Assembly: GCA_963785725.1 (NCBI GenBank)
Contig: CAWAWS010000005.1
Span: 96,001 to 160,000 of the forward strand
Length of the DNA stretch: 64,000 bases
Direction: 5' to 3'
From: an uncultured delta proteobacterium
Lineage (GTDB): Bacteria > Myxococcota_A > Polyangia > Palsa-1104
This document shows positions 1 through 64,000 of the stretch, in pieces. A model generated the notes under the pieces. It saw only the letters and a program-made list of their open reading frames with translations. It did no database searches and had not been told where the DNA came from. How positions within the stretch are numbered: position 1 is the stretch's first letter; every line of letters starts with the position of its first letter. The position numbers and the translations under genes were made by a program.

Positions 1-585
1 GCGCCGCTGGCACCCGCACTGAATCGAGGAGCGCCGAGACGCTCGACGGACAGGGGCCGACCGGTTGTGCCCACACATCGCGCGGGACCAGGAGCACGAC
101 GGGACCAGGCCGGCCACTCAGCGCCGCCGTCACCGCCTGCTCGAGGCACGGCCAAAACTGCTCGGGCCGATCGATGCGCGCCACGTGTTTGGTCAACGCG
201 CGAAACAGGCCCACGGCGTCGACGGTGCGGCCGATGCCGGAGCCGTCTTGGAAGCCGCCCCGCCCTTCCAGGGTCGTCGGCATCTGCCCGACGATGGCCA
301 GTACGGGGACGCGCTCGGCGTGTGATTCGGCCAGCCCCACGGCGAGGTTCATCATCCCTCCCCCCGAAGTGGCGCAGCAGATCCCCAGAGTACGATTCGT
401 TCGTGCGCGCGCGTCGGCCATGAACGCCGCTCCCACTTCGGAGCGGGCGAGGACCGAGTGCACCCGCCCCTCCGACCGGACGATGGCGTCGTGGAGATGC
501 TCGATGTTGGCGCCGCTGACACCAAAGACGTAGCGAGTGTCCCAAACGCCGAGGGTCGCCACACGAGCGCATCGACCAGCTTCAT
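1..585 (-). CDS. Thiamine-diphosphate-dependent enzyme (acetolactate synthase/NzsH-like), N-terminal part; runs off the window edge
   Basis: Not in the ORF track. Manual minus-strand translation gives MKLVDALV/ATLGVWDTRYVFGVSGANIEHLHDAI...ARSEVGAAFMADARAR...CCATSGGGMMNLAVGLAESHAERVPVLAIVGQ...GGFQD...GRPGPVVLLVPRD, a TPP_enzyme_N pattern. Apparent frameshift near 565. Confidence 0.85.
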
Positions 586-1610
586 GCGCGCCCGCCGTGG
601 CTCCGAATCGCCGCGGCCGGCATAGTCGCCGGCGTGCGAAAAGCCGCCGAGCGCCACGCGCGACGCCGCTGCACGATGCGCCCCGCTTTCCACGGCGCGT
701 TCGATGGCAGACGGGAATGGCCGCGCCGAAGAGGTTCCCGTACTCCTCGAACGTCTCGATCGTGCTTCTCTTCCGGGAGCTCCAACGCTTCACGCCAATT
801 TCGCAGGAAGAACGGCGTTCGGCTGGTTGGTGATGAGCGCGTCGATCTGCTCGGGTCGAGATCTCCGCCGCCGTGCACGCCTCCCGAATCGATCCTCGGG
901 GACGAGCGCGTTGCCGCGCATCGATCACGCTGCGCCATGCTGCGATCTCGGTGAAGTCGATGTAGCAGCGGCGTCTGCCGCGGCTCCCAGCACGCTCGCT
1001 CGTCGTCGCAGGTCTACGCGCATGTCGTCGGCGAACTCGGCGTAAGAGCGCTGTCACGACGCTGACAAGATGGGCGACGAGTCGTTGGCCACGAGTAGCC
1101 CCACGCCGCAGCCGTCTCCCGGAACGGAGGACTGCGGGCGAACACGATTCTCGGCGTGCCGGAACACTCGCCCGGCCGCGTTCTGCACGTAGCACGATGA
1201 GCGCCGATCTGCGCGCCCGTGCTCTGCATGAGCGCCGCGCCACCGACATCATGAACACGAAAGACACGCAGCCGCTATTGTGCAAGTCGAAGATCTGACG
1301 TCGGCTGGCAGCCGAGAATCTTGCGTCAGCGACGCCCCGCGCCGGTAAACGGGGAGTCGGGGAGGCTCACGTTGGTGAGAATGAGGTCGACGTCTTTGCG
1401 CGGATCGAGGTTGAGCCGATCGAACAGCTTGCGCGTCGCCCGCTCGATCATGTCGACCGCGGTCTCGCCGTCGGCCACGTGATGACGCAGCCGCGCGCCC
1501 TTGAACATCGCCGGGCGCGGCGCGTCGGGATCGCCGAAGAAGTCGTTGTCGACGACCTTCTCCGGCAGGTAGCTGGCGACGCCGGCGAGGCTGACCGTCG
1601 TGGTCGCCAT
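582..1610 (-). pseudogene. 3-oxoacyl-ACP synthase III (FabH/NzsJ-like), multiply frameshifted (possibly sequence error)
   Basis: N-terminus MATTTVSLAGVASYLPEKVVDN...HHVADGETAVDM. Fragments in other frames: IFDLHNSGCVSF (catalytic Cys), PGDGCGVG, ITNQPN, FFLRNWREALELPEEKH, FEEYGNLFGAAIP, GGFSHAGDYA. ATG overlaps the upstream TGA. Confidence 0.8.
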
Positions 1611-2251
1611 CAGCCGGCCACGCGGCGCGGGTTGAGCGGGAGCCCGTTCTTGTAGCGGTGCTCGAGGATGTGCTTCAGGTTCTGCATCTCGACCCAGTGG
1701 CCGGCGTAGAAGAAGGGCCACAGATCGCCGACCCAGATCTTGCGATCGGCCGGCGCCTTTTCGGGGAACGGATTGCCGTCGTAGAAGGGATGGCGGCAGT
1801 TGGTCCACAGCACGACGGAGCCCGGCTTGTTCAGCACGAGCGGCGCCGGAATCACGCGCATGAGGTAGATCATCCAGAGCTTCTCCGGCTGATCCCACGC
1901 GCAGTGGAAATCGACGGTGAGCGCGTCGGCGTTGGCGACGCACTTCGTGTAGATGTGCGTGGCCCCGCCGATCTTGTCGGTCGAGCGGACGCGGCCTTCG
2001 GCGTCCATGTCCTCGAAGTCGCGCATGCTGAAGGTCCACTCGGCGAGCGTGTAGACGTCGGCGAGGTAGGCGAAGACCTCCTCGGGCGGGCATTCGATGT
2101 GCTCCTCGAGCGTGCAGTAGCGACCGTAGACCTCCTCGTGCGGGTAGACCGCGTGCGTGAGCTCCATGGCAAAGCTGGTCATCTCGTCTTTGCTGAAGTT
2201 CTCGATGCGGCGGACGTTCGCGAGCCCGTTCAGTGTCTCGTCCATTTTCAT
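1610..2251 (-). CDS. SRPBCC/START-fold cyclase, NzsI/CqsB2-like (putative carbazole synthase)
   Basis: MKMDETL... with GGGAG RBS. Motifs IECPPEEVFAYLAD..LAEWT, VDFHCAWDQ, WTNCRHPFY, FYAGHWVEMQNLK. Adjacent to KASIII and ThDP enzyme genes. Confidence 0.75.
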   Translation of the reverse strand: MKMDETLNGLANVRRIENFSKDEMTSFAMELTHAVYPHEEVYGRYCTLEEHIECPPEEVFAYLADVYTLAEWTFSMRDFEDMDAEGRVRSTDKIGGATHIYTKCVANADALTVDFHCAWDQPEKLWMIYLMRVIPAPLVLNKPGSVVLWTNCRHPFYDGNPFPEKAPADRKIWVGDLWPFFYAGHWVEMQNLKHILEHRYKNGLPLNPRRVAG

Positions 2252-2299
2252 CTCACTCCCACTTTGGCGCAGCGCGGCAATGCCATAGCAAGAGCGCTC

Positions 2300-2328
2300 G
2301 ATTGAATGCAATTAAATTGTTCTCAATC
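2300..2328. promoter_or_regulatory. AT-rich interrupted palindrome, candidate operator
   Basis: GATTGA-ATG-CAATT-A-AATTG-TTC-TCAATC, 11 of 14 positions symmetric, about 50 bp upstream of the cyclase start. Confidence 0.45.
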
Positions 2329-2821
2329 TATTGGCGAATCACGAAATCTTCACAAAGCAGACCCGAGAGAAAATGATTTCACGGGTGCACATTCCAGTGA
2401 GCAGTGGCGACGCCGGCGCGCGCTCGTGCAACGCGAAGGCCAAGCAGATTGCAGCAAGAAACGCGCGGGAATGTCCGCGCTTGGCGTCGAGCCGCGGCTC
2501 ATCGTCACGGCTCTGCCGACGATTCACTGCGTGACACAGGCTGCGATGAGCTGCGCACGCTTTGAACAGTGCGCAACGATTGCGCCACGCGCGATCGCGG
2601 CGGCGCAAGACGACCTGGCTTCAAGTGGCGCTCGCGAGCATGCAGCGCGCGCCAACGGGTGCGCCGCTGTCGCCGGCGTGATTCTCGACGGCGCCGCCGA
2701 CGGACCTACTGCGGCAGCGACGGGCCGCAGCTTGGGCGGAAAGCCCCGCGGCAGCTCACCGCGCTCGTCGAGCCAGCCGAAGCGTCGCGCTCAGCGCCAC
2801 TGGGACGCCGAGCGCGGCTCG

Positions 2822-3319
2822 TCAATTCCCCGCGCCCGCGTCGCCGGCGGCCGACGGACAGAGCTGCGTGTATTTCGGGCTGCACGACGGCAACGCGAAG
2901 GACGCCGGCCCGCCGACGCAGGAGAACGAGCGCTGAAAGCTCAGCTCGTAGACGGCGACGAGCTGCCCCGTAGCCGAGTCGTAGATGTAGTTGGTGCTGA
3001 CGTCGGCGTTGGTCTGTACGACGTTGACGTAGCTGCCGCAGGTCTGTTCCGACAACCCCGCTGCGCCGGCACACCAGCCCGGCCAGCTCGACGGCTGCTC
3101 GGCCTGCTTCAGCGTCGCGACACACTGCCCCCAAGACGCTTCGGGATGGGCACACCAGCTCGCCAACGACTGAGGGCAGCCGGCGAGATCGGCCGAGACG
3201 GCGAGATCGGCGACGCCGGAGAGGTCGGTCTTCGTCCCGACGTCGCTCAGATCGGGTGTCGTCGAGGTCGCACCGCACGCGCCAATCAGAAAGAGCATCG
3301 GGACCAACATGCTGCGCAT
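2822..3319 (-). CDS. Cys-rich hypothetical lipoprotein
   Basis: MRSMLVPMLFLIGAC lipobox, DL-rich linker, about 8 Cys in the mature part. Confidence 0.65.
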   Translation of the reverse strand: MRSMLVPMLFLIGACGATSTTPDLSDVGTKTDLSGVADLAVSADLAGCPQSLASWCAHPEASWGQCVATLKQAEQPSSWPGWCAGAAGLSEQTCGSYVNVVQTNADVSTNYIYDSATGQLVAVYELSFQRSFSCVGGPASFALPSCSPKYTQLCPSAAGDAGAGN

Positions 3320-3395
3320 TTGACGAACTGTGCCGGCTTTTCGGCGTCGTCGCAATGACGCGGCTCACCGCGATCTCGGGGGCGAGCGACGAATG

Positions 3396-4721
3396 TCAGG
3401 GGTCCCAGGAAAGACCGAGCTCGACAAAGCCGCTCGAGCGCGACTTGAGCAACACGAAGTCGGGATAGGCGTAATAGAGATAATTGACTGCGATATCGAG
3501 GAGGATGCGCGTATCGCCGGGATAACGTGCCTGCCGGAGCACACGCGCCGCGCCGAAGTTGACGATATGTCCGAGCTCGCGACTCAGCTCTTTGTCGGAC
3601 GTGTAGTACGTATATCGATCGGGCGATAATAGATATTTCGAATGATAAAAGTCGGCGCCCGACTGTGCATAAAAACGATAGCCCAGTCGCACGCGCCATC
3701 CCGACGTGACCGCGCGCATCTCGGCGGCGGCCGCCAGGCTTTCGACACCCCAGTTGTCGATGCCGAGCCGGGCTTCGCCATGCAACGCCAATCCCTGCGT
3801 CAGCGAATGCACCCACTCGGCCACGGCCGCGTGGCGCACGCGCAGATTGGGCACCGTCTCGGGCAGCCCGTCCGCCGAGCCGATCGTGTTGGCGAACACG
3901 ATGCGCTGGTTCTCGCCGGTGCTCGTCGTCCAGTCGCCGAAGCGAACGTTGCGATAAGGCGAGCCTTGATAGCCGATCGCTGCCGCACCGTCGTAGCGCA
4001 GGCGCAGCGCGTCGTTGGGCGTGAGCACTTGGGCCAGTCCGGCGGTCCATCCGACTTCGCTCATCCGGCGCGCGAAGGTGCTGTCGAGGACGCTGCTAAT
4101 CCAATTGGCGGTGAACGTGAATCCGGCGAGCAACGTCATCGAGCGCTCCACTGCGTCGATCGATCCGTTGAGACCGCCGCTGACGCTGTTGTAGTCGCGC
4201 TCGTTGGCATACGCGGCCGACAGGTTGAAGGTGTGACCGCGACTGTCGTTCCAGCCCGAGCCCAGCGTTGCCGACAATCGGCGATCGGACATCTTGCCGC
4301 CCGACGTCGAGGTCGTCCCCGACGCGCTCGTCACCACGTCGACCTGGCTCAGCCCGGGCGAAGAGCGCACGTCGACCGAGGCGCTCGATACGACATCGAC
4401 GTCGGCGCTGCCGCTGATGGTCCAGCGTCCCACGCCGCCCGTCATCGCGGCCAGCGCGCGGAAGACGATGGTCTCGTCGCTGTCCGCGTAGAGCCCGAGC
4501 CGGCCGGCACCCGTCACCGGCGTCTTGGCCGGCGCCTCGCGACTGACCGCAGTGTCATCGACCTTGGCCGGCACGGGGCTCGACGGCGACGCCGGCTCGC
4601 GCGCGTCAGCGGCCGTCGCCGCCGCCGGGGCGCTCGGCGGACCGGCGGGCACACCTGATTCCTGCGCGCTCACCGAGGACGCCGCGACACACAAGGCGGC
4701 CACGAAGAGAGCGCGGGTCAA
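3396..4721 (-). CDS. DUF3570-family outer-membrane beta-barrel protein (copy 1)
   Basis: Signal peptide, YADSD, DVVSSAS-VD, ERDYNS, GYQGSPYR, YYTSDKELS, C-terminal LGLSWDP. Start (TTG) overlaps the DUF4266 stop; the ORF-track start at 4970 is too far upstream. Confidence 0.8.
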   Translation of the reverse strand: MTRALFVAALCVAASSVSAQESGVPAGPPSAPAAATAADAREPASPSSPVPAKVDDTAVSREAPAKTPVTGAGRLGLYADSDETIVFRALAAMTGGVGRWTISGSADVDVVSSASVDVRSSPGLSQVDVVTSASGTTSTSGGKMSDRRLSATLGSGWNDSRGHTFNLSAAYANERDYNSVSGGLNGSIDAVERSMTLLAGFTFTANWISSVLDSTFARRMSEVGWTAGLAQVLTPNDALRLRYDGAAAIGYQGSPYRNVRFGDWTTSTGENQRIVFANTIGSADGLPETVPNLRVRHAAVAEWVHSLTQGLALHGEARLGIDNWGVESLAAAAEMRAVTSGWRVRLGYRFYAQSGADFYHSKYLLSPDRYTYYTSDKELSRELGHIVNFGAARVLRQARYPGDTRILLDIAVNYLYYAYPDFVLLKSRSSGFVELGLSWDP

Positions 4722-4930
4722 TGACAACCACAGCCGGCACCGGCGCTGCCCGGACCGGCGCTGGAGAAGGTCCCTCCCTCCGTGATGTCGAGGACGGAGT
4801 CGCGCTGGGCTTCGGAAAGCGGCGCCATTTGGAACTGCATCGCCGGGCTGGCCAGTCGTTCGCGTTGCCAGGGATGGACCCGCGCGCAGCCGGAGAGCGA
4901 AAGCCAACAGACGGCTGCCAATCCCCACAC
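4718..4930 (-). CDS. DUF4266-family small lipoprotein (copy 1); start uncertain
   Basis: LSGC-ARVHPWQRERLA...EGG...GSAGAGCGCH, homologous to the two other copies in the window. Confidence 0.8.
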   Translation of the reverse strand: MWGLAAVCWLSLSGCARVHPWQRERLASPAMQFQMAPLSEAQRDSVLDITEGGTFSSAGPGSAGAGCGCH

Positions 4931-5410
4931 ACGGCGCTGATGACGAGTCAGTGGGTTCCGCGTACGCCAAGGAAACGAGCTATTCAATCGAGGACCTCGA
5001 TCGTTAGTGCCGCGAAGCTTGCCTTTGAGACAAACGACGTTGCTTTTTGCAGCTAGAGACAAAGATGAGTGCCCAGGCGCACATTCAGCGACCGATGCCG
5101 ACGACCGCTTTGACGATTCCGGGATCACCGTTGCTCTCCTCCTAACGGAGTTGCGTGAGGGTCACGCCGCAGGCTGGGCGACTGGCCGGTTCCACCAAGC
5201 AAGCTCGGAGCCAAAACGCGCGGCGGCTTGGTGGTCAATCGCGGCCCACATCGCGGCACGCCTGCCGGCGAGCGTCGAGCGTGACTGGCCGCACGCGCCG
5301 AGGTGCGCACGAATCGGACAGTGCGCGGACGGCGGTCGCGACCGTTCGCAAAACACGCGGCTGCCGCTTGAATCCGCGGCCGAACCTGCGCATCGTGGAG
5401 GCTATCAAAA

Positions 5411-6031
5411 ATGCTTAAGCCTATCGTTGCCACGCTCGTCCTCCTCATCGCGACGTCGCCGCTCTTCGCCGAAGGCCCGCAAGACGCCAAGGCGCATTAC
5501 GAGCACGGCGTTTCGCTGTATGCGCTCGGCGACTACGCGGGCGCCGCCGATGAATACGAGAAGGCCTTCGCGCTCAAGTCCGATCCGGCGCTGCTCTACG
5601 ACGCCGCTCAGGCCCACCGACGCGCCGGCCACAACGCGCGTGCGCTCGCCCTTTACGAGAACTATCTCGCGCTCTTCGGCGATCAGGTGCCCAACCGCAA
5701 AGAGGTGCAGCGCAAGATCGAGGAGCTGCACGTCGCCGTCGAGGCCGAGCGCAAGGTGCAGACCTCGCCGCCGATGGAGCCGGTGCCGATGCAAGAGCAT
5801 GCGCCGGTGGAGACGGCGCCGCCGGCGGTCGTCGCCGTGCCGCAGGATTCGCTCACGACGACGCCACCCGCACCGCCGCCACCGCGGAGCCGCCGGCTGA
5901 CTTGGCTGCTCGTCGGCGCCGGCGCGGTCGTCGTCGTCGGTGTGGGGCTGGGTGTCGGGCTCGGCATCGGCCTCTCGAAGACCGTCGCGCCTTCGCCGTC
6001 TTTCGGCGCCGTCCCGGTGACCGCGAAATGA
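5411..6031 (+). CDS. TPR-repeat protein with C-terminal membrane segment
   Basis: Signal peptide, AKAHYEHG..LYALGDY..AA.EYEKA TPR pattern, Pro-rich linker, hydrophobic C-terminal helix. Confidence 0.8.
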   Translation: MLKPIVATLVLLIATSPLFAEGPQDAKAHYEHGVSLYALGDYAGAADEYEKAFALKSDPALLYDAAQAHRRAGHNARALALYENYLALFGDQVPNRKEVQRKIEELHVAVEAERKVQTSPPMEPVPMQEHAPVETAPPAVVAVPQDSLTTTPPAPPPPRSRRLTWLLVGAGAVVVVGVGLGVGLGIGLSKTVAPSPSFGAVPVTAK

Positions 6032-8574
6032 CGCGCGCGATCGCATGGCCCCTCGTGTGCGCGGTCCTGACGCTGGCGGCCGGCTGCACCAAGACCGCCG
6101 CCTGCAAAGCGGGCACGCTGCTCGTCACGGTCGATCTCGACGCGACCGCGAGCGCGGCCGATAGCCTGCACGTCACCGTCGCCGTGACCGGCGGCCAGAC
6201 GTTCACGGGTGTGGCCGCGCACGCCTCGTCGGCAGCAGCGGGAACACTGGAGGTCGACTTCCCCACGGGCGCCTACAGCGCCGGCAAACCGGCGACGGTC
6301 ACCATCGCTGCGTTTCGCGCCGGCGCGATGCTGGGCAGCGGCGCCGCGTCGCTGTCGCAGCTGGCGGCGTCCTGCAGCACCGTCGCGGTCACGGTGCGCT
6401 CGATGCTCGGCGATATGGGCGCCGGCGACCTGGCCGGGAGCGACATGACGCCGCCGGCCAAGGTCTTCTCGCTGCGAGCAGCGGTCGACTATGCCGACGG
6501 CCCGTCGACCGGTGTGCCCTACTCCGCGGCGATCGGCGATCTGAATGGCGACGGCAAGAACGACATCGCGGTCACCAACGACGCCGCCGGCGTGGCTATT
6601 TTGCTCAACAACGGCGACGGAACCTTCGGCGCGCCGGTGCTCTATCAAGCCAACCAGCATCCGCAGTCCGTCGCGCTCGGCGACGTCAACGGCGACGGCA
6701 CGATCGATGTCGTGGTCGCCGACTCGCAGTCCAACGACGTCACGGTCTTCTTCAACAACGGCAGCGGCGTCATCACCCAAGCCGGCCTGTATCAGGTGGG
6801 CACCGATCCGGGTGGCAGCGGCGCCAACGCGATCGCCCTCGCCGACTTCAACGGCGACAGCAAGCTCGACCTCGCCGTCGCCGCGGCCAACGGCGCCAAC
6901 GTCTTCCTGAACCAGGGCAACGGCACCTTCCCGACGACCGCCACGGTCTATGCCGCCGGCATGCGCCCGGCCGGCATCGGCAGCGCCGATCTCAACGGCG
7001 ACGGCAAACACGATCTCGTCGTCGCCAACAGCGGCAGCGCCAACGTCAGCGTGCTCCTCAACAACGGCAGCGGCGTCTTTGCTGCTGCCGTCAATTACAC
7101 CGTCGGAAGCTACCCCGTGAACGTGGACCTCGGCGACGTGACCGGCGACGGCAAGCCCGACATCGCCGTCGCCTGCACCGAAGGCATGGGCGGCGTCACG
7201 GTGCTGGTGAACAAGGGAGATGCCAGCGGCACGTTCCCGACCTCGTTTGCGGTCGACGCCAACGAGCCGGGGCCGACCGGCGTGGCCATCGGCGACATCG
7301 ACGGCGACCAGAAGAACGACATCGTGCTGGCGAACAACAATGACGGCCTCATCTACGTCCTGCACAACATGGGCGGTAACGCGTTCGCTGCACCGCAGCG
7401 GTGGGCCGCCGGTGCCTTCGCCTATGACGTGCACCTCGGCGATCTCGGCAACGGTCACCTCGACATCGTCGCCACGAACGGCGGCAGCGGCGATACGACG
7501 GTCATCCTCAACGACGGCGCGGGCAACTTGGTCGCCGGCGCCAACTACGTCTCGGGCATCGGCTCGATCGCCGTCGTCGTCGCCGACGTCAACACCGACG
7601 GCAAGGACGACCTCTTGCTCGCCAACAACGGCAGCGGCGCCGGCGTCATGCTCGGCAAAGGCGACGGCACGTTCCAGCCGTTCGTGTCTTACACCGCCGG
7701 CACCAGCCCCGTCGGCATCGTCAGCGGCGACTTCGACGGAGACGGCTGGATCGACCTGGCGCTGGCCAACGCCGGCACGACCACGGTCGCGGGCAGTCTC
7801 ACGGTCCTTACGAACAAGAAGGACGGCACGTTCAATGCGGCGGTGCCTTACACGGCGGGCACGACGCCGTCGGGCCTGGCGGTCGGCGACCTCTCCGGCG
7901 ACGGCAAGCTCGACCTCGTCGTGGCCAACGGCGGGAGCAACAACATCAGCGTTTTCGTGAACACCGGCACGGGCGCATTCGCGGCGCCGGCGACCTACGC
8001 CGCGGGAGCCAAGCCCTCGGCCGTCGCGGTTGGCGACGTGAACGGCGACCACGCCAAGGACGTCGTCATCGCCAACAGCGGCAGCGGCAACGTCACGGTC
8101 TACCTCAACGACGGCACGGGTAAGCTCACGACGCCGACGACGTTCATGGCCGGCATGGCGCCGGCGTCGGTGCTGCTCGTCGACCTGGACGGCGACGGCG
8201 CGCTCGACATCGTCGTGCGCGACGGCGGGCTCGCCAACGTCGACGTGCTCAAGGGCAATGGCAACGGCACGTTCGCGGCGCCCGTTCCTTATCCCGTCGA
8301 TTCCGGGTTTGCGACGGCGATGGTGGCCGCGGCCGACCTCGACGGCGATGGCCAGCTCGATCTCGTCGCCACGGACGCGAGCGAACAGGTCAGCGTGCTG
8401 CTCGGCAAAGGCGGCGCCACGTTTGCGCCGCGCATCGTCTACGCCGGCGGTGAAGACCCGACCGGCATCGCCATCGCCGACTTCGACAAAGACGGTCGCC
8501 CGGACGTGGTCGTGACCGACACCGCGGCCAATCTCAACGGCGGCGTCACGGTTCTATTGAACACCACGCACTGA
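6028..8574 (+). CDS. FG-GAP/VCBS-repeat (integrin-alpha-like beta-propeller) lipoprotein
   Basis: LAAGC lipobox and about 14 D-x-N/D-GDG-x-x-D repeats. ATGA overlap with the TPR gene. Confidence 0.9.
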   Translation: MTRAIAWPLVCAVLTLAAGCTKTAACKAGTLLVTVDLDATASAADSLHVTVAVTGGQTFTGVAAHASSAAAGTLEVDFPTGAYSAGKPATVTIAAFRAGAMLGSGAASLSQLAASCSTVAVTVRSMLGDMGAGDLAGSDMTPPAKVFSLRAAVDYADGPSTGVPYSAAIGDLNGDGKNDIAVTNDAAGVAILLNNGDGTFGAPVLYQANQHPQSVALGDVNGDGTIDVVVADSQSNDVTVFFNNGSGVITQAGLYQVGTDPGGSGANAIALADFNGDSKLDLAVAAANGANVFLNQGNGTFPTTATVYAAGMRPAGIGSADLNGDGKHDLVVANSGSANVSVLLNNGSGVFAAAVNYTVGSYPVNVDLGDVTGDGKPDIAVACTEGMGGVTVLVNKGDASGTFPTSFAVDANEPGPTGVAIGDIDGDQKNDIVLANNNDGLIYVLHNMGGNAFAAPQRWAAGAFAYDVHLGDLGNGHLDIVATNGGSGDTTVILNDGAGNLVAGANYVSGIGSIAVVVADVNTDGKDDLLLANNGSGAGVMLGKGDGTFQPFVSYTAGTSPVGIVSGDFDGDGWIDLALANAGTTTVAGSLTVLTNKKDGTFNAAVPYTAGTTPSGLAVGDLSGDGKLDLVVANGGSNNISVFVNTGTGAFAAPATYAAGAKPSAVAVGDVNGDHAKDVVIANSGSGNVTVYLNDGTGKLTTPTTFMAGMAPASVLLVDLDGDGALDIVVRDGGLANVDVLKGNGNGTFAAPVPYPVDSGFATAMVAAADLDGDGQLDLVATDASEQVSVLLGKGGATFAPRIVYAGGEDPTGIAIADFDKDGRPDVVVTDTAANLNGGVTVLLNTTH

Positions 8575-8687
8575 CAGAGGCACGCGGTCTCGGCGCGGAC
8601 GCGGGAATGAGGGCATGAGCGCGACGAACAGCGTCGTGACGGCGGTGGAGCGGCCGCGCCCAGCCCTCGCCCGCAGCGCATCGAGCT

Positions 8688-9899
8688 CTATTTACGCAGT
8701 GACCTGAAGCCCACGCGAACTTCTTCCGAGAGGAGCCGCGGCTGCTCCCATGCGGCAAAATGTCCACCTCGCGGGAGCTTATTGTAGTGGATGAGCTTCG
8801 GAAACGCCGCTTGCGCCCAACTCAGCGGCGCCTCGTAGAGCTCATTCGGAAAGACGCTCACGGCAACCGGAATGGGGACGTTCTTGACGTTGAAGAAGGC
8901 GAGCTTGTTCTCCCAATAGAGACGCCCGGCGGAGATTCCAGTGTTGGTCAACCAAAAGAGCGTGATGTTGTCGAGGATGTCGTCGCGCGTGAGATCGCCG
9001 AAGGGCTCTCCGTTCACAAAGAGGCTCGAGATCTGCCGATAGCTGACCGGATCGTGGTCAATCAGCAATGCGGCCAGAGCGACCGGCGAATCCGACAGTC
9101 CGACCATCGTCTGCGGATGCCAGCCCATGTACAAGGCGTAGCCGACTTGCTTGTAGAACGCGGCCACCTGCTCGGCCGTGCGCCGCTCCTCGTCGGAGAG
9201 ATTGGCGGGCGGCTTGCCACCGGCCCACAGCGCCGCGTCGAGCGCGGGCGGAATCACGCCCGGCATATTGCAGTGAATGCCGAGCAACTCCGGATGCCCC
9301 TGCGTCGCCATCACCTCCGTAATCACCGCGCCCCAATCGCCGCCTTGCGCCACGAAGCGCCTGTAACCGAGGCGCTGCATCAGCGCGACCCAAGCGCGCG
9401 CGATGCGTTCGGGACCCCAGCCGGTGCCGGTCGGCTTGCCGGAGAACCCATAGCCCGGCAGCGAAGGAATCACCAAATGGAACGCGTCCGCCGCGCTGCC
9501 GCCATGGGCGGTGGGATTGGTCAGCGGCTCGATGATCTTCAGCTGCTCGATGATCGAGCCGGGCCATCCGTGCGTGACGATGAGCGGCAGCGCGTTTTCA
9601 TGCTTCGAACGAACGTGAATGAAATGAATATCGAGCCCATCGATCTCGGTCATGAGCTGCGGCAATGCATTCAGCCTCGCCTCGACCTTGCGCCAGTCGT
9701 AAGCGGTCGACCAGTAGGACGCGAGCTTCTGAATCGTCGCGAGTTGCACGCCTTGTGATTGATCGGCGACCGTCTCCGCTTCGGGCCAGCGCGTGGCCTC
9801 AATGCGCGTATGCAGCTCCGCGAGCTCCGCGTCTCGGATCGCGATCGTGAACGGGCGGATCGCCGTGGTGCCAGTCAACTTCTCGGTTTTGATGGTCAT
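8688..9899 (-). CDS. Epoxide hydrolase (EHN + alpha/beta hydrolase)
   Basis: HGWPGS, PSLPGYGFS, QGGDWG, GGHFAAWEQP motifs. GAGGAG RBS. Confidence 0.92.
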   Translation of the reverse strand: MTIKTEKLTGTTAIRPFTIAIRDAELAELHTRIEATRWPEAETVADQSQGVQLATIQKLASYWSTAYDWRKVEARLNALPQLMTEIDGLDIHFIHVRSKHENALPLIVTHGWPGSIIEQLKIIEPLTNPTAHGGSAADAFHLVIPSLPGYGFSGKPTGTGWGPERIARAWVALMQRLGYRRFVAQGGDWGAVITEVMATQGHPELLGIHCNMPGVIPPALDAALWAGGKPPANLSDEERRTAEQVAAFYKQVGYALYMGWHPQTMVGLSDSPVALAALLIDHDPVSYRQISSLFVNGEPFGDLTRDDILDNITLFWLTNTGISAGRLYWENKLAFFNVKNVPIPVAVSVFPNELYEAPLSWAQAAFPKLIHYNKLPRGGHFAAWEQPRLLSEEVRVGFRSLRK

Positions 9900-10047
9900 G
9901 GTCTCCTCTGTCTCTACTTGCATTGATCGTTCGCGGCGCATCCACGTCGGATTCGCGCGCTCGCTCGATATGCAGCGACTGCATAGCCGCTGCCAGTTAA
10001 CCGTTGCTAAGGATTGCTAAGCTGTTCCGCGGTGGCGTTGTCGGTGC

Positions 10048-10584
10048 TTACGCCTCGTCGCGACCTGGCGACGGCGCCGCCTCGACCCGATCGTCTGCGC
10101 TCACGCTCGAGCGCGACGTGGCCTCTATTCGCGTGGCGGTCTGAACGCCGCGCGAGCGGCCCGCGCGTCGACGAGCGGCCGGGGCTGAAGTCGCCGTGAA
10201 GCCCGCTGCCGGCGCGTGGCGTCGGCGCGCGCTGCGGCGCGCGTCCAGTGTGCCGTGGACCGCCGGCGCGACTAAGCAGTAGCCGCGACCGGCGACATTG
10301 GAAATATAACGCGCACCATTCTCACCATCGCCGAGCGCTTTGCGCAGATGGGTGATGTGAACGCGAAGCGCGCTCTCCACGACTTGTGTATCCGGCCAGA
10401 TGGCGGAGCTGAGCGTGTCCTTACTGACGACGTTCCCCGGCTGCGCGAGCAGTGTCATCAAGAGGTCGAAAGCTCGGTCGCCGACCTTGACCGGCACGTC
10501 GTCGCGCTCCAGCAGTCTCGCGGCCGGGAACAGGCGAAAAGGGCCGAACGCTATGAACGCGGCCATAGGGTGCGGCGTCTTCAT
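10048..10584 (-). CDS. OmpR/PhoB-type winged-helix domain protein, apparently truncated
   Basis: FGPFRL, RAFDLL..L, VVSKD.L...IWP, LRVHI..LRKALGD...YI.NVAGRGY. The C-terminal tail has no recognisable domain. Confidence 0.75.
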   Translation of the reverse strand: MKTPHPMAAFIAFGPFRLFPAARLLERDDVPVKVGDRAFDLLMTLLAQPGNVVSKDTLSSAIWPDTQVVESALRVHITHLRKALGDGENGARYISNVAGRGYCLVAPAVHGTLDARRSARRRHAPAAGFTATSAPAARRRAGRSRGVQTATRIEATSRSSVSADDRVEAAPSPGRDEA

Positions 10585-10879
10585 CTTTGTCTCCGCGGTT
10601 TGATGGTCAATGGCGTCGCGTGAGCTCGAGACGCTCTATCGTTGTCGGGATCTCTATTCACGCGAGAAGTAGGCGGCTCTACGACGCAGCGCCTGCTTTG
10701 CTCTCGAGCCGCGCCGCGCAGAACGGCGTTTCGGTGGTAACCGGCTCTCTCGCATTCGCCCGAACGTTGCTAGCCCGCACGCATGAACATCGGTTTAGCC
10801 GAGAGGCCGGCGTGACGCATTGGCGGGAGATGACAAAAGTATCGGCCTTTCTCGGCGGGGCCGACCTAGCTTCATCGGC

Positions 10880-11926
10880 ATGATGGTCGGTCGAACCGTG
10901 TCGGTCTTGTGCGCGAGGCCGGCGCTCGCCGCGTTGGATGAACGGGGCATCGACGCCGAATCGGTATTGCGTACTGCCGGCCTCTCGCGGGCGGCGCTCG
11001 CCGACATCGAGACCCGACCTCCGTGGGATCATGTTCGGCGCTTTTGGGACGCGGCGGCGGCGGCGACGCAGGATCGATATTTCGGCCTCCACGTCGGCGA
11101 GGCGGTGCCCGTGGGCGCGCTCGAGCTCGTCGATTATTTGATGGCCACGTCAGCGAACGTCGGCGAAAGCATCCGGCGCCTCTCGCGCTACATGCGGCTG
11201 CTCTATGACGAGCTGCCGATCGATCTCCATTGCGATGACCGCTACGCGCGGATCGTGGCCCGCACCGCGACGTCGGCGCCGCAGTATGCCGAATTCGCGG
11301 TGGCGTTCCGAATGGTGCGCAGCCGACAAGCCACTGCAGTCGACTGGTCGCCGGAACGCATCACCTTTCAGCACGCGGGTCGTGACGACGGCGGCGAGCT
11401 GGCGCGCGTATTTCGCTGTCCGGTGCGCTTCGCGCACCAAGAGATCGAGCTGCGCTTCGCGCCCGAGATCCTCGCGCTCCCGCACGTGCGCGGCGACTCT
11501 CGCTTGCTCGACGTACTGACACGATATGCGGATTCGTTATTGACCGCGATGCCCGAGCAATCCGACCTCGTCGGACGAGTCAATTCGGCGATTGCGCGAC
11601 AAATGGCCAAGGCGCTTCCGACGCTCGAGTCCACCGCGGCCGACGTGCGAATCCCGGAGCGGACGCTGCAGCGGCGGCTGACCGAAGCCGGCGTGACCCA
11701 TTTTTCGCTGCAGGACCAGGTCCGTCGCGACCTCGCGCTGCGCTACATCGTCGACGCACGCCTGGGCATCGCGGAGATCGCTTACTTGTTGCACTTCAAG
11801 GACGTGACTGGCTTCTACCGCGCCTTCAAACGTTGGACCGACAGGACGCCGCTCGATTATCGCAAACAGCTCATTGACGTCGGTAGACCGATGCTGGAAG
11901 CAGAGCGGCCGTCCCCGCATCGTTAA
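10880..11926 (+). CDS. AraC-family transcriptional regulator (OruR/VirS-like)
   Basis: C-terminal HTH ERTLQRRL...IAEIAYLLHF.D...FYRAFKRWT..TP..YR. Confidence 0.88.
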   Translation: MMVGRTVSVLCARPALAALDERGIDAESVLRTAGLSRAALADIETRPPWDHVRRFWDAAAAATQDRYFGLHVGEAVPVGALELVDYLMATSANVGESIRRLSRYMRLLYDELPIDLHCDDRYARIVARTATSAPQYAEFAVAFRMVRSRQATAVDWSPERITFQHAGRDDGGELARVFRCPVRFAHQEIELRFAPEILALPHVRGDSRLLDVLTRYADSLLTAMPEQSDLVGRVNSAIARQMAKALPTLESTAADVRIPERTLQRRLTEAGVTHFSLQDQVRRDLALRYIVDARLGIAEIAYLLHFKDVTGFYRAFKRWTDRTPLDYRKQLIDVGRPMLEAERPSPHR

Positions 11927-12080
11927 TCGAGCGAGGCGTTACGTCCCCGGAAGCGGCTCTGATCGCGAGCGGACGGCGCAGGCGAGATCGTCAGAAGCGA
12001 TCGCTCAGAAGGTGCCTTTGGCGCAACAAGACGCCACGCGAACTCCGATTGGCCGCCAGTCGGTGTCGCCGCGGCCCGGC

Positions 12081-14399
12081 TCAGTACCAGTGATAGACGG
12101 CCATGCCGGTGGCGTCGGCGCCGACGACGTAGATGTCGTTGGGTCCGCTGCCGTGGATGCCGGCGGGGACGAAGCTGTTGGCGAACGTCGTCGGCGCGCC
12201 CCAGCTCGAGCCGTTACCGACGGAGACGCCGAAGCTGCCGACGAAGTAGACGTTCGTCGCGCTCGAGCCCCAGATGCCGGTGACGCCCATGGGCGCGCTG
12301 GGATCGACCGCGGCCCAGCCGTTGCTGCTGCCGCTGTAGTGCTGCACGTGATCGGCGGAGACGCCGACGTAGACATCGGTGGCGCTGGTTCCCCAAACGG
12401 GACCGGTCGAGCCGGAGGCGGTGGTGCGGCTGCCGACCTGAACCGTCGTCCAGTTGTTGCCGGTCGCGTCTTCGACGGCCATACCCCAGCTGTAGCTGCA
12501 GTCGGTGGTGCAGTGGCGCGAGTTGTAGGCGCAGAAGAGCGCGGCGTCGCTGGCGCCCCACAACATGTCGCAGCCCGACGCGGCCGTCAGCGGCGTGCCC
12601 ATGCCGGACTGCGTGTACTGCAGCGCTTGCGTCGACAGGCCGCTGTTGCCGAGGCCGCCGGTGGAGGTCGTCTGCGTGACCCACACGTCGTTGGCGCCGA
12701 AGGCGAAGATGCCGCCGTACGTCGACGTCGTCTCGCTCGACTCCCCGTGCCAGACGTTGTCGCCGCTCGAACGATACAGGGTCGAGCCGGCGATGGCCCA
12801 TTGATCGGTCGGTCCGGTGCCGGTAATCCAAGTGAGCATGTCGCCGCTGGCGGTGCCGGTGCTGGCGGTCCAGGCGCCGGTCGCCGCGCGATGGAACGTG
12901 GCCCCGTTGTCGCCGACCGTCCAGACGTGCGCGCCGGTGGCGTCCGCGGTCCAGACCGAGCGCAGCGAGCCGGCCGGCGGGCTCGCCGGCCGTTCCAGCG
13001 TCCACACCGGCGTGCCGGCGCCGCTCAGCGCGAGCGTGGCCAGTGGCGAGGTCGCGCCGTTGACGTCGAGCGTCGTCGTGCGCGTGCCGGTGGCGCCGGG
13101 CGTGAACGCGACCGCCACCGTGCAGCCGGGCGGACCGACGGCGAGCGCGGCGCCGCCGCAGTGATCGGTGACGATGAAGTCGCCGCTGTTGCCGCCGCTG
13201 ACGACGGTGGCGGCGAGCGTCGCCGTGGGCACGTCGCCGCTGTTGGTGACGGTGAACGTCTGCGTGCCCGCCTGCGTGCCGTGCGGACCGCTGGCGAAGC
13301 TGTAGCCGCCCGACGTCGACGGCGAGATGCTGACGATGGGCGGCGACTGGGCGACGCCGGTGATCGTCGCCGTCGCCGGATTGGTGTCGCTGGCGCCGTT
13401 GCCGACCGTGAGCGACTCCGAGAACGTGCCGCGCTGGCTGCCGGCGGTGAAGGTGACGGTGACCGTGCACATGCCGTTGGGCGCCAACGTCTGATTGCAG
13501 CCGCTGGCGACGAACTGCTTGTCGTTGGTGCCGACCACGAGCGTGCTGGTCGTCGTTTGACCGGTGTTGGTGGCGACGAAGCTGGCCGTCTTGGTGCTGG
13601 CGTGGCCGAGCAGCGCCGCGCCGCAGTCGCCGCTGTCGGGCGTGAGCGAGATTTGGCCCGGCGTCAACGCCTGGCCTTTGACCTCGCCCATGACCGAGTC
13701 GCTGCCGGCGCTGATGGTGAACGTCTCGTCCTCGTCGCCGGCGGCGCTCGGCGTGAGCGTCGCCGAGACCGAGCACGAATCGAGCGCTTGGATGGCAGCG
13801 TTGCACGTCGTCGTGATGGCGAAGTCGCCCGCCTGTCCGGCCACGGTATTCATCGCCAGCGTCGGCATGGACGTGGCGACGCTGCCGTTGTTGGTGATCT
13901 TGAACGTCGTCGTGGCGCTGTGCCCGACGGTGATTTGGCCGAAGTCGTTGAGCGCGCGATCGATGGTCAGCGTCGCCGGAATCACCATGTCGGGCGACGA
14001 CGGCGGCGCCGGCGTCATATCGAGGCCCATGTCGCCCGTCGGGGCCACCATCGTCGCCATGAGCGGCAGATCGACGTGCGTCACCTGCCCGAGCACGATC
14101 GGCGTCGTGAGCTGCCCCGTGCCGAGCAAGTTGGTGCCGCCGTAAACGCTGACGGCGATCACCAAATTTCCAGTGATGCTGCGCGGGAAGCCGATGCCGA
14201 GGTCGAGCGGCGTCGACGCGGCCGCCGCCGGGCTGCGATCGAACGCGTGCATCACGCCGCCCGCGCTCGCTTCGACATGCACGCGCGTGATGCCGCTCAG
14301 CGCCGGCGTCGCGGTCAAGTTGACGTCCACCAGGCTGTCCTTGCCCGCGCAGCCGGCGGCCAAGAGCGACAGCGCCATCAGGAACTGGAGAGTACGCAT
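12081..14399 (-). CDS. Large lipoprotein with Ig-like (choice-of-anchor D/ASH-like) domains and a C-terminal WG-repeat propeller
   Basis: LAAGC lipobox, repeated F.ITN.G / C.V.V.FTP Ig-like units, C-terminal vWGsSatDVY repeats. TAATG overlap with the upstream TPR gene. Confidence 0.75.
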   Translation of the reverse strand: MRTLQFLMALSLLAAGCAGKDSLVDVNLTATPALSGITRVHVEASAGGVMHAFDRSPAAAASTPLDLGIGFPRSITGNLVIAVSVYGGTNLLGTGQLTTPIVLGQVTHVDLPLMATMVAPTGDMGLDMTPAPPSSPDMVIPATLTIDRALNDFGQITVGHSATTTFKITNNGSVATSMPTLAMNTVAGQAGDFAITTTCNAAIQALDSCSVSATLTPSAAGDEDETFTISAGSDSVMGEVKGQALTPGQISLTPDSGDCGAALLGHASTKTASFVATNTGQTTTSTLVVGTNDKQFVASGCNQTLAPNGMCTVTVTFTAGSQRGTFSESLTVGNGASDTNPATATITGVAQSPPIVSISPSTSGGYSFASGPHGTQAGTQTFTVTNSGDVPTATLAATVVSGGNSGDFIVTDHCGGAALAVGPPGCTVAVAFTPGATGTRTTTLDVNGATSPLATLALSGAGTPVWTLERPASPPAGSLRSVWTADATGAHVWTVGDNGATFHRAATGAWTASTGTASGDMLTWITGTGPTDQWAIAGSTLYRSSGDNVWHGESSETTSTYGGIFAFGANDVWVTQTTSTGGLGNSGLSTQALQYTQSGMGTPLTAASGCDMLWGASDAALFCAYNSRHCTTDCSYSWGMAVEDATGNNWTTVQVGSRTTASGSTGPVWGTSATDVYVGVSADHVQHYSGSSNGWAAVDPSAPMGVTGIWGSSATNVYFVGSFGVSVGNGSSWGAPTTFANSFVPAGIHGSGPNDIYVVGADATGMAVYHWY

Positions 14400-15010
14400 T
14401 AGAATTGGAAGGTCCCGAGCGCCGTGCTCACGTGTTGTTTGGGATCTTGCGTCAGCGCCACGGCCACGCCCGCCGCGACACCGCCGGCGACCGCGACGCC
14501 GACGATCGTCCACACCCACCACTTCTTGTACGTGGGCTTATCGGCGCGCGGCGCGACCGGCGGGGCCGTCAGCTCGGTCACGGCCGGTGGCGGCGCCTGC
14601 TGCGGCGGCAAGACGCTGACGGGAGGCGTCGCTTTCTCGGCCGCGAGCGCGCGGTCGCGGGCGCGCTGCTCCTCGATCTCGTGCTCCAAGCGCGCGACGA
14701 CCGCTTTGACCTCGTCGCGATTGGCGGCATCGGGCGCCTCGGCCAGATACATCTTGTATTGGCGGACGGCCTCTTCGCGCTGGTCGAGCTGGCGCTCACA
14801 CTGCGCAATGTTGAAGAGGAACGTCGGATCCTCGTAGGCGCGGAAGGCGGCTTTGAAGTCCTGCAGCGCCTCCTTGAACTCGCCCAGCTTGTAGTGCTGG
14901 CTGCCGCGACGAAAGGCATCGCGCGCCACGTTGCGGTCGTCGGCGAACGCGGGGCCTGCCGACAACGCGAGGAAGATAAACAATAGGACGAGAGGCGATC
15001 GGCCGATCAT
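14399..15010 (-). CDS. TPR-repeat protein with C-terminal membrane segment
   Basis: ARDAFRRG..HYKLGEF.EA...FKAA TPR pattern, then YKKWWVW and a TM helix. Paralog of 5411..6031. Confidence 0.8.
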   Translation of the reverse strand: MIGRSPLVLLFIFLALSAGPAFADDRNVARDAFRRGSQHYKLGEFKEALQDFKAAFRAYEDPTFLFNIAQCERQLDQREEAVRQYKMYLAEAPDAANRDEVKAVVARLEHEIEEQRARDRALAAEKATPPVSVLPPQQAPPPAVTELTAPPVAPRADKPTYKKWWVWTIVGVAVAGGVAAGVAVALTQDPKQHVSTALGTFQF

Positions 15011-15132
15011 CGCCGCAGTTATCGCCGTTCAGCCCGAAAAAGTCTCGTGATTTGAGTCACGAAAATTCAACTCGTCGCAGGATCATTCCGGGGCGCCCGA
15101 TCGCGGCTTCATCGGGCTTTAGCCACGCTCGA

Positions 15133-15999
15133 CTACGGCGTCGTGTAGTCGCTGTCTTGGACCGGCTCGAGCACCTGCACCGAGCCGTAGATATCGTAGT
15201 CGAGGATGCCGGTGATCGCGCTGAACGTCGTCGCGACGTGCACGGGAACGGCGCTCGGCTGCGTGAGGCACTCCGGCGAGCTCGCCAGATGCTCCGACGA
15301 ATAGAATGCGTTCTCGACCAGCGCCTTGTTGCCGCTGCCGTCGACGACCTCGAAGCCACTGTACGTGGGTGGCGCGCAGCCCGAGCAGCTGCCGTTGACG
15401 CCGGCGTCGCCCGCGCAGCTCGAGTCATAAAGCGCCGTCGGCGTGACGTCATCGACCGTGACTTTGGTGGCCAGCTTGACCAACGTGCCGACGTACTTGC
15501 TCATGCCCGACGGGCTCAGATCGGTCGTCGCGACCGTTGGAATCGGCGGCGCCGTGCCGGTCATCGAGGTCATGGTCACGGCCGTCGGATCGAGCTCGTT
15601 CTTGCCCTTGTAAGCCGAGATCGTGCCCGTGACCGTCGCCAGCGAATGCAGCGCCGGCGCCATGATGCTCGCGGCGCACGGCTTCTTCGCCCCGTGATCG
15701 CAGAACACGTCGATCCCCGCGTAGGCCCCGCCCGCCGGATCCTCGATGTAGAACTCCGCTTTGTCGGTCGTGTTCGAGCGCACGGCGGTGACATAGGCCG
15801 TGACGGTAATCGGCGTCGTGACCTTGTTCATGATCGCGTCGGCGATCGTCATCGTCGTCGTCGTCACGGTCATCGCCAGGTCCGGCTCGCTCTGCGCGCC
15901 CAAGTCGGGCTTGTCGACATTGCCACTGCCACTGCCGTTACCACCACACCCGACGGTTGCCGCAAGCGCAGCAGCCAGGAACGTACGACTGAGCATCAT
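15133..15999 (-). CDS. Hypothetical lipoprotein, probable OB-fold domains
   Basis: TVGC lipobox, AGGAGG RBS, FYIEDPAGGAY.GI.VF and VTGTISAYKG..EL patterns. Confidence 0.65.
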   Translation of the reverse strand: MMLSRTFLAAALAATVGCGGNGSGSGNVDKPDLGAQSEPDLAMTVTTTTMTIADAIMNKVTTPITVTAYVTAVRSNTTDKAEFYIEDPAGGAYAGIDVFCDHGAKKPCAASIMAPALHSLATVTGTISAYKGKNELDPTAVTMTSMTGTAPPIPTVATTDLSPSGMSKYVGTLVKLATKVTVDDVTPTALYDSSCAGDAGVNGSCSGCAPPTYSGFEVVDGSGNKALVENAFYSSEHLASSPECLTQPSAVPVHVATTFSAITGILDYDIYGSVQVLEPVQDSDYTTP

Positions 16000-16169
16000 T
16001 TCCTCCTGTGCGCATGAATGTCCCGCTCGGATGACTAGCTTCAACGTCATCGACGTTTCTTCGCCGGCGCTTTTCAGGAACAATGGCGGATTAGACTCGT
16101 CTCAGTAATCACTCGCACTGTCATCGTCTTTGACATCGTCGCGTTCTCCGTAGCCGGGCAAAGATTCCA

Positions 16170-16967
16170 TTGATCGTCGTGCTCTTATTGGTTCCGCTCG
16201 TGCTCGACGAGTCAGCCGCCACTCAGCGGGTCTCCGAGATTCGCGCCCACTTCAGCCAGCAGCCAAAGCAACAATCGATGCAGGCGCTCGAGCAGCTGGT
16301 CGCCGACGCGCCGGACACGACCGCCGCCGCGCGCGCGGCCGAGTGGCTCGGCGACCTCTGGCGTACCGAGCACGATGATGGCCAGGCGGAGATGAGCTAT
16401 CGGCGCGCCTATCGGGCGGTCGACCGACGCGCGCACGGGCTCGCCGCGCGCGGGCTCGGCGACATCGCGATCGACCACGGCCACTTCGCGACCGCGCTGG
16501 CGTTCTATTCCGAAGCGCGCGCCGCCTCCGAGTCACACCTGCTCGACGCGGAGCTCGATCTCAAGATCGCCCTCGCGCGCAAGCTGCGCAGGCGCAGGCT
16601 CGCGGAATGGGCCTCATGGAGCTTCGTCGCCGCGACCATCGCCGGACTGCTCGCCGGCAGTCGCTTTTGGCGCCGGCCGCGTCTCTCCGTTCCGGCCGAT
16701 CTGCTTTACGTCGTCCCCGTCTACGCGCTCTTGACCGTCGCGTGCATCGGCCGCGATCCGAAGGTCTTGCACGCGCTGTGGCTGATCGCGGGCGCATCCG
16801 CGGCGCTCATCGGCAGTGCCGGCGCCGCCGCCGAGCGCAGCCCGCCGCGCGGCCGTCGTCGTCTGTTGCGCGCGGGCCTGCTGGCTGCAGCGACGGTCGC
16901 CATCCTCTATGCGTCCGCCAACCGCGCCGGGCTCATCGACTCCATGTTGCTCACGGCCGCCACCTGA
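16170..16967 (+). CDS. Hypothetical membrane protein (helical/TPR-like N-terminus, about 4 TM C-terminus)
   Basis: ORF-track protein with a helical-repeat region followed by hydrophobic segments. Confidence 0.6.
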   Translation: MIVVLLLVPLVLDESAATQRVSEIRAHFSQQPKQQSMQALEQLVADAPDTTAAARAAEWLGDLWRTEHDDGQAEMSYRRAYRAVDRRAHGLAARGLGDIAIDHGHFATALAFYSEARAASESHLLDAELDLKIALARKLRRRRLAEWASWSFVAATIAGLLAGSRFWRRPRLSVPADLLYVVPVYALLTVACIGRDPKVLHALWLIAGASAALIGSAGAAAERSPPRGRRRLLRAGLLAAATVAILYASANRAGLIDSMLLTAAT

Positions 16968-16970
16968 CAA

Positions 16971-17945
16971 TCACATTTTCTGACCGGTCGGGCTGACAGT
17001 CCACGTATCGGTCATCATGCCGGTCGCTTCGTCCAATTCGCTGACGGTGATGTTGCCATTGGCCTGTTGCTCGACCAGCAGCAGGCCATATTCGGTGCCA
17101 CTATCGAGCGGCGCGCCCGCATTGCCCGAGATGACGTGCTGCGTATCGACGTGCCGGTATTCGTGGGTGTGCCCGAGCAGCTCGATCGTATACGGATGGG
17201 CCGCCACGATGGCTTCGGACGTGGCGACGCAGGCCGGAACCCCCGCCGAAGTAGTCGATTCATGCCGAACGACGAACGTATAGGTCGTCGCGTCGCTCAG
17301 CTGCGTTTCGAGCCAACTCTGCTGCGTGTTGCTCGCGTCCCAGGAATTCGCCGCGATGAATACAAACTTCGCTTTGCCGAGCGGCGTATTGACATCGATT
17401 CGATAGTAAGGAGTCGTGACGCCCGCCGGAACCATTTGCATGAACGCTTTGATATTGGCGGTCTCGTTCAGATTCGGACAGTTCGAGAGGTCGGCGCCGG
17501 TGCATTCATGGTTGCCCATCGCCAGATAGACAGGACCGGCGCTATACGAGGCCATCGCCTTCTTGAAGAGCGCGACTTGAGCAGGCACGACGCTGGCGTC
17601 GGTGGCGAACATGTAGTCGCCAGTGCCGACGACGAATTGCGCGCCGTTCGACTGAGCGAGCGCGAAAATGCCGGTGATGATCGACGATGGATAGCCCGCC
17701 GTATCGTTGTCGTTCGGCGGCCGACTGTCGCCAAAGACGGCGAACTTCATCAGGCCGCCACCCATCGCCAGATCGGTCGACGCGCTGCCCGTTCCACCAC
17801 CACCGCCAGCCTGCCCTCCACCGCTTCCGCCATTCGCGACTGCCATGTCGCTGCGAGCCGCGCCTCCGCCGCCAGCGTGACTGCCCGCGCCCGTTTGCCC
17901 GCAACCGACGATGAGGAGGACCGGCAGGATGCGATGGATGCGCAT
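16971..17945 (-). CDS. Calcineurin-like metallophosphoesterase lipoprotein
   Basis: IVGC lipobox; FGDS, GTGDY, GNHE, HE, GHTH metal-binding motifs. Confidence 0.85.
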   Translation of the reverse strand: MRIHRILPVLLIVGCGQTGAGSHAGGGGAARSDMAVANGGSGGGQAGGGGGTGSASTDLAMGGGLMKFAVFGDSRPPNDNDTAGYPSSIITGIFALAQSNGAQFVVGTGDYMFATDASVVPAQVALFKKAMASYSAGPVYLAMGNHECTGADLSNCPNLNETANIKAFMQMVPAGVTTPYYRIDVNTPLGKAKFVFIAANSWDASNTQQSWLETQLSDATTYTFVVRHESTTSAGVPACVATSEAIVAAHPYTIELLGHTHEYRHVDTQHVISGNAGAPLDSGTEYGLLLVEQQANGNITVSELDEATGMMTDTWTVSPTGQKM

Positions 17946-18061
17946 GCCTGTAGATGTCGTCCGACAAGACAAGCCTTCACCCGAACGTCGGCCTCTTGAT
18001 TCCCGGCGTTTGCACGGCCCAAATCAACTAGCGCAAGGGCAAGCGCCGTCTGCATTCGAGC

Positions 18062-18097
18062 TGGGCAACTTTCGAACAGTGCGCAGCAAACGGACAG
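18062..18097 (+). promoter_or_regulatory. Tandem 18-bp motif TGCGCA-N3-WTCGDACAG, candidate enhancer (representative of 7 sites)
   Basis: TGGGCAactTTCGAACAG TGCGCAgcaAACGGACAG. Related copies at 2552, 5304, 23720, 25041, 29903-29939 (minus strand) and 30627. Confidence 0.65.
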
Positions 18098-18138
18098 CTC
18101 GTAGCCCGCCGTTTGCCGCCAAAGCCGCTGGGCGCGAC

Positions 18139-18154
18139 TGGCATCGAGCTTGCT
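18139..18154 (+). promoter_or_regulatory. Sigma54 -24/-12 promoter
   Basis: TGGCATCGAGCTTGCT (GG-N10-GC), upstream of the lgt-like gene. Confidence 0.75.
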
Positions 18155-18237
18155 GACCCACTGCAGTCTCCGCGGTCATCGTTGTCCGACTGGCACAACC
18201 GCCGTTCGAGAGGTCCAGACTGATTCCCTGGCTCAAC

Positions 18238-19008
18238 TTGGACGTGCCTGTGCTCGCGGGATCGGCGGCGCCGTTCTGGATCCTCGTCGCGGTTGGCATC
18301 GCGTTGGGCACGAGGGCCAGCCTGCAGCGCGGCGACCAGCTCGGCCTGACCCACCCGCTCCGCTCGTTGCTGACCGCCGTCCTCGTCGGAGGATTCGTCT
18401 CGGCCCGGCTGCTCTATCTCGTCGCCGAACGACCGAGCGCGCAGCCCATGCGCTGGCTCGACCTCGTCGCGCCCGCGGGCCGACTGTCGTCATTCGGCGG
18501 ATTCGCAGGCGCCGTCGTGATGCTGCGTCGGTGGACACATCGGCGCCATCTGCCCGTCGCACCTTACGCCGACGCGCTCGCCGCGGGCTTCCCGCTCGGC
18601 TGGCTCTTCGGCCGCCTCGGCTGCTTCATCGCGCACGATCATCCCGGTCGACTGACCCACTTCTTCTTGGGCGTGCGCTATCCCGACGGCGTCCGTCATG
18701 ACCTCGGCCTCGACGAAGCGCTCTATGCCGCGACTATTGCCGTCATCTTTCGGCTACTCCAGCGTCGCGCCCGTCCGGTCGGCACCTATACGACCATTCT
18801 CATCGTCACTTATGCGCCCGTGCGGTTCGCGCTCGATTTCCTGCGCACGAGCGACGAGCGCTATCTCGGGCTGACGGTCGCGCAAGCCGGCTGCTTCCTG
18901 CTCTGGGCGGCGGCGATGTACCTGGTGACCGCGACGCTGTTGGCGATGACCGAAACCACAGCGCGGTCGCGATTGCAACCTGAAGATCGGAGTCGTGAAC
19001 AGTCTTGA
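18238..19008 (+). CDS. lgt: Prolipoprotein diacylglyceryl transferase family protein
   Basis: ARLLYL, SSFGGF, YADALA, GRLGCFIAHDHPG, RHDLGLDE, YAPVRFALDFLR; multi-TM. Confidence 0.8.
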   Translation: MDVPVLAGSAAPFWILVAVGIALGTRASLQRGDQLGLTHPLRSLLTAVLVGGFVSARLLYLVAERPSAQPMRWLDLVAPAGRLSSFGGFAGAVVMLRRWTHRRHLPVAPYADALAAGFPLGWLFGRLGCFIAHDHPGRLTHFFLGVRYPDGVRHDLGLDEALYAATIAVIFRLLQRRARPVGTYTTILIVTYAPVRFALDFLRTSDERYLGLTVAQAGCFLLWAAAMYLVTATLLAMTETTARSRLQPEDRSREQS

Positions 19009-19078
19009 GTGCTGTCTTTTTACTCGCCGATTCGCGCTATTTCGAGAACCCTCGATCGCCGCGCTACGTCTCACTCGC

Positions 19079-19327
19079 ATGACGCCCAAACCGAGCCGCA
19101 CGCAGCTCATTCAATGGTCGCACTGGCTCTCTGAGCGTTCGGGCTGCTTGATCCACGGTCGGGACGCCAGTCACGCCTTCGTCGGCTGCGCGCCTACCGA
19201 CTCGGAAGAGCCGCGCATCGAATGCGGCCAATGCCAACACAATGGCAGACATACGCTGCTCTCTTTCTGGAACCGCGATCGCGATCAAGTGTTGGCCGAC
19301 TCGCGAACGGTCGATCGAAGTCAATGA
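19079..19327 (+). CDS. Small hypothetical protein with CxxH and CxxC
   Basis: MTPKPSR...GCLIHG...IECGQC... Fills the gap between lgt and the Rieske relic. Confidence 0.35.
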   Translation: MTPKPSRTQLIQWSHWLSERSGCLIHGRDASHAFVGCAPTDSEEPRIECGQCQHNGRHTLLSFWNRDRDQVLADSRTVDRSQ

Positions 19328-19341
19328 ACCGAGGAGGGCTC

Positions 19342-19611
19342 ATGTCGCACCCACGAGACCGCCCCGCGCCGAGCGCGTCCCGACGGCACTTCTGTCGCTG
19401 AGCGGCGCTGGCGTTCGAGGCCGGCGGTCTGTACGCCATCTCCGCCATCTGCACACATCAAGGCTGCACCGTAGACTTCGCGAGCGCGGCCAGCGGATTC
19501 CATCGTCCGTGCCACGGCTCCGTGTTCTCGTTCGATGGCCTCGTCGAAGGCGGACCGGCAACGGCCTCGCTGGTGCACTACGGCGTATCGCCCGACGATC
19601 GCCTCGCGTGA
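19342..19611 (+). pseudogene. Degenerate Rieske [2Fe-2S] gene
   Basis: GGAGG RBS. MSHPRDRPAPSASRRHFCR*AALAFEAGGLYAISAICTHQGCTV...FHRPCHGSVFSFDG..GGPA. In-frame TGA at 19399; the box-2 ligand Cys is replaced by Arg. Confidence 0.8.
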
Positions 19612-20471
19612 CGGCGACGACGCGCGGCGAGCACGAGGAGCGGCAGCAGCAGCAGTATCGTCAGTGACCCGCGCGCCGGCGCGCCGCCCAACGCGCACGC
19701 CGCGCTGGCACCGGTCGGCACGCTCGCTCCCGCCTCTTGCAAGAAGAAGCTCGCCTGCGCGGTGTCGTCGCCGTACGGATTCTGATCATTCGCCGCGGTC
19801 CCAGCGCCGCCGTTGCCGTCGACGGCAGCGACGTAGACCGTGACCGGCCCGGTGCCGGCGGGCGGCGCCGTCCACCACAGGTGCCACGTGGTCGGCCCGT
19901 TGCGCACCACGAGCCGCGCGGTGTTGGCATCGAGCTGGCGATTGCCGAAGATGGCGTCGCCGTCCGGCGCGACCAAGGCCTCGTCGTTCGTCTGATCGGG
20001 CGCGGGGCAGACACCGGCGACCGGCGCCGCGGCGCAGAAGCCCTTCGTCAGCGGCGCGCCCGCGGCGTCCACCTCCAAGCCGAAGTTGTTGTTGTTGCAC
20101 TGCACGTAGCCGCTCGACGTGCCGGGCGGATCGGTGCAGGTGGGGCTGTTGTATTGCGTGCCCTTGGTCTCGTTCTTCAGCTGCACCTCGAGCTCGTACG
20201 TCTGCCCCGGCACGTAACCGCTCTGAAAGAGCGCCGGCTGATCGGCGGCCAGCTCGAGCCCGAGCGCGCGCGGCCCGTCGGTGTGGCAGCTGTTGCACGT
20301 CAGCGACGCGAAGCGCGGCGCGCCGGTGAAGTAGATGCCCTCGCCGCTCGCGCCGTAAGTCGCGCCGTGCGGCACCATCGGGTTGGCGAAGAACTGCGTG
20401 GCATCGTCGAAGGCGTGTGCTGCCGTCGGTAAGCCGAGGACGAAGAAGATCGCGATCCACTTAGAGCGCAA
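19578..20471 (-). CDS. Secreted CxxCH + Reeler-like protein with MYXO-CTERM-type anchor
   Basis: Signal peptide, TCNSCH, WWTAPPAGTGPVTVYVAAVDGNG, C-terminal ACALGG...LLLLPLLVLAARRRR. Confidence 0.7.
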   Translation of the reverse strand: MRSKWIAIFFVLGLPTAAHAFDDATQFFANPMVPHGATYGASGEGIYFTGAPRFASLTCNSCHTDGPRALGLELAADQPALFQSGYVPGQTYELEVQLKNETKGTQYNSPTCTDPPGTSSGYVQCNNNNFGLEVDAAGAPLTKGFCAAAPVAGVCPAPDQTNDEALVAPDGDAIFGNRQLDANTARLVVRNGPTTWHLWWTAPPAGTGPVTVYVAAVDGNGGAGTAANDQNPYGDDTAQASFFLQEAGASVPTGASAACALGGAPARGSLTILLLLPLLVLAARRRRHARRSSGDTP

Positions 20472-21782
20472 AGCCCACCTCCAGCGCGCCACCGAGCCAG
20501 TCATCGCCGGCCGAATGCGCAAAGCGCGTGCCGGCGCCGGCGAACGAGAGGCCGACGTGATCGTAGCCGCCGCTCAGCCGCAGCCACAGCCACGAGGTCA
20601 GCCACGACGTCGCCGACGCCGACGCCGACACGCCCCACGCCGACGCGGCGCCATATTGTGTCGTCGACGCGATGGCGCCGTCGTAAAGCACGCCGAGATA
20701 GCCGCCTCGCAGCGCCAGCACGGCATAGCGGCCGACGAGCGCGCGCTCCATCCGAGGCCGGCGGCGATGGCGTCGTAGCGGACATCGGGGACGCCGACGT
20801 CGACGGGCGCGGCGTGGCTCCAGCTCATGCGCTGCCAGCCGGTGTCGACGGTCAGCGTGCCGCCGGCGGATTCGTGACCGAGCGGGATGCGGCCGACGAG
20901 CAGCACGTTCCAGCGCGAGGCGCTGCCGGTCGACTTGCCAACCGCCGACGTCGACGTGAAGCCGAAGATGGACTCGTACAATCCCGAGAGGCCGAACGAC
21001 GCCAACACCGGATGGTCCTCGGCGAGCTCCGACGACAGCGCCAGCGGGAATACGGCGCCTTCGACGCGGATGCCGGCCACCGTGCCGCCGGCGTAGCGCG
21101 GCGCCGAGGCGACGTCGAAGCCGAGCCGGCGCGTCAAGAGCGACGGGCCGACGCCGCCGAACACGCCGGCCACCGCGCGCTTGGCCGCCGCCTGCTTGGC
21201 GATGCTGGTGTCACCGGCGACCGCGGGCGACACGTCTTCGACCGACGATGGCGCCGGCGACGACGACGCGCTCACGTCGGGCGGCGACTCGGCCGCGACC
21301 TCCGCCGGCGGCCGCGCGCGACCCATCGGCACGACGCGCTCGAGCGCGCGCACGAGGTCGGCCGCCACGCGCTCGCGAATGAGCGGCAGCGTGCGCCCGC
21401 CGAGCTCGTAACGTCCGCGCGCGATGACGCGGCCGCTCGAGCCTTCGCGCACGGCGACCAAGAGCAGCCGCTGGCGCCCCTGACCGACGACGGTGCCGCC
21501 GATGATGGCGTCGATGTGCAGCCTGAGCGCGACGGCGCGCACGTCTTCCGGCGAGGCGCCGCGCCGGCCCAACTGCTCGGCGACGCGGCGATAGTCGGCG
21601 CCCGGCACCAGCTCATACAGCTCGGTCAGCTCGGCTTCGAGCGCGCTCGAGAAGCGGCCGCCGTCGGGACCGCTGACGCCGAGCAGCGTCACCGTCTTGG
21701 CGGCGGCATCGACGCGCGCGCTCGCGGCCAGCGTCGCCGCCACGGCCAGCGCCGGCAGTAGTCGGCGGCTAATAAATGACAT
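20461..21782 (-). CDS. Secreted protein with probable C-terminal outer-membrane beta-barrel (frameshift near 20750)
   Basis: ORFs 20598..21812 and 20461..20751 join into one protein. Alternating amphipathic strands ending GGALEVGFAL. Confidence 0.6.
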
Positions 21783-22854
21783 TGATGCCCGCTTCGATGT
21801 TGGCGCCGTCACGCGACGTCAAGAGCGCGAAGTCGAGGTACTTGAAATGGAAGTAGTCGACCTTGGCCTCGAGCTCGAGCGCGCGATGCACCCACGGCAG
21901 CCGCCACGACACCTTGGCGCCGACCAAGTTGGACCAAAAGGTCGACAGCTCGCGATCGGCGGTGACGAAGTTGCCGAAGCTCTCGGTCGTGTAGTGCGTC
22001 TGAAAGAAGCTGGCGCCCTTTTGAAAATAGAAGCGCTCGCGCAGCCGCAGGGTCACGTCGCCGAACGTGACGAAGTAGCGCAGCTGCATCGTCTGCGCCT
22101 GCACGCCCCAGTTGTCGGAGTAGAAGCGATAGTCCGCCTGCAACGCGGTATCGGTGAACAGGTGGCGATTGAGCGCGAGCACGACGGCGTGGCGATAGCG
22201 ATCGTTGGGATCGCTCTCCGGCACCTTGAACGCGATGCTGCTCGCGCCATTCGCCTCCGGATCTTCGATGCGCACGAAGCGATACGGGCTCGCTTGATAG
22301 CCGTCGTTGTACGCGAACGAATAGGACAGCTGCGCGATGGTGCGCCGGTCGATCACTTGGCTCCACGACGCCGAGACGCCGTTGACGAGGAGCGAGCGGT
22401 GAAAGAGCTGATCGCCGGTGCGTCCGACGCTGTTGGCGGACACCGAGTAGCCGACCGACAGCGTCGAGTTGCGCTCGAACAGGTCCTGCGCCAGCCCGAA
22501 GTCGACGTTGTGCGAGCGATAGTCGTTCTCGACCGAGTAGACGTAGCTCCCGGTGAGCGTCGTCGCGTGGAACTTCTGCGTCAGGCCGGCGGAGATCTCG
22601 CTGCGAAAGTCGGTCATGCGCTTGGTGGCGTTGCTGATGACGTCGACCGACGCCGAGCTGACGATGTCGGCGACGTAGCTGGCGGAGACGGTGCCGCCTT
22701 GCCAGGCGTCGCGCGAGATGGCCGTCAGCGGCGACACGACCGTCGTGCGATCGCTGTCGGTGTACACCTGCGTCTTGACCGTGAAGCTATCGTCGGCGTG
22801 AGCGGCGGCCGGCAGCGCCAGCGCCAAGGCGAGGACGGCGAATCTCAATTGCAT
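21769..22854 (-). CDS. DUF3570-family outer-membrane beta-barrel protein (copy 2)
   Basis: YTDSD, DIVSSASVD, ENDYRS, GYQASPYR, YSDNWGV, TADRELS, C-terminal INVIY. Confidence 0.85.
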   Translation of the reverse strand: MQLRFAVLALALALPAAAHADDSFTVKTQVYTDSDRTTVVSPLTAISRDAWQGGTVSASYVADIVSSASVDVISNATKRMTDFRSEISAGLTQKFHATTLTGSYVYSVENDYRSHNVDFGLAQDLFERNSTLSVGYSVSANSVGRTGDQLFHRSLLVNGVSASWSQVIDRRTIAQLSYSFAYNDGYQASPYRFVRIEDPEANGASSIAFKVPESDPNDRYRHAVVLALNRHLFTDTALQADYRFYSDNWGVQAQTMQLRYFVTFGDVTLRLRERFYFQKGASFFQTHYTTESFGNFVTADRELSTFWSNLVGAKVSWRLPWVHRALELEAKVDYFHFKYLDFALLTSRDGANIEAGINVIY

Positions 22855-23057
22855 CCGCAGCCGCCTCCAGCCGAGCCATAGCCGCCGACGGCACCTTCGC
22901 GCGCCTCGAGCATGTGCAGATCGAGGACGTCTTCGTGCGGGTCGGGCTGGAACGTCATCGTCGGCTTGGCCAAGAGCTCGCGCTCGTAAGGCTTGACGCG
23001 AACACAACCGGCGGCGCCCGAGAGCGCCAGAGCGAGAATTACGAAGCGCATCGTCAT
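22845..23057 (-). CDS. DUF4266-family small lipoprotein (copy 2)
   Basis: AAGC-VRVKPYERELLA...AREGAVGGYGSAGGGCGCN. Confidence 0.9.
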   Translation of the reverse strand: MTMRFVILALALSGAAGCVRVKPYERELLAKPTMTFQPDPHEDVLDLHMLEAREGAVGGYGSAGGGCGCN

Positions 23058-23620
23058 CGCGGCGTCAGCCCCATCATCGTGAAGACCGTCTGGCAGCTCG
23101 CGTCGACGGGGCTCGACTGCTTGGCGCCGCCGATCCACGCCACGAGCGCTTGCCAATCGGCGTCGTCGGTCAGCGTCGTCGCCGGATAGACCGGGAAGAT
23201 GCCGACGCCGTGATGCTCGGCGCCGCCGAAGCTGGCCTTGAGCGGCTTACCGAGCAGCGGAATGTGCTGCAGGTCGGGCTGCATGCGCTCGGCGGCGGTC
23301 GCGGCATAAAGCAGCCCGGAGACCGACTCGAAGTTGAGCTCGACCTCGGAGTCGGTCAGGCGCGCGTCGCGTCCATCGCGCGTGCCGTCGTCGGTCTGGC
23401 GCAGCTTGCCGGGCGAGTACAGCCGCAGCGCGTGGTCGGCGTTGCCGTGGCACGCGAGGTACGAGCAGCGCCGAATCAGCACCGGCTCGACCGTGCAGAC
23501 GAACTGGTTGTAGTCGAGGAAGGCGTCGGGCGAGCCGGTGGTCTGCAATCCTTGCGTGTGGTCGAGGCCGGGGCAGCCGGCGACCGTAGCCACGACGATG
23601 ACGGCGAACAGGCGATTCAC
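23054..23620 (-). CDS. Lipoprotein with CX4CH putative heme-binding motif
   Basis: VAGC lipobox; F...VEPVLIRRCSYLACHG, LLGKPL...HHG, LVAWI. Confidence 0.7.
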   Translation of the reverse strand: MNRLFAVIVVATVAGCPGLDHTQGLQTTGSPDAFLDYNQFVCTVEPVLIRRCSYLACHGNADHALRLYSPGKLRQTDDGTRDGRDARLTDSEVELNFESVSGLLYAATAAERMQPDLQHIPLLGKPLKASFGGAEHHGVGIFPVYPATTLTDDADWQALVAWIGGAKQSSPVDASCQTVFTMMGLTPR

Positions 23621-23673
23621 GCGGAGTGACGCGCAGCGCGGTAAATGGCGGCGGAAAGCACGGCGCGCCTGTC

Positions 23674-23689
23674 AGCAAACGGAGTGCCA
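23674..23689 (-). promoter_or_regulatory. Sigma54 -24/-12 promoter
   Basis: Minus strand TGGCACTCCGTTTGCT, upstream of the 23620-to-19578 operon. Confidence 0.75.
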
Positions 23690-23910
23690 GCGACTGAGGC
23701 GCGCGACAGCAGTTTGCAGTGCGCAACGATCGTACAGCGCGCCGCCGTCGCGGGACCTATCAGTCTGATCCGGCTCGGTCGCGGTCGTACGCGACCCTCC
23801 CTCTTGGCTCGCTTGCGAGTGGGACTGCAAACCGGTTCGCACGCAGGCGGGAGCGCAGTCGCCGGGTCATTTCGCGTCGCCGCGGCTCGCGTCCGGCGCC
23901 GAGTTGCGCG

Positions 23911-23926
23911 TGGCACCGCGCTTGCT
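23911..23926 (+). promoter_or_regulatory. Sigma54 -24/-12 promoter
   Basis: TGGCACCGCGCTTGCT, 13 bp before the Rieske ATG at 23940. Confidence 0.75.
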
Positions 23927-23939
23927 CGGTCGGCGAACC

Positions 23940-24698
23940 ATGCGCGATGACTCGAAATGCGCCACTTGCCTCGATCGGCGCGCCTTTGTCGCGGCCGCCG
24001 GCGTCGGGGCGCTGGCGCTGGCGCTTCCCGGCTGCGAAGCGCCGACGACCGCGGGACGCATTTCCGAAGGCCCCATCGATCCGACCACGGGCGGAACCGG
24101 CGGCAACGGCAACGGCGGCGGAGACACCGCCGGTGGCGGCGGCAGCGCCGGCGGTGAAGCGGGCGGCGGCGGCAGCGCCGGTGGCGGCGGAACCGCGGGC
24201 GGTGGCGGCGAAGCGGGCGGCGGCGGAACTGCGGGCGGCGGCGGAACTGCCGGTGGCGGTGGAACCGCCGGCGGCGGCGGAAGCGCGGGCGGCGGCGGAG
24301 CCGCGGGCGGCGGCGGAACTGCCGGTGGCGGCGGCAGCGCGCCCACTTGCACGCCGGGCACGCTCGCCGCGGGCGCCGCGTCGAGCTACACCGTGGGCAC
24401 GGCCAAGAGCTTCAGCAACGCCATCAGCTCCGGCGGCCAAAAGTACACGATCTTCGTCGCCAAGGACGCCAACGGCTTTTACGCGATGGACTCGGACTGC
24501 ACGCACGCCGGCTGCCCGGTCGCGTCGCAAGGCACCACGTACTACTGCAACTGCCACGGCGCCACCTTCGACGCCAACGGCAAGCACACCGGCGGCCCGG
24601 GCAGCGGTTATTTGCAGCATTACACCGTCTGCGTCGACGCCAGCGGCAACGTCACCGTCGACATCGACAGTCAGGCGACGCCGACGCAGCGCTTCTGA
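23940..24698 (+). CDS. Tat-exported Rieske [2Fe-2S] lipoprotein with Gly-rich linker
   Basis: DRRAF twin-Arg motif, LPGC lipobox, CTHAGC and CNCHGATF. Confidence 0.9.
   Translation: MRDDSKCATCLDRRAFVAAAGVGALALALPGCEAPTTAGRISEGPIDPTTGGTGGNGNGGGDTAGGGGSAGGEAGGGGSAGGGGTAGGGGEAGGGGTAGGGGTAGGGGTAGGGGSAGGGGAAGGGGTAGGGGSAPTCTPGTLAAGAASSYTVGTAKSFSNAISSGGQKYTIFVAKDANGFYAMDSDCTHAGCPVASQGTTYYCNCHGATFDANGKHTGGPGSGYLQHYTVCVDASGNVTVDIDSQATPTQRF
24090..24340 (+). repeat. Intragenic 18-bp tandem repeat encoding GGGG(S/T/E)A
   Basis: About 12 degenerate units. A similar tract lies at about 57865-57960 in the ricin gene. Confidence 0.85.
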
Positions 24699-24707
24699 CC
24701 GGGCGCC

Positions 24708-24953
24708 CTATTCGACCCGCGTGTGCGTGGCGTCCCAGACGATCTGCAGGCCGGCGAACTTGCGCAGCCGATCGCGCACGCTCACTTTGCCTTCGATGAT
24801 CTCGTCGGCGAGATCGGGCGCGAGGAACGACGGCGGATCCTGCCGCAGCGCCAGCTCGTCGGCGCGCGTGAGATAGAGCGCGATCGGCGCTTGGCGGTGG
24901 GTTCCGATATACGCGTCCTTGAGCGCCCGCACGCGCCTCTCGAATTCCGTCAT
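24708..24953 (-). CDS. Small hypothetical protein
   Basis: MTEFERRVRALKDAY...VWDATHTRVE, with high-GC3 codon usage. Confidence 0.55.
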   Translation of the reverse strand: MTEFERRVRALKDAYIGTHRQAPIALYLTRADELALRQDPPSFLAPDLADEIIEGKVSVRDRLRKFAGLQIVWDATHTRVE

Positions 24954-25355
24954 CTCGCGTCCGCGTCCAAGCGCCAAGAGCGGAGCAAGCGCCATTCCCA
25001 GCCCGAGAGCGCGGCAGACCGGGCAGCCGCAGCGGCCAGCTGCGCAACGTTCGAACAGAGCGCGCAACGATCGTACAATTCGACGACGACCCGCATGTCT
25101 GACCCGCGGCGGCTTTGGCGACGGTCCGCGCAACTCCAGTAGCGTCTCTTTCGGCGGCCTCGCGAGCGTCTGCACGCGGCACGAAGCGGGAGGCCGCTTG
25201 GACGAGGCAACGTTGGAGTGCGCCGGTCAACAGCCCGCCGACGAGATCGAGCGCTCGCCGGCGACAGTTGACGCGAATCGACGACCGCGCGACCGATCAA
25301 ATAGCGACGATTAACGGTGCCGCGTTCACCACTGCCAATCACACTGTCAGAGCCC

Positions 25356-25562
25356 ATGATGAAGCTCGCACTCCTTGTCACTTTCGTCTCCACCACCGTC
25401 GGTTGCGCCACCGTCAAACCTTGGCAGCGCGAGAGCCTGGCGCAGCCGGGCATGAGCCTCGACGCCACGCCCAGCGCCGCCGCCGAGCAGCACATGCTCG
25501 AGTCGCGCGAGGCGTCCGTCGGCGGCTTCGGCGGCGCCGGCGGCGGTTGCGGCTGTAACTGA
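25356..25562 (+). CDS. DUF4266-family small lipoprotein (copy 3)
   Basis: TVGC-ATVKPWQRESLA...SREASVGGFGGAGGGCGCN. Confidence 0.9.
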   Translation: MMKLALLVTFVSTTVGCATVKPWQRESLAQPGMSLDATPSAAAEQHMLESREASVGGFGGAGGGCGCN

Positions 25563-25563
25563 G

Positions 25564-25745
25564 AACCCCAGGCTTCGCCTCGATTGAGCAGGCGAGGGCG
25601 AGGCGTGTGAGTCGGATCGTGGATGCGACCACAGCGACCGACCGAGGAATACTGTCCGTATTTCGACCGAGGGAGCGCGGACGTAGTCCGCGAGGCGGCC
25701 GCACGCATCGTCCGTAGCGGATCGATCGAGGCGAACCCTGGGGTT
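25564..25745. mobile_element. MITE/REP-like 182-bp element with 21-bp terminal inverted repeats
   Basis: AACCCCAGGCTTCGCCTCGAT (25564-25584) pairs with ATCGAGGCGAACCCTGGGGTT (25725-25745), 20/21 match. Internal GAATAC/GTATTT hairpin; no transposase. Confidence 0.6.
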
Positions 25746-26976
25746 AGAAGCGCCCGGTGGCCGACAGCGCCAGCACGAGCGCGCTGGCGAAGCCGCGGGT
25801 GCGCGCGGCGTTGGGCGGCTCGGGCGAGAGCGCGAAGATCTTGACGTAGTCGGCGCCGAGGCTCCATTCGACCTCGGTGAACATGCGCCAACGCCGCTTG
25901 TCCGGCGAAAAGCGGCTGTCGTGGACGAAGCGCGCGCCGAGGAGCAGGTCGGCGATCGGCGCCAGCTCCTGGTCGGCCGTGAAATAGCGGCCCACCGGCC
26001 CGGCGCGCTCGTAGGAGTCGGCCCAGCCGACGTCGCGGTAGAAGCTGGCGCTCGACTGCACGTAGCCGCGAGCGCGCGCCACGTAGCGCCACGCGGGCGC
26101 GCTCAGCTTGAGCGGCTGCTCCCAGCTGACCTCGCCGGTGATCGCTTGGACGCCCCAGGTGTCGCGATAGAGCCGCAGGTTGCCGCCGAGCGTCGCCCGG
26201 AGCGACGGCAAGGCGTAGCGGACGCGGGCGGTGACGGCGCCGCGGTCGCGCAGCCGCGGATGCGACTCTTGCGCCTGCATGAAGCCGTCGTCGAGACGCA
26301 CGCGGCGGTAAGGGCTCGACTGAAAGCCGTCCGCGTGCTGCCACGTGCCGCTGAGGCCGCCGAGCAGATGCGCCGTCAGCGACTGCACCACCCCGACTTC
26401 GAGGTCGTCGAGGTCGAGCCGCTCCTCGGTCAGCGCGGCCACGCCGGCGAAGCAGCCACGCGAGCTGTCGAGCGGCTGCCGCAGCGTCAGCGCCACGCCG
26501 GGCTGATTGAGGTCGCAGATGCTGTCGAAGCTGTGGCTGTAATCGACGGTGAGGATGGTGTTGTGCTGCGCGAGGTCGAGCGTGAGCCCGCCGCGGATGA
26601 GGTGCGAGCGATAGTCGCTCTCGGTGCCGTAGCCGTAGCCGGCGCGAAACGTCGCCGGCCCGGCGGTGGCCGCGGCGCCGCCGCCGATGACGTTGCGCAC
26701 CTCCGAGAAGCGGGTCGCGGCGCTGACGACGTCGGGCGAGCCGTACGTGCGCGGCGTGGCGCCGGTGACGATGTCGGCGCTCCAGTTGACGTCGAACAGG
26801 AGCCAAGGCTTCGCGTGGACCTTGCCGGACACGGACGGCGTGATGACCACCAGCGCATCCGACGACGCCGGCTGGACGAAGACGCGCAGATCGGCGTTGG
26901 CCTCGCCCCGCTCTTGCGCGGCCGCGGTCGCGACGACGAGCGTGACGAGCGCAGCGACGACGGCAGCGCGGATCAC
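25744..26976 (-). CDS. DUF3570-family outer-membrane beta-barrel protein (copy 3, divergent)
   Basis: ADIVTGAT, DVVSAAT, ESDYRS, GFQSSPYR, YRDTWGV, TADQELA, C-terminal TGRF. GTGA overlap with the upstream gene. Confidence 0.8.
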   Translation of the reverse strand: MIRAAVVAALVTLVVATAAAQERGEANADLRVFVQPASSDALVVITPSVSGKVHAKPWLLFDVNWSADIVTGATPRTYGSPDVVSAATRFSEVRNVIGGGAAATAGPATFRAGYGYGTESDYRSHLIRGGLTLDLAQHNTILTVDYSHSFDSICDLNQPGVALTLRQPLDSSRGCFAGVAALTEERLDLDDLEVGVVQSLTAHLLGGLSGTWQHADGFQSSPYRRVRLDDGFMQAQESHPRLRDRGAVTARVRYALPSLRATLGGNLRLYRDTWGVQAITGEVSWEQPLKLSAPAWRYVARARGYVQSSASFYRDVGWADSYERAGPVGRYFTADQELAPIADLLLGARFVHDSRFSPDKRRWRMFTEVEWSLGADYVKIFALSPEPPNAARTRGFASALVLALSATGRF

Positions 26977-27398
26977 GGCGTCACCCAATCCTCGATGACG
27001 CTCGCCGCCGTCGCGCGATCGAGGACGACCGGCCCGGGCGGATGCAGGTTCGACTGACCTTCGGGCACCGTCAAGAGGCGACTCGCGAGCGGCTCATCGC
27101 AGCGCACGAGCTGCAGCGCGGACAGATAGTTCTCGCGCCAGCCGAGCGGCCAGGCGGCGAGCGGCGTGCCTGCCGCCGGCGCGGCCTCGGGTGGACGCAG
27201 CCGCAGGTAGCCGTGCCCGTCGTCGAAGGCGTGGCAGCCGCGCGTGCTGCAGCGGTTGGCCTCCAGATAACGCGGCCAGACTTCGCTGACGAAGATATCA
27301 GGGCTGGCCGCGCAGGCGCCCGCGTCCGGCACGGTCCCGGCATCGACCGTGCAGGCTGCGCCAGTCATGAGCGCCAACATCGCCAGACGTCGCCACAT
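26973..27398 (-). CDS. Lipoprotein with CX4CH putative heme-binding motif
   Basis: GAAC lipobox; FVSEVWPRYLEANRCSTRGCHA, RLLTVP...LHP, IEDWV. Confidence 0.7.
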   Translation of the reverse strand: MWRRLAMLALMTGAACTVDAGTVPDAGACAASPDIFVSEVWPRYLEANRCSTRGCHAFDDGHGYLRLRPPEAAPAAGTPLAAWPLGWRENYLSALQLVRCDEPLASRLLTVPEGQSNLHPPGPVVLDRATAASVIEDWVTP

Positions 27399-27446
27399 CG
27401 TCGCAGCCGATCTATGCAGCCGCGCCGGCGTGTCTACAAAGCAGTC

Positions 27447-27950
27447 ATGAGCGAGCGGCGAGCCAGCGTGAGCGTCCGGCCTATTGAGCCGGCGGATCGA
27501 GCCTTTCGCGTGTCGACCAGCGGACGTGGTCACCCGAGCGATTGCACGCGGCGCCTCTTCAACCTGGCCGTGTGCGGCCTCGGCGCCGAGCTCTTGGCCT
27601 GTGGCAGCGCGACGACCGTGCTGACGCCCACCGCCGACCGGGTGACGCTGACCTACGCGCAGTTCCCGGCGCTCGCCCAGGCCGGCGGCAGCGCCGTCGT
27701 CGACGTCGCCGGCGGTTTCCCGCTGGTCGTCGTGCGCACCGGCGACGCCACCGCGGTGGCGCTGAGCGCCACCTGCACGCACGCCGGCTGCATCCTGCGC
27801 TACGAGCCGAGCGCGTCCGACCTTCACTGCGACTGCCACGGCGCCAACTTCAGCCTGGGCGGCGCCGTCTTGCACGGACCGGCGACCATCCCGCTGCCGC
27901 TGTATGCCGCCACGACCGGCGCCGACGCCATCACCGTCGACCTCGCCTGA
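27447..27950 (+). CDS. Tat-exported Rieske [2Fe-2S] (lipo)protein
   Basis: TRRLF motif, LLAC, CTHAGC and CDCHGANF...GPA..PL. Confidence 0.88.
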   Translation: MSERRASVSVRPIEPADRAFRVSTSGRGHPSDCTRRLFNLAVCGLGAELLACGSATTVLTPTADRVTLTYAQFPALAQAGGSAVVDVAGGFPLVVVRTGDATAVALSATCTHAGCILRYEPSASDLHCDCHGANFSLGGAVLHGPATIPLPLYAATTGADAITVDLA

Positions 27951-27966
27951 GCCGGCATCGACGCCG

Positions 27967-29199
27967 CTAGGACGCGTCTTGCAGCAGCTTGAGCAGCTCT
28001 TCGGGACTGACGAAGCGGTCGATCTTGTGCACCTGCTTGCCGTCGGCGCTGACCAGCACCAGCGTCGGTAGCGTCTCCGCGTTCCAGTGCGCTTTGGCCG
28101 CCGCCACCGCCGGATCGTCGTCGTTCGTGCAGTTGACCTTCACCAGCGTGAAGTGACCGAGCGCGCGCGCCACTTCGGTGCGGCTGAACGTCTTGAGCTC
28201 CAGCTCTTTGCACGGCAGACACCAGTCGGCATAGAAGTCGAGCAGCACCGGCTTGTGCAGCGCGCGCGCCAGCTTGAGCCCTTCGTCCTCGCCGTGCACC
28301 CAGGTCAGCACCGGCGCGCCCGCTTCCAGCTTGGGCGCCAAGATGCCGCCGATGACGCCGAACAGGCCGACCACCACGACGCCGACCGAGAGCGCCTTGC
28401 GCAGCTTGACCACCGTCGTGTCGTGAAACGACAGATGCACCGCGCCGAGCGCCAGGCCGGCCGCCGCCACCGCGCCGCAGCCGACGAGCCACAGCGTCGA
28501 CGGGCGGCCGATGGCGCGCAAGGGCGCGATCACGTTGCGCAGGAAGTACAGCGCGCCCACGAGCATGACGATGCCGAAGACGCTCTTGACCGCCTCCATC
28601 CACGCGCCCGACTTGGGCAGCGCGACGGCGAAAGCGGCGATGGCGAAGAAGAGCACGCCCATGCCGAGCGCGTAGGTGACGAGCAGCGAGCCGCCGAGCA
28701 GCACCGACTTCGTCGTCGCCACGAACGCCAAGATCGAGGCCAACACCGGGCCGGTGCAAGGCGCGGCGATGATGCCGCCGACGAGGCCCATCGCGAAGGC
28801 GCCGAAGAAGCCCTTGCCGCCGACCGAGGTCAGCTTCTGCTGCAGCTCCGACGGCAGGCTGAGCTCGAAGGCGCCGAACATCGACACCGCCATGATGACG
28901 AAGAGGGTCGCGATCGGCACCATGACCCACGGGTTGGCCATGAACGTGCCGAACGCCTTGCCGGCCAGCGCCGAGCCGACGCCGAGCGCCGCGTACATGA
29001 CGCCGATGCCGCCCACGTACAGCGACGCCAGCGCCATGGCGCGGCGGCGCGGCACGTCGTCGCCGCGCGCGCCGAAGAGCGACACCGTGATCGGGATGAG
29101 CGGATACACGCACGGCGTCAGCGACGTCAGAAAGCCGCCGACGAAGACGCTCGCGTAGGCCCACAGCCAGCCGTGCGCGAACAGCGCGCCGCCGTTCAC
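27967..29199 (-). CDS. dsbD: DsbD/CcdA-type transmembrane electron transporter with C-terminal thioredoxin domain
   Basis: LTPCVYPLIP, APCTGP, LPKSGAWM, DFYADWCLPC. No N-terminal alpha domain. Confidence 0.88.
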   Translation of the reverse strand: MNGGALFAHGWLWAYASVFVGGFLTSLTPCVYPLIPITVSLFGARGDDVPRRRAMALASLYVGGIGVMYAALGVGSALAGKAFGTFMANPWVMVPIATLFVIMAVSMFGAFELSLPSELQQKLTSVGGKGFFGAFAMGLVGGIIAAPCTGPVLASILAFVATTKSVLLGGSLLVTYALGMGVLFFAIAAFAVALPKSGAWMEAVKSVFGIVMLVGALYFLRNVIAPLRAIGRPSTLWLVGCGAVAAAGLALGAVHLSFHDTTVVKLRKALSVGVVVVGLFGVIGGILAPKLEAGAPVLTWVHGEDEGLKLARALHKPVLLDFYADWCLPCKELELKTFSRTEVARALGHFTLVKVNCTNDDDPAVAAAKAHWNAETLPTLVLVSADGKQVHKIDRFVSPEELLKLLQDAS

Positions 29200-29690
29200 T
29201 GGTTCACCAGCGCCAACAGCTGCGCCTCGAGCTTGGACTCGTCGCCGGGCTCGAAGCCGCCGTTGATGGCGCGCACGACGCCGCGCTTGTCGATGACATA
29301 GGACGACGGCATCTTCGGCGGCTCCCAGCGACCGACGATCTTCTTGCCGCCGTCGTTGATGACGGTCAGGCGGATGCCCTTGGCGCGCAGGAAATCCTCG
29401 GCGTTCTTGCGATCGTCGTCGATGTTGACGGCGACGATCTCGACGCCCTTTTGCTTCAGGCGCGGCGCCAGCTGCGACAACAGCGGCAGCTCCTTCTTGC
29501 ACGGCTCGCACCACGAGGCCCAGAAGTCGAGCAGCACCACCTTGCCGCGCAGCGACGACAGCTTGAGCGGCTGCTGGGTCAGCGTCGCCGACTCGAAGTC
29601 GGGCGCGGCCTGGCCCGGCTTGACCTCCGCGAACGCCGACAGTGGGCCAAAGAGCGCGACTACGAGGGCGAGCCTGGAAACGAGCTGCAT
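29196..29690 (-). CDS. TlpA-family periplasmic thiol:disulfide reductase
   Basis: Signal peptide, GKVVLLDFWASWCEPC, MPSSY.ID. Confidence 0.92.
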   Translation of the reverse strand: MQLVSRLALVVALFGPLSAFAEVKPGQAAPDFESATLTQQPLKLSSLRGKVVLLDFWASWCEPCKKELPLLSQLAPRLKQKGVEIVAVNIDDDRKNAEDFLRAKGIRLTVINDGGKKIVGRWEPPKMPSSYVIDKRGVVRAINGGFEPGDESKLEAQLLALVNQ

Positions 29691-29713
29691 GAATCCTCCT
29701 GCGCTGCGGCATT

Positions 29714-29729
29714 AGCAAGCCGGGCGCCA
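29714..29729 (-). promoter_or_regulatory. Sigma54 -24/-12 promoter
   Basis: Minus strand TGGCGCCCGGCTTGCT, upstream of the tlpA-dsbD pair (GGAGG RBS follows). Confidence 0.7.
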
Positions 29730-29949
29730 CGTGAGCTGGGCGTCGTCGCCGCCGTTTTACGACCGCGCGCGACCGCCGATCTCGCTGGCAACGCTGCCGA
29801 TCGCGCGGCTTGCAAACTCGGACGCGCAGCGCTGGGTGCGCAGTCACCGGGGCGCCCTGCCGCGCTCGCGCGACGACGAGGCGGGCGGCAGCCGTCGCCA
29901 CGCTGTTCGCGCGCTGCGCAACTGTTCGAATCCTGCGCAGCGACGAGAG

Positions 29950-30558
29950 CTACGGCGTGAGCGTCGTCAGCTGAAACGAGGTCGGCAGAGCAGCCAGCAC
30001 CGCGGGAACGAGCGCGCTGTTGTAGCCGTTGCCGAGGCGGATGCAGTCGTCGTCGCCGTCGACGACCGCCTGATCGAAGTCGACGCCGGCGAACCAAGCA
30101 GCGACGTCGATGGTGACGGCGAAATGGATGGTCTGACCGGCGGTGAGCTCGCGGCCGGACGACGCGCGCAGATCGGCCACCACGTCGTCGTCGTCGTCGC
30201 GATCGACGAGGTCGACGACCAGCGAACGGCCGCGCCACTCGCCGCTGACCTGGAGCGACTGGACGGAGAAGCGCAAGCGGCTGTAGACGCCTTGCGGCAG
30301 GCCATCCATCGTCAGCGGCGTCGCCGGCGTGAGCGCGTTCACGGCGACATCGGGCAGCATGTAGCCGGGCGCCGCCTGCACGTCGCCGAAGAGCGACAGA
30401 TCCTCGAGCACGAGCGCGGCGCTGTCGACGGTGAGCGGCCCCGACGGCAGCGGCTGCGTGGCGAACGCGACCGCGACCGACCCCGTGGACTGAGCCGGCG
30501 CCGACGCGCCACCGCCGCAGCCGGCGACCAGCAGCAGCAAAGTCCAGCACGACTTCAT
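29950..30558 (-). CDS. Hypothetical lipoprotein
   Basis: MKSCWTLLLLVAGC lipobox; acidic, beta-rich. Confidence 0.65.
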   Translation of the reverse strand: MKSCWTLLLLVAGCGGGASAPAQSTGSVAVAFATQPLPSGPLTVDSAALVLEDLSLFGDVQAAPGYMLPDVAVNALTPATPLTMDGLPQGVYSRLRFSVQSLQVSGEWRGRSLVVDLVDRDDDDDVVADLRASSGRELTAGQTIHFAVTIDVAAWFAGVDFDQAVVDGDDDCIRLGNGYNSALVPAVLAALPTSFQLTTLTP

Positions 30559-30571
30559 GGGGCACCCATGC

Positions 30572-30587
30572 AGCAACGGCAATGCCA
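30572..30587 (-). promoter_or_regulatory. Sigma54 -24/-12 promoter
   Basis: Minus strand TGGCATTGCCGTTGCT, 13 bp before the ATG at 30558. Confidence 0.7.
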
Positions 30588-30644
30588 AACGGAAGACGGC
30601 GCCGCGCGCGCTAAGTTCTGGCCAACTGCGCACGGATCGTACAG

Positions 30645-31997
<1,353 letters not shown>

Positions 31998-32006
<9 letters not shown>

Positions 32007-33383
32007 CGGCGTGTAGAGCTCGGCGCCGGGACCGCCACCGACGACCAGCACCGTGCCGTCGCACAGCGGCACGGCCACGTGCGAGGCGCGCGCCGTGCCG
32101 AGCGAGCGCTCGGACACGAAGCCGACGCCGGGCACGAACAGCTCCACCGACGACAGCGGCATCTGATTGCTGCCGACACCGCCGACCACGAGCACGCGTC
32201 CGTCGGGCAACAGCGTGGCCGAGTGGCGTCGCCGCGCGGTGCCGAGCGCGTAGGACGTCGTCTCGCGCGTGATCGGGTTGTAGACCTCGGCGTCGCCGGC
32301 GGGCGTGCGCGCGCTGTCGATGGCGCCGCCGACGACGAGGATGGTGCCGTCTTGCAAGAGCGTGGCGGTGGCGTCGGCGCGCGGCTGCCGCAAGGCGGAG
32401 ATCTCGCTCCACGCCGTCGGGCTGCCGTCGCCGTCGCTGTCGGGGACGAGCGCCTCGATCGACGCCGTCGGGCTGCCGGTCGCGTCGTAGCCGCCGATGA
32501 CCACCGCGATGCCGATGGCGACGACGGCGGCGTGATCGCGACGCGCCACGTTCATGGCCGGCCCGGCGTCGACGGTGGCCGTGCCGTCGTCCTGCACCTG
32601 CACGAGCGCCGCCGAAGCCAAGGGCGCGCCGCCCGAGACGGCGATGCCGCCGGTGACGAGCACGCGTCCGTCGGGCAGAACGACGGCGCGGTGGCCCATG
32701 CGCGGGCCGAGCAGATCGTTCTCGAAGGCGACGAAGCTGCCGTTGCTGGCGAGGTAGACCTCGGAGCTGCCGATGGGCGCGTGGCTGGCGTCGCTGCCGC
32801 CGACGACGAGCGCGCCGACGCCGGCCACCGGGACGAGCTGCGAGTTCTCGCGCGCCTGGTTGAGCGCCGGCGCCGCCAGCGTGAAGCGGCCCGTCGGCGG
32901 CGAGTAGAGCTCGGCGTTCGTCAGCGCCTGCTCGTTCAGCATGTCGATGCCGCCGGCCAAGAGGATGCTGCCGTCGGCGAGCGCCAGCACCAACGGATCG
33001 TCGCGCTGCTCGAGCGGCGCGCCCACGGTGGGGCCGAAGAAGTTGGTGGGGGCGAAGTAGATCGACGCGGTCTCGCCGCGGCCCTCGAAATCGAAGGGGC
33101 AGCTCTGTCCGCGCGCCTGCACGTCGCCCGACGCGGTCACGCCTTCCAGCGTCAGCACCGTGCGCGGGCCTTCGGTCACGCCGGAGAGCGACAGATAGCG
33201 CGCGCCGCCGGCGCTGAAGCGTCGCTGCGCCAGCACGTGGTCGTCGCGCTCGGCGCTCAGGTTGAGCGCCGAGACCGCGGCCAACAGCCGGCGATCGGCG
33301 GGCAGGCGGATGTCGAGCGCGACGTCGGGTTTCGGGCTGCACGCCGCGAAGGCCAAGGCGGCGCCGAGCCACGCGCGCTTCAT
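31998..33383 (-). CDS. Kelch-repeat lipoprotein
   Basis: FAAC lipobox; repeated R..H.A..L.DG.VLV.GG units. Confidence 0.88.
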
Positions 33384-34453
33384 CGCAGCGCTCCGATCGT
33401 GCCGCCGACGCTGGCGCCGTTCGGCTGTCCGTAGACGACGGCGATGGGCACGACGATCGCCGCGGTCGCCGCGCCCGCGGCAATGGTCCAGACCCACCAC
33501 GGCACATGCTTACGCCGCGGGGCTGCCCGCGCGACGGGCACGGGATCGAGGAGCTGATGCAAGGCCGCGTCGACCGCGCGCTCGGCCGAATCGGCGTCGA
33601 CGGCGGTATCGACCGTGCCGCCGCCGGGCGCGAGATCGTGGACGCGCAGTCGCCAGCCGGCGCCCTCACGCGTCACGGCGACGGTGAGCGCGCGGCCGCC
33701 GCCGGCCAGCGCCGTCAGCCGCTCGTCCGCCGGTCGCAGCGGCGTCAGCGACAGCGCCACCCGCTGCTGCGCCGTCGTGACGTCGATCGTGCCCGACCAG
33801 GGCGCGAGGCCTTCGTCGACGGCGCGGACGAAGTGGGTGCCCGGCGTCAGCGCCAGCGGGCCGTCGACGTCGCGGCCGTCGACGCGCACGTGGGCGACGG
33901 CGGGAGCGAGCGCGACGTTGACCGGCGCGACCGCCAGCGCCTCGGCCGCGGCGCGATGGTAGGCGGCGACCGCGCGTGGCGCGAAGCGCGCCGGATCGAG
34001 CACGCGCGCCGGCTCCAGCCGCGCCGCGCGCACGAAGTCGTCCCAAGCCGCATCCGCCGACCCGAGCTCGCTGCGCGCCAGCCCACGATAGAGGTAGACG
34101 TCGCTCAGCGATCGCGCGTCCAAGTCGCCACCGCCGGCCGCGCGCGCCGCTTCGGCCAGGGTCTCGAGGCGCGCCACCGCGTCGGCGAAGCGAAAGGCGC
34201 GATAATCGTCGAGCGCCGCCGCCAGCGCCGGCTGCAGCGACGCGACCACCGGCGCCGCGTCAGTGCCGTCGACGAAGACGGCGCCGCGCGCCGCCACGTT
34301 GCGCAACAGCGCGCCGCGCACGCGTCCGGGCGCGGCCGCGCTGCCGGCGCTGTACGGCTGCCAATAGACGACGTGAACGCGCGTCTCCGCGGCGACCGAA
34401 TGGGCGCCGGTCGCGACGACCACAGCGACGAAAAGTGGCGCGAGCCTCGACAC
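33380..34453 (-). CDS. Secreted TPR-like/PEGA-like protein with C-terminal TM
   Basis: Signal peptide, helical region, V.VDG...L.PG.H PEGA-like segment, PWWVW + TM. Confidence 0.65.
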   Translation of the reverse strand: MSRLAPLFVAVVVATGAHSVAAETRVHVVYWQPYSAGSAAAPGRVRGALLRNVAARGAVFVDGTDAAPVVASLQPALAAALDDYRAFRFADAVARLETLAEAARAAGGGDLDARSLSDVYLYRGLARSELGSADAAWDDFVRAARLEPARVLDPARFAPRAVAAYHRAAAEALAVAPVNVALAPAVAHVRVDGRDVDGPLALTPGTHFVRAVDEGLAPWSGTIDVTTAQQRVALSLTPLRPADERLTALAGGGRALTVAVTREGAGWRLRVHDLAPGGGTVDTAVDADSAERAVDAALHQLLDPVPVARAAPRRKHVPWWVWTIAAGAATAAIVVPIAVVYGQPNGASVGGTIGALR

Positions 34454-34467
34454 GGGCGGAGTGTATC

Positions 34468-35931
34468 ATGTGCCTCGTGGGAGTCCGTTTCGGCCGCTAC
34501 GATCTCGTGCGCAGGCTCGGACGCGGCGGTATGGCCGAAGTCTTCTTGGCCCGGCTGCGGGGTCCCGAGAACTTCGAGAAGCTCTTGGTCATCAAGCGCG
34601 TGCTGCCGTCGCGGAGCCAAGATCGTAAGTTCCTCGACCTGTTCTTCGAGGAGGCGCGCACGCAGGTCTCGCTGTCGCAGGGCAATCTCGTGCCCATCTT
34701 CGACTTCGGCCGCGTCGGCAACGTCTACTTCATCGCCATGGAGTACGTGGCCGGCGTCGATCTGGCGACGCTGCTGGCGGTCGAAAAGCGCGCCCAGCGC
34801 ACCTTGCCGCCGGCGGTCGTGGCGTACCTCGGCATCGAGCTGTGCCGCGGTCTCGCGTACGTCCATCGGCGCCGGCTCGTGCATCGCGACGTCACCCCGC
34901 GCAACGTGCTCTTGTCGCTCGACGGCGAGGTCAAGCTCTCCGATTTCGGCGTGGCGCTGGCGCCCGACAGCCCCGCCGCCGCGGGCGTGCGCGGCACGCT
35001 GGCCTACATGGCGCCGGAGCAGGCCGACGGCGAGCCCCTCGACGGCCGCGCCGACCTGTACGCGCTCGGCCTCGTGCTGATCGAAGCGGCGACGGGAGCT
35101 CGCGTGCGGCAGCCGGGCGACGCGGCGCCGCCGCCGGCCATCGACGGACCGCTCGGCGCCGTGCTGACCCGCGCCACGCAGCCGCGTGCCGTCGACCGCT
35201 TCGCCGACGCGGACGAGCTGATGGCGGCGCTGGAGCAGGCCTCGCGGCTGTTGCCGGCGACGGCCGAGGGGCCGGCGCGCCTGCTGGCGGCGCGCGTCGC
35301 CGACGCGGCGCCGGCCAACGCAGCGGCGGAGCTCGTCGACGTCGTGCCGACGCCCGGCCCCGAGACGTCGTTTCGCGAGGCGGCGACGGCGGACGACGCC
35401 GTGCGCGCGCTGCGCGGCGCCGCCACGCGCGATCGGCTGCGGCGTCGCCTGCTCGTCGGCCTGACGCTGCTGGCGCTGATCGCCGCCGCCGTTGCCGCGC
35501 CACGCGTCATCCGGCGACGGCGCCAGCCCCTACGACGAGCCGAGCAAACGATGACACCGGCCGCGACGAGCCCGGGCGCGACCGCTGCGAGCGTGCACCG
35601 GCCCGCGGTTCCCGCGCAGGAATCGCCGACGCCGACGCCAGCGGACGGCGCCGCGCCCGCGCCGGACGAGGCGAGGCGCGCCACGGCCGCGCGAAGCGTG
35701 CGTCCTCGTGCGGTTTCGACCGCGGAGCCCGGCGTCGTGCGACTGCGCTGCACGCCGTGGTGCTTCGTCTTCGTCGACGGCGTGCGGCGCGGTGATGATG
35801 GGCGCGAGCATGTGCTGCCGCTGAGCGCCGGTCACCACGTCGTCGCCGTGCAGCGGCTCGATGACCGACAGGAGCGCGCGGTCGAGGTTTCACCCGATCA
35901 TGCGCTCGACCTACGCTTCGACTTCGACTGA
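34468..35931 (+). CDS. Membrane Ser/Thr protein kinase (Pkn-type) with PEGA-like C-terminus
   Basis: LGRGGMAEV, VIKR, HRDVTPRN, DFG, YMAPEQ; TM helix; PWCFVFVDG. Confidence 0.93.
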   Translation: MCLVGVRFGRYDLVRRLGRGGMAEVFLARLRGPENFEKLLVIKRVLPSRSQDRKFLDLFFEEARTQVSLSQGNLVPIFDFGRVGNVYFIAMEYVAGVDLATLLAVEKRAQRTLPPAVVAYLGIELCRGLAYVHRRRLVHRDVTPRNVLLSLDGEVKLSDFGVALAPDSPAAAGVRGTLAYMAPEQADGEPLDGRADLYALGLVLIEAATGARVRQPGDAAPPPAIDGPLGAVLTRATQPRAVDRFADADELMAALEQASRLLPATAEGPARLLAARVADAAPANAAAELVDVVPTPGPETSFREAATADDAVRALRGAATRDRLRRRLLVGLTLLALIAAAVAAPRVIRRRRQPLRRAEQTMTPAATSPGATAASVHRPAVPAQESPTPTPADGAAPAPDEARRATAARSVRPRAVSTAEPGVVRLRCTPWCFVFVDGVRRGDDGREHVLPLSAGHHVVAVQRLDDRQERAVEVSPDHALDLRFDFD

Positions 35932-35980
35932 CGACCAACCTGGCACGCTCCTTTCATTCACGACGGGTCGCGGAGGGAAC

Positions 35981-36688
35981 ATGAAGACGATCGAGGAGCG
36001 AACGCGGCGGCGGTTCTTGCAGGAGGCGGTCGGCGTCGGGGCGGCGCTGGCGCTGGCGGCGCATCCGGCCGGCGTCAGCGCCAAGCCGAAGGACGACGAC
36101 GATGACGTGTCGCCGACTGAAGATCTGATGCGCGAGCACGGTGTGCTGCGGCGGCTGCTGCTGGTCTACGGCGAGGTCATCCGGCGCGTCGAGGCCAACC
36201 AGGAGGTCGCGGCGGATTCGGTGGCGCATTCGGCGCAGATCATCCGCGTCTTCATCGAGGACTATCACGAGCGCGACGAAGAGGAGTTCATCTTCCCGCG
36301 CTTCCAACGGGCGGGAAAGCTGACCGACCTCGTCGGCGTCTTGCTGCAGCAACACCAGGCCGGGCGCAAGCTGACGGCGACCATCGAGCGGCTGGCCACG
36401 GTGCCGGCGCTCAAGAGCGCGACCAGCCGGCACGAGCTGACCGACGCCATGCGCCAGTTCATTCGCATGTACGAGCCGCACGCCGCGCGTGAAGACACGG
36501 TCCTGTTTCCCGCGTTCGCCAAGCTCGTCGGCGACAAGGAGCTGCACAAGCTGCAGGAGACGTTCGAGCAGAAGGAGAAGGCGCTGCCGCTCGGCGACTT
36601 CGAGAAGATGGTCGCCGACGTGGCGGGCATCGAGAAGACGCTCGGCATCGACGACCTCGCTGCGTTTACGCCGGCCACGAAGCGCTGA
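35981..36688 (+). CDS. Tat-exported hemerythrin-like domain protein
   Basis: RRRFLQ twin-Arg motif; EH..LRR, HERDEE, QH, HAARED; GGAGG RBS. Confidence 0.85.
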   Translation: MKTIEERTRRRFLQEAVGVGAALALAAHPAGVSAKPKDDDDDVSPTEDLMREHGVLRRLLLVYGEVIRRVEANQEVAADSVAHSAQIIRVFIEDYHERDEEEFIFPRFQRAGKLTDLVGVLLQQHQAGRKLTATIERLATVPALKSATSRHELTDAMRQFIRMYEPHAAREDTVLFPAFAKLVGDKELHKLQETFEQKEKALPLGDFEKMVADVAGIEKTLGIDDLAAFTPATKR

Positions 36689-36777
36689 ACGTCAGCGCGC
36701 CGCGGCCACCTTCAATCCAGCTAACATCGAGCTGTGCTCGACCGAGGCGACGCTGCGCTTGGATCGCCGCCTCGATC

Positions 36778-36815
36778 GTGATATTACTAAATTGAAATAT
36801 GATGATTCGATATTG
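36778..36815. promoter_or_regulatory. AT-rich ars promoter/operator region
   Basis: GATATTACTAAATTGAAATATGATGATTCGATAT directly before arsR in a GC-rich background. Confidence 0.5.
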
Positions 36816-37192
36816 TGGAGACTGAGTTGGCCTACGCCGCTGTCGATACCGACGTCGCGCCTTTGTCGCGCATGTTTCGCGCGCTCGGCGACGACGTCCG
36901 CCTGCGCATCGTGGCGCTGCTCGCGCACGGCGAGCTCTGCGTCTGTCACATCGAGAAGGCGCTGCGCTTGACGCAGCCGAACGCGTCGCGGCAGCTCGGC
37001 ATCCTGCGCGCCGCCGGCCTCGTCGCGCGCGACCGGCGCGACAAGTGGGTCTACTACCGCTTGGCGTCGCAGGTCGATGCCGATTGTCGTCGCCATTTGA
37101 GATCGCTCGTGGCCTCGTTCGCCAAGCGCGACGTGCTGCGGGCGGACGTCGCGCGACTGGTGCGCGTCTGCGGGCCGGACGCATGCAAGTAG
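36815..37192 (+). CDS. arsR: ArsR/SmtB arsenic-responsive repressor
   Basis: FRALGD..RLRI, ELCVCHI, SRQL..LR.AGLV. Confidence 0.9.
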   Translation: METELAYAAVDTDVAPLSRMFRALGDDVRLRIVALLAHGELCVCHIEKALRLTQPNASRQLGILRAAGLVARDRRDKWVYYRLASQVDADCRRHLRSLVASFAKRDVLRADVARLVRVCGPDACK

Positions 37193-37587
37193 CGCTCGTC
37201 GTCTTCGCGTGCGTGCACAACGCGGGGCGCTCGCAGATGGCCGCCGCGTTCTTCAACAAGCTGGCCCGTCCGTCGTGCGCGCGCGCGGTTTCAGCGGGGA
37301 CGCGACCCGGTGCGCACGTTCATCCCGAGGTCATCGCCGTCATGCGGGACAAAGGCGTCGACCTCGTCGCCGCCGTCCCGCGGCAGCTGACGCCCGAGCT
37401 GGCGGCCGGCGCGCAGTGGCTCGTCACGATGGGCTGCGGCGAGCAGTGCCCGGTCGTGCCCGGCGCGCGCCGCGACGATTGGCCGATCGAAGATCCGAAG
37501 GGAAAGCCGCTCGATCGCGTGCGCGCGATTCGCGACGAGATCGAGGCGCGCGTGCGGCAGCTCGTCGTCGCCAACGGCTGGTCATGA
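37183..37587 (+). CDS. arsC: Arsenate reductase (LMW-PTP fold)
   Basis: CVHNAGRSQMA, MGCGEQCP, DWPIEDP. Confidence 0.9.
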   Translation: MQVALVVFACVHNAGRSQMAAAFFNKLARPSCARAVSAGTRPGAHVHPEVIAVMRDKGVDLVAAVPRQLTPELAAGAQWLVTMGCGEQCPVVPGARRDDWPIEDPKGKPLDRVRAIRDEIEARVRQLVVANGWS

Positions 37588-38643
37588 CGACATCGCCGAC
37601 CAGGCGGCTCTCCAGGCTCGATCGCTATCTGCCGCTCTGGATTTTCGCCGCGATGACGCTCGGCCTCGCGCTCGGGCGCATCTGCCCCGGCATCGGTCCG
37701 GCGCTCGATCGCGTCCGGCTCGACACGGTCTCCTTGCCGATCGCCATCGGCCTCTTGTGGATGATGTACCCGGTGCTGGCCAAGGTGAGCTACGGCAAGC
37801 TCGGCCGGCTGACGACGCGCGGCCCGCTCATCGGCACGTCTCTCGTGTTCAACTGGATCGTCGGACCGATCTTGATGTTCGCGCTCGCCTGGCTCTTTCT
37901 GCCCGACCTGCCGCACTACCGCAACGGCCTCATCCTCATCGGCCTGGCGCGCTGCATCGCGATGGTGCTGATCTGGAACATGCTGGCGTGCGGCTCGGGC
38001 GAGCTGGCGGCGGTGCTGGTGGCGCTCAACTCGATCTTTCAGATCGCGTTCTATTCGCTCTTGGGCTGGCTGTTCCTCACCGCGATCCCGCGCTGGCTTG
38101 GCTCGGATGCGCTGCAATTCCACGTCTCGATGGCGGCGATCGCCAAGAGTGTGGCCCTCTTCCTCGGCGTGCCGCTGGTGGCAGGCGCGCTGACGCGCTG
38201 GCTCTTGGTTCGACGTCGCGGCGAAGCTTGGTATGAGACGCGGTTCTTGCCACGCATCGGTCCGACGGCGCTGATCGGGCTCCTTTATACGATCGTCATC
38301 ATGTTCGCGATGCAGGGCGATCAGATCCTCGCCCACCCGCTCGACGTCGCTGCGCATCGCGCTGCCGCTCATCGTCTACTTCCTCGTCACGTTCGTGGCG
38401 GCGTTCCTGGTCAGCCGCAAGCTCGGCTTCTCCTACGAAGAGACCGCGGCGGTTTCCTTTACGGCCGCGGGCAACAACTTCGAGCTGGCGATCGCGGTCG
38501 CCGTCGGCCTCTTCGGCATCCGCTCGGGCGAGGCGCTGGCGGGGGTCGTCGGGCCGCTGATCGAGGTGCCGGCGCTCGTCGCGCTCGTCTATCTTTCGTT
38601 GTGGCTGCGCGACCGGCTGTACCGGACGCCGCGTGCGCGTTAG
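37584..38643 (+). CDS. acr3: Acr3 arsenite efflux pump (frameshift near 38350)
   Basis: LDRYLPLW, MMYPVLAKV, GLARCIAMV; after the shift, FTAAGNNFELAIAVA and GPLIEVP. Confidence 0.88.
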
Positions 38644-40223
38644 ACGGCCGGCTTCGCCGGCGCGCCATTCGTAATCGCGTCGATCAGCTGACGGACATCG
38701 ATTGGCTTGACCAAGTGCGCATCGAAGCCCACGTCGAGGGTGCGCTCGCGGTCGCTCGCCTGCCCGTAGCCCGTCAGGGCGATCAGCCGCGTCCGCAGGA
38801 GCGACGGTCGGGTGCGGATCTTCCGCGCGACCTCATACCCGTCCATGATGGGCAGGCCGATATCGAGCACGATCGCCGAGGGCTCGATGCGATCGAGCAG
38901 CGCCAGCGCCGACGGTCCGTCGTGCGCGACCTCGACCTCGTAGCCTTCCATGCGCACCACTTCGGCCAGCATCTCCACGCTGTCCTCGTTGTCGTCGACC
39001 AATAAGACGCGACCGCGTCGGACAGCCGGGTCGCGCGGTCGCGCGTCGGCGGCGACCCGCTTTTGTGCTTCGGTGACCTCCGCGGCGACGCGCGGCAAGC
39101 GAACCGTGAACTGACTGCCGCGCTCCTTGCCTTCGCTCTCCACCGCGACGGCGCCACCGTGCAGCTTGACGAGATTGCGCACGAGCGCGAGGCCGAGGCC
39201 GAGGCCGCCTTCGCTGCGCGCGAGCGGTCGTGAGCCTTGAACGAACAGGTCGAAGATGCGCGGCAACAGCTCGGCTTCGATGCCGATTCCGTTGTCGCGC
39301 ACGCGGATGACCGCGCTCTCGCCTTCCGCGTCGAGCGTCAGCGCGATGTCCCCGCCCGGATTCGTGTAGCGACAGGCGTTCGTCAAGAGGTTCGCCACGA
39401 CCTGCGCCAGCCGGGCTTCGTCGCCGTTGACGAAGATCGTACGCGGGAGCGCTTCGACCCGGAAATGATGGGCCCGATGCTCGAACATCGGGCTGGCCAT
39501 CTCGACCCCTTTGGCGACCACTTCCGCCAGGTCGAGCGTGCGGGTCTTGAGCTCGACCTTGCCGCGCGCGATCTTGGCCACGTCCAGCAGATCGTCGACC
39601 AGCCTGGTCAGATGGCTCACTTGACGCTCGATGATCGCGTATTCGCGGCTGGGTCGCCCATCGCCGCGGAGCTTGAGCAGCTGCAACGCCGTCACGATCG
39701 GCGCCAACGGGTTGCGCAGCTCGTGCCCGAGCATGGCCAAGAACTCGTCTTTGGCGCGATTGGCCGCTTCCAGCTGCGTCAGGATCCGTTCACGGTCGGC
39801 GAAGACCAACTCGCGCTCCGACTCCGCGCGACGACGCGCGCGACGGTTCTCGGCGGCGCGCAGCTCGCGCCGGATGATCGGCTCGAGCCGCGCCGGCGTC
39901 TCCTTCGAGACGAAGTCGTGCGCGCCCGCGCGCATCATCTCGACGGCGACATCATGACTGACCGCGCCCGACATCACCACGAACGGCAGATCGAGGTTGT
40001 GCTGGCGCAGGAGCTCGAGCGCGTGCGGCGCCTCGAAGCCCGGCACCAAATGGTCGGCGACGACGACGTCCCACTGCGCGCTCTGCAGCGCCGCGAGAAA
40101 CTCCGGCGCCGCCTGGACGCGCTGAATGTGCGCGTCGAACCCGGCGCGCCGGAGCTGCACGCGCAAGAGCTCGGCGTCGTCGTCCGAGTCTTCGATGTGG
40201 ATGACCCGCAGCGAGACGATCAC
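38640..40223 (-). CDS. Hybrid sensor kinase (REC-HisKA-HATPase-REC)
   Basis: HIEDS..D, HELRNPL, DNGIG, GLGLGL, LDIGLP.MDG. Confidence 0.9.
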   Translation of the reverse strand: MIVSLRVIHIEDSDDDAELLRVQLRRAGFDAHIQRVQAAPEFLAALQSAQWDVVVADHLVPGFEAPHALELLRQHNLDLPFVVMSGAVSHDVAVEMMRAGAHDFVSKETPARLEPIIRRELRAAENRRARRRAESERELVFADRERILTQLEAANRAKDEFLAMLGHELRNPLAPIVTALQLLKLRGDGRPSREYAIIERQVSHLTRLVDDLLDVAKIARGKVELKTRTLDLAEVVAKGVEMASPMFEHRAHHFRVEALPRTIFVNGDEARLAQVVANLLTNACRYTNPGGDIALTLDAEGESAVIRVRDNGIGIEAELLPRIFDLFVQGSRPLARSEGGLGLGLALVRNLVKLHGGAVAVESEGKERGSQFTVRLPRVAAEVTEAQKRVAADARPRDPAVRRGRVLLVDDNEDSVEMLAEVVRMEGYEVEVAHDGPSALALLDRIEPSAIVLDIGLPIMDGYEVARKIRTRPSLLRTRLIALTGYGQASDRERTLDVGFDAHLVKPIDVRQLIDAITNGAPAKPAV

Positions 40224-40675
40224 GGGACCTCGATCCGCACGCCCGGCGGCTGATTGCGCGTCATCCAGAAGGCGCCGACGTCCGCGATCAGTTTCTTGTA
40301 TTCGCCGAAGTCGGTCGGCTTGCGGACGTAGGCGTTGGCGCCGCGCCGGTAGCTCTCTTGAAGGTCCTTGTCCTCGTTCGACGACGTGAAGACGACGACC
40401 GGCAACAGACGCGTCCGCTCGTCGTGACGCATGGCCGCCAGCACTTCGATGCCGTTGACCTTGGGCAGCTTCAGATCGAGGAGCACCACGCGCGGCGCCG
40501 CGGCCGGATCGCGGCCGGCGTGCGCGCCCTCCGCGAACAGCCACTCGAGCGCCTCGGCGCCGTCATGGGCCACGCGCAGGAGATGCGGAATGCCGATGCG
40601 CTGCAGCGCCAGGCGCGCCAGCTCCTCGTCGTTGGGATCGTCGTCCACGAGCAGTAAGAGCGGCAGATCAGCCAT
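40220..40675 (-). CDS. Single-domain response regulator (Rcp1-like)
   Basis: LVDDD, LLDLKLP, FTSS, GANAYVRKP. Confidence 0.9.
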   Translation of the reverse strand: MADLPLLLLVDDDPNDEELARLALQRIGIPHLLRVAHDGAEALEWLFAEGAHAGRDPAAAPRVVLLDLKLPKVNGIEVLAAMRHDERTRLLPVVVFTSSNEDKDLQESYRRGANAYVRKPTDFGEYKKLIADVGAFWMTRNQPPGVRIEVP

Positions 40676-42512
40676 GCGCCGCCCCACCCTTCAACGTGAA
40701 CGAGAACGTCGCGCCCTGTTCCGGCGCGCCGACGGCGAAGACTTCGCCGCCGTGACGATGAATGATGCGCTTGACGCTCGCGAGGCCGATGCCCATCCCG
40801 GGAAACTGATTGACGCCGTGGAGCCGCTGGAACGGGCCGAACAGCTTCTCCAGATAGCGCATGTCGAAGCCGGCGCCGTCGTCGCGGACGAAGTAGCGCG
40901 GCGTTCCCTGCACGACCTCCACGCCGAACTCGATGCGCGCCGTGGCGTGCTGCGACGTGTACTTCCACGCGTTGCCGATGAGGTTCTCCAAGACGGCGCG
41001 AATCAGCGCCGGATCGGCGCTGTCGACGAGACCGGGCGCGATGACGAACTCGACCTTCCGCTCCGGCTGCGAGCTCGTCAGGTCAGCCGCGGTCTTGCGC
41101 GCCAGGTCGCTCAGGTCGACAGTCTCGCGATTGAGCTTGGCGCGACCGAGCCGCGCCAAATTCAGGAGGTCGTCGATGAGCCGCGCCATCCGCTGCGACG
41201 ACTGCCGGATGCGCCCGAGGTAGTCGCGGCCGACGGCGTCGAGCTTGTCCGCGTACATGTCGCAGAGCTCGCTGGCGAAGCCATCCATGCTGCGCAAGGG
41301 CGCGCGCAGATCGTGCGACACGGAGTAGCTGAAGGCTTCCAGCTCGTCGTACGCCTTGCGCAGCGCCTCCTCGGCGATCTTGCGCTCGGTGATGTCGCGC
41401 GTGACCTTGGAGTAGCCGCGCAGCGTGCCCGACGTGTCGCGCAGCGCGGTGATGATGACGTTGGCCCAAAAACGGGTGCCGTCCTTGCGCACGCGCCAGC
41501 CGTAGTCTTCGAAGGTGCCCTCGGCGGCGGCGACGCGCAGCTCGGTGGCGGTCTTGCCGGCGGCGACGTCTTCGACGGGATAGAAGCGCTCGAAGCTCTG
41601 CCCGATGATCTCATCGGCGGTCCAGCCTTTGATGCGCTCGGCGCCGGCATTCCAGCTGATGATATGGCCGGTCGGGTCGAGCATGATGATGGCGTAGTCC
41701 TTGACGCTGGCCACCATCGAGCGGAAGCGCTCCTCGCTCTCGCGCAGCTGCTGCTCGGCGCGCCGCCGCTCACTCAGATCGCGCGTGACCTTGGAGTAGC
41801 CGATGAGGTCGCCGTTGTCGTCGCGGAGCGCGGTGATGACGACGTTGGCCCAAAAGCGGCTGCCGTCCTTGCGCACGCGCCAGCCTTCGTCCTCGTAGCG
41901 TCCCACCTCGGCCGCGACCTCGAGCTCGTGCTGCGGATGGTTACGGGCCAAGTCCTCTTCGGTGTAAAACCGCGTAAAGTTCTTGCCCACGATCTCGTGC
42001 GCTTGATAGCCCTTGAGCGCCTGCGCGCCGGCGTTCCAGCTCTGGATCGTGCCGTCCACGCCCAAGAGCAAGATGGCGTAGTCTCGAACGCTGTCGACGA
42101 GCAGGCGATGTTTTTGCTCGTTCGCGCGCCGCTCCGACAGGTTGCGCGTGACCATGCCGTAGCCGCGGACGATGCCGCTCTCGTCGTACAGCGGCGTAAC
42201 GATGACGTTGGCCCAGAAGCGGCTGCCGTCTTTGCGCAGTCGCCAGCCTTCTTCCTCGAAGCGGCCGACTTCGCGCGCGATCTCCAGCTCGTGATCGGGC
42301 TTGTGCGCGGCGACGTCTTCGGGCGGATAGAACGTGGAAAAGTGGCGACCGATGATCTCGGCGCCCGAGAACCCGTTCATGCGCTCGGCGCCACGGTTCC
42401 AGGTCCGTACTCGACCGGTCGTATCGAGCATGCAGATCCCGTAGTCGCCGATGCCATCGACGAGCAGTCGGAAGTCCTCTTCGCCAGCTTCTGGGACGAA
42501 GGCTGGAATCAT
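40668..42512 (-). CDS. Triple PAS-PAC sensor histidine kinase
   Basis: Three WN.GAE...GWR.RKDGSRFWANV repeats; SHDLRAPL, DDGAGF, G.GIGLA. Confidence 0.92.
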   Translation of the reverse strand: MIPAFVPEAGEEDFRLLVDGIGDYGICMLDTTGRVRTWNRGAERMNGFSGAEIIGRHFSTFYPPEDVAAHKPDHELEIAREVGRFEEEGWRLRKDGSRFWANVIVTPLYDESGIVRGYGMVTRNLSERRANEQKHRLLVDSVRDYAILLLGVDGTIQSWNAGAQALKGYQAHEIVGKNFTRFYTEEDLARNHPQHELEVAAEVGRYEDEGWRVRKDGSRFWANVVITALRDDNGDLIGYSKVTRDLSERRRAEQQLRESEERFRSMVASVKDYAIIMLDPTGHIISWNAGAERIKGWTADEIIGQSFERFYPVEDVAAGKTATELRVAAAEGTFEDYGWRVRKDGTRFWANVIITALRDTSGTLRGYSKVTRDITERKIAEEALRKAYDELEAFSYSVSHDLRAPLRSMDGFASELCDMYADKLDAVGRDYLGRIRQSSQRMARLIDDLLNLARLGRAKLNRETVDLSDLARKTAADLTSSQPERKVEFVIAPGLVDSADPALIRAVLENLIGNAWKYTSQHATARIEFGVEVVQGTPRYFVRDDGAGFDMRYLEKLFGPFQRLHGVNQFPGMGIGLASVKRIIHRHGGEVFAVGAPEQGATFSFTLKGGAAHG

Positions 42513-42804
42513 TCGGCTCGTAAACGCATGCAGAATTTGAAGTATACGCCGCGAAACTCCGATGGCCAGGGCTCGACCCTACGTAGCGTCGGGCCAATCG
42601 CGTCGTGACGCTCGCGTCCCAGCGAGCGTATTGGCGGAGGTCCATGGCCCGAGGCGAGCCAGCCCTCGGACCGGCATTTGCCGAGCACGAAGGTGTTTGC
42701 GTTGGCGATTCGCTTCTGGCTAAGAATGTGTGGAAACGCCAAGGCCGCTCGCGGGCTGCGTGACCGCCGAGCATGAAGAGGCCGCTGAGGCAGAGGAGTT
42801 AGGC

Positions 42805-43143
42805 ATGCCGCGATACCTGATCTCGTTCGACGATGGAGCGATGACCTTCCCCGAAGAGGATCTGCCCGCCGTCGGCGAAGCCGCACACGCGGTGGTCCGG
42901 CAGGCCCAGGAGGCAGGCGTATGGATCTTCGGCGGCGGAGTCAGAAGCCAGCGAGCGAGCATCGTGGCGACCGACGGCAAGGTCACCGACGGCCCGTCGC
43001 CTGAGACCAAGGCGATCATCGGCGGATTCTCGATCATCGACGTGCCCTCACGCGAAGAGGCGCTCGCTTGGGCTGCCAAGATAGCCGTCGCCTGCCGCTG
43101 CGCACAGGAGGTCCGGGAGCTCATGTTCGATCCGCTCGTCTGA
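42805..43143 (+). CDS. YCII/DGPF-related protein
   Basis: VTDGPSPETKA.IGGF.IIDV.S.EEA..WA; GAGGAG RBS. Confidence 0.85.
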   Translation: MPRYLISFDDGAMTFPEEDLPAVGEAAHAVVRQAQEAGVWIFGGGVRSQRASIVATDGKVTDGPSPETKAIIGGFSIIDVPSREEALAWAAKIAVACRCAQEVRELMFDPLV

Positions 43144-43173
43144 TCCATCCCCTCAGTCGCTGACTCGGTCTGT

Positions 43174-43626
43174 TTAGCGCGGCCGGACGTCGCTGACGAA
43201 CGTCGCGCGGGCCGTGGCGACCGGCGCGGCTCGGGCGTCGACCGTACAGCCCGAGCAAGCCATCAGCGCCAGCATCGCCAGCCCCAGCATCGCCAGCATG
43301 GCCAGCATCGCCAGCGTTTGGAGATATCGCGTCGTCACCGTCGTCGGTCTAGGCACTCGCGGCGACGTGTCTATAAAGCGGCCATGCGCTGCTGCTCGCG
43401 ACGCACGTTCGCCCTGCTCGTCCGCGGCACCGGCAGCGCGCTCGCCGCCTGCGCACGCTCGACGCCGACGGTCACCGCCTCGGGGAGTCAGCTGACGTCG
43501 AGCGACGCGGCCTCTCCGGCGCCGGCCGAGCCGGATCCCGCGATGCCCGGCGACGCGAGCCGCTCCGCTGTCTGCGCGCTTCGGTCGCGCCACGTCGGCC
43601 ACCGAACCAAGGAGAGCGATCGATGA
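43174..43626. pseudogene. Relic of a CX4CH-lipoprotein / Rieske divergent pair
   Basis: Minus strand LAMLALMACSGCTVDA...FVSDVRPR* matches the N-terminus of 26973..27398. Plus strand MRCCSRRTFALLV.G.G.AL.AC matches the Tat signal of 27447..27950. Shared CGTGTCTAYAAAGC..YCATG. Confidence 0.6.
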
Positions 43627-44078
43627 GTACGATGCTGTCGAAGCTGGCGCTCGTCGCCGCGTTGGACTGCGCCTGCGCGCTACCCGCCGCTGCGCAAGCG
43701 CCGCCAGCCGCCAAGAAGGCGGCACGGGTGACGATTGCGCAGCCGCCGGCGACGGAGCTGGTGCAGGCCGAGATGGCCGTCATCCGCTGGACGACCAACA
43801 ATCCGGGCGGGACCGACCTGCACTTCGCGGCCGTCTACTACGGCGTCGATCCCGCGCACCTGAACCTGGCCGCGACGGCGCCGATTCGCATCAATCGCGA
43901 CGAGAGCGAGACGACGTTTCGCGTGCGCCTGGGCGGCCTCGCGCCCTACACCACCTATTACTACCGGGTCGGATCGTTCGAGAGCACCGGCGTCAGCGAC
44001 GGCGTGACCAGCGCCGTCGCGCAATTCACGACGCCCGGCGTCGGCGAGCGCGTCGCCACCCGGCCGCAGCGGCCGTAG
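43623..44078 (+). CDS. Secreted fibronectin type III-like protein
   Basis: Signal peptide, IRWTTN, V.L.GL.P.TTYYYRV, FTT. Confidence 0.8.
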   Translation: MSTMLSKLALVAALDCACALPAAAQAPPAAKKAARVTIAQPPATELVQAEMAVIRWTTNNPGGTDLHFAAVYYGVDPAHLNLAATAPIRINRDESETTFRVRLGGLAPYTTYYYRVGSFESTGVSDGVTSAVAQFTTPGVGERVATRPQRP

Positions 44079-44144
44079 CCGACGCGTCGGCGTCGCACGC
44101 CTCGGCCTGACGCGACGCTTCAATCGGCTGTGCGCGCTCGACCG

Positions 44145-45299
44145 CTAGAATCCGCCGTCCGGCTTCGCGTTCCGCGCGCGGATCGCCTCTTCCGTCCGCG
44201 GAACCAGCGTCTCGAGCCCGACCCGCACCGCTTCCGCCTGAACCTCGTCGATGAACGGGCGCAGCTTCTCCTCGTACTCACGAAAGGCCGCCGCGTAGTC
44301 GCCGCCGTGCGCGCGCATGGCGTCCGCCAGCGCGGCCGCGCCGTCGATGGCGAGCGAGCCGCCCATCCCGGCTGCCGGCGACGGGCAGTAGCCGGCATCG
44401 CCCACCAGCGCCACTCGGCCGCGCGACCAGGCGGGCATTCGAATCTGGCACAGCTTGTCGAAGTAGAAGCTCGTCGAGCCCTCGACCTCGCGCAACAGCT
44501 CGGCGGTCCGCCAGCCCACGCCGGCGAACGCTTCGCGGATGATGCGCCGCTGCTGCGCCTCGTCGCGATAATCGTACGGCAGCTCGGCCTCGGCGACGAA
44601 GCCGAAGATGACGTCGGTCTTGTTCTTGTAGGCGTTGAGCATCACGGCCTTGCCCGGCACGTTGAACAGCTGCGCCGTGTCGCGCTCGATGAGCAGCTTG
44701 TCCACGATCGTGATCGAGAAGTACTGCTGCAAAAAGTGCGTGTACTGCGCCTCGTCGCCGAACCAGAGCTTGCGCACGCCCGAATGCACGCCGTCGCAGC
44801 CGAGCACCAAGTCGAACGAGCGGCGTGCGCCCTTGGCGAACGTGACGTCGACGCCACCGACGCCATCCGCCGCCTCGCTCAGCGCGACGATGCTGTCGCC
44901 GAAGACGAGCTCACAGCGGCCTCCGACGGCCTCGAACAGGATGTGCAAGAGCGCGTTGCGCTCGATCTCGAACTCATCCTCCGACGGCGGCGCGCCCTCC
45001 GCCCGCACGATGAGCGCGCGCTCGGTGCGGTCGTCGGCGTTCTTCAGCTCCCACCGCTGTAGGCTGAGGCGATTGGCGCGGATGGGCTCGAAGATCCCCA
45101 TGCGCTTGACGATGTCGACGGTGTTGCCGCGGATGTCGACCGCCGTGCCGCCGGTCCGCAGCCCCGGGCCGATCTCGACGACGGTCACGTCGTAGCCGAG
45201 CTGGCTCATCCAATACGCCGACGAGAGGCCGGCGAAGCTCGCTCCCGAGACGAGGACCTTCTTGCCGTTAGACGCGCTCATGGGTTGTCCCTTTTCCAT
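44145..45299 (-). CDS. FAD-dependent monooxygenase
   Basis: SGASFAG, GCDGVHSGVR, LVGDAGYCPSP..GMG.SLA. Confidence 0.9.
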   Translation of the reverse strand: MEKGQPMSASNGKKVLVSGASFAGLSSAYWMSQLGYDVTVVEIGPGLRTGGTAVDIRGNTVDIVKRMGIFEPIRANRLSLQRWELKNADDRTERALIVRAEGAPPSEDEFEIERNALLHILFEAVGGRCELVFGDSIVALSEAADGVGGVDVTFAKGARRSFDLVLGCDGVHSGVRKLWFGDEAQYTHFLQQYFSITIVDKLLIERDTAQLFNVPGKAVMLNAYKNKTDVIFGFVAEAELPYDYRDEAQQRRIIREAFAGVGWRTAELLREVEGSTSFYFDKLCQIRMPAWSRGRVALVGDAGYCPSPAAGMGGSLAIDGAAALADAMRAHGGDYAAAFREYEEKLRPFIDEVQAEAVRVGLETLVPRTEEAIRARNAKPDGGF

Positions 45300-45422
45300 C
45301 GCGCCGCCATCGCAGCGCTCGACTCGAGAAATATTATACTCAATAAAACTTTCTGCCAGGATATTTTTACCGGACACAAAATTCGTCATTTGCCGGGCGG
45401 GCTTCGGCTATGCTCGACGGCC

Positions 45423-46037
45423 ATGGGCGAGCTGCGCGAGAGCAAGAAGCGGAAGACCCGGCAGCGAATCTCCGACGTGGCCACCGTGCTGTTCTTCGCG
45501 CGCGGCTTCGACGAGGTGACGCTCGACGAGATCGCGCTCGCCGCGAAGGTGTCGAAGATGACGGTCTTCAACTACTTCGCCCGCAAAGAAGAGCTGATGC
45601 TCGATCGCGAGGACGACCTCAAGCTGCTGCCCTTCCGGCAAGCGCTGCGCGAGCGGCCAAAAGGACAGGCGCCCATCGACGCGCTGCGCGCCCTCGTCGC
45701 GGCGCTGAGCGCGGCCAGGCATCCGCTCTTGCACGTCGATGGCCAGACGGTGGGCTGGTGGCGCATCATCGCCGCCAGCGCGCCGCTCAAGGCGCGCCTG
45801 CGCGAGCTCGCGGACGAGGCGGCCGAGGGGCTGGCGGTCGAGCTCGGGGGGGCGAAGCCCGACGGCCGGGCGCGGCTCACGGCCGGGATGATCGTGCTGA
45901 CGATGCGCACGGCGCGCGAAGAGGCGATTCGCCTAGTCGAGCGCGGCGCGTCGGCCAAGAAGGCGAATGCGGCACTCCTGGCCTTGATGGAGCGCGGCTT
46001 TTCGGCGGTCGAAGCGCTGGCGGCGAGCGCGAGGTAA
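45423..46037 (+). CDS. TetR-family regulator
   Basis: LF..RGFDEVT..EIA..A.VSKMTVFNYF.RKE. Divergent from the monooxygenase across an AT-rich spacer (45325-45390). Confidence 0.9.
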   Translation: MGELRESKKRKTRQRISDVATVLFFARGFDEVTLDEIALAAKVSKMTVFNYFARKEELMLDREDDLKLLPFRQALRERPKGQAPIDALRALVAALSAARHPLLHVDGQTVGWWRIIAASAPLKARLRELADEAAEGLAVELGGAKPDGRARLTAGMIVLTMRTAREEAIRLVERGASAKKANAALLALMERGFSAVEALAASAR

Positions 46038-46066
46038 AGCGCGGCGAGCGCGCTGGCGGCGCGGAA

Positions 46067-47452
46067 TCAAGCCGACGGCAGGCGAACGACGAAGGTCGAT
46101 CCGGCGCCGAGCTCGCTGCGCACCGCGACCCGTCCGCCGTGGGCCTCGACGATCGCCTTGACGAAGCTGAGGCCGAGACCGAGACCGCGCGCGCTGCGAC
46201 TTTGGTCGGCGCGATAGAGCCGCAGCCAGATGCGCGGCAGGTCGTCGGCGGCGATCCCGAGGCCACGGTCGGCCACGGTCAAGGTCGTGAAGTCGCCGTC
46301 ACGCGCCGTCGTGAGCTCGACCTGCGCGCCGAGCGGCGAGTATTTGATGGCGTTGTCGAGCAGGTTCGCGACCACCTGGCGCAGCCGATTGGCATCGGCC
46401 GCGACGGTGGTCCCCGCTTCGAGGTGCGTCACGATGCGAACGCCACGCTCGTCGGCGACGTGCTGATAGAGCTCGATGGTCTCACGCACGAGCGCGCTCA
46501 GCTCGACCGCCGTCCGGTCGAGCTTCATGACGCCCGTCTCCGCCTCCGAGATGTCCATCAGCGTCTGCAACATCGCCAGCACCCGCTCGGACTCCTCGAT
46601 CGTGTCGGCCAGCGCGTCGCGCAGCTGTCCGCCGGCGGCGGGGCCGGCGAGCGCGACCTCGGCGCCGGTGCGCAGCCGCGTCAGCGGCGTCCGTAGATCG
46701 TGGGCGACGTTGTCGAGCGCCTCGCGCATGCCGCGCACCAGCGCCTGATTGCGCGCCAACACGCCGTTGAACAGCCGCGCCAGCACGTCGAGCTCGTCGC
46801 GCGTGCCGCGCTCGGGCAGGCGCAGCGACAGGTCGCCCGACGTCAGCACCGCGTCGGCGGTGGCGGCGAACGCCTGCACGGGCCGCAGCGCGCGGCGCAT
46901 GAGGAAGAAGCCGCCGATGAGACCGAGCACGACGGCGCCCATCCAGACGGCGACGAGCCCGGCGCGCAGGTGACCGACCAGCTCGCGCGTCTGATCGTCG
47001 CTGATGGCGAGCTCGAGCCAGCGTCCGTGGCTGAGCGGCGTCGCGGCCATGCTCCACGTCGACCCATCGCTCGACGCGTGCACGGCGCGCACGTGGGGCG
47101 AGCCGCTCTTGGAATCGACCGTCGCGGCGTCGAAGGCCAGCGCCGCCACCGACCGGTGCTCGAAGAGCGTGACGTCGGCGCCGTCGCTGACGCGCACGTA
47201 GAGTGCCCGCGGCGCGTTGGCCGCACTCTCGCTGAGCGCCTGCACGCCGGCCAGCCCGCGCGTCTCGAACGCCACTTTGTGCGCGTTCAAGTCGGCGGTG
47301 ACGGTCTCGACGATCTGCCGATGAATCGACGCGTGAATGCGGAAGACGGCGAGACCGGCGATGAGCGCGGTGCTGCCGACGAAGACGAGCGCGTACCAAG
47401 CGGTCAGACGCAGCCCAATCGAGCGCAGCCAGTCAGTCTTTGCGGAGGACAT
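46067..47452 (-). CDS. HAMP sensor histidine kinase (CusS/BaeS-like)
   Basis: Two TMs, HAMP, HDLRTPL, NLLDNAIKY, GLGLGL. Confidence 0.9.
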   Translation of the reverse strand: MSSAKTDWLRSIGLRLTAWYALVFVGSTALIAGLAVFRIHASIHRQIVETVTADLNAHKVAFETRGLAGVQALSESAANAPRALYVRVSDGADVTLFEHRSVAALAFDAATVDSKSGSPHVRAVHASSDGSTWSMAATPLSHGRWLELAISDDQTRELVGHLRAGLVAVWMGAVVLGLIGGFFLMRRALRPVQAFAATADAVLTSGDLSLRLPERGTRDELDVLARLFNGVLARNQALVRGMREALDNVAHDLRTPLTRLRTGAEVALAGPAAGGQLRDALADTIEESERVLAMLQTLMDISEAETGVMKLDRTAVELSALVRETIELYQHVADERGVRIVTHLEAGTTVAADANRLRQVVANLLDNAIKYSPLGAQVELTTARDGDFTTLTVADRGLGIAADDLPRIWLRLYRADQSRSARGLGLGLSFVKAIVEAHGGRVAVRSELGAGSTFVVRLPSA

Positions 47453-48110
47453 AGCCGACTCCGCGCAGCGTATGGATGAGCTTCACCGGGAAATCGCGAT
47501 CGACCTTGCGCCGCAGCCGGCTGACCAGCACGTCGACGACGTTGGTCTGCGGATCGAACGAGTAGCTCCACACGTGCTCGAGGATCATCGTCTTCGAGAG
47601 CACGCGGTCGGCGTTGCGCAGGAGATAGGCCAGCAACGTGAACTCGCGCGCCTGCAGCTCGATGGAGTGACCGTCGCGGGTGACGCGCCGCGACTCGAGG
47701 TCGAGCGCGAGGTCGGCGTAGACGAGCTGCTTGGCCTGCTCGGCCGCGCTGCTCGAGCGACGGACGAGCGCGTGCAGGCGCGCCAGCAGCTCGGCGAACG
47801 AGAACGGCTTGGTCAGGTAGTCGTCGGCGCCCGCGGACAGGCCGGTGACGCGGTCGGCGACGTCGCTCTTGGCGCTGAGGATGAGGACCGGCACGTGCCG
47901 GCGCAGGCGACGGACCTCGCCGAGGACGCTCAGCCCATCGCGTCCAGGCAGCATGAGGTCGAGGATGATGGCTTCGAACGGACCGTCGAGCGCCAGGCGG
48001 CAGCCCGCTTCGCCGTCGCGGCTCCAGTCGACGACGTGGCCCTCCTGACGCAAGCCGTGGACGATGAACTGGCCGATCTTGTCATCGTCCTCGATGACGA
48101 GGATTCGCAT
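47433..48110 (-). CDS. OmpR-family response regulator (CusR-like)
   Basis: IEDD, LDLMLP, GADDYLTKPF, NVVDV..SRLR.K, IHTLRGVGY. Confidence 0.93.
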   Translation of the reverse strand: MRILVIEDDDKIGQFIVHGLRQEGHVVDWSRDGEAGCRLALDGPFEAIILDLMLPGRDGLSVLGEVRRLRRHVPVLILSAKSDVADRVTGLSAGADDYLTKPFSFAELLARLHALVRRSSSAAEQAKQLVYADLALDLESRRVTRDGHSIELQAREFTLLAYLLRNADRVLSKTMILEHVWSYSFDPQTNVVDVLVSRLRRKVDRDFPVKLIHTLRGVGYVLRKD

Positions 48111-48166
48111 GGCGCTCGCTCATGAATGTACGCCGCCGGACGGTCGTCGCCATGTGCGGCGCCCGA

Positions 48167-48948
48167 TCACGAGCGGCGGGCGAGGATGGGCTCGACGCTG
48201 CCCGCCGCCGCCCAGCCGACGTGGCCGGCGCGGTCGTCGACGCGGACGAAGTCGCCATGGCGCGCGACGACCGCGACGGACGCGCCTTCGCCGACGTTGG
48301 CTTCGACGGCGGCGTTGGCGATGGGCGACAACAAGAGCGGCGTGCCGCCGCGCGCGATGACGATGGCGTCGTCGGCGCGCGGCCCGGCGAGCGCGAGCCC
48401 GGCCGTCGCGACCGCGCCGGCCACGAGCGCGGCGTAGGCCACGCGCCGGCACACGTGACGCCAGCGCGGTCGCATGACGACGCCGGCGACCGCCAGCGCC
48501 AGCAGCCACGCCGTCGCCACGACCCCACCGCCCCACTCGCGCGCCGACAGGAGCTGCGCCGCGCGCCGATAGGAGGGCGGCGTCGGCGACGGCAAGCCGG
48601 CGGCGAGCCGCGCCGCCGTCAGGTTGGCGACGACGGCCGGGTCGCGCGGCGCCAGCAGCTGCGCGCGCTCGTAGCTGACGATGGCGCGCCCGAGGCTGCC
48701 GTCCTTCTGGTAGGCGCTGCCGAGCTCGGAGAGCAGCGGCGCCGACCAGCCGGACTGGCGCACGATCGCTTCGTAGTCGGCGATGGCGTCGCGGTAACGT
48801 CCTTGGCTGACCGCGCGCTCGGCGTCGGCGCCGCGGTCGTTCTCGGCGGCCGCGGCATGCCGCCCAAGGTCGCGCCGCCGACCGCGAGCGCCAAAAGCCC
48901 GACGACCGCCAGGCGACGCGACGCGACGAAAGAGTGGCGAGTCGTCAT
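48167..48948 (-). CDS. BatE-like TPR/SH3 protein (frameshift near 48860)
   Basis: LGSAY...G.LGRAI.SYERA.LLAPRD....ANL, two TMs, EG..V.V...VGW; last gene of the Bat operon. Confidence 0.7.
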
Positions 48949-50774
48949 GGTCTCTCCTCCAATTGCTCGAGCTCGCGTGCGATCAGCGCCTCGTATTTGG
49001 GCAGCGTCGCGGCGGGCGGCAGGCGGCCGGCATAACGAATCTGCTCCGCCATCGACAGCGTCGCGACGATCGGGCGCGCCGGCTCGCCGAGGCGCCGCTC
49101 GACCTCGGCCGCCGTCACCTCGGCGGGCGCGACGCCCCAACGCGCGCCCAGCCGCTCCTGCAGCGCGGTTTGGGCGGCGGCGAAGAAGCGCGGCGGATCT
49201 TGCGCCTGCGCGGCCTCGTGCAGCGCCGCGCGTTGGGCCACGAGCCGGCCGCGGCGTCGGCGCCGTTGGGCGCGCGCGCTCGGCCGCCGCGGCCGACGGC
49301 TGGCCGCGAGCGCGGCGACCGCGAGCAGCGGCAGCGCGAGCAGCAGCCAGAACCACGCCTGTCGCGTCGGCGGCGTCAGCGTGGCCACGAAGTGCGGCGT
49401 CGTGGACCTCGCGACCGGCGACGGCGTGCCGGCGCCGGCGGCACGATCGTCCGCAGCCGCGACGGGAGGCGCCGTGGCGTCGCCGGTCGCCGGGGCCACG
49501 GCGACCGTCAAGGCCGCGGTCGAGCGCGTCACGTAGCGGCGCTGATCGGGATCGAAGAAGCTGAAGGCGATGGGCGGCAGCGCCACGTCACCGCTCGTCT
49601 GCGGCACGACCGCTTGCTCGAAGACCTTGCCGGCGACCGGCGCGCCGTTGGCCGGCGGCGGCACCGCGCGCGGCGGATAGCTCTTCCAGCGCGACGACGC
49701 CGGCAGCCCGGCGAGCGCCACGCGATCGAAGCTGCCCTTGCCGCTGACCGCGAGCTGCAGCGTCATCGGCTCGAAGGCGACGCCGGCGCTCGGCTGCAAG
49801 GTGGCGCGAAGGTCGAATTGGCCGACGGCGCCGCTGAAACCGGCCGGTGCGCCGGCCGGCAGCGGCTGCACGTCGATCATCTGCGGCGTCGAGCGCAGGG
49901 TCATCTCGCGCTCGCGCACCGGCGCGAACAGATCGTCGGCGTCGACGCCGAACGGCGAGCGGCTCATGAACGAGCGCAGCAGCGCCGACGAGGTCAAATC
50001 GTCGTCGGCCAAGCCCGCGAACGGATCGGACGCGGCCCGCCGCGAGGCCTCGCGATAGCGGGCGACGATGGGCAAGCTGACCTCGGCCGACTGGCTCCCC
50101 GACAACGCCGCCGTCGCGACGCCGGTCCAGGTGGCGACGCGATAGGGCACGCCGCCGACCGCTTCGACGCTCTGGCGCGGCTCGGTCGAGAGCTGGCTCA
50201 GCGTAAAGGCGGCGTTCGTCAGGCTCGGCGGCCCCGTCAAGGTCACCTCGGTGCCAGGGCGGAAGTAGGCCTTCAGCGTCACCGGCACCGCCTGCCCGAC
50301 GTAGAGCGACCGCTTGGGCCAGGCGACCCGCAAGAGCGCCACCGGCGAGCGCGCATCGGGCGCGTCGGGCTCGCTCACACCGCCGCGCTGCCGGTTGCCG
50401 GCCGCGGGCGCGCGACCCGCCGGCGCGACCTCGAGCCGCAGCGTCTGCCCGCCGACGGGAATGGCGAAGCTGCCCGGCCGCGAAGCCACCACCTGATACA
50501 GCTGGAACGTGTGCTGCGAGACGGCGCCGTTGATGACGGTCATCTCGCTGCTCTGTCCGCTCGGCTGAAAGCGCAGCCCGTCCACCGCCGGCAGCGCCGG
50601 CGACCGACCGCCGTCCGTCGCCACACGCAGCGTCGCCGCCTCGTCGAGCGCGATGCGCGGCGGCTGGAGCTCGGCGCTCGCCGCCGCCGCCCGGGCGACG
50701 CTGCCCGTGCCCAGCATCAGCAGCGCCAACGCGACGCCCAGCCCAAGCCCCACCCACTGTCGATTCCGTTTCAT
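48945..50774 (-). CDS. batD: BatD-family protein
   Basis: SSEMTVING, LYVGQ, F.GAVGQF, FSFFDP; position in the operon. Confidence 0.85.
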   Translation of the reverse strand: MKRNRQWVGLGLGVALALLMLGTGSVARAAAASAELQPPRIALDEAATLRVATDGGRSPALPAVDGLRFQPSGQSSEMTVINGAVSQHTFQLYQVVASRPGSFAIPVGGQTLRLEVAPAGRAPAAGNRQRGGVSEPDAPDARSPVALLRVAWPKRSLYVGQAVPVTLKAYFRPGTEVTLTGPPSLTNAAFTLSQLSTEPRQSVEAVGGVPYRVATWTGVATAALSGSQSAEVSLPIVARYREASRRAASDPFAGLADDDLTSSALLRSFMSRSPFGVDADDLFAPVREREMTLRSTPQMIDVQPLPAGAPAGFSGAVGQFDLRATLQPSAGVAFEPMTLQLAVSGKGSFDRVALAGLPASSRWKSYPPRAVPPPANGAPVAGKVFEQAVVPQTSGDVALPPIAFSFFDPDQRRYVTRSTAALTVAVAPATGDATAPPVAAADDRAAGAGTPSPVARSTTPHFVATLTPPTRQAWFWLLLALPLLAVAALAASRRPRRPSARAQRRRRRGRLVAQRAALHEAAQAQDPPRFFAAAQTALQERLGARWGVAPAEVTAAEVERRLGEPARPIVATLSMAEQIRYAGRLPPAATLPKYEALIARELEQLEERP

Positions 50775-50777
50775 GGC

Positions 50778-52929
50778 TCACCAATCCTTGTGGTTGACGT
50801 CAGCGGTCGCGGCGCGCTCCCGTCCGGCCGTGGCCATCGGCAGCACGCGCTCGTCGCCGCGCAGCGAGTCGAGCAGCTGGCGCGCATCCCCGCGCGACAG
50901 CCGGCCCGGCGCCGCGGGCTCAGCCGCTTCGCCGTCCGCGTCGGCTCGCTCGCCGTTGGGTCCGCGTGCCGCCGGCTGTCGCGGCTGGCCGAGCGCCGTC
51001 GCGCCCGACGGCGCCTGCCCCATCGGCGGCGAGCTCCCCGCGTTCTCTTGCTGCGCCTGCGCACGCTGCTGCCCGTTCTGTGACTGCCCGCTTTGCGCTT
51101 GCTGCCCGCTCTGCCGATTCCGGGCCTGCTGGTCGTGCCCGGCGGCGTTCGCGCTCGATTGCTCGTGACCGCCTTGCTTCTGCGCCTGCTCTGCGCCTTT
51201 ACCTTGTCCCTGTTGACCTGGCTGCTGCTGCCCGCCCTGGCGCTGCGCCTCTTGCGGCTGCGCCCCGCCCTGCCCGCTCTGATTTTGCGGACCCTTTTGA
51301 TTCTGCGCGCCCTCGGATTGCGCACCCGATTGGCCCTTTTGGCCCTTCCCGCTCTTTTGCGACTTCTTGTCATCATTGCGCGCCTGCTGCTGCTGCTGCT
51401 GCTGCCGCTCGAGCGCCGCCAGCTGACGCTTGACGAGATCGCGATTGAAGACGGCATCGGCATCTTTGCCGTCGAGCGCGATCGCCGACTCGTACGCGCC
51501 GATCGCCCGCTTCCACTGCTCGCGCGTCTGCTCGGGCTTCAGCTGCGCGCTCTTTTGACCGTCGCGATAGAGCGCGTTGCCGAGGTCGTAGTAGGCCTCT
51601 TGCTGCAGCTCCGGCCGATCGGAGTGCAGCGCCCGCTCGAACGCCGTCTGCGCCGCGCCGAAGTCGCCCGCTTTGTACGCCGCGGCGCCGCTGTTGTACT
51701 GCAGCTGCGCGTCGCTCGGTCGCTTGGCGATCGCCCGGTCGTACTCCTTGGCGGCCTCGCGGTAATGCCCGGTGTGATAGGCGCGCTCGGCGTCGGCGGG
51801 CGACGCCTGCGCCAGCCGCGCGCCGCCGACGCAGAGGCCGACCGCCAAGACCGTCGCCCCGCGGCGCGCCAAGCCGGCGAACGCCCGTCCGTGCGGCGGC
51901 GGCTCGGCGGCCCGACGGCTGCCGCGCCGGCGCTCGCGAATCAGCGGCTCGAGCCCCAGACACAACACGGCCAACCCGAGCGGCCACTGGATACTGCTCG
52001 AGCGGCACGCGGCGCATCCGCGATGCCAGCGCCGCTTGCGGCAGACGCGCCAGCACGTCCGCATACAGCGCGTCGAGCCCGCGACCGTCGGCGCCGAGCC
52101 GGCGATAGTCGCCGCCGCTGACGCGCGCCATCGTCTGCAGCGTCCGCTCGTCGAGCCGCGAGCGCACGAACGCGCCCGCCGGATCGCGCACGAAGCGGCC
52201 GTCGCGACCGTCGCCGACGGGGATGAGCTCGCCCGTGGCCGTTCCCACGCCGACGGTATAGATGCGCACGCCGGCGGCGGCCGCCTGCTTCGCGGCGTCG
52301 ACGGCGTGCGCCTCCAGATCTTCCCCGTCGGTCAGAAACACCAGGATCTTCTGATTGGCGGGCTCGTTCTTCAGGGCCGCGCGCGCGACGTCGATGGCGC
52401 GGCCGACATCGGTCCCGCCGCGCGCGATGAGCGACGTATCGACCGCGTCGAGCGTCTGCGCGAACATGTCGCGGTCGAGCGTCAGCGGACACTGCAAGAA
52501 CGCGTCGCCGGCGAAGGCGACGAGCCCGACGCGGTTGCCCTCGAACTTGCCGACCAGATCGGCGACCGCCAGCTTGGCGCGCGTCAGCCGATCGGGCTTG
52601 AGGTCGGGCGCGCGCATGCTCTTCGACGTGTCGATGGCGAACAAGAGGTCGATGCCGCGTCGCTGCGTCTCCTCCCAGCGATAGCCGCGCTGTGGCCGCG
52701 CCAGCGCCACGCAGGCGGCGAGCAGCCCCAGCATCAAGAGCGCGCGCTTGGCCAGCCGCCGCGGCCGCGACAGCGACGACAGCGCGCCGGCGCGACGGGC
52801 GCCGAACGAGGCCAGGGCGCGCCGTCGCTGGCGGTCGGCGCGCAGGCCGAGCACGAGCAGCAGCGCCGCCGCCAAGAGCCCCACCAACAGCCACAGCGGC
52901 CGCGCGAACGTGAGCGAATGGAAGGTCAT
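50778..52929 (-). CDS. BatB-BatC-like vWA + TPR fusion (frameshift near 51990)
   Basis: MIDAS DTSKSM, P.RL.RAK, LTDGED. After the shift: QWPL, TPRs (YNSG.AAYK, YDLGNALY), Gln-rich linker, KDW end. Confidence 0.8.
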
Positions 52930-53925
52930 GGGATCCTCTTGAAGCGAGTGAGGCCGAGCGCCATTTCGCCGGCCAACAGCAACAGCGCCGGATAGAGCAG
53001 CCAGGCGAAGCGCTCTTCGTGATGCTCGTACTTCTTGAGCTTGCGCGTGGTCTTCTCGAGCTTGTCGATGGCGCCGTAGATGCGTTCGAGCGAGTCGGCG
53101 TCGGTCGCGCGGTAGAAGGCCGCGCCGGTGGTGGCGGCGATCTTCTGCAGCGTGGCTTCGTCGACGTCGACCTTGGTCATCACCATGCGCGTACGGCCGC
53201 GCTCGTCGGTGATCGGCATCGGCGCCTCGCCTTTGCCGCCGACGCCGATGGTGTAGACCTTGACGCCGAGCGCCCGCGCCGCTTCGGCCGCCAGCTGCGG
53301 CTGCACCTGTCCGGCGTTGTTCTGCCCGTCGGTGAGCAAGACGACCAGCTGCGACTTCGACGGCTGACCGCGCAGCCGATTGACGCTCGCCGCCAGCGCC
53401 GAGCCGATGGCGGTGCCGTCTTGAATCATCCCCGGCTGCAGCCGCTGCAGGTTCTGCAAGAGCCAGTCGTGATCGAGCGTCAGCGGGCTCACCAGATAGG
53501 GCTCGCCGGCGAAGGCCACCAGCGCGATGCGATCGTTGGGCCGGCTGCGAATGAACTTCGCCACCACCGATTTGACGACGTCGAGCCGGCTGCGCGCCTG
53601 GTCGCCTTCGGCCAGGTCGAGCGCCTGCATCGAGCCCGAGACGTCGACCGCGAGCACGAGGTCGACGCCGCTCGCCTCCACCTCCGTCGCCGCGTGGCCG
53701 AGCTGCGGCCGCGCCAAGGCGACGATGAGGAGCGCCACGCCGAGCCAGCGCGCGAGGTGCAGCACGCGGCCCCAGCGACTGCGCGTCGCGCGCGCGACGG
53801 CTCGGGCCGGCTCGATGCTGGAGTAGACGACGGCCGGCTGCGCACCGGTGCGACCGAGCCACCAGCCAAAGCGGCGGCAAGAGCGCCAAGAGCCACAGCA
53901 GCTGCGGATTGTGCAGCGTGATCAT
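52926..53925 (-). CDS. batA: BatA-like vWA protein (frameshift near 53865)
   Basis: ALARPQ, DVSGSM, SPLTLD, GTAIG, LLTDGQNNAG, IDKLEK. Confidence 0.85.
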
Positions 53926-54554
53926 GACGACGCCCTCCTTGATGACGCGCCGCCGCCGTCGGCGGGCTGCGCGGTGGTCAGGACGAACTGCCGCGCCAGC
54001 GCGCTGAGCGCGTGCATGCCGCCGAGCGGCAGCTCGAGTCGCGCGAACTTCGCCAGGTCGCAGGCCGAGAGGAGCTGCGCCAGCGGCCGGCGATGCTCAC
54101 CGAGCGGCGAGCCCGACTGCGCGACGAGCTGCTGCAGGAACTCGTCGGTGGTCGCGTGCGTCGCCAAGAGGCCGAAGCGCGCCTCGATGTAGTCGCGCAC
54201 GGCATCGGACGCCGCCGCCGCGTAGGCCGCGGCGTCGCCGGCTTCGGCCAGCTGCTCGGCTTCGGCCAGCCGCGCCAGCGCGCGCTCGTCGGCGGTCGGC
54301 GGCCGCGCTCGCCGTCGCCGCGCGATCGCGGCGAGCGTGAGCCCGACGGCCGCGCAGGCGACGACGGCGCCGCCGAGCGCGACCCAGCGCCACGGATTGG
54401 CGATGGCGATCGGGCCGCGAATGTCGCGAATGTCCTCGGCCGGCGCCGCGTGCGCAGCGGCCGGCGGCACCGCCGGCGCCGCCAGCAACGCCGCCGAAGA
54501 GAGCGAGAGCGCCGCCGCCAACAGCGCCGTACACAACAGCCGTGACCGACTCAT
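53922..54554 (-). CDS. DUF4381-like Bat-operon membrane protein
   Basis: DIRDIRGPI + TM, RDYIE.RF, TT.EFL, CDLAKFA. Confidence 0.75.
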   Translation of the reverse strand: MSRSRLLCTALLAAALSLSSAALLAAPAVPPAAAHAAPAEDIRDIRGPIAIANPWRWVALGGAVVACAAVGLTLAAIARRRRARPPTADERALARLAEAEQLAEAGDAAAYAAAASDAVRDYIEARFGLLATHATTDEFLQQLVAQSGSPLGEHRRPLAQLLSACDLAKFARLELPLGGMHALSALARQFVLTTAQPADGGGASSRRASS

Positions 54555-55472
54555 CGCCGCCTCCTGCCGCGGGCGCGAAAGAGCTGGACCAGCGCCGGCA
54601 AATAGGGGACCGACGTGTCGATGGGGACGCTGTCGATCGACTCTTGCCGCAGCGTGTGCTCGAGCTCGGCTTCGCGCGCGGCCGTTCGCGCGGCGAACTC
54701 GGCGAGCACGCGCGGCGAGCCGGTGTCGATCTCGATCAGCTCGCCGGTCTCGGCGTCCTCGACGGTCAAGAGCCCGACGTCGGGCAGCTCGCGCTCGCGC
54801 GGATCGGTCACGCGCAGCGCCACGACGTCGTGGCGGCGGCGCGCCATGCGCAAAGCCCGCCGCAGCTTCGCCGTCGCCGCCGCCGGATCGCCCGCGCTCT
54901 GGAAGTCGGAGAGGACGAAGACCATGGCCCGCCGCCGCGTCACGGCGTCGATGAGCGCGAGCGCGCGGGCGACGTCGGTGCCGCGCTGTTCCGGCCGGCA
55001 GCTCAGGACCTCGCGCACCAGCCGGAGCACGTGCTGACGCCCTTTGCGCGGCGGCACGAACGTCTCGACCTGATCCGAGAACAAGCACGCAGCCCGACGC
55101 GATCGCTGTTGCGCACCGCCGACAGCGCCAGCACGCAGGCGATCTCGGCCTCGATCTCGCGCTTGGTGCGTCCGGCCGAGCCGAAGTCGCCCGAGGCGCT
55201 GACGTCGACCGCGAGCAGGATCGTGAGCTCGCGCTCTTCGCGGTACTTCTTGACGAAGGGATGGCCGGCGCGCGCGGTGACGTTCCAGTCGATGGTGCGC
55301 ACCTCGTCGCCGGGCACGTATTCGCGCACCTCGTCGAAGTCCATGCCGCGACCGCGAAACACCGAGTGGAAGCGGCCGGCGAAGGCGTCGTTGGCGAGCC
55401 GGCGCGTGCGAATGTCGATGCGCCGCACCTGTTTCAGGATCTCTTTGAGGTCGGTTTCCATGGGCCGCTCCA

Positions 55473-55473
<1 letters not shown>
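54551..55473 (-). CDS. DUF58 protein (frameshift near 55085)
   Basis: FRGRGMDFDEVREY.PGD..R.IDWNVTAR, DVSAS, SDF. Confidence 0.88.
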
Positions 55474-56550
<1,077 letters not shown>

Positions 56551-57011
56551 GGCTTCTCTCTCCTGTAGTGGCTGGGTCATGGAGGAGAAGATGGCGGACC
56601 GACCCATGCGGCCGCCTGTCCGGAACATTACAGGCGTGAAAGGTCGGACGAAGGCGGCGTTTCAGCCGCGCGGCGCCCGCACGTCGTGATCGACGCCCAA
56701 GAACGGCGCCGGCCGCGTTGTGGCCGACCGAAACGGCGCCATCCAGTGCGCGTTGAAGTAGCCCTTGGGCTCGACGCCGTAGCTCTTCATGAATGCGTGA
56801 AAGACCGATGCTGCGGCTCGCCTTGGCGATGCTGACGATTCGAGCCGGAACTGCGGCGGTGTTCGAAAGATTCCTGAGGTCGCGCCGAAAGTCGACGCGC
56901 GCGGCCTCGGATTGCGCGAGGTCACATGATCGATCGGCGTGACGTTGAGCGCGAACGAACCGCGAAGGGCGTGGCGCTTAGCGAAGCAAGTCGAACGCGA
57001 CGCTCAGGAGA

Positions 57012-58490
57012 CTACGGTCCCGGATAGGGCCACGCCGTGCCGTAGAGCTGCTTGTAATTGGCGAGCGCGTCTTTGACGTACGACAGGCCGGCACCGCTCA
57101 AGGTGCACGACTTGGTCGCATCTCCCGTCAGCCAGAAGGCGAGCGAGAGATACCATTGCTGGTAGACCGAGCAGCCCGTGGCGCCGGCGTTCGCGTCGAG
57201 GAAGTTATATTTCCACGTGTAGCTGATGTAGAGGTAGATCTGATACGCGGGGTTGAAGACGGACGTCGCGTAGAGTGGGCTCGTGGTGTCCTGCCACGCG
57301 TTGATATAGCCCTTGACCTGCTTGCCCTCGAGATCGGTCACGCCGTTCGAGGTCGCGCTCTCGCAGTAAAAGCGGTTCACGCCCGCGGCGAATGGGATGT
57401 TGTCGACCGTGGTCGTGCCCGTGCAAGTGACGCCGGGCGGCAGGGTCGGCGTCAAGAACGTGCCCTCGCACGCCGGCGTCGACTGGAAGAGGCCATAGCT
57501 GTGCGAGTAGTCGACGGTGCCGGTGATCGGATCCTTCGCCGACGAGCCGCACGGCCCCGGCGGATCGTCGCCCGAGGAGGCGCCGGCGCTGATCGCCCAA
57601 GGTCCGCAGTTCTGGCCGCCGCACGGACCGTCGTCGGTGGAGATCGAAGGCGTGATGCCGCTCTCGTTCACGGCCTGCGCCTTGAGCAGCTGCGCCATCC
57701 AGGTCTCGGTCAGGCCCGCCTGCTGGCACGCGGCGAGGATGCAGCCGTCGTACAGATCGAGGTCTTTGTTTCCGGTCGCGATCGGATCGTTGGCGGGCGG
57801 CGCGCAGTTGGCCACGCAGCCGGCGTCCTTGCTGCAATTGCCGAACAGGCCGCCCGACGAGGTGCCGCCACCGGCGCTGCCGCCGCCGCCCGCGGTGCCG
57901 CCGCCACCGGCCGTGCCGCCGCCGCCGGCGGTGCCGCCACCGCCGGCGCTCCCGCCGCCACCGAGCGCACCCGCGCTCAGCTGCCACTGCTGCGCGTTCG
58001 TGCCGTTGCACGTGTAGAGCTGCACAGCGGCGCCGCTGGCGTTGCTGGCCGAAGCCACGTCGAGACACTTGTTGCTGCTCGGATTGCGCAGCTGCCAATA
58101 GCCGGCCGTCTCGTCCTCGGCCACCCACGTCTGCGCGGCGCTGCTGCTGCAGGTGTACGTCTCGATCTTGCTGCCGTTGGCCGTGCCGACGGCATCGACG
58201 CACTTGCCGCTGTGCGAGTTGACGATGTGCACGCCGCCCGCGATCGGCTCGAGCAGGAACGACTGCGCGCCCAAGCCGTTGCACGTCGCCTGCTGGATCT
58301 TGGTGCCGTCGGCGGTGCCGGCGTTGACGGCGTCGAGGCACTTGCCGCTGCCCTGCCGCACGATGGGACCGCCGCTGGTCACGGCGTCGGGCGGGCCGCT
58401 GCCTTCGGCATCGACGGAGCCGCCGCTGCAGCCGGCGATCGCCAGCGCGGCGGTGAAAAACAATGTAGCAGAGCTGAGCTTCTGGACCAT
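57012..58490 (-). CDS. Lipoprotein: ricin-B lectin domain + Gly-rich linker + lysozyme/SLT-like domain
   Basis: IAGC lipobox; three SGKCLD...C...QxW/F ricin repeats; C-terminal LKAQAVNESG...SYGLFQ...FNPAYQI. Confidence 0.7.
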   Translation of the reverse strand: MVQKLSSATLFFTAALAIAGCSGGSVDAEGSGPPDAVTSGGPIVRQGSGKCLDAVNAGTADGTKIQQATCNGLGAQSFLLEPIAGGVHIVNSHSGKCVDAVGTANGSKIETYTCSSSAAQTWVAEDETAGYWQLRNPSSNKCLDVASASNASGAAVQLYTCNGTNAQQWQLSAGALGGGGSAGGGGTAGGGGTAGGGGTAGGGGSAGGGTSSGGLFGNCSKDAGCVANCAPPANDPIATGNKDLDLYDGCILAACQQAGLTETWMAQLLKAQAVNESGITPSISTDDGPCGGQNCGPWAISAGASSGDDPPGPCGSSAKDPITGTVDYSHSYGLFQSTPACEGTFLTPTLPPGVTCTGTTTVDNIPFAAGVNRFYCESATSNGVTDLEGKQVKGYINAWQDTTSPLYATSVFNPAYQIYLYISYTWKYNFLDANAGATGCSVYQQWYLSLAFWLTGDATKSCTLSGAGLSYVKDALANYKQLYGTAWPYPGP

Positions 58491-58785
58491 GTCCTGCTCC
58501 TTTCCCAGAGCACGACCGGCAACACCCCGCCGCCCGCGCATGCTTGCAACCGTGCGCTGGCCCTGCGAAAATGGGTCCAACTTCACGAGCGACGCAAACC
58601 ACCGCGGTTCCGTCTCCTATTGGAGTCACACCGTCTCCGCTAGTTGGAATGGGTGATGGAGCGAACCCCCAACTGTCCACTCCGGCTTTCCGCTCCGCCG
58701 GCCGTCGTGCGATCGGCGTCACGCTCGGTTTTCCGCGAATGATCACGGCTGTGGGCAGCTCGTGACGGAAAAGTGCAGCGGCCCG

Positions 58786-58812
58786 TGTCGATCTCGGATG
58801 GGCCCGATCGTC
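58786..58812 (+). promoter_or_regulatory. ECF42-like promoter
   Basis: TGTCGA-N17-CGTC upstream of a DGPF/YCII gene relic. Confidence 0.5.
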
Positions 58813-58857
58813 GCGTCGTGGCAGCAGGGATTTTCCACCCGAGACAGGAGCATCGCG

Positions 58858-59157
58858 ATGCGACTCATGGTGATCGTCAAGGCCACCAAAGAGCTCGAGC
58901 CGGACGCGCCCGCCGATACCAAGATGCTGGCGGAGATGGGCCGTTAGTCGCTGGCGGAGTGCATCGAGTGGGTCAAGCGCGCGCCCAACCCCGATGCGAC
59001 AGGCGCCGACCACGAGCTCGAGATCCGCCAAGTGCACGAGCTCGACGACATCCCGCAGCTCCCGCTGCAAGCCGAACCATTCGTAGCGCGCGCGTCGAAT
59101 GGCCGCGTGCCGTCGCGTACGACGGCTCCGACCGTCGTTCCGCTGCTCGCAGGATGA
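58858..59157 (+). pseudogene. YCII/DGPF-family pseudogene (internal deletion + in-frame TAG)
   Basis: MRLMVIVKATKE...LAEMGR*SLAECIEWVKRAPNP...ELEIRQV; the central DGPF segment is missing. Confidence 0.75.
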
Positions 59158-59367
59158 TACGACCGCCACATGGCAGCTCGGCGCGACTGATCGATCTCGC
59201 GAGCCTGCGACAAGTTGCTGCAGCTGGAATGCGACGGTCGTCGTCATCGACGGAGCCCTCGTAAAATGCGGCCGGTCGGACGACAGCGCAGGCGCTGCCG
59301 AGGTGTTGCACGGCCCATCTGCGCGTGTTAACCGTCTTGGCGGCTGGCGCTGTCGACCCATGTCCTC

Positions 59368-61422
59368 TTGCTCCACGGTGCTCCTCTGACCAAGAACGCT
59401 GCGGGTTCCACTGCGCTGACGTATCGTCCAGACGTCGACGGATTGCGCGCCGTCGCCGTCCTTGCCGTCATCCTCTTCCACGCCTTTCCCAGCCTCGCCC
59501 CGGGCGGATTCGTGGGCGTCGACATCTTCTTCGTCATCTCCGGCTTCCTCATCACCGGGATCCTGGCGGCGGAGATTCGGGCCGGACAGTTCCGCATCGC
59601 CACCTTCTATGCGCGACGCGTGCGCCGCATCTTCCCGGCGCTGATCGTCGTCCTCGCGTTCACCTTCGCCGTCGGCTGGCTGCTGCTGTTTCCCGAGGAG
59701 CTCAAGGCGCTCGGCCGCGATATCGCCGCCAGCGCCGGCTTCGTCGGCAATCTCTCGCTGTGGAGCGAGACCGGCTACTTCGACCGCGCGGCCGAGACCA
59801 AGCCGCTGCTTCACTTGTGGTCGCTCGGCGTCGAGGAGCAGTTCTACATCGTCTGGCCGTTGGTGCTGGCGCTGGTGTTGCGCAGCCACGCGCGGCTGCG
59901 CGTGGTGGCGGCGACGCTGCTCGTCGCCTCGTTCGTCGCCAACGTCGTGCTCATCGGGCCGCACCCGGCGGCCGCCTTCTTTTCGCCGTTCACGCGCTTC
60001 TGGCAGCTCATGGCGGGCGCGCTCTTGGCGCTGCGCGGGCCGGCGGCGACGGACGTCTCGCTGCGCGCGCGCCACGCCCTGTCGCTGGCCGGCACCGCGC
60101 TCTGCGTCGGCTCGATGCTGCTCTTGAGCGACCAGGTCCGCTATCCCGGCTGGTGGGCGCTGCCGCCGACGCTGGGCGCGTGTCTGCTGCTGGCGGCGGG
60201 GCCGAGCGGCATCGTCAATCGGACGGTGCTGTCGCATCCGGCCGCGGTGTGGCTCGGCAAGATCAGCTATCCGCTCTACCTGTGGCACTGGCCGCTGTTG
60301 ACGTTCGACCGCATCCTCGTCGGCAGCGCGCTCACCTTGACCGCGCGCGCGGCGCTCATGCTGCTGAGCGTGCTTCTGGCCTGGCTCACCTACGTCATCA
60401 TCGAGACGCCGGTGCGACATCGCGTCTGGCGGGCCACCAGCACGGCGCTGACGTGCGGCCTCCTCGTCGCGCTCGGCCTCGACGGCGCCGTCGTCTACGC
60501 GCTCGACCTCGAAGGCGTGGGCAAGCCGTACAGCGCCGAGGCCGACGCCAGCACGGCGGTGTTCGGCGCCGGCAAGGTCTTCACCAGCCAGCAATGCGGC
60601 CTGTCGGCGGCCGAGCGCGGGCTGGTCCTGTGCATCGCCGACACGCGCGAGCCGCCGGTCTTCGCCATGGTCGGCGACAGCAAGGCGGGCGCGCTCATCT
60701 GGGGCACCTACCGCGAATCGACGCCGGGGCGGCGCTGGGAGCTGCTCGAGCATGCGGCCTGCGCGCCGACGACCGGCACCGTGCGCGTGTCGAGCTATGC
60801 CGCCGACAATCCGCAGGACTGCACCGACGCCAATCGCCTGGCGCTGCGCACGGTCATCGCCGACCCGCACATCGCGCTGGTGGCGCTGGTCACCGCGCGC
60901 CGCATCCTCATCGGGCCCGACTACGCCAAGGAGGGCTCGCGCGTTCCCTACGCCGACGGCGCGCTCGACGGGCTCGACGGCACCGTCAGCCTGCTGACGC
61001 GCGCGGGGAAGAAGGTGGCGCTGGTGCTCGACAACCCGACGCTGCCGGATCCGTCGACGTGCCTGCAGCGCAACGTCACGCAGTACGGCGTCGTCCGCGC
61101 GCTGGCCGAGCTCAGCGGCAGCCGGCCGCGCTGCACCATCACGTACGCCGAGTACCTCGAGAGCGCCAAGGACTACCTGGCGCTCGTCGGCAAGCTCCGC
61201 GCGCGCCACCCCGAGCTCATCGTGTACGACCCGACCTCGTTCTTCTGCGACATCGACAAGGGCGTCTGTCCGATCAGCAAGGACGGCAGCTTCCTCTACA
61301 GCGTCACCGACCATATGTCGGACTTCGCCAACGGCGCCATCGCCAAGCAGCTCTTACCGATGCTCGACGCCGCCATCTCGGCGCACGCGGACGGGGTCGG
61401 GCAGCTGCCCGCCACACCGTAG
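59368..61422 (+). CDS. Acyltransferase-3 + SGNH O-acyltransferase (OafA-like); start may be slightly downstream
   Basis: YRPDVDGLRAVAV, GVDIFFVISGFLIT, HLWSLGVEEQFY, SYPLYLWHWP, GDS, D-H. Confidence 0.92.
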   Translation: MLHGAPLTKNAAGSTALTYRPDVDGLRAVAVLAVILFHAFPSLAPGGFVGVDIFFVISGFLITGILAAEIRAGQFRIATFYARRVRRIFPALIVVLAFTFAVGWLLLFPEELKALGRDIAASAGFVGNLSLWSETGYFDRAAETKPLLHLWSLGVEEQFYIVWPLVLALVLRSHARLRVVAATLLVASFVANVVLIGPHPAAAFFSPFTRFWQLMAGALLALRGPAATDVSLRARHALSLAGTALCVGSMLLLSDQVRYPGWWALPPTLGACLLLAAGPSGIVNRTVLSHPAAVWLGKISYPLYLWHWPLLTFDRILVGSALTLTARAALMLLSVLLAWLTYVIIETPVRHRVWRATSTALTCGLLVALGLDGAVVYALDLEGVGKPYSAEADASTAVFGAGKVFTSQQCGLSAAERGLVLCIADTREPPVFAMVGDSKAGALIWGTYRESTPGRRWELLEHAACAPTTGTVRVSSYAADNPQDCTDANRLALRTVIADPHIALVALVTARRILIGPDYAKEGSRVPYADGALDGLDGTVSLLTRAGKKVALVLDNPTLPDPSTCLQRNVTQYGVVRALAELSGSRPRCTITYAEYLESAKDYLALVGKLRARHPELIVYDPTSFFCDIDKGVCPISKDGSFLYSVTDHMSDFANGAIAKQLLPMLDAAISAHADGVGQLPATP

Positions 61423-61501
61423 CAGCCGCTTCGTACGTCCAGCTCGTTCCGTCTACCAACGCATTCGTTCTCACCGTTCGCGCGATCGAGCCGGCGTGGT
61501 C

Positions 61502-63289
61502 TTACAAGTCGAGGACGAGGTCGCGCGTCGGTCGTGAGCAGCACACGAGGAGGTTGCCGTCGGCGGGTCTGTCGAGCGGCTCCGGTCCGTAGACGACCGC
61601 GCCGGAAATGAGCCCGCTCTCGCAGCTGTGGCACACGCCGGCCCGGCACGCCCAGCGGACCGGGACATCGCAGGCCTCGGCCAGCTCCAAGAGGCTCTGA
61701 TAGGCCGACGGCTTCCAATGCGCCGCGATGCCGCTGCGCGCGAACGACACCAGCGGACCGGTCTCGGCGTCGTCTTTGGGCAGATGCGGCGCTCGCGTCG
61801 CCGCGCCGACGACGCCCGGGGTCAGCGACTCCGAGCCGACGAAGATCTCGAGATGGATCCGCTCCGACGCGACGCCCAAGGCGGCCAGATCCTCTTTCAT
61901 GCCGGCCATGAAGCGCGTCGGCCCGCACAGGTAGACCTCGGCGTCGCGGGGCACGCCGACGGTCTCGAGGAGCGATCGCGACAGGTGGCCGGCCGCGTCG
62001 AAGTCGTCGCCGAGCGTGTCGCGCGCGCCCGGCCGCGAGTAGCAGACGAAGCTGCGGCCGTGCGGCAGCGCCTGCATGAGGCCGCGGGCCTCGACGGCGA
62101 ACGGATGATGCCGGCGGTCGCGCGCGCCGTGAAGCCACCACACCGGTCGCGTCGAGCGGGCCGCGGCCAGCGCGTGCAGCATGGCCAGCACCGGCGTCAC
62201 GCCGATGCCGGCGCTGAGGAGCACGACCGGCCGCTCGCCCGACTGCAGGACGAAGCTGCCGCGCGGCGCGCTGACGTCGAGCACATCGCCGACCCGGACC
62301 CGATCGCGCAGGAAGCCTCCGGCGGCGCCGTTGGGCTCGAGCTTGACGCTGATGCGATAGCGCTCCGTCGAGACCGGACCCGACAGTGAATAGCTGCGAA
62401 AGAGCGGCTTGCCGGCGACCGTCGGCTGCAGGCGCAAGACGACGAACTGCCCGGGAAGCGCCGTCGGCAGCGGCCGGCCGTCCGCGCGCTGCAGCGTCAG
62501 CGACAGCACGTCCGCGGACTCTTGGTCGATCGCCGTCACCGCCAGCGGCGCGAATCCCGGCGCCGGCGGATGCGCAGCCGCTGCCGGCACGAGCCCCGCG
62601 TTACCGCTCCCCGCGCTCGCCTGGCTCTGCAACAACGCGGCGAAGGACGCGCGCCAGCCGGGTGCGAGCGCCTCGATGCGCAACGCCTGCTCCAGGCGAT
62701 CGCGCGCGTGATGGGGCAGATAGAGCAGCGCATTGATCTCGGCGACGGTCATGCGCACCGTCGCCTCGCCGACCTTCACGATCTCGTCGCCGGCCCCGAC
62801 CTCGCCTTCGCGGAGGACGCGGAAGTAGAAGCCGGGGCGTCCGCTCGAGGTCAAGCAGGGCCGGCATGCGCGGACTCGTTCATGCGGATGCCGACGCGGT
62901 AGCAGGTGACCCGCGGCTGCGGTGACCTCGAAGAGCGCGCTGCCGATCGCGAAGCGGTCGCCGATGCACACCGAATCGTCGGGCAGCCCCTCGATCGTGA
63001 AGTTCTCGCTGAACTGCCCATAGGCGAAGTCGGTCCGCTGCAGCCGCTCCTGCCAATAGCGGTACGATTCGATTTGGTAGACGAAGACGGCGCGCTGCTC
63101 GCCGCCGTGACCGGCCAGGTCGCCCTGACCGTCGCCGTCGAGGTGCAAGCGGCCGACGCGACAGCGGCCGGGCACCGGATCCTTCCAGATCCCGGTGTGC
63201 ACCGTGCGCCCATTCCACGGCAGGTCGCGCGGAAGCCCGACGTTCACCGATAGGAGTCGCGCGCTGTCGCCTGGCCTTTGCGCACCCAT
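61502..63289 (-). CDS. MOSC + FAD/NAD reductase + [2Fe-2S] fusion (YiiM/YcbX-like)
   Basis: GD.QGD...HGG, ENFT, RSYSL, GIGVTP, YLCGP, CRAGVCHSC...C. Compensating indels at about 62850-62925 scramble QPRVTCY. Confidence 0.9.
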   Translation of the reverse strand: MGAQRPGDSARLLSVNVGLPRDLPWNGRTVHTGIWKDPVPGRCRVGRLHLDGDGQGDLAGHGGEQRAVFVYQIESYRYWQERLQRTDFAYGQFSENFTIEGLPDDSVCIGDRFAIGSALFEVTAAAGHLLPRRHPHERVRACRPCLTSSGRPGFYFRVLREGEVGAGDEIVKVGEATVRMTVAEINALLYLPHHARDRLEQALRIEALAPGWRASFAALLQSQASAGSGNAGLVPAAAAHPPAPGFAPLAVTAIDQESADVLSLTLQRADGRPLPTALPGQFVVLRLQPTVAGKPLFRSYSLSGPVSTERYRISVKLEPNGAAGGFLRDRVRVGDVLDVSAPRGSFVLQSGERPVVLLSAGIGVTPVLAMLHALAAARSTRPVWWLHGARDRRHHPFAVEARGLMQALPHGRSFVCYSRPGARDTLGDDFDAAGHLSRSLLETVGVPRDAEVYLCGPTRFMAGMKEDLAALGVASERIHLEIFVGSESLTPGVVGAATRAPHLPKDDAETGPLVSFARSGIAAHWKPSAYQSLLELAEACDVPVRWACRAGVCHSCESGLISGAVVYGPEPLDRPADGNLLVCCSRPTRDLVLDL

Positions 63290-63296
63290 GTCGTCC

Positions 63297-64000
63297 TCAG
63301 GGCGCGTGCGCCGGCTCGGGCGCGTGCGCCGGGCGCAGCGCCGCGGCGTAGTCGCGGGCGAATTGCTCGAGCGTGCGCGGCGCGTGCCCGGTCACGCGCT
63401 GCACGTCGTCGGTCACCACGGCCAGCGCCGTATGGCCCGCACGCAGCGTCGAGAAGTAGTCAATCCAGTGCTCGGCGACCGCCGCTGACGCGCCGGCCTC
63501 ACGGACGATCGCGCGCAGCTCGCGCGGCGCCACCACGCGGAAGCCGATGCGCTCGCCGATGCCGAGCGACAGCCGCTCCGCCACCTCCGCGTAGGTGACG
63601 AGCCCCGGTCCGGTGACCGTATACACCTGCCCAATCTCGGCGCCGCCGGTGAGCGCGATGGCCTCGACCTCGGCGACGTCGTCGACGTCCACGAGACTGA
63701 CGCGCACCTGCGCGTCGACGAGCGGCACTAAAAAGGCGCCCATCTGCGCGATCGGTGGCGACCACTGCAAAAGGACCTGCATGAACTGCGTCGGACGCAC
63801 CACGATGTGCGGCAGCTTCGTCCGTTGCAGATACCGTTCGACGTTGCTATGCGCGCCCGGCATCCCGGTCGCCGTCGGATTTGCGCCGACCGCCGAGTGC
63901 TTCACCAGGAGCGACACGCCGGCGGCCCGCGCCGCGTCGATGAAGCCGATCTCGGCCTCGGTCTGCCGCGGCATCGCCGGCGTGAGCAGAAACGCCGTGT
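63297..64000 (-). CDS. NmrA/SDR-like NAD(P)-binding protein, C-terminal part
   Basis: IDAARAAGV, VRPTQFMQ, VDVDDVAEV, YTVTGP, PRTLEQFA. Confidence 0.85.
   Translation of the reverse strand, partial: TAFLLTPAMPRQTEAEIGFIDAARAAGVSLLVKHSAVGANPTATGMPGAHSNVERYLQRTKLPHIVVRPTQFMQVLLQWSPPIAQMGAFLVPLVDAQVRVSLVDVDDVAEVEAIALTGGAEIGQVYTVTGPGLVTYAEVAERLSLGIGERIGFRVVAPRELRAIVREAGASAAVAEHWIDYFSTLRAGHTALAVVTDDVQRVTGHAPRTLEQFARDYAAALRPAHAPEPAHAP

Follow-up and report, generated by a model that had tools for sequence, protein, structure and literature searches.

The window is a stretch of DNA of 64,000 nucleotides, and all coordinates given here are positions within it. It carries an activator of sigma54 promoters with its companion genes, three DUF4266/DUF3570 modules with their neighbors, and seven loci of a short repeated motif. 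The genes that concern us are as follows.

1610-2251, minus strand: CqsB2-like carbazole synthase/cyclase (PDB 6IPV, E 2.4e-49), a possible strain-specific target
2822-3310, minus strand: Cys-rich lipoprotein, same unit as DUF4266a and DUF3570a
3396-4652, minus strand: DUF3570a
within 2822-4960, minus strand: DUF4266a, ending GCGCH at 4718, start uncertain
18250-19008, plus strand: Lgt-like protein (Pfam LGT, under the NCBIfam lgt cut-offs)
19578-20471, minus strand: CxxCH choice-of-anchor-V-domain protein, DUF4266b operon
20461-21743, minus strand: barrel-like protein of no known kind, frameshifted here, DUF4266b operon
21769-22854, minus strand: DUF3570b barrel, DUF4266b operon
22845-23057, minus strand: DUF4266b, DUF4266b operon
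23054-23620, minus strand: CX4CH lipoprotein, DUF4266b operon
23940-24698, plus strand: Rieske [2Fe-2S] protein with a twin-arginine-like lipoprotein leader
24708-24953, minus strand: 81-aa gene of unknown kind
25356-27950: DUF4266c (plus), DUF3570c and a CX4CH lipoprotein (minus), and a Rieske protein (plus), neighbors whose status as targets is unsupported
27967-29199, minus strand: DsbD-TM and thioredoxin domain protein
29196-29690, minus strand: TlpA-like thioredoxin
29950-30558, minus strand: divergent lipoprotein gene, no Pfam family, the most widely conserved predicted target
30681-32006, plus strand: FHA-AAA+-Fis-HTH sigma54 activator with an intact GAFTGA, a Thr-rich N-terminal tail (TTID), and the helix SRRxLxYK; the frame is open from 30645 and the start codon is uncertain
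31998-33383, minus strand: Kelch lipoprotein, conserved companion of the activator
33380-34423, minus strand: PEGA-like membrane protein, conserved companion of the activator
34468-35931, plus strand: Ser/Thr kinase, conserved companion of the activator

The motif sites lie between or upstream of these genes.

2552-2568 (strong, 18.4 bits) and 2570-2586 (weak, 11.8 bits), plus strand: tandem, period 18
5304-5320, plus strand: site of 15.5 bits, followed by a half partner
18062-18096, plus strand: tandem, 22.2 and 12.1 bits, period 18
23720-23736, plus strand: site of 26.9 bits, the top score of the genome, flanked by divergent sigma54-like promoters
25041-25077, plus strand: tandem with its partner at 25061, 26.0 and 21.1 bits, period 20
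29923-29939 (strong) and 29904-29920 (weak), minus strand: tandem, period 19
30627-30643, plus strand: site of 23.2 bits between the activator and the divergent lipoprotein gene

The original prediction had described an 18-bp motif at seven loci, and every one of its sequence strings was found where it had been placed, in intergenic DNA (the 25061 partner and all seven main sites had a coding score of 0). The core spans 17 bp rather than 18, the last G of the 18-mer being a spacer position that is 64% conserved, and the improved consensus is a polar pseudo-palindrome, TGCGCA-ANNWT-CGTACA. Its right half reads CGTACA, CGAACA, or CGGACA in 9 of the 10 window sites, and half-site pairs were mixed in 27 of 29 cases, which amounts to strict polarity. 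The tandem arrangement proposed as usual, with a period of 18 to 20 bp, was complete at four of the seven loci (18, 18, 20, and 19 bp), whereas 5304 has a half partner and 23720 and 30627 are single. At exactly ±18 bp, a partner of >5 bits was seen for 13 of 42 sites; offsets of 19, 20, and 21 bp occurred once each, and no other offset within 45 bp was represented. The gap between paired sites is 1 to 3 bp (partners abut at 18 bp), and many sites are single. Polarity together with this abutting 18-bp geometry is unusual for a homodimeric Fis-type HTH and is of structural interest.

With at most one mismatch allowed, the pattern of the original prediction gave 8 window matches where 0.06 were expected, a count that 0 of 100 shuffles reached, and all 8 matches in the 8.89-Mb genome fell within 28 kb. 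Because this pattern had been derived from the same window sites, the independent test of specificity was a matrix trained on relatives only; with that matrix the window sites took genome-wide ranks 1 to 4, and 6 of the 11 genome matches of >18 bits lay inside the window. Fifteen column-shuffled matrices, used as a control, yielded at most 1 to 2 matches per 30 kb. A reversed-pattern control was weak because palindromic words were not kept, and we relied on the relatives-only matrix and on the positional helix test described below. A de novo search of 10 relative loci (49 intergenic stretches), with the window excluded, recovered the motif as well. An Rfam search of the window gave no match, the sequencing runs listed as containing this DNA included no RNA run, and contigs from four DNA sequencing runs, at 85% likeness, were too mixed for a readout of frameshifts or site spacing.

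The following sigma54-like -24/-12 elements accompany the sites (distances run from the site centre to the -24 G).

2427-2443, minus strand: 12.4 bits, 119 bp, before the CqsB2-like cyclase gene
5198-5214, minus strand: 13.8 bits, 100 bp, heading DUF4266a-DUF3570a-lipoprotein
18138-18154, plus strand: 15.6 bits, 70 bp, before the Lgt-like gene
23674-23690, minus strand: 17.9 bits, 40 bp, heading the DUF4266b operon
23910-23926, plus strand: 13.5 bits, 184 bp, before the Rieske lipoprotein
24984-25000, minus strand: 9.9 bits, 51 bp, weak and non-canonical, before the 81-aa gene
29714-29730, minus strand: 10.7 bits, 203 bp, before the TlpA-like thioredoxin
30572-30588, minus strand: 16.7 bits, 49 bp, before the divergent lipoprotein gene

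Such elements had been expected at four sites; they are present at all seven loci, with scores from 9.9 to 17.9 bits. Three of the distances (40, 49, and 51 bp) are below the usual 80 to 150 bp given in PMC7910581. Across genomes, an element of ≥13 bits lay within 15 to 330 bp of 17 of 43 site rows compared with 3 of 113 control intergenic midpoints, a count in which tandem partners are separate rows and the sigma54 matrix was set by hand; 26 of the 43 site rows have no element of ≥13 bits. Related genomes, as compared here and below, are not independent.

Next, we considered how the motif and the activator are distributed relative to each other. Each of the 9 same-family relatives with an activator orthologue carries the pattern of the original prediction at most 8 kb from the best orthologue, on that orthologue's contig, and the recognition helix SRRxLxYK is unchanged in 11 of 11 aligned activators. 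The motif is retained across genera and families and also occurs at activator promoters in distant families of the class; the placement of the 30627 site is repeated in relatives from other families, and in distant relatives the site ends 4 to 12 bp before the predicted start of the activator. Activators with this helix group together with support of 98/97, in a clade of 25 rows of which 23 show the helix. Among FHA activators, a site of ≥15 bits was present immediately upstream in 9 of 22 that have the helix compared with 0 of 23 that do not (10 of 22 and 1 of 23 at ≥12 bits), at a distance of 255 to 290 nt from the FHA anchor. Two members of the clade have an altered helix and no site upstream, and in 12 of the 22 helix-bearing activators the gene's own start has no site of ≥12 bits. 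Possession of the HTH is not by itself a marker of genomes with an exact motif match, since 5 of 5 control genomes carry it too.

We fetched 24 loci with exact motif matches, 23 of them from outside the family. At two, the site lies directly between an SRRxLxYK activator and a divergent lipoprotein gene, with Kelch and kinase genes adjoining; a third has three sites 4.5 kb from such an activator. No activator with the helix was seen at the other 21, a DUF4266/DUF3570 gene was found at 0 of 24, and several matches are in coding DNA or have no sigma54 element. Since most of these loci are without the helix activator and some matches are coding or without a sigma54 element, some of them are chance matches or remote targets.

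The element thus has the makeup of a UAS: an interrupted pseudo-palindrome of about 15 to 17 bp in non-coding DNA (TGCGCA-N5-CGTACA), paired sites able to support oligomerization (4 of 7 window loci), a -24/-12 promoter within a few hundred bp in either orientation, and an activator with intact GAFTGA and HTH conserved alongside the motif, in a genome in which rpoN was found. The central proposal, that the motif is the enhancer of the local FHA-sigma54 activator, appears well supported by this comparative evidence. We hold it very probable that the motif is both the enhancer and the likely self-repression site of the 30.7-kb activator, which would likely be gated by the adjacent Ser/Thr kinase; binding and activation by the local activator are what we infer from the comparisons. 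Activator dimers would bind the polar 17-bp site, often as two abutting at 18 bp, and open sigma54 promoters 40 to 200 bp away, and the site at the activator's own start would serve self-repression.

FHA-sigma54 activators are a proposed link from myxobacterial Ser/Thr kinases to transcription, and Nla18 and MXAN4899 of myxobacteria presumably share the FHA-AAA+-HTH architecture seen here, a likeness of domain makeup. MXAN4899 binds promoter fragments (cited in PMC7910581). The activator combines a Thr-bearing N-terminal tail with an intact FHA pocket (conserved G-R, S-x-x-H, and N-G residues). The T-x-x-D form of the tail does not extend to every clade member, distant ones carrying T-Q-E or T-L-D. 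The tail-to-FHA switches DgcB, GarA, and OdhI share a Thr-bearing tail at the N terminus, in front of the FHA domain (PMC6733907), whereas the output here is an AAA+ transcription activator whose phosphorylation, and the sign of its effect, are predicted by analogy. On the DgcB/GarA model, the neighboring kinase would likely first phosphorylate the threonine tail, and sensing may proceed via the Kelch lipoprotein and the PEGA-like protein.

It is improbable, though the best placed of the alternatives, that another sigma54 activator encoded elsewhere, such as an NmpR-like response regulator, binds the sites and that the FHA activator is merely a target. Myxococcus xanthus NmpR controls oxygen-use genes by binding GCGCA-N5-TGCGC (PMC11841059), a site whose left half and spacer are identical to ours. 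Of roughly 68 sigma54 activators in the genome, a few have similar helices. The NmpR enhancer also resembles ours in its paired intergenic sites, own-locus target, and redox-related regulon. NmpR, however, is a receiver-domain protein with a symmetric site, the NmpR-bound sites reported in PMC11841059 all matching GCA-N5-TGC with 14- to 15-bp gaps preferred; here, an FHA protein with kinase-PEGA-Kelch companions goes with a polar site, a CGTACA right half, and 18-bp abutting partners, and neither a perfect GCA-N5-TGC core nor a 14- to 15-bp gap is present. Across families, the motif goes with the FHA clade, and it is absent where the helix is changed. In the source genome (assembly 88% complete), an HTH search at E ≤ 1e-12 matched the local activator only.

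About equally improbable is a local activator that mainly represses housekeeping promoters, with the sigma54-like elements secondary. Such a role would fit the closeness of the distant-relative sites to the activator start and the sites without a good sigma54 element, and PexR, which also binds its own promoter, both represses and activates (PMC12754779). The enrichment of sigma54-like elements pointing into the target genes and the intact GAFTGA argue against it, and repression at the activator's own gene fits the enhancer reading as well. A still poorer candidate is an alternative sigma factor or one of two window regulators belonging to other classes (AraC-type at 10880, winged-helix at 10048): both regulators are located between sites, and a motif with this polarity might pass for a -35/-10 pair, yet the motif follows the FHA activator clade and the 5 bp between its halves are too few for a sigma promoter. 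Finally, duplication did occur in the locus, since it holds three paralogous DUF4266/DUF3570 modules, yet the sites are hardly functionless remnants of a dispersed repeat or local duplications, a reading largely refuted by conservation, as their flanks do not align, conservation of the motif extends over genera and families, and contig C17 carries the recent paralogous operon (68 to 93% protein identity), which has lost it.

Returning to the enhancer reading, we assessed which genes it would control. From position and conservation, the predicted conserved targets are the divergent lipoprotein gene and the Rieske-TlpA-DsbD-CX4CH-DUF4266-DUF3570 barrel operon; the gene order of the DUF4266b operon is kept in relatives. 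The Lgt-like gene is a likely target. All three DUF4266 copies had been linked to the motif, which is supported for those at 4718 and 22845 (a site, a correctly oriented sigma54-like promoter, and support in relatives) and unsupported for DUF4266c at 25356, which has no sigma54-like element on its own strand (best, -1.2 bits); the 25041 tandem better fits service to the small divergent gene 24708-24953. The suggested carbazole-like cluster has its site and promoter (119 bp), but the cyclase was absent from 40 of 40 relatives searched, so that conservation has no bearing on the link, which is plausible but strain-specific; the cyclase gene is followed by FabH-like and thiamine-enzyme-like genes, both frameshifted in the assembly.

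The regulon, described as locus-wide, includes the window loci and is wider in relatives, reaching remote loci (thioredoxin reductase, multi-haem cytochrome). Thioredoxin reductase was rejected as a general target: among 22 trxB loci, a site lies upstream only at those of relatives G002 and G004. In relative G013, trxB lies just before the operon's site, and neither source-genome trxB copy has one. The best site at the multi-haem cytochromes of the source genome scored 11.2 bits, and none was counted. Nor was apbE retained, 5 of 5 apbE loci having no site of >15 bits; it is present in one copy in each of the 5 genomes tested (in the source genome elsewhere, on contig C25) and absent from the fetched activator loci. 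DUF4266 loci at large were likewise set aside, 44 other DUF4266/DUF3570 stretches having given one match of >15 bits, which was intragenic. Separately, a structure prediction for the CX4CH lipoprotein (10 sequences) was discarded at pLDDT 43.5. Its look-alikes are unnamed Myxococcota lipoproteins, the nearest named cluster being PSCyt1 on 16% of members (a lead only), and those of the divergent lipoprotein gave sub-0.9 leads to DUF4382 and MbnP (leads only).

By analogy, the logic and geometry would be the same as those of the validated myxobacterial activators NmpR (PMC11841059) and PexR (PMC12754779). The M. xanthus regulators PexR and Nla28 (PMC9765219) likewise have, upstream of sigma54 promoters, interrupted pseudo-palindromes or repeats in tandem; their sites (CACCG-n6-CGGTG and CT(C/G)CG(C/G)AG, respectively) and their sensor domains differ from those here, and Nla28 sites are reported as mostly intragenic. 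DsbD-type flavinylation clusters contain ApbE, DUF3570, DUF4266, and thioredoxin-like proteins (PMC8238504); the window shares DsbD, a TlpA-like protein, DUF4266 with a C-terminal CxC, and DUF3570 but has no apbE in the cluster and adds Rieske and haem-motif lipoproteins. The DUF3570 flavinylation motif [S/T]GA[S/T] is canonical (TGAT) in copy c only, with SSAS, TSAS, and SNAT at like positions in copies a and b. The part of PMC8238504 that was available gives no regulator for these clusters.

The element is of a known type, and the proposed regulator-site pair is new; our literature search found no defined operator or regulon for this FHA-sigma54 clade. The output would be an envelope program. 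In several families of the class it would comprise the divergent lipoprotein; in the source genome's own family it would also include a reducing chain (DsbD, TlpA, and, for some relatives, thioredoxin reductase) along with Rieske lipoproteins, lipoproteins with haem motifs, CxC lipoproteins of the DUF4266 type, and outer-membrane barrels of the DUF3570 type. More tentatively, and with the odds against it, the whole may be an ancient trans-envelope circuit of the Polyangia, in which the Kelch lipoprotein and PEGA-like protein signal the state of the envelope through the Ser/Thr kinase and the tail-to-FHA switch to the sigma54 activator, which reads a directional operator in head-to-tail 18-bp arrays, inducing in the source genome's family an NADPH-TrxB-DsbD-TlpA reducing line to Rieske, haem, and DUF4266/DUF3570 barrel proteins; such a line would amount to an electron conduit through the outer membrane that can be induced. 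If true, an FHA-sigma54 activator would have a defined regulon and the orphan DUF3570/DUF4266 module a defined pathway of induction; literature searches found neither. For one clade, a specific site is now joined by named targets and a conserved kinase module, making kinase-to-sigma54 signaling testable in a heterologous host. The pair also offers a regulatory handle on the orphan DUF3570/DUF4266 envelope redox module, and the signal that activates the kinase would reveal the module's purpose.

All seven strings that the original prediction placed in the window (at 2552, 5304, 18062, 23720, 25041, 29939 on the minus strand, and 30627) were present (7/7). Its pattern, TGCGCA-N3-WTCGDACAG, gave eight matches in the window at up to one mismatch, against 0.06 expected, and these same eight were the only such matches in the source genome (G000). 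The main window sites were also non-coding, in agreement with the intergenic position proposed, and their flanks did not align, which argues against a dispersed repeat. Because the pattern had been built from the window sites themselves, we turned to the DNA of relatives as an outside test. We fetched 20 stretches and, from 10 of those loci (nine chosen via an activator match and one via a DUF4266 plus motif match), took the 49 intergenic pieces that lay no more than 10 kb from the activator. Unseeded motif discovery in these pieces returned GCTGCGCAAnnWTCGTACA in all top solutions. De novo discovery followed by a genome scan against shuffled controls was the check proposed with the prediction, and the motif withstood it: with the relatives-trained matrix the window sites ranked 1 to 4 in G000 and 6 of the 11 matches above 18 bits fell within the window, versus at most 1 to 2 matches per 30 kb for column-shuffled matrices (n = 15).

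The core of the site is 17 bp long (TGCGCA, a 5-bp spacer ANNWT, and CGTACA) and forms a pseudo-palindrome of fixed polarity. When both half-site types were treated alike in the search, mixed pairs accounted for 18/19 in relatives and 9/10 in the window; across both sets, the unmixed pairs were two TGCGCA/TGCGCA and none of the other type. Of the 42 sites examined for partners scoring above 5 bits, nine had one at +18, four at −18, and one each at 19, 20, and 21, with none at any other offset within 45 bp. This polar, abutting geometry is odd. The arrangement originally described, usually tandem with an 18- to 20-bp period, held at four of the seven window loci, which have a full partner; of the other three, 5304 has only half a partner, and 23720 and 30627 are single. 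Sigma54-like elements were found near the sites as predicted, at all seven loci rather than four, 40 to 203 bp away and pointing into adjacent genes in either orientation relative to the site. Elements scoring 13 bits or more accompanied 17/43 site rows versus 3/113 control intergenic midpoints (window and relatives; tandem partners counted as separate rows, kin not independent, matrix hand-set from the −24/−12 consensus). The same consensus is given in PMC9765219.

G000 (8.89 Mb, 68% GC, 47 contigs) encodes about 68 sigma54 activators. Its rpoN is present in two reading frames (G000:C20:359480-359960); given this split, single-base (indel) assembly errors are likely. Until the assembly is polished, frameshifted window genes should therefore not be taken for pseudogenes. 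The window genes at 20461-21743 and 55003-56628 and the cluster at 1-1610 appear split in the same way.

The motif had been assigned, as an enhancer, to the product of the 30.7-kb gene (30681..32006, plus strand), which combines an FHA domain, an AAA+ domain with GAFTGA, and a Fis-type HTH. A match to this activator (E ≤ 1e-95) occurred in 9/14 same-family genomes and 0/26 others, and in all nine the 18-bp pattern lay within 8 kb of it on the same contig. Its recognition helix, SRRxLxYK, was invariant in 11/11 aligned activators, and within G000 this gene alone matched the HTH at E ≤ 1e-12. The exact 17-bp pattern was present in 31 of the 301 genomes of the class, including 8 of the 14 in the family. 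We fetched 24 exact-match loci, 23 of them outside the family. At two, from other families, the site lay between a helix-bearing activator and a divergent lipoprotein gene, with Kelch and kinase genes adjoining and, at one of them, a PEGA-like gene as well; a third had three sites 4.5 kb from the activator. At the remaining 21/24 no activator with this helix was found, and a DUF4266/DUF3570 gene was found at 0/24.

We then ran the test in reverse: 15 distant genomes were searched with the HTH, 13 of them gave a match, and the DNA ahead of every parsable FHA activator was scored, three fetched loci being unparsable. Sites scoring 15 bits or more lay upstream of 9/22 FHA activators with the helix versus 0/23 without it, in each case 255 to 290 nt ahead of the FHA anchor, and two further helix-bearing activators had weaker copies at the same position. 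Twelve of the 22 had no upstream site at 12 bits, including the scored members of one subclade. In a tree of 40 AAA+-HTH regions, all 23 helix carriers formed one clade (98/97) with two changed-helix proteins, both of which lacked the site. At the level of sequence, these reciprocal tests tie the motif to this activator clade far better than proximity alone, and the motif's tracking of the clade, in the upstream comparison and at 9/9 family loci, supports the proposed enhancer role. Activator-target colocation conserved across kin is the accepted basis for assigning such sites (PMC4641369).

Candidate target genes, with their sites and sigma54-like promoters:
29950-30558, divergent lipoprotein gene (no Pfam family): site 30627, promoter 49 bp away
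Operon Rieske-(TlpA-DsbD)-CX4CH lipoprotein-DUF4266b-DUF3570b-unknown-CxxCH protein (in the window, the CX4CH to CxxCH genes are at 19578..23620, minus strand): site at the head in nine relatives
2822..4960, minus strand, DUF4266a-DUF3570a with a Cys-rich lipoprotein gene: headed by site 5304 and a promoter; in relatives, 2/3 loci of this type likewise carry sites
Lgt-like gene: a site plus a promoter, seen in the window alone

Most family loci, and some distant ones, have a homologue of the divergent lipoprotein next to the activator. The window's Rieske gene is inverted, with site 23720 between two divergent promoters, and the TlpA-DsbD genes have a separate site of their own. The motif was absent from 3/3 second copies of the operon without the activator, among them G000's own on contig C17. 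In this paralogous DUF4266b operon (G000:C17 ~114200-114700) a perfect palindrome, TGCGAAT-N-ATTCGCA, lies upstream and is perhaps another regulator's site. Of the link proposed for all three DUF4266 copies, a and b were supported, each with site and promoter; the link to copy c (25356) was unsupported, as this copy has no sigma54-like element on its strand and 4/6 class c loci in relatives are without a site. In one relative, an Lgt-like gene lies about 6 kb away from the operon. Downstream of the window's Lgt-like gene is the remnant of a third Rieske gene (19340-19620, plus strand), with an in-frame stop, a short N terminus, and one ligand Cys missing.

A metallophosphoesterase lipoprotein gene (16971-17945, minus strand) is divergent from the 18062 tandem, and a distant family has a relative of 42% identity (L217:6156-8031) that lies two genes behind a strong site; neither has a clear sigma54 element, and this gene may be a further target. 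Remote sites in relatives lie at second thioredoxin reductase copies (G002 and G004) and, in G002, at an MtrC-like multi-haem cytochrome as well as in a neighbourhood with imelysin/di-haem oxidoreductase. The genes adjoining sites in distant families encode mixed envelope and secreted proteins. Compared with the locus-wide regulon originally envisaged, the predicted regulon extends past the locus in relatives and takes in less of the locus itself than proposed. In another relative (G288, L215:5533-14339), cytochrome c and planctomycete-type PSD-domain genes near the activator are headed by three tandem sites whose sigma54 elements are almost identical; this may be another redox regulon of the clade, independent of the first. 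In G010 (L067:11103-15064), a fusion protein of glucose-6-phosphate dehydrogenase and a cyclic-nucleotide-binding domain, a possible NADPH source, is encoded directly upstream of a motif-headed Rieske-TlpA-DUF4266a-DUF3570a operon.

At the window's edge (1-2251, minus strand, and just beyond) are genes for a CqsB2-like cyclase (match to PDB 6IPV, E 2.4e-49) and FabH-like and thiamine-diphosphate-enzyme-like proteins, the latter two with broken frames. A tandem site and promoter lie 119 bp apart at this group, which is possibly a carbazole or indole-derived natural-product cluster; no homologue of it was found among the 40 relatives searched, and it may be a strain-specific target. Elsewhere, genes for a membrane-anchored TPR protein and a large lipoprotein (FG-GAP repeats; choice-of-anchor D Ig domains) occur side by side twice, at 5411-8574 (plus strand) and 12081-15010 (minus strand), and neither pair has a site above 15 bits. 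The window also holds an arsenic-resistance-like operon (36815-39005, plus strand; ArsR, low-molecular-weight arsenate-reductase-like, and SBF-family transporter genes) and a Bat-like MoxR-DUF58-vWA-BatD operon (48167-56628, minus strand).

FHA-domain activators occur in myxobacteria. The M. xanthus activator NmpR recognizes GCGCA-N5-TGCGC; its binding requires a perfect GCA-N5-TGC core, and gaps of 14 to 15 bp are preferred (PMC11841059). The left half and spacer of its site match those of the window site, whereas the right half and the gap between partners differ. The PexR and Nla28 sites also differ in sequence from the window motif (PMC12754779, PMC9765219). A literature search, mostly at the level of listings, returned no operator for this FHA-activator clade, nor did it show what regulates DUF3570/DUF4266 clusters. 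Paired pseudo-palindromes are a known form of sigma54 enhancer; the sites described here are real and, with the activator, probably make up a new regulator-site pair.

In those family loci that extend far enough, the activator is flanked by genes for a Kelch lipoprotein, a PEGA-like membrane protein, and a Ser/Thr kinase, and such companions also occur at several distant loci. The N-terminal tail ahead of the FHA domain carries T-x-x-D in 10/11 aligned rows, the eleventh being read from an uncertain start, and distant clade members have T-Q-E or T-L-D. In DgcB, GarA, and OdhI, the phosphorylated tail binds the protein's own FHA domain and thereby switches it (PMC6733907). By analogy, the activator would be switched when its phosphorylated tail is bound by its own FHA domain, which could activate or silence it. 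Between FHA and AAA+, most orthologues are about 110 residues longer than the window copy.

The confidently predicted structure of DUF3570b (pLDDT 91.7, 38 sequences) is all-beta and matches outer-membrane porins, none of them a close homologue. A flavinylation-associated cluster of uncertain function has been described that combines DUF3570, DUF4266 ending in CxC, DsbD, and a thioredoxin-like protein (PMC8238504), and the same neighbourhood appears in 10.1101/2023.06.07.544157. In G000, unlike in that cluster as described there, apbE lies elsewhere in the genome, and of copies a, b, and c, only DUF3570c has the canonical flavin motif. Same-family genomes have up to seven DUF4266 copies and at least six distinct conserved DUF4266/DUF3570 contexts (G000 contigs C7, C14, and C26, and relatives). 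Judging from family functions, the targets most likely supply the periplasm and outer membrane with reducing power from the cytoplasm, to be used in haem attachment, thiol repair, or metal reduction.

Follow-up and report, generated by a model that had tools for sequence, protein, structure and literature searches.

On balance, the gene cluster described here is probably a variant of the DUF3570/DUF4266/DsbD flavinylation system that is co-regulated and extended by heme and Fe-S proteins. It would work as a flavin-dependent electron relay in the envelope, transcribed from FHA-activated sigma-54 promoters and served by an ApbE in trans. All coordinates refer to the window, the 64,000-nt stretch of contig CAWAWS010000005.1 (GCA_963785725.1, forward-strand positions 96,001-160,000) that was analysed. 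Genes were called by Pfam and NCBIfam profile matches, while motifs, signal and tail features were read from the sequence. The gene inventory of an earlier note on this DNA proved real by these profiles and motifs. Calling the cluster a candidate new system was an overstatement: at its core stands the DsbD-type flavinylation cluster already published, described in the available text of Meheust et al. 2021 (PMC8238504) as ApbE, DUF3570, a thioredoxin-like protein and DUF4266. Like those clusters, the locus combines DUF3570 proteins carrying two [ST]-x-A-[ST] motifs with adjacent CxC-tailed DUF4266 proteins, a periplasmic thioredoxin and DsbD. Unlike them, ApbE is unlinked, genes for CX4CH, Rieske, choice-of-anchor V and second barrel proteins are added, and three copies lie under one apparent sigma-54 regulon. 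The terms "barrel", "Rieske" and "Myxococc" do not occur in the available text of PMC8238504, where DUF3570 is not called a barrel.

The window encodes three DUF3570 barrels, all on the minus strand. Barrel 1 (21769-22854, PF12094, E = 2.2e-39) carries the motifs DIVSSAS and DVISNAT in predicted outer loop 2, barrel 2 (25744-26976, Pfam) carries the canonical ApbE motif DIVTGAT plus DVVSAAT, and barrel 3 (3396-4721, PF12094, E = 4.8e-22) carries DVVSSAS and DVVTSAS. Thus D-x-x-[ST]-x-A-[ST] is retained in all three; the [S/T]GA[S/T] form is present at site 1 of barrel 2, the one canonical motif, and Gly is replaced at both sites of barrels 1 and 3. Among aligned DUF3570 homologues, the flavin-acceptor Ser/Thr of site 1 was found in 123/123 and the Ala in 119/123, against 0/802 control windows with the flavin motif. 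Flavinylation of DUF3570 at two motifs has been demonstrated experimentally, according to the available text of PMC8238504, and a Gly-to-Ala change leaves about half of the flavinylation, according to the available text of PMC12052999. Gly was commoner with linked ApbE (site 1, 15/29 versus 28/93; site 2, 12/29 versus at most 6/93) and was also missing from site 1 in 14/29 ApbE-linked homologues. Since Gly is absent from barrels 1 and 3 and commoner near ApbE, flavinylation may be weak or lacking in some copies.

The three DUF4266 lipoproteins (PF14086) all end in C-G-C-[N/H], and the CGC was invariant in 123/123 DUF4266 proteins. No. 1 (22845-23057, minus strand), the predicted lumen plug, ends in GGGCGCN, no. 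2 lies at 25356-25562 (plus strand, E = 1.7e-18), and no. 3 (4718 to about 4912, minus strand, start approximate, E = 2.1e-12) ends in CGCH. The last, together with barrel 3, bears out a third DUF3570/DUF4266 pair proposed near 3396-4930. Of the two pairs reported within 18139-30587 both families are present, but the second DUF4266 gene is convergent with its DUF3570 gene and lies outside its operon. Barrel 1 was modelled with 16 strands (AF2 pLDDT 95.9), and the multimer model, a check proposed in the earlier note, seated DUF4266 inside the barrel lumen with a complex score of 0.79, compared with 0.02 for the best of 3 controls; the mark for this score is reached by 116/157 solved pairs and 2/215 mismatched pairs. 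At least 73% of contacts agreed among complex runs, and partner pLDDT was at least 67. In the model the lipid anchor sits at the periplasmic rim and the REG motif near the outer mouth, with the Gly-rich CGC tail not placed.

Both CX4CH lipoprotein genes are coupled to the barrel operons, as had been claimed, and overlap the next gene by ATGA/GTGA. The first (CSYLACH, 23054-23620, minus strand) is, from alignments, a probable monoheme c protein with a distal His, and the second (CSTRGCH, 26973-27398, minus strand) was identified by its motif and alignment. CX4CH is a documented heme motif, and the proteins show the sequence traits of c-type cytochromes, namely a conserved C-Xn-C-H, a distal ligand and export. 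C24 and H25 were invariant in the family alignment (n = 90), C19 and H103 were present in at least 90%, and cytochrome maturation genes (PF01578) are present in the genome. The family matched no Pfam family above cut-off, its four PDB profile matches were all c-type cytochromes and all weak (best PccH, E = 0.017), and the apo model reached a pLDDT of 74. At this motif level, and with these weak E-values, the CX4CH lipoproteins are likely heme proteins. Similar to the monoheme cytochromes c PccH, the C-terminal part of hydrazine synthase alpha and PSCyt1-like proteins, the family has a helix F-x-x-x-[VI]-x-P-x-L-x-x-x-C that runs into the heme motif; it differs from all of these in the CX4CH spacing (91/102 matches), a conserved distal H-x-G-G and a lipoprotein signal.

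Two Tat-type Rieske lipoproteins are encoded on the plus strand at 23940-24698 (PF00355, E = 2.7e-10, with a long Gly-rich linker) and 27447-27950 (PF00355, E = 1e-11, start uncertain), both with RR-type N-termini and a lipobox-like Cys as read from the sequence. As expected, other genomes also carry CX4CH and, in the host family, Rieske genes alongside DUF3570/DUF4266: a CX4CH gene lies within 6.5 kb of 45/80 phylum DUF3570 loci, and Rieske genes were found near 15/52 host-family loci versus 0/80 phylum loci outside the family. Because Rieske is missing at all 80 of the latter, we do not count it as core. A choice-of-anchor V protein (19578-20471, minus strand; NF041895, 48.4 bits, cut-off 42) carries a CxxCH conserved in 13/13 cluster members, in which a MYXO-CTERM-like tail is visible by eye, with no NCBIfam match (TIGR03901). 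The thiol arm comprises DsbD beta-gamma (27967-29199, minus strand; PF02683, E = 6.3e-54), with a TM domain and a WCLPC thioredoxin domain and no alpha domain found by Pfam/NCBIfam, and a TlpA/ResA-type periplasmic thioredoxin with WCEPC (29196-29690, minus strand; Pfam/NCBIfam).

Several features were absent from the earlier note: lgt, a lipoprotein gene (29950-30558, minus strand) conserved beside the activator, five sigma-54 promoters, a conserved upstream 18-bp site and a regulator cassette (30645-35931). Strict (perfect) sigma-54 sites number five, against 0.24 expected, and no other 12.5 kb of the genome is as dense in them. They lie at 18139-18154 (plus strand, with two tandem upstream sites at 18062 and 18080, span 18062-18154), at 23674-23689 (minus) and 23911-23926 (plus) as a divergent pair with a common upstream site at 23720-23737, at 29714-29729 (minus, tandem upstream sites at about 29902-29939) and at 30572-30587 (minus, upstream site 30627-30644). 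A relaxed promoter, TGGCTCCGAGCTTGCT (5198-5213, minus strand), has the 18-bp site at 5304-5321, and two tandem sites at 25041-25078 (plus) have no sigma-54 consensus within 300 bp. The upstream site was present in 12 loci from other DNA, and directly before a Rieske-led operon in 7/28 metagenome loci. A paralogous operon on contig C17 has neither a strict promoter nor the upstream site. The cassette encodes an FHA, AAA+ (GAFTGA) and HTH sigma-54 activator (30645-32006, plus, start uncertain) with syntenic orthologues in 7 family loci, followed by a Kelch beta-propeller lipoprotein (31998-33383, minus), a PEGA-like protein (33380-34423, minus) and a Ser/Thr kinase (34468-35931, plus), an arrangement supported by synteny. 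The sequence hallmarks of a sigma-54 regulon were found, with -24/-12 sites before genes, a GAFTGA activator and rpoN in the genome, its match split over two frames in the assembly. Work by Jelsbak in 2005 reportedly described sigma-54 activators of myxobacteria that have an FHA domain and are paired with Ser/Thr kinases. Here, likewise, an FHA-AAA+-HTH activator adjoins a kinase with -24/-12 promoters nearby, and, in contrast to those activators, the sequence itself reveals a candidate binding site and a candidate local regulon. Conserved with the syntenic activator, the 18-bp site is a candidate for its binding site.

We propose that a flavin-dependent electron relay of the envelope is likely made up of the three DUF3570/DUF4266 modules, DsbD, TlpA and both pairs of Rieske and CX4CH lipoproteins, that the neighboring FHA activator likely co-induces its genes from the sigma-54 promoters, and that ApbE from another contig likely flavinylates the barrels in trans. 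Cytoplasmic electrons would pass from DsbD to TlpA, a step established for these families, and TlpA may then reduce the terminal CGC of DUF4266, which is modelled in the lumen of the 16-stranded barrel. Its Gly-rich CGC tail could swing to ferry electrons to FMN on outer loop 2. There FMN would split the electron pairs of thiol chemistry into single electrons, to be exchanged with the CX4CH heme, Rieske and surface CxxCH proteins. The direction is most likely outward, reducing a cell-surface acceptor.

The statement that no ApbE is in view was true within the window; the genome encodes a single ApbE (E = 1.4e-81) on contig C25. Because it is unlinked to the cluster, we speak of a variant rather than a plain member of the DsbD-type DUF3570 flavinylation system. 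Within the phylum, ApbE was found in 48/48 DUF3570-positive versus 55/80 DUF3570-negative genomes. It occurs in 14/15 host-family genomes, and 9/15 have an FMN_bind protein, which indicates that ApbE also serves other substrates in those genomes. In this genome (88% complete), FMN_bind, DUF2271 and RnfD/NqrB gave no match, nor did the relatives' FMN_bind gene by tblastn, though its neighbor gene matched. That the barrels lost flavinylation, with Rieske and heme proteins replacing FMN, as originally proposed, is highly improbable. Such a Fe-S/heme variant would fit the lack of ApbE within 6.5 kb of host-family DUF3570 loci (0/52), the Gly-less motifs of barrels 1 and 3, Gly being rarer where ApbE is unlinked, and the flavin/cytochrome swaps that the available text of PMC8238504 reports from other systems. 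However, barrel 2 has the canonical motif, the acceptor Ser/Thr is invariant and ApbE is present in the genome and nearly all of its family. CX4CH and ApbE also share 18/80 phylum loci outside the host family, which argues that heme adds to flavin rather than replaces it, and an anchor-V plus CX4CH cassette adjoins ApbE in 6/8 anchor-V loci, all from other families. A linked ApbE/FMN module had been named in advance as the mark of the known flavinylation system, and the findings come close to it.

Electrons might instead flow inward in an Erv-type, oxidase-like manner, from extracellular or periplasmic thiols via the CGC tail and FMN as single electrons to heme/Rieske and respiration, with DsbD/TlpA mainly reducing CX4CH/CxxCH apo-proteins for heme attachment. 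The analogy with Erv/ALR thiol oxidases concerns the functional chain only, a flexible terminal CXC shuttle, flavin and cytochrome c (C-terminal CXC in Erv2; available text of PMC4019985); there is no homology or common fold, and covalent FMN on a barrel is proposed here versus FAD in a four-helix bundle. PccH, which comes closest to the CX4CH profile among solved proteins, is needed for electron uptake, the best NCBIfam match of TlpA is ResA, so that a cytochrome-maturation role is possible instead, the DsbD TM family includes CcdA, and DsbD and TlpA directly precede CX4CH in 4 host-family loci. We nevertheless judge inward flow unlikely: the barrel showed no Erv-like flavin-proximal CxxC, PccH is a weak match, and TlpA (32/80 phylum loci) and DsbD (8/80; 8/8 with ApbE, 0 with a CX4CH match) flank DUF3570 where CX4CH is undetected, suggesting that the thiol arm belongs to the barrel. 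Quite improbable, too, is that barrel and plug form an export or uptake channel, delivering co-encoded lipoproteins to the surface or importing metal with reduction, the CGC being a lipidation or metal-binding site and no redox shuttle. The genome does hold seven paralogous modules with differing partner genes, lgt, which encodes an Lgt-family prolipoprotein diacylglyceryl transferase (18238-19008, plus, divergent; PF01790, E = 7.4e-24, under the NCBIfam equivalog cut-offs), has the same promoter type, the GCGC motif of MYXO-CTERM signals is a presumed lipidation site (available text of 10.1101/2023.06.07.544157), and a VIT1 iron transporter is encoded in 25 of the published clusters. Yet the persistent thioredoxin/DsbD/ApbE neighbors and invariant flavin acceptor favor redox, no recurrent transporter family emerged among neighbors of 140-odd loci (clustered, partly scanned), and the modelled plug fills the lumen.

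Returning to the flavin-dependent relay, the locus gives the DUF3570 system a concrete predicted architecture, with flavin sites on the outer loop of the barrel and a CxC lipoprotein in its pore, and supplies candidates for the one-electron partners, for the regulator and for its binding site. Together these make the function of the system testable, and the inducer of the regulon, once found, should reveal the substrate. More tentatively, DUF3570-DUF4266 could represent a new way of conducting electrons across the outer membrane. A lipoprotein would run through a 16-stranded barrel with covalently bound flavin, and its swinging CGC tail would carry electrons from the thiols of DsbD/TlpA to FMN at the surface; from there they would pass singly to a new CX4CH monoheme family and surface-anchored cytochromes, all under the control of a circuit of kinase, FHA activator and sigma-54 whose binding site is readable. 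This is possible but doubtful; if true, it would parallel the porin-cytochrome wires with thiols and flavin, and the CX4CH proteins would be cytochromes overlooked by CxxCH counts. MtrA, in the porin-cytochrome conduit MtrAB, is a decaheme protein. The resemblance lies in a barrel of the outer membrane with a redox-active partner predicted inside it; the differences are a 16-strand, 341-aa barrel, a 53-aa dithiol plug and a proposed covalent flavin versus a multiheme wire. MtrAB (PDB 6R2Q) ranked 13 in a fold search with 13% identity and a TM of 0.47, a generic barrel likeness. Membership in the porin-cytochrome complexes (MtrAB/PCC) was rejected: the neighbors carry single heme motifs and the modelled plug is DUF4266.

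Finally, the gene at 20461-21782 (minus strand), whose exported product probably has an outer-membrane barrel at its C-terminus, has a one-base frameshift near 20747, seen by tblastn (frames -3/-2). Each of 12 other homologues is encoded by one uninterrupted ORF of 416-447 aa, and the extra base is also present in contigs from 3/4 soil runs.

Domain and family searches of the window recovered the genes named in the earlier note where it had placed them: three DUF3570 genes (barrel 1, 21769-22854; barrel 2, 25744-26976; barrel 3, 3396-4721), DUF4266 genes for small lipoproteins with a terminal CGC (22845-23057, 25356-25562 and 4718 to about 4912), two Rieske genes (23940-24698 and 27447-27950), DsbD with transmembrane and thioredoxin domains (27967-29199), TlpA (29196-29690), two CX4CH lipoproteins (23054-23620 and 26973-27398) and a CxxCH protein (19578-20471), which scored above the choice-of-anchor V cut-off (anchor-V) and matched no PDB sequence at E<=5. 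An extra exported gene between anchor-V and barrel 1, itself outer-membrane-barrel-like (second barrel, 20461-21782, minus strand), carries a one-base frameshift near 20747. All 12 homologues examined were intact, and the extra base is present in contigs of 3 of 4 soil runs. An assembly error at this position is plausible, since the rpoN match of the genome (C20:359480-359960) is split likewise. More genes that seem to be split across frames, at 1326-1610, 37653-38643 and 55003-56550 (ACR3-like and MoxR-like labels by eye), suggest indel errors in the assembly. For the lipoprotein at 29950 the look-alikes were only unnamed Myxococcota proteins, and a copper role is not claimed because the DUF4382 (0.86) and MbnP (0.83) leads fall below the reliable range.

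We fetched three sets of DUF3570 loci: 80 from 48 genomes of the phylum, 52 of those listed for the other family genomes (13 of 14 genomes, with short contigs and one genome omitted), and a further 8 from the order outside this family. We scanned 6.5 kb on each side with purpose-built profiles, some loci being clipped by contig ends. In the phylum sample, DUF4266 was found at 76 of 80 loci, CX4CH at 45, ApbE at 34, TlpA at 32, and DsbD and anchor-V at 8 each, while Rieske was found at none (0/80, 6.5 kb either side). CX4CH and ApbE occur together at 18/80 loci, and both accompany anchor-V at 6 of its 8. Within the family, the 52 loci yielded DUF4266 (51), CX4CH (27), TlpA (19), Rieske (15), anchor-V (13), the second barrel (11) and DsbD (5), with no ApbE within 6.5 kb either side (0/52). 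The gene order Rieske-(TlpA-DsbD)-CX4CH-DUF4266-DUF3570-barrel-anchor-V recurs at 11 loci in 9 family genomes, including DsbD in four, and contig C17 carries a paralogous copy of the operon from Rieske to anchor-V, at 79% nucleotide identity. In the reverse direction, 28 metagenome loci reached via the CX4CH family, mostly on short contigs and with no ApbE among them, carried DUF4266 or DUF3570 downstream in 19 cases; 8 others end at the CX4CH gene and 1 was a miss. A co-oriented Rieske gene lies upstream of CX4CH in 17/28. Taken together, these counts mean that heme partners are widespread alongside ApbE and that Rieske is an addition at the family level. The co-occurrence in other genomes that the earlier reading called for stands for CX4CH across the phylum and for Rieske within the family only. 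A genome tally of CX4CH (30/48 DUF3570-positive versus 6/80 negative genomes) is biased and not our main evidence, because the profile derives from the positive set and each negative genome had fewer of its candidates scored.

In the CX4CH domain Cys-His is invariant, the first Cys, a distal His and a Trp are nearly so, and the spacing is kept in 91/102 profile matches. The first iterated profile drifted onto 1,000-aa proteins, and the final one was rebuilt on single domains; the pattern scan used the close-family alignment, the diverse one being too variable. Only four PDB profile matches were obtained at E<=10, all c-type cytochromes, among them PccH (E 0.017), hydrazine synthase alpha and SoxA. 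CX4CH is documented as a heme motif in parts of PMC6469936 and PMC11492766, and the sequence evidence makes heme binding by these proteins likely. The apo model, uninformative either way, gave no Foldseek match at E<=0.001 and a best Z of 2.4 in the VIA fold search. Among the matches listed for CX4CH protein 1, eight of 120 homologues carry an organism label, five being Polyangia or Myxococcales and the rest 'bacterium'.

Barrel 1 was modelled by AlphaFold2 at a pLDDT of 95.9, with 16 membrane strands counted among 18 strand elements; its fold matches were generic outer-membrane barrels, none above 13% identity. In outer-membrane barrels the periplasmic turns are short and the outer loops long; by this rule, both flavin motifs (acceptors S49 and T57 of mature barrel 1) are predicted in outer loop 2. 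The barrel-lipoprotein complex proposed earlier could be modelled: barrel 1 with DUF4266 scored 0.79 against 0.02 for the best of 3 controls (the complex mark is reached by 116/157 solved and 2/215 mismatched pairs), with at least 73% of contacts agreeing between runs and a partner pLDDT of at least 67. The model supports binding of DUF4266 to the barrel. Contacts alternate along strands in the pattern of lumen-facing residues. They also involve the periplasmic turns, D43 of motif 1, and strands 11-13 at their upper ends, where the facing segment is DUF4266 E37-A39. The DUF4266 CGC is invariant (123/123), and residues 45-53, which include it, are placed with low confidence in the complex.

The DUF3570/DUF4266/DsbD core is already published. 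Parts of Meheust et al. (PMC8238504) report flavinylation of DUF3570 by ApbE at two [S/T]GA[S/T] motifs, and clusters of ApbE, DUF3570, a thioredoxin-like protein, DUF4266 and DsbD that are assigned no function there. The earlier note had read the present cluster as a flavin-independent Fe-S/heme variant, and most of the evidence runs against this. The genome encodes 7 DUF3570 and 7 DUF4266 genes and 1 ApbE, on another contig (C25). Barrel 2 has a canonical DIVTGAT, and the motif variants of barrels 1 and 3 lack the Gly; all 123 aligned barrels keep the accepting Ser/Thr at site 1, with Ala in 119 and Asp in 112, and the motif is found in 0/802 control windows. The rarity of the motif Gly where ApbE is unlinked favors flavin independence (site 1, 28/93 versus 15/29 when linked; site 2, at most 6/93 versus 12/29), and so does the site-2 acceptor, kept in 75/93 unlinked versus 29/29 linked barrels. 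Site 1 lacks Gly in 14/29 ApbE-linked homologues as well, and about half of flavinylation remains after a Gly-to-Ala change, according to part of a review (PMC12052999). FMN_bind, DUF2271 and RnfD had no match in this genome (8.9 Mb, 88% complete); FMN_bind is present in 9/15 family genomes, and the 'orphan ApbE' argument is valid for this genome only. ApbE itself occurs in 14/15 family genomes and in 48/48 DUF3570-positive genomes of the 150-genome phylum sample, and in 55/80 DUF3570-negative genomes (80 of 102 searched, at a stricter E cut-off); related genomes in these counts are not independent. With ApbE present in genome, family and phylum and the motifs kept, the system as a whole is therefore unlikely to be flavin-independent, and as a reading of the cluster flavin independence is very improbable; it is possible for single barrel copies.

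We somewhat favor an outward relay. DsbD would pass electrons to TlpA, DsbD-to-thioredoxin transfer being established, and TlpA to the CGC of DUF4266, a putative shuttle comparable to the C-terminal CXC of Erv2 (in part of PMC4019985). The CGC would reduce FMN on DUF3570, on which ApbE action is established and flavinylation would occur in trans, and FMN would supply one-electron heme/Fe-S partners and then a surface acceptor, if heme is bound and flow runs in this direction. The barrel with its DUF4266 plug is the modelled part. Flow may instead run inward, oxidase-like, with DsbD and TlpA serving heme attachment; PccH, matched by the CX4CH profile, is linked to electron uptake in part of PMC13591261, and we consider this direction rather unlikely. 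Less likely again is a channel for transport or export in which the CGC has no redox role (compare part of 10.1101/2023.06.07.544157). Beyond the core, the barrel-plug architecture, the CX4CH, Rieske and anchor-V partners and the regulon described below were not found in the literature searched; the large supplement of PMC8238504, outside that search, may list Myxococcota clusters that have such partners. The parts of 10.1101/2024.03.13.584918 covered do not mention DUF3570.

Sigma-54 regulation and a shared upstream site were absent from the earlier note. Five strict TGGCRY-N5-TTGCW sites (0.24 expected; 0/100 shuffles reached five) lie at 18139, 23689, 23911, 29729 and 30587, ahead of lgt, the CX4CH-1 operon, Rieske 1, TlpA-DsbD and the 29950 lipoprotein, and a sixth, relaxed site precedes DUF4266 no. 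3. The unit comprising barrel 2, CX4CH 2 and Rieske 2 yielded no consensus site. The genome has 59 strict sites in all, and no other 12.5 kb is as dense in them; the next best elsewhere holds two. The promoter regions also share an 18-bp site, TGCGCA-N3-WTCGWACAG, whose looser form has 14 genome-wide matches, 8 of them in the window and all intergenic, an enrichment that is circular because the pattern was drawn from window sites. Independently, 12 non-window loci among 196 carry the site, and 7/28 metagenome loci have it immediately ahead of their Rieske gene; a -24/-12 site of the TGGA variant often follows some 170 bp further on. The C17 paralogous operon has neither strict promoter nor 18-bp site. 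An FHA-AAA+-HTH activator (30645-32006), a Kelch lipoprotein, a PEGA-like protein and a Ser/Thr kinase (34468-35931) adjoin the cluster, as they do at 7 family loci, and an LG[IVL]SRR helix is conserved; the activator is the natural candidate to recognise the 18-bp site.

Elsewhere in the window, a relaxed sigma-54 site at 2442 (minus strand), with a degenerate tandem upstream site near 2551-2590, precedes a gene of polyketide-cyclase type (1610-2245) and a 94-aa fragment that by eye resembles a ketoacyl synthase (1326-1610); the 2442-2570 elements may belong to the same regulon. An 81-aa ORF (24708-24953, minus strand), which scores well as coding sequence and matches no family, sits between Rieske 1 and tandem upstream sites at 25041-25078. 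Directly after the kinase (35981-37587, plus strand) come a Tat-type hemerythrin-domain protein and ArsR-like and arsenate-reductase-like genes, the latter two labelled by eye. A 54-aa ORF at 43174-43338 (minus strand) resembles the N-terminal part of a CX4CH lipoprotein (E 0.00035) and is possibly a remnant of one.

Four more DUF3570/DUF4266 modules are present in the genome, each of a type conserved across the family with different partners: one with CX4CH and an SH3-barrel (C26, 145032-147732), adjoining barrel/TPR genes that we take to be gliding-motility-like; the window operon paralogue (C17, 109675-114269); one with a membrane protein and TlpA (C14, 236012-238432); and one with an fn3 protein (C7, 329219-332239), for which a relative shows a weak match to DUF2271 (E 1e-5). 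Barrel-2-type modules at L114 and L141 are flanked by a five-gene block, conserved in two genomes, that includes a cytochrome c-like protein, a Cys-rich lipoprotein, a protein starting CASCGCG and a beta-propeller. Another recurrent cluster type combines DUF3570 with a 1,000-aa protein of repeated CX4CH domains (weak hydrazine-synthase-alpha match), a beta-propeller/cytochrome c protein and often ApbE (L030, L033, L037, L049, L054, L055, L062, L071, L074, L076, L077, L079-L081, L083, L084, L086 and L090).
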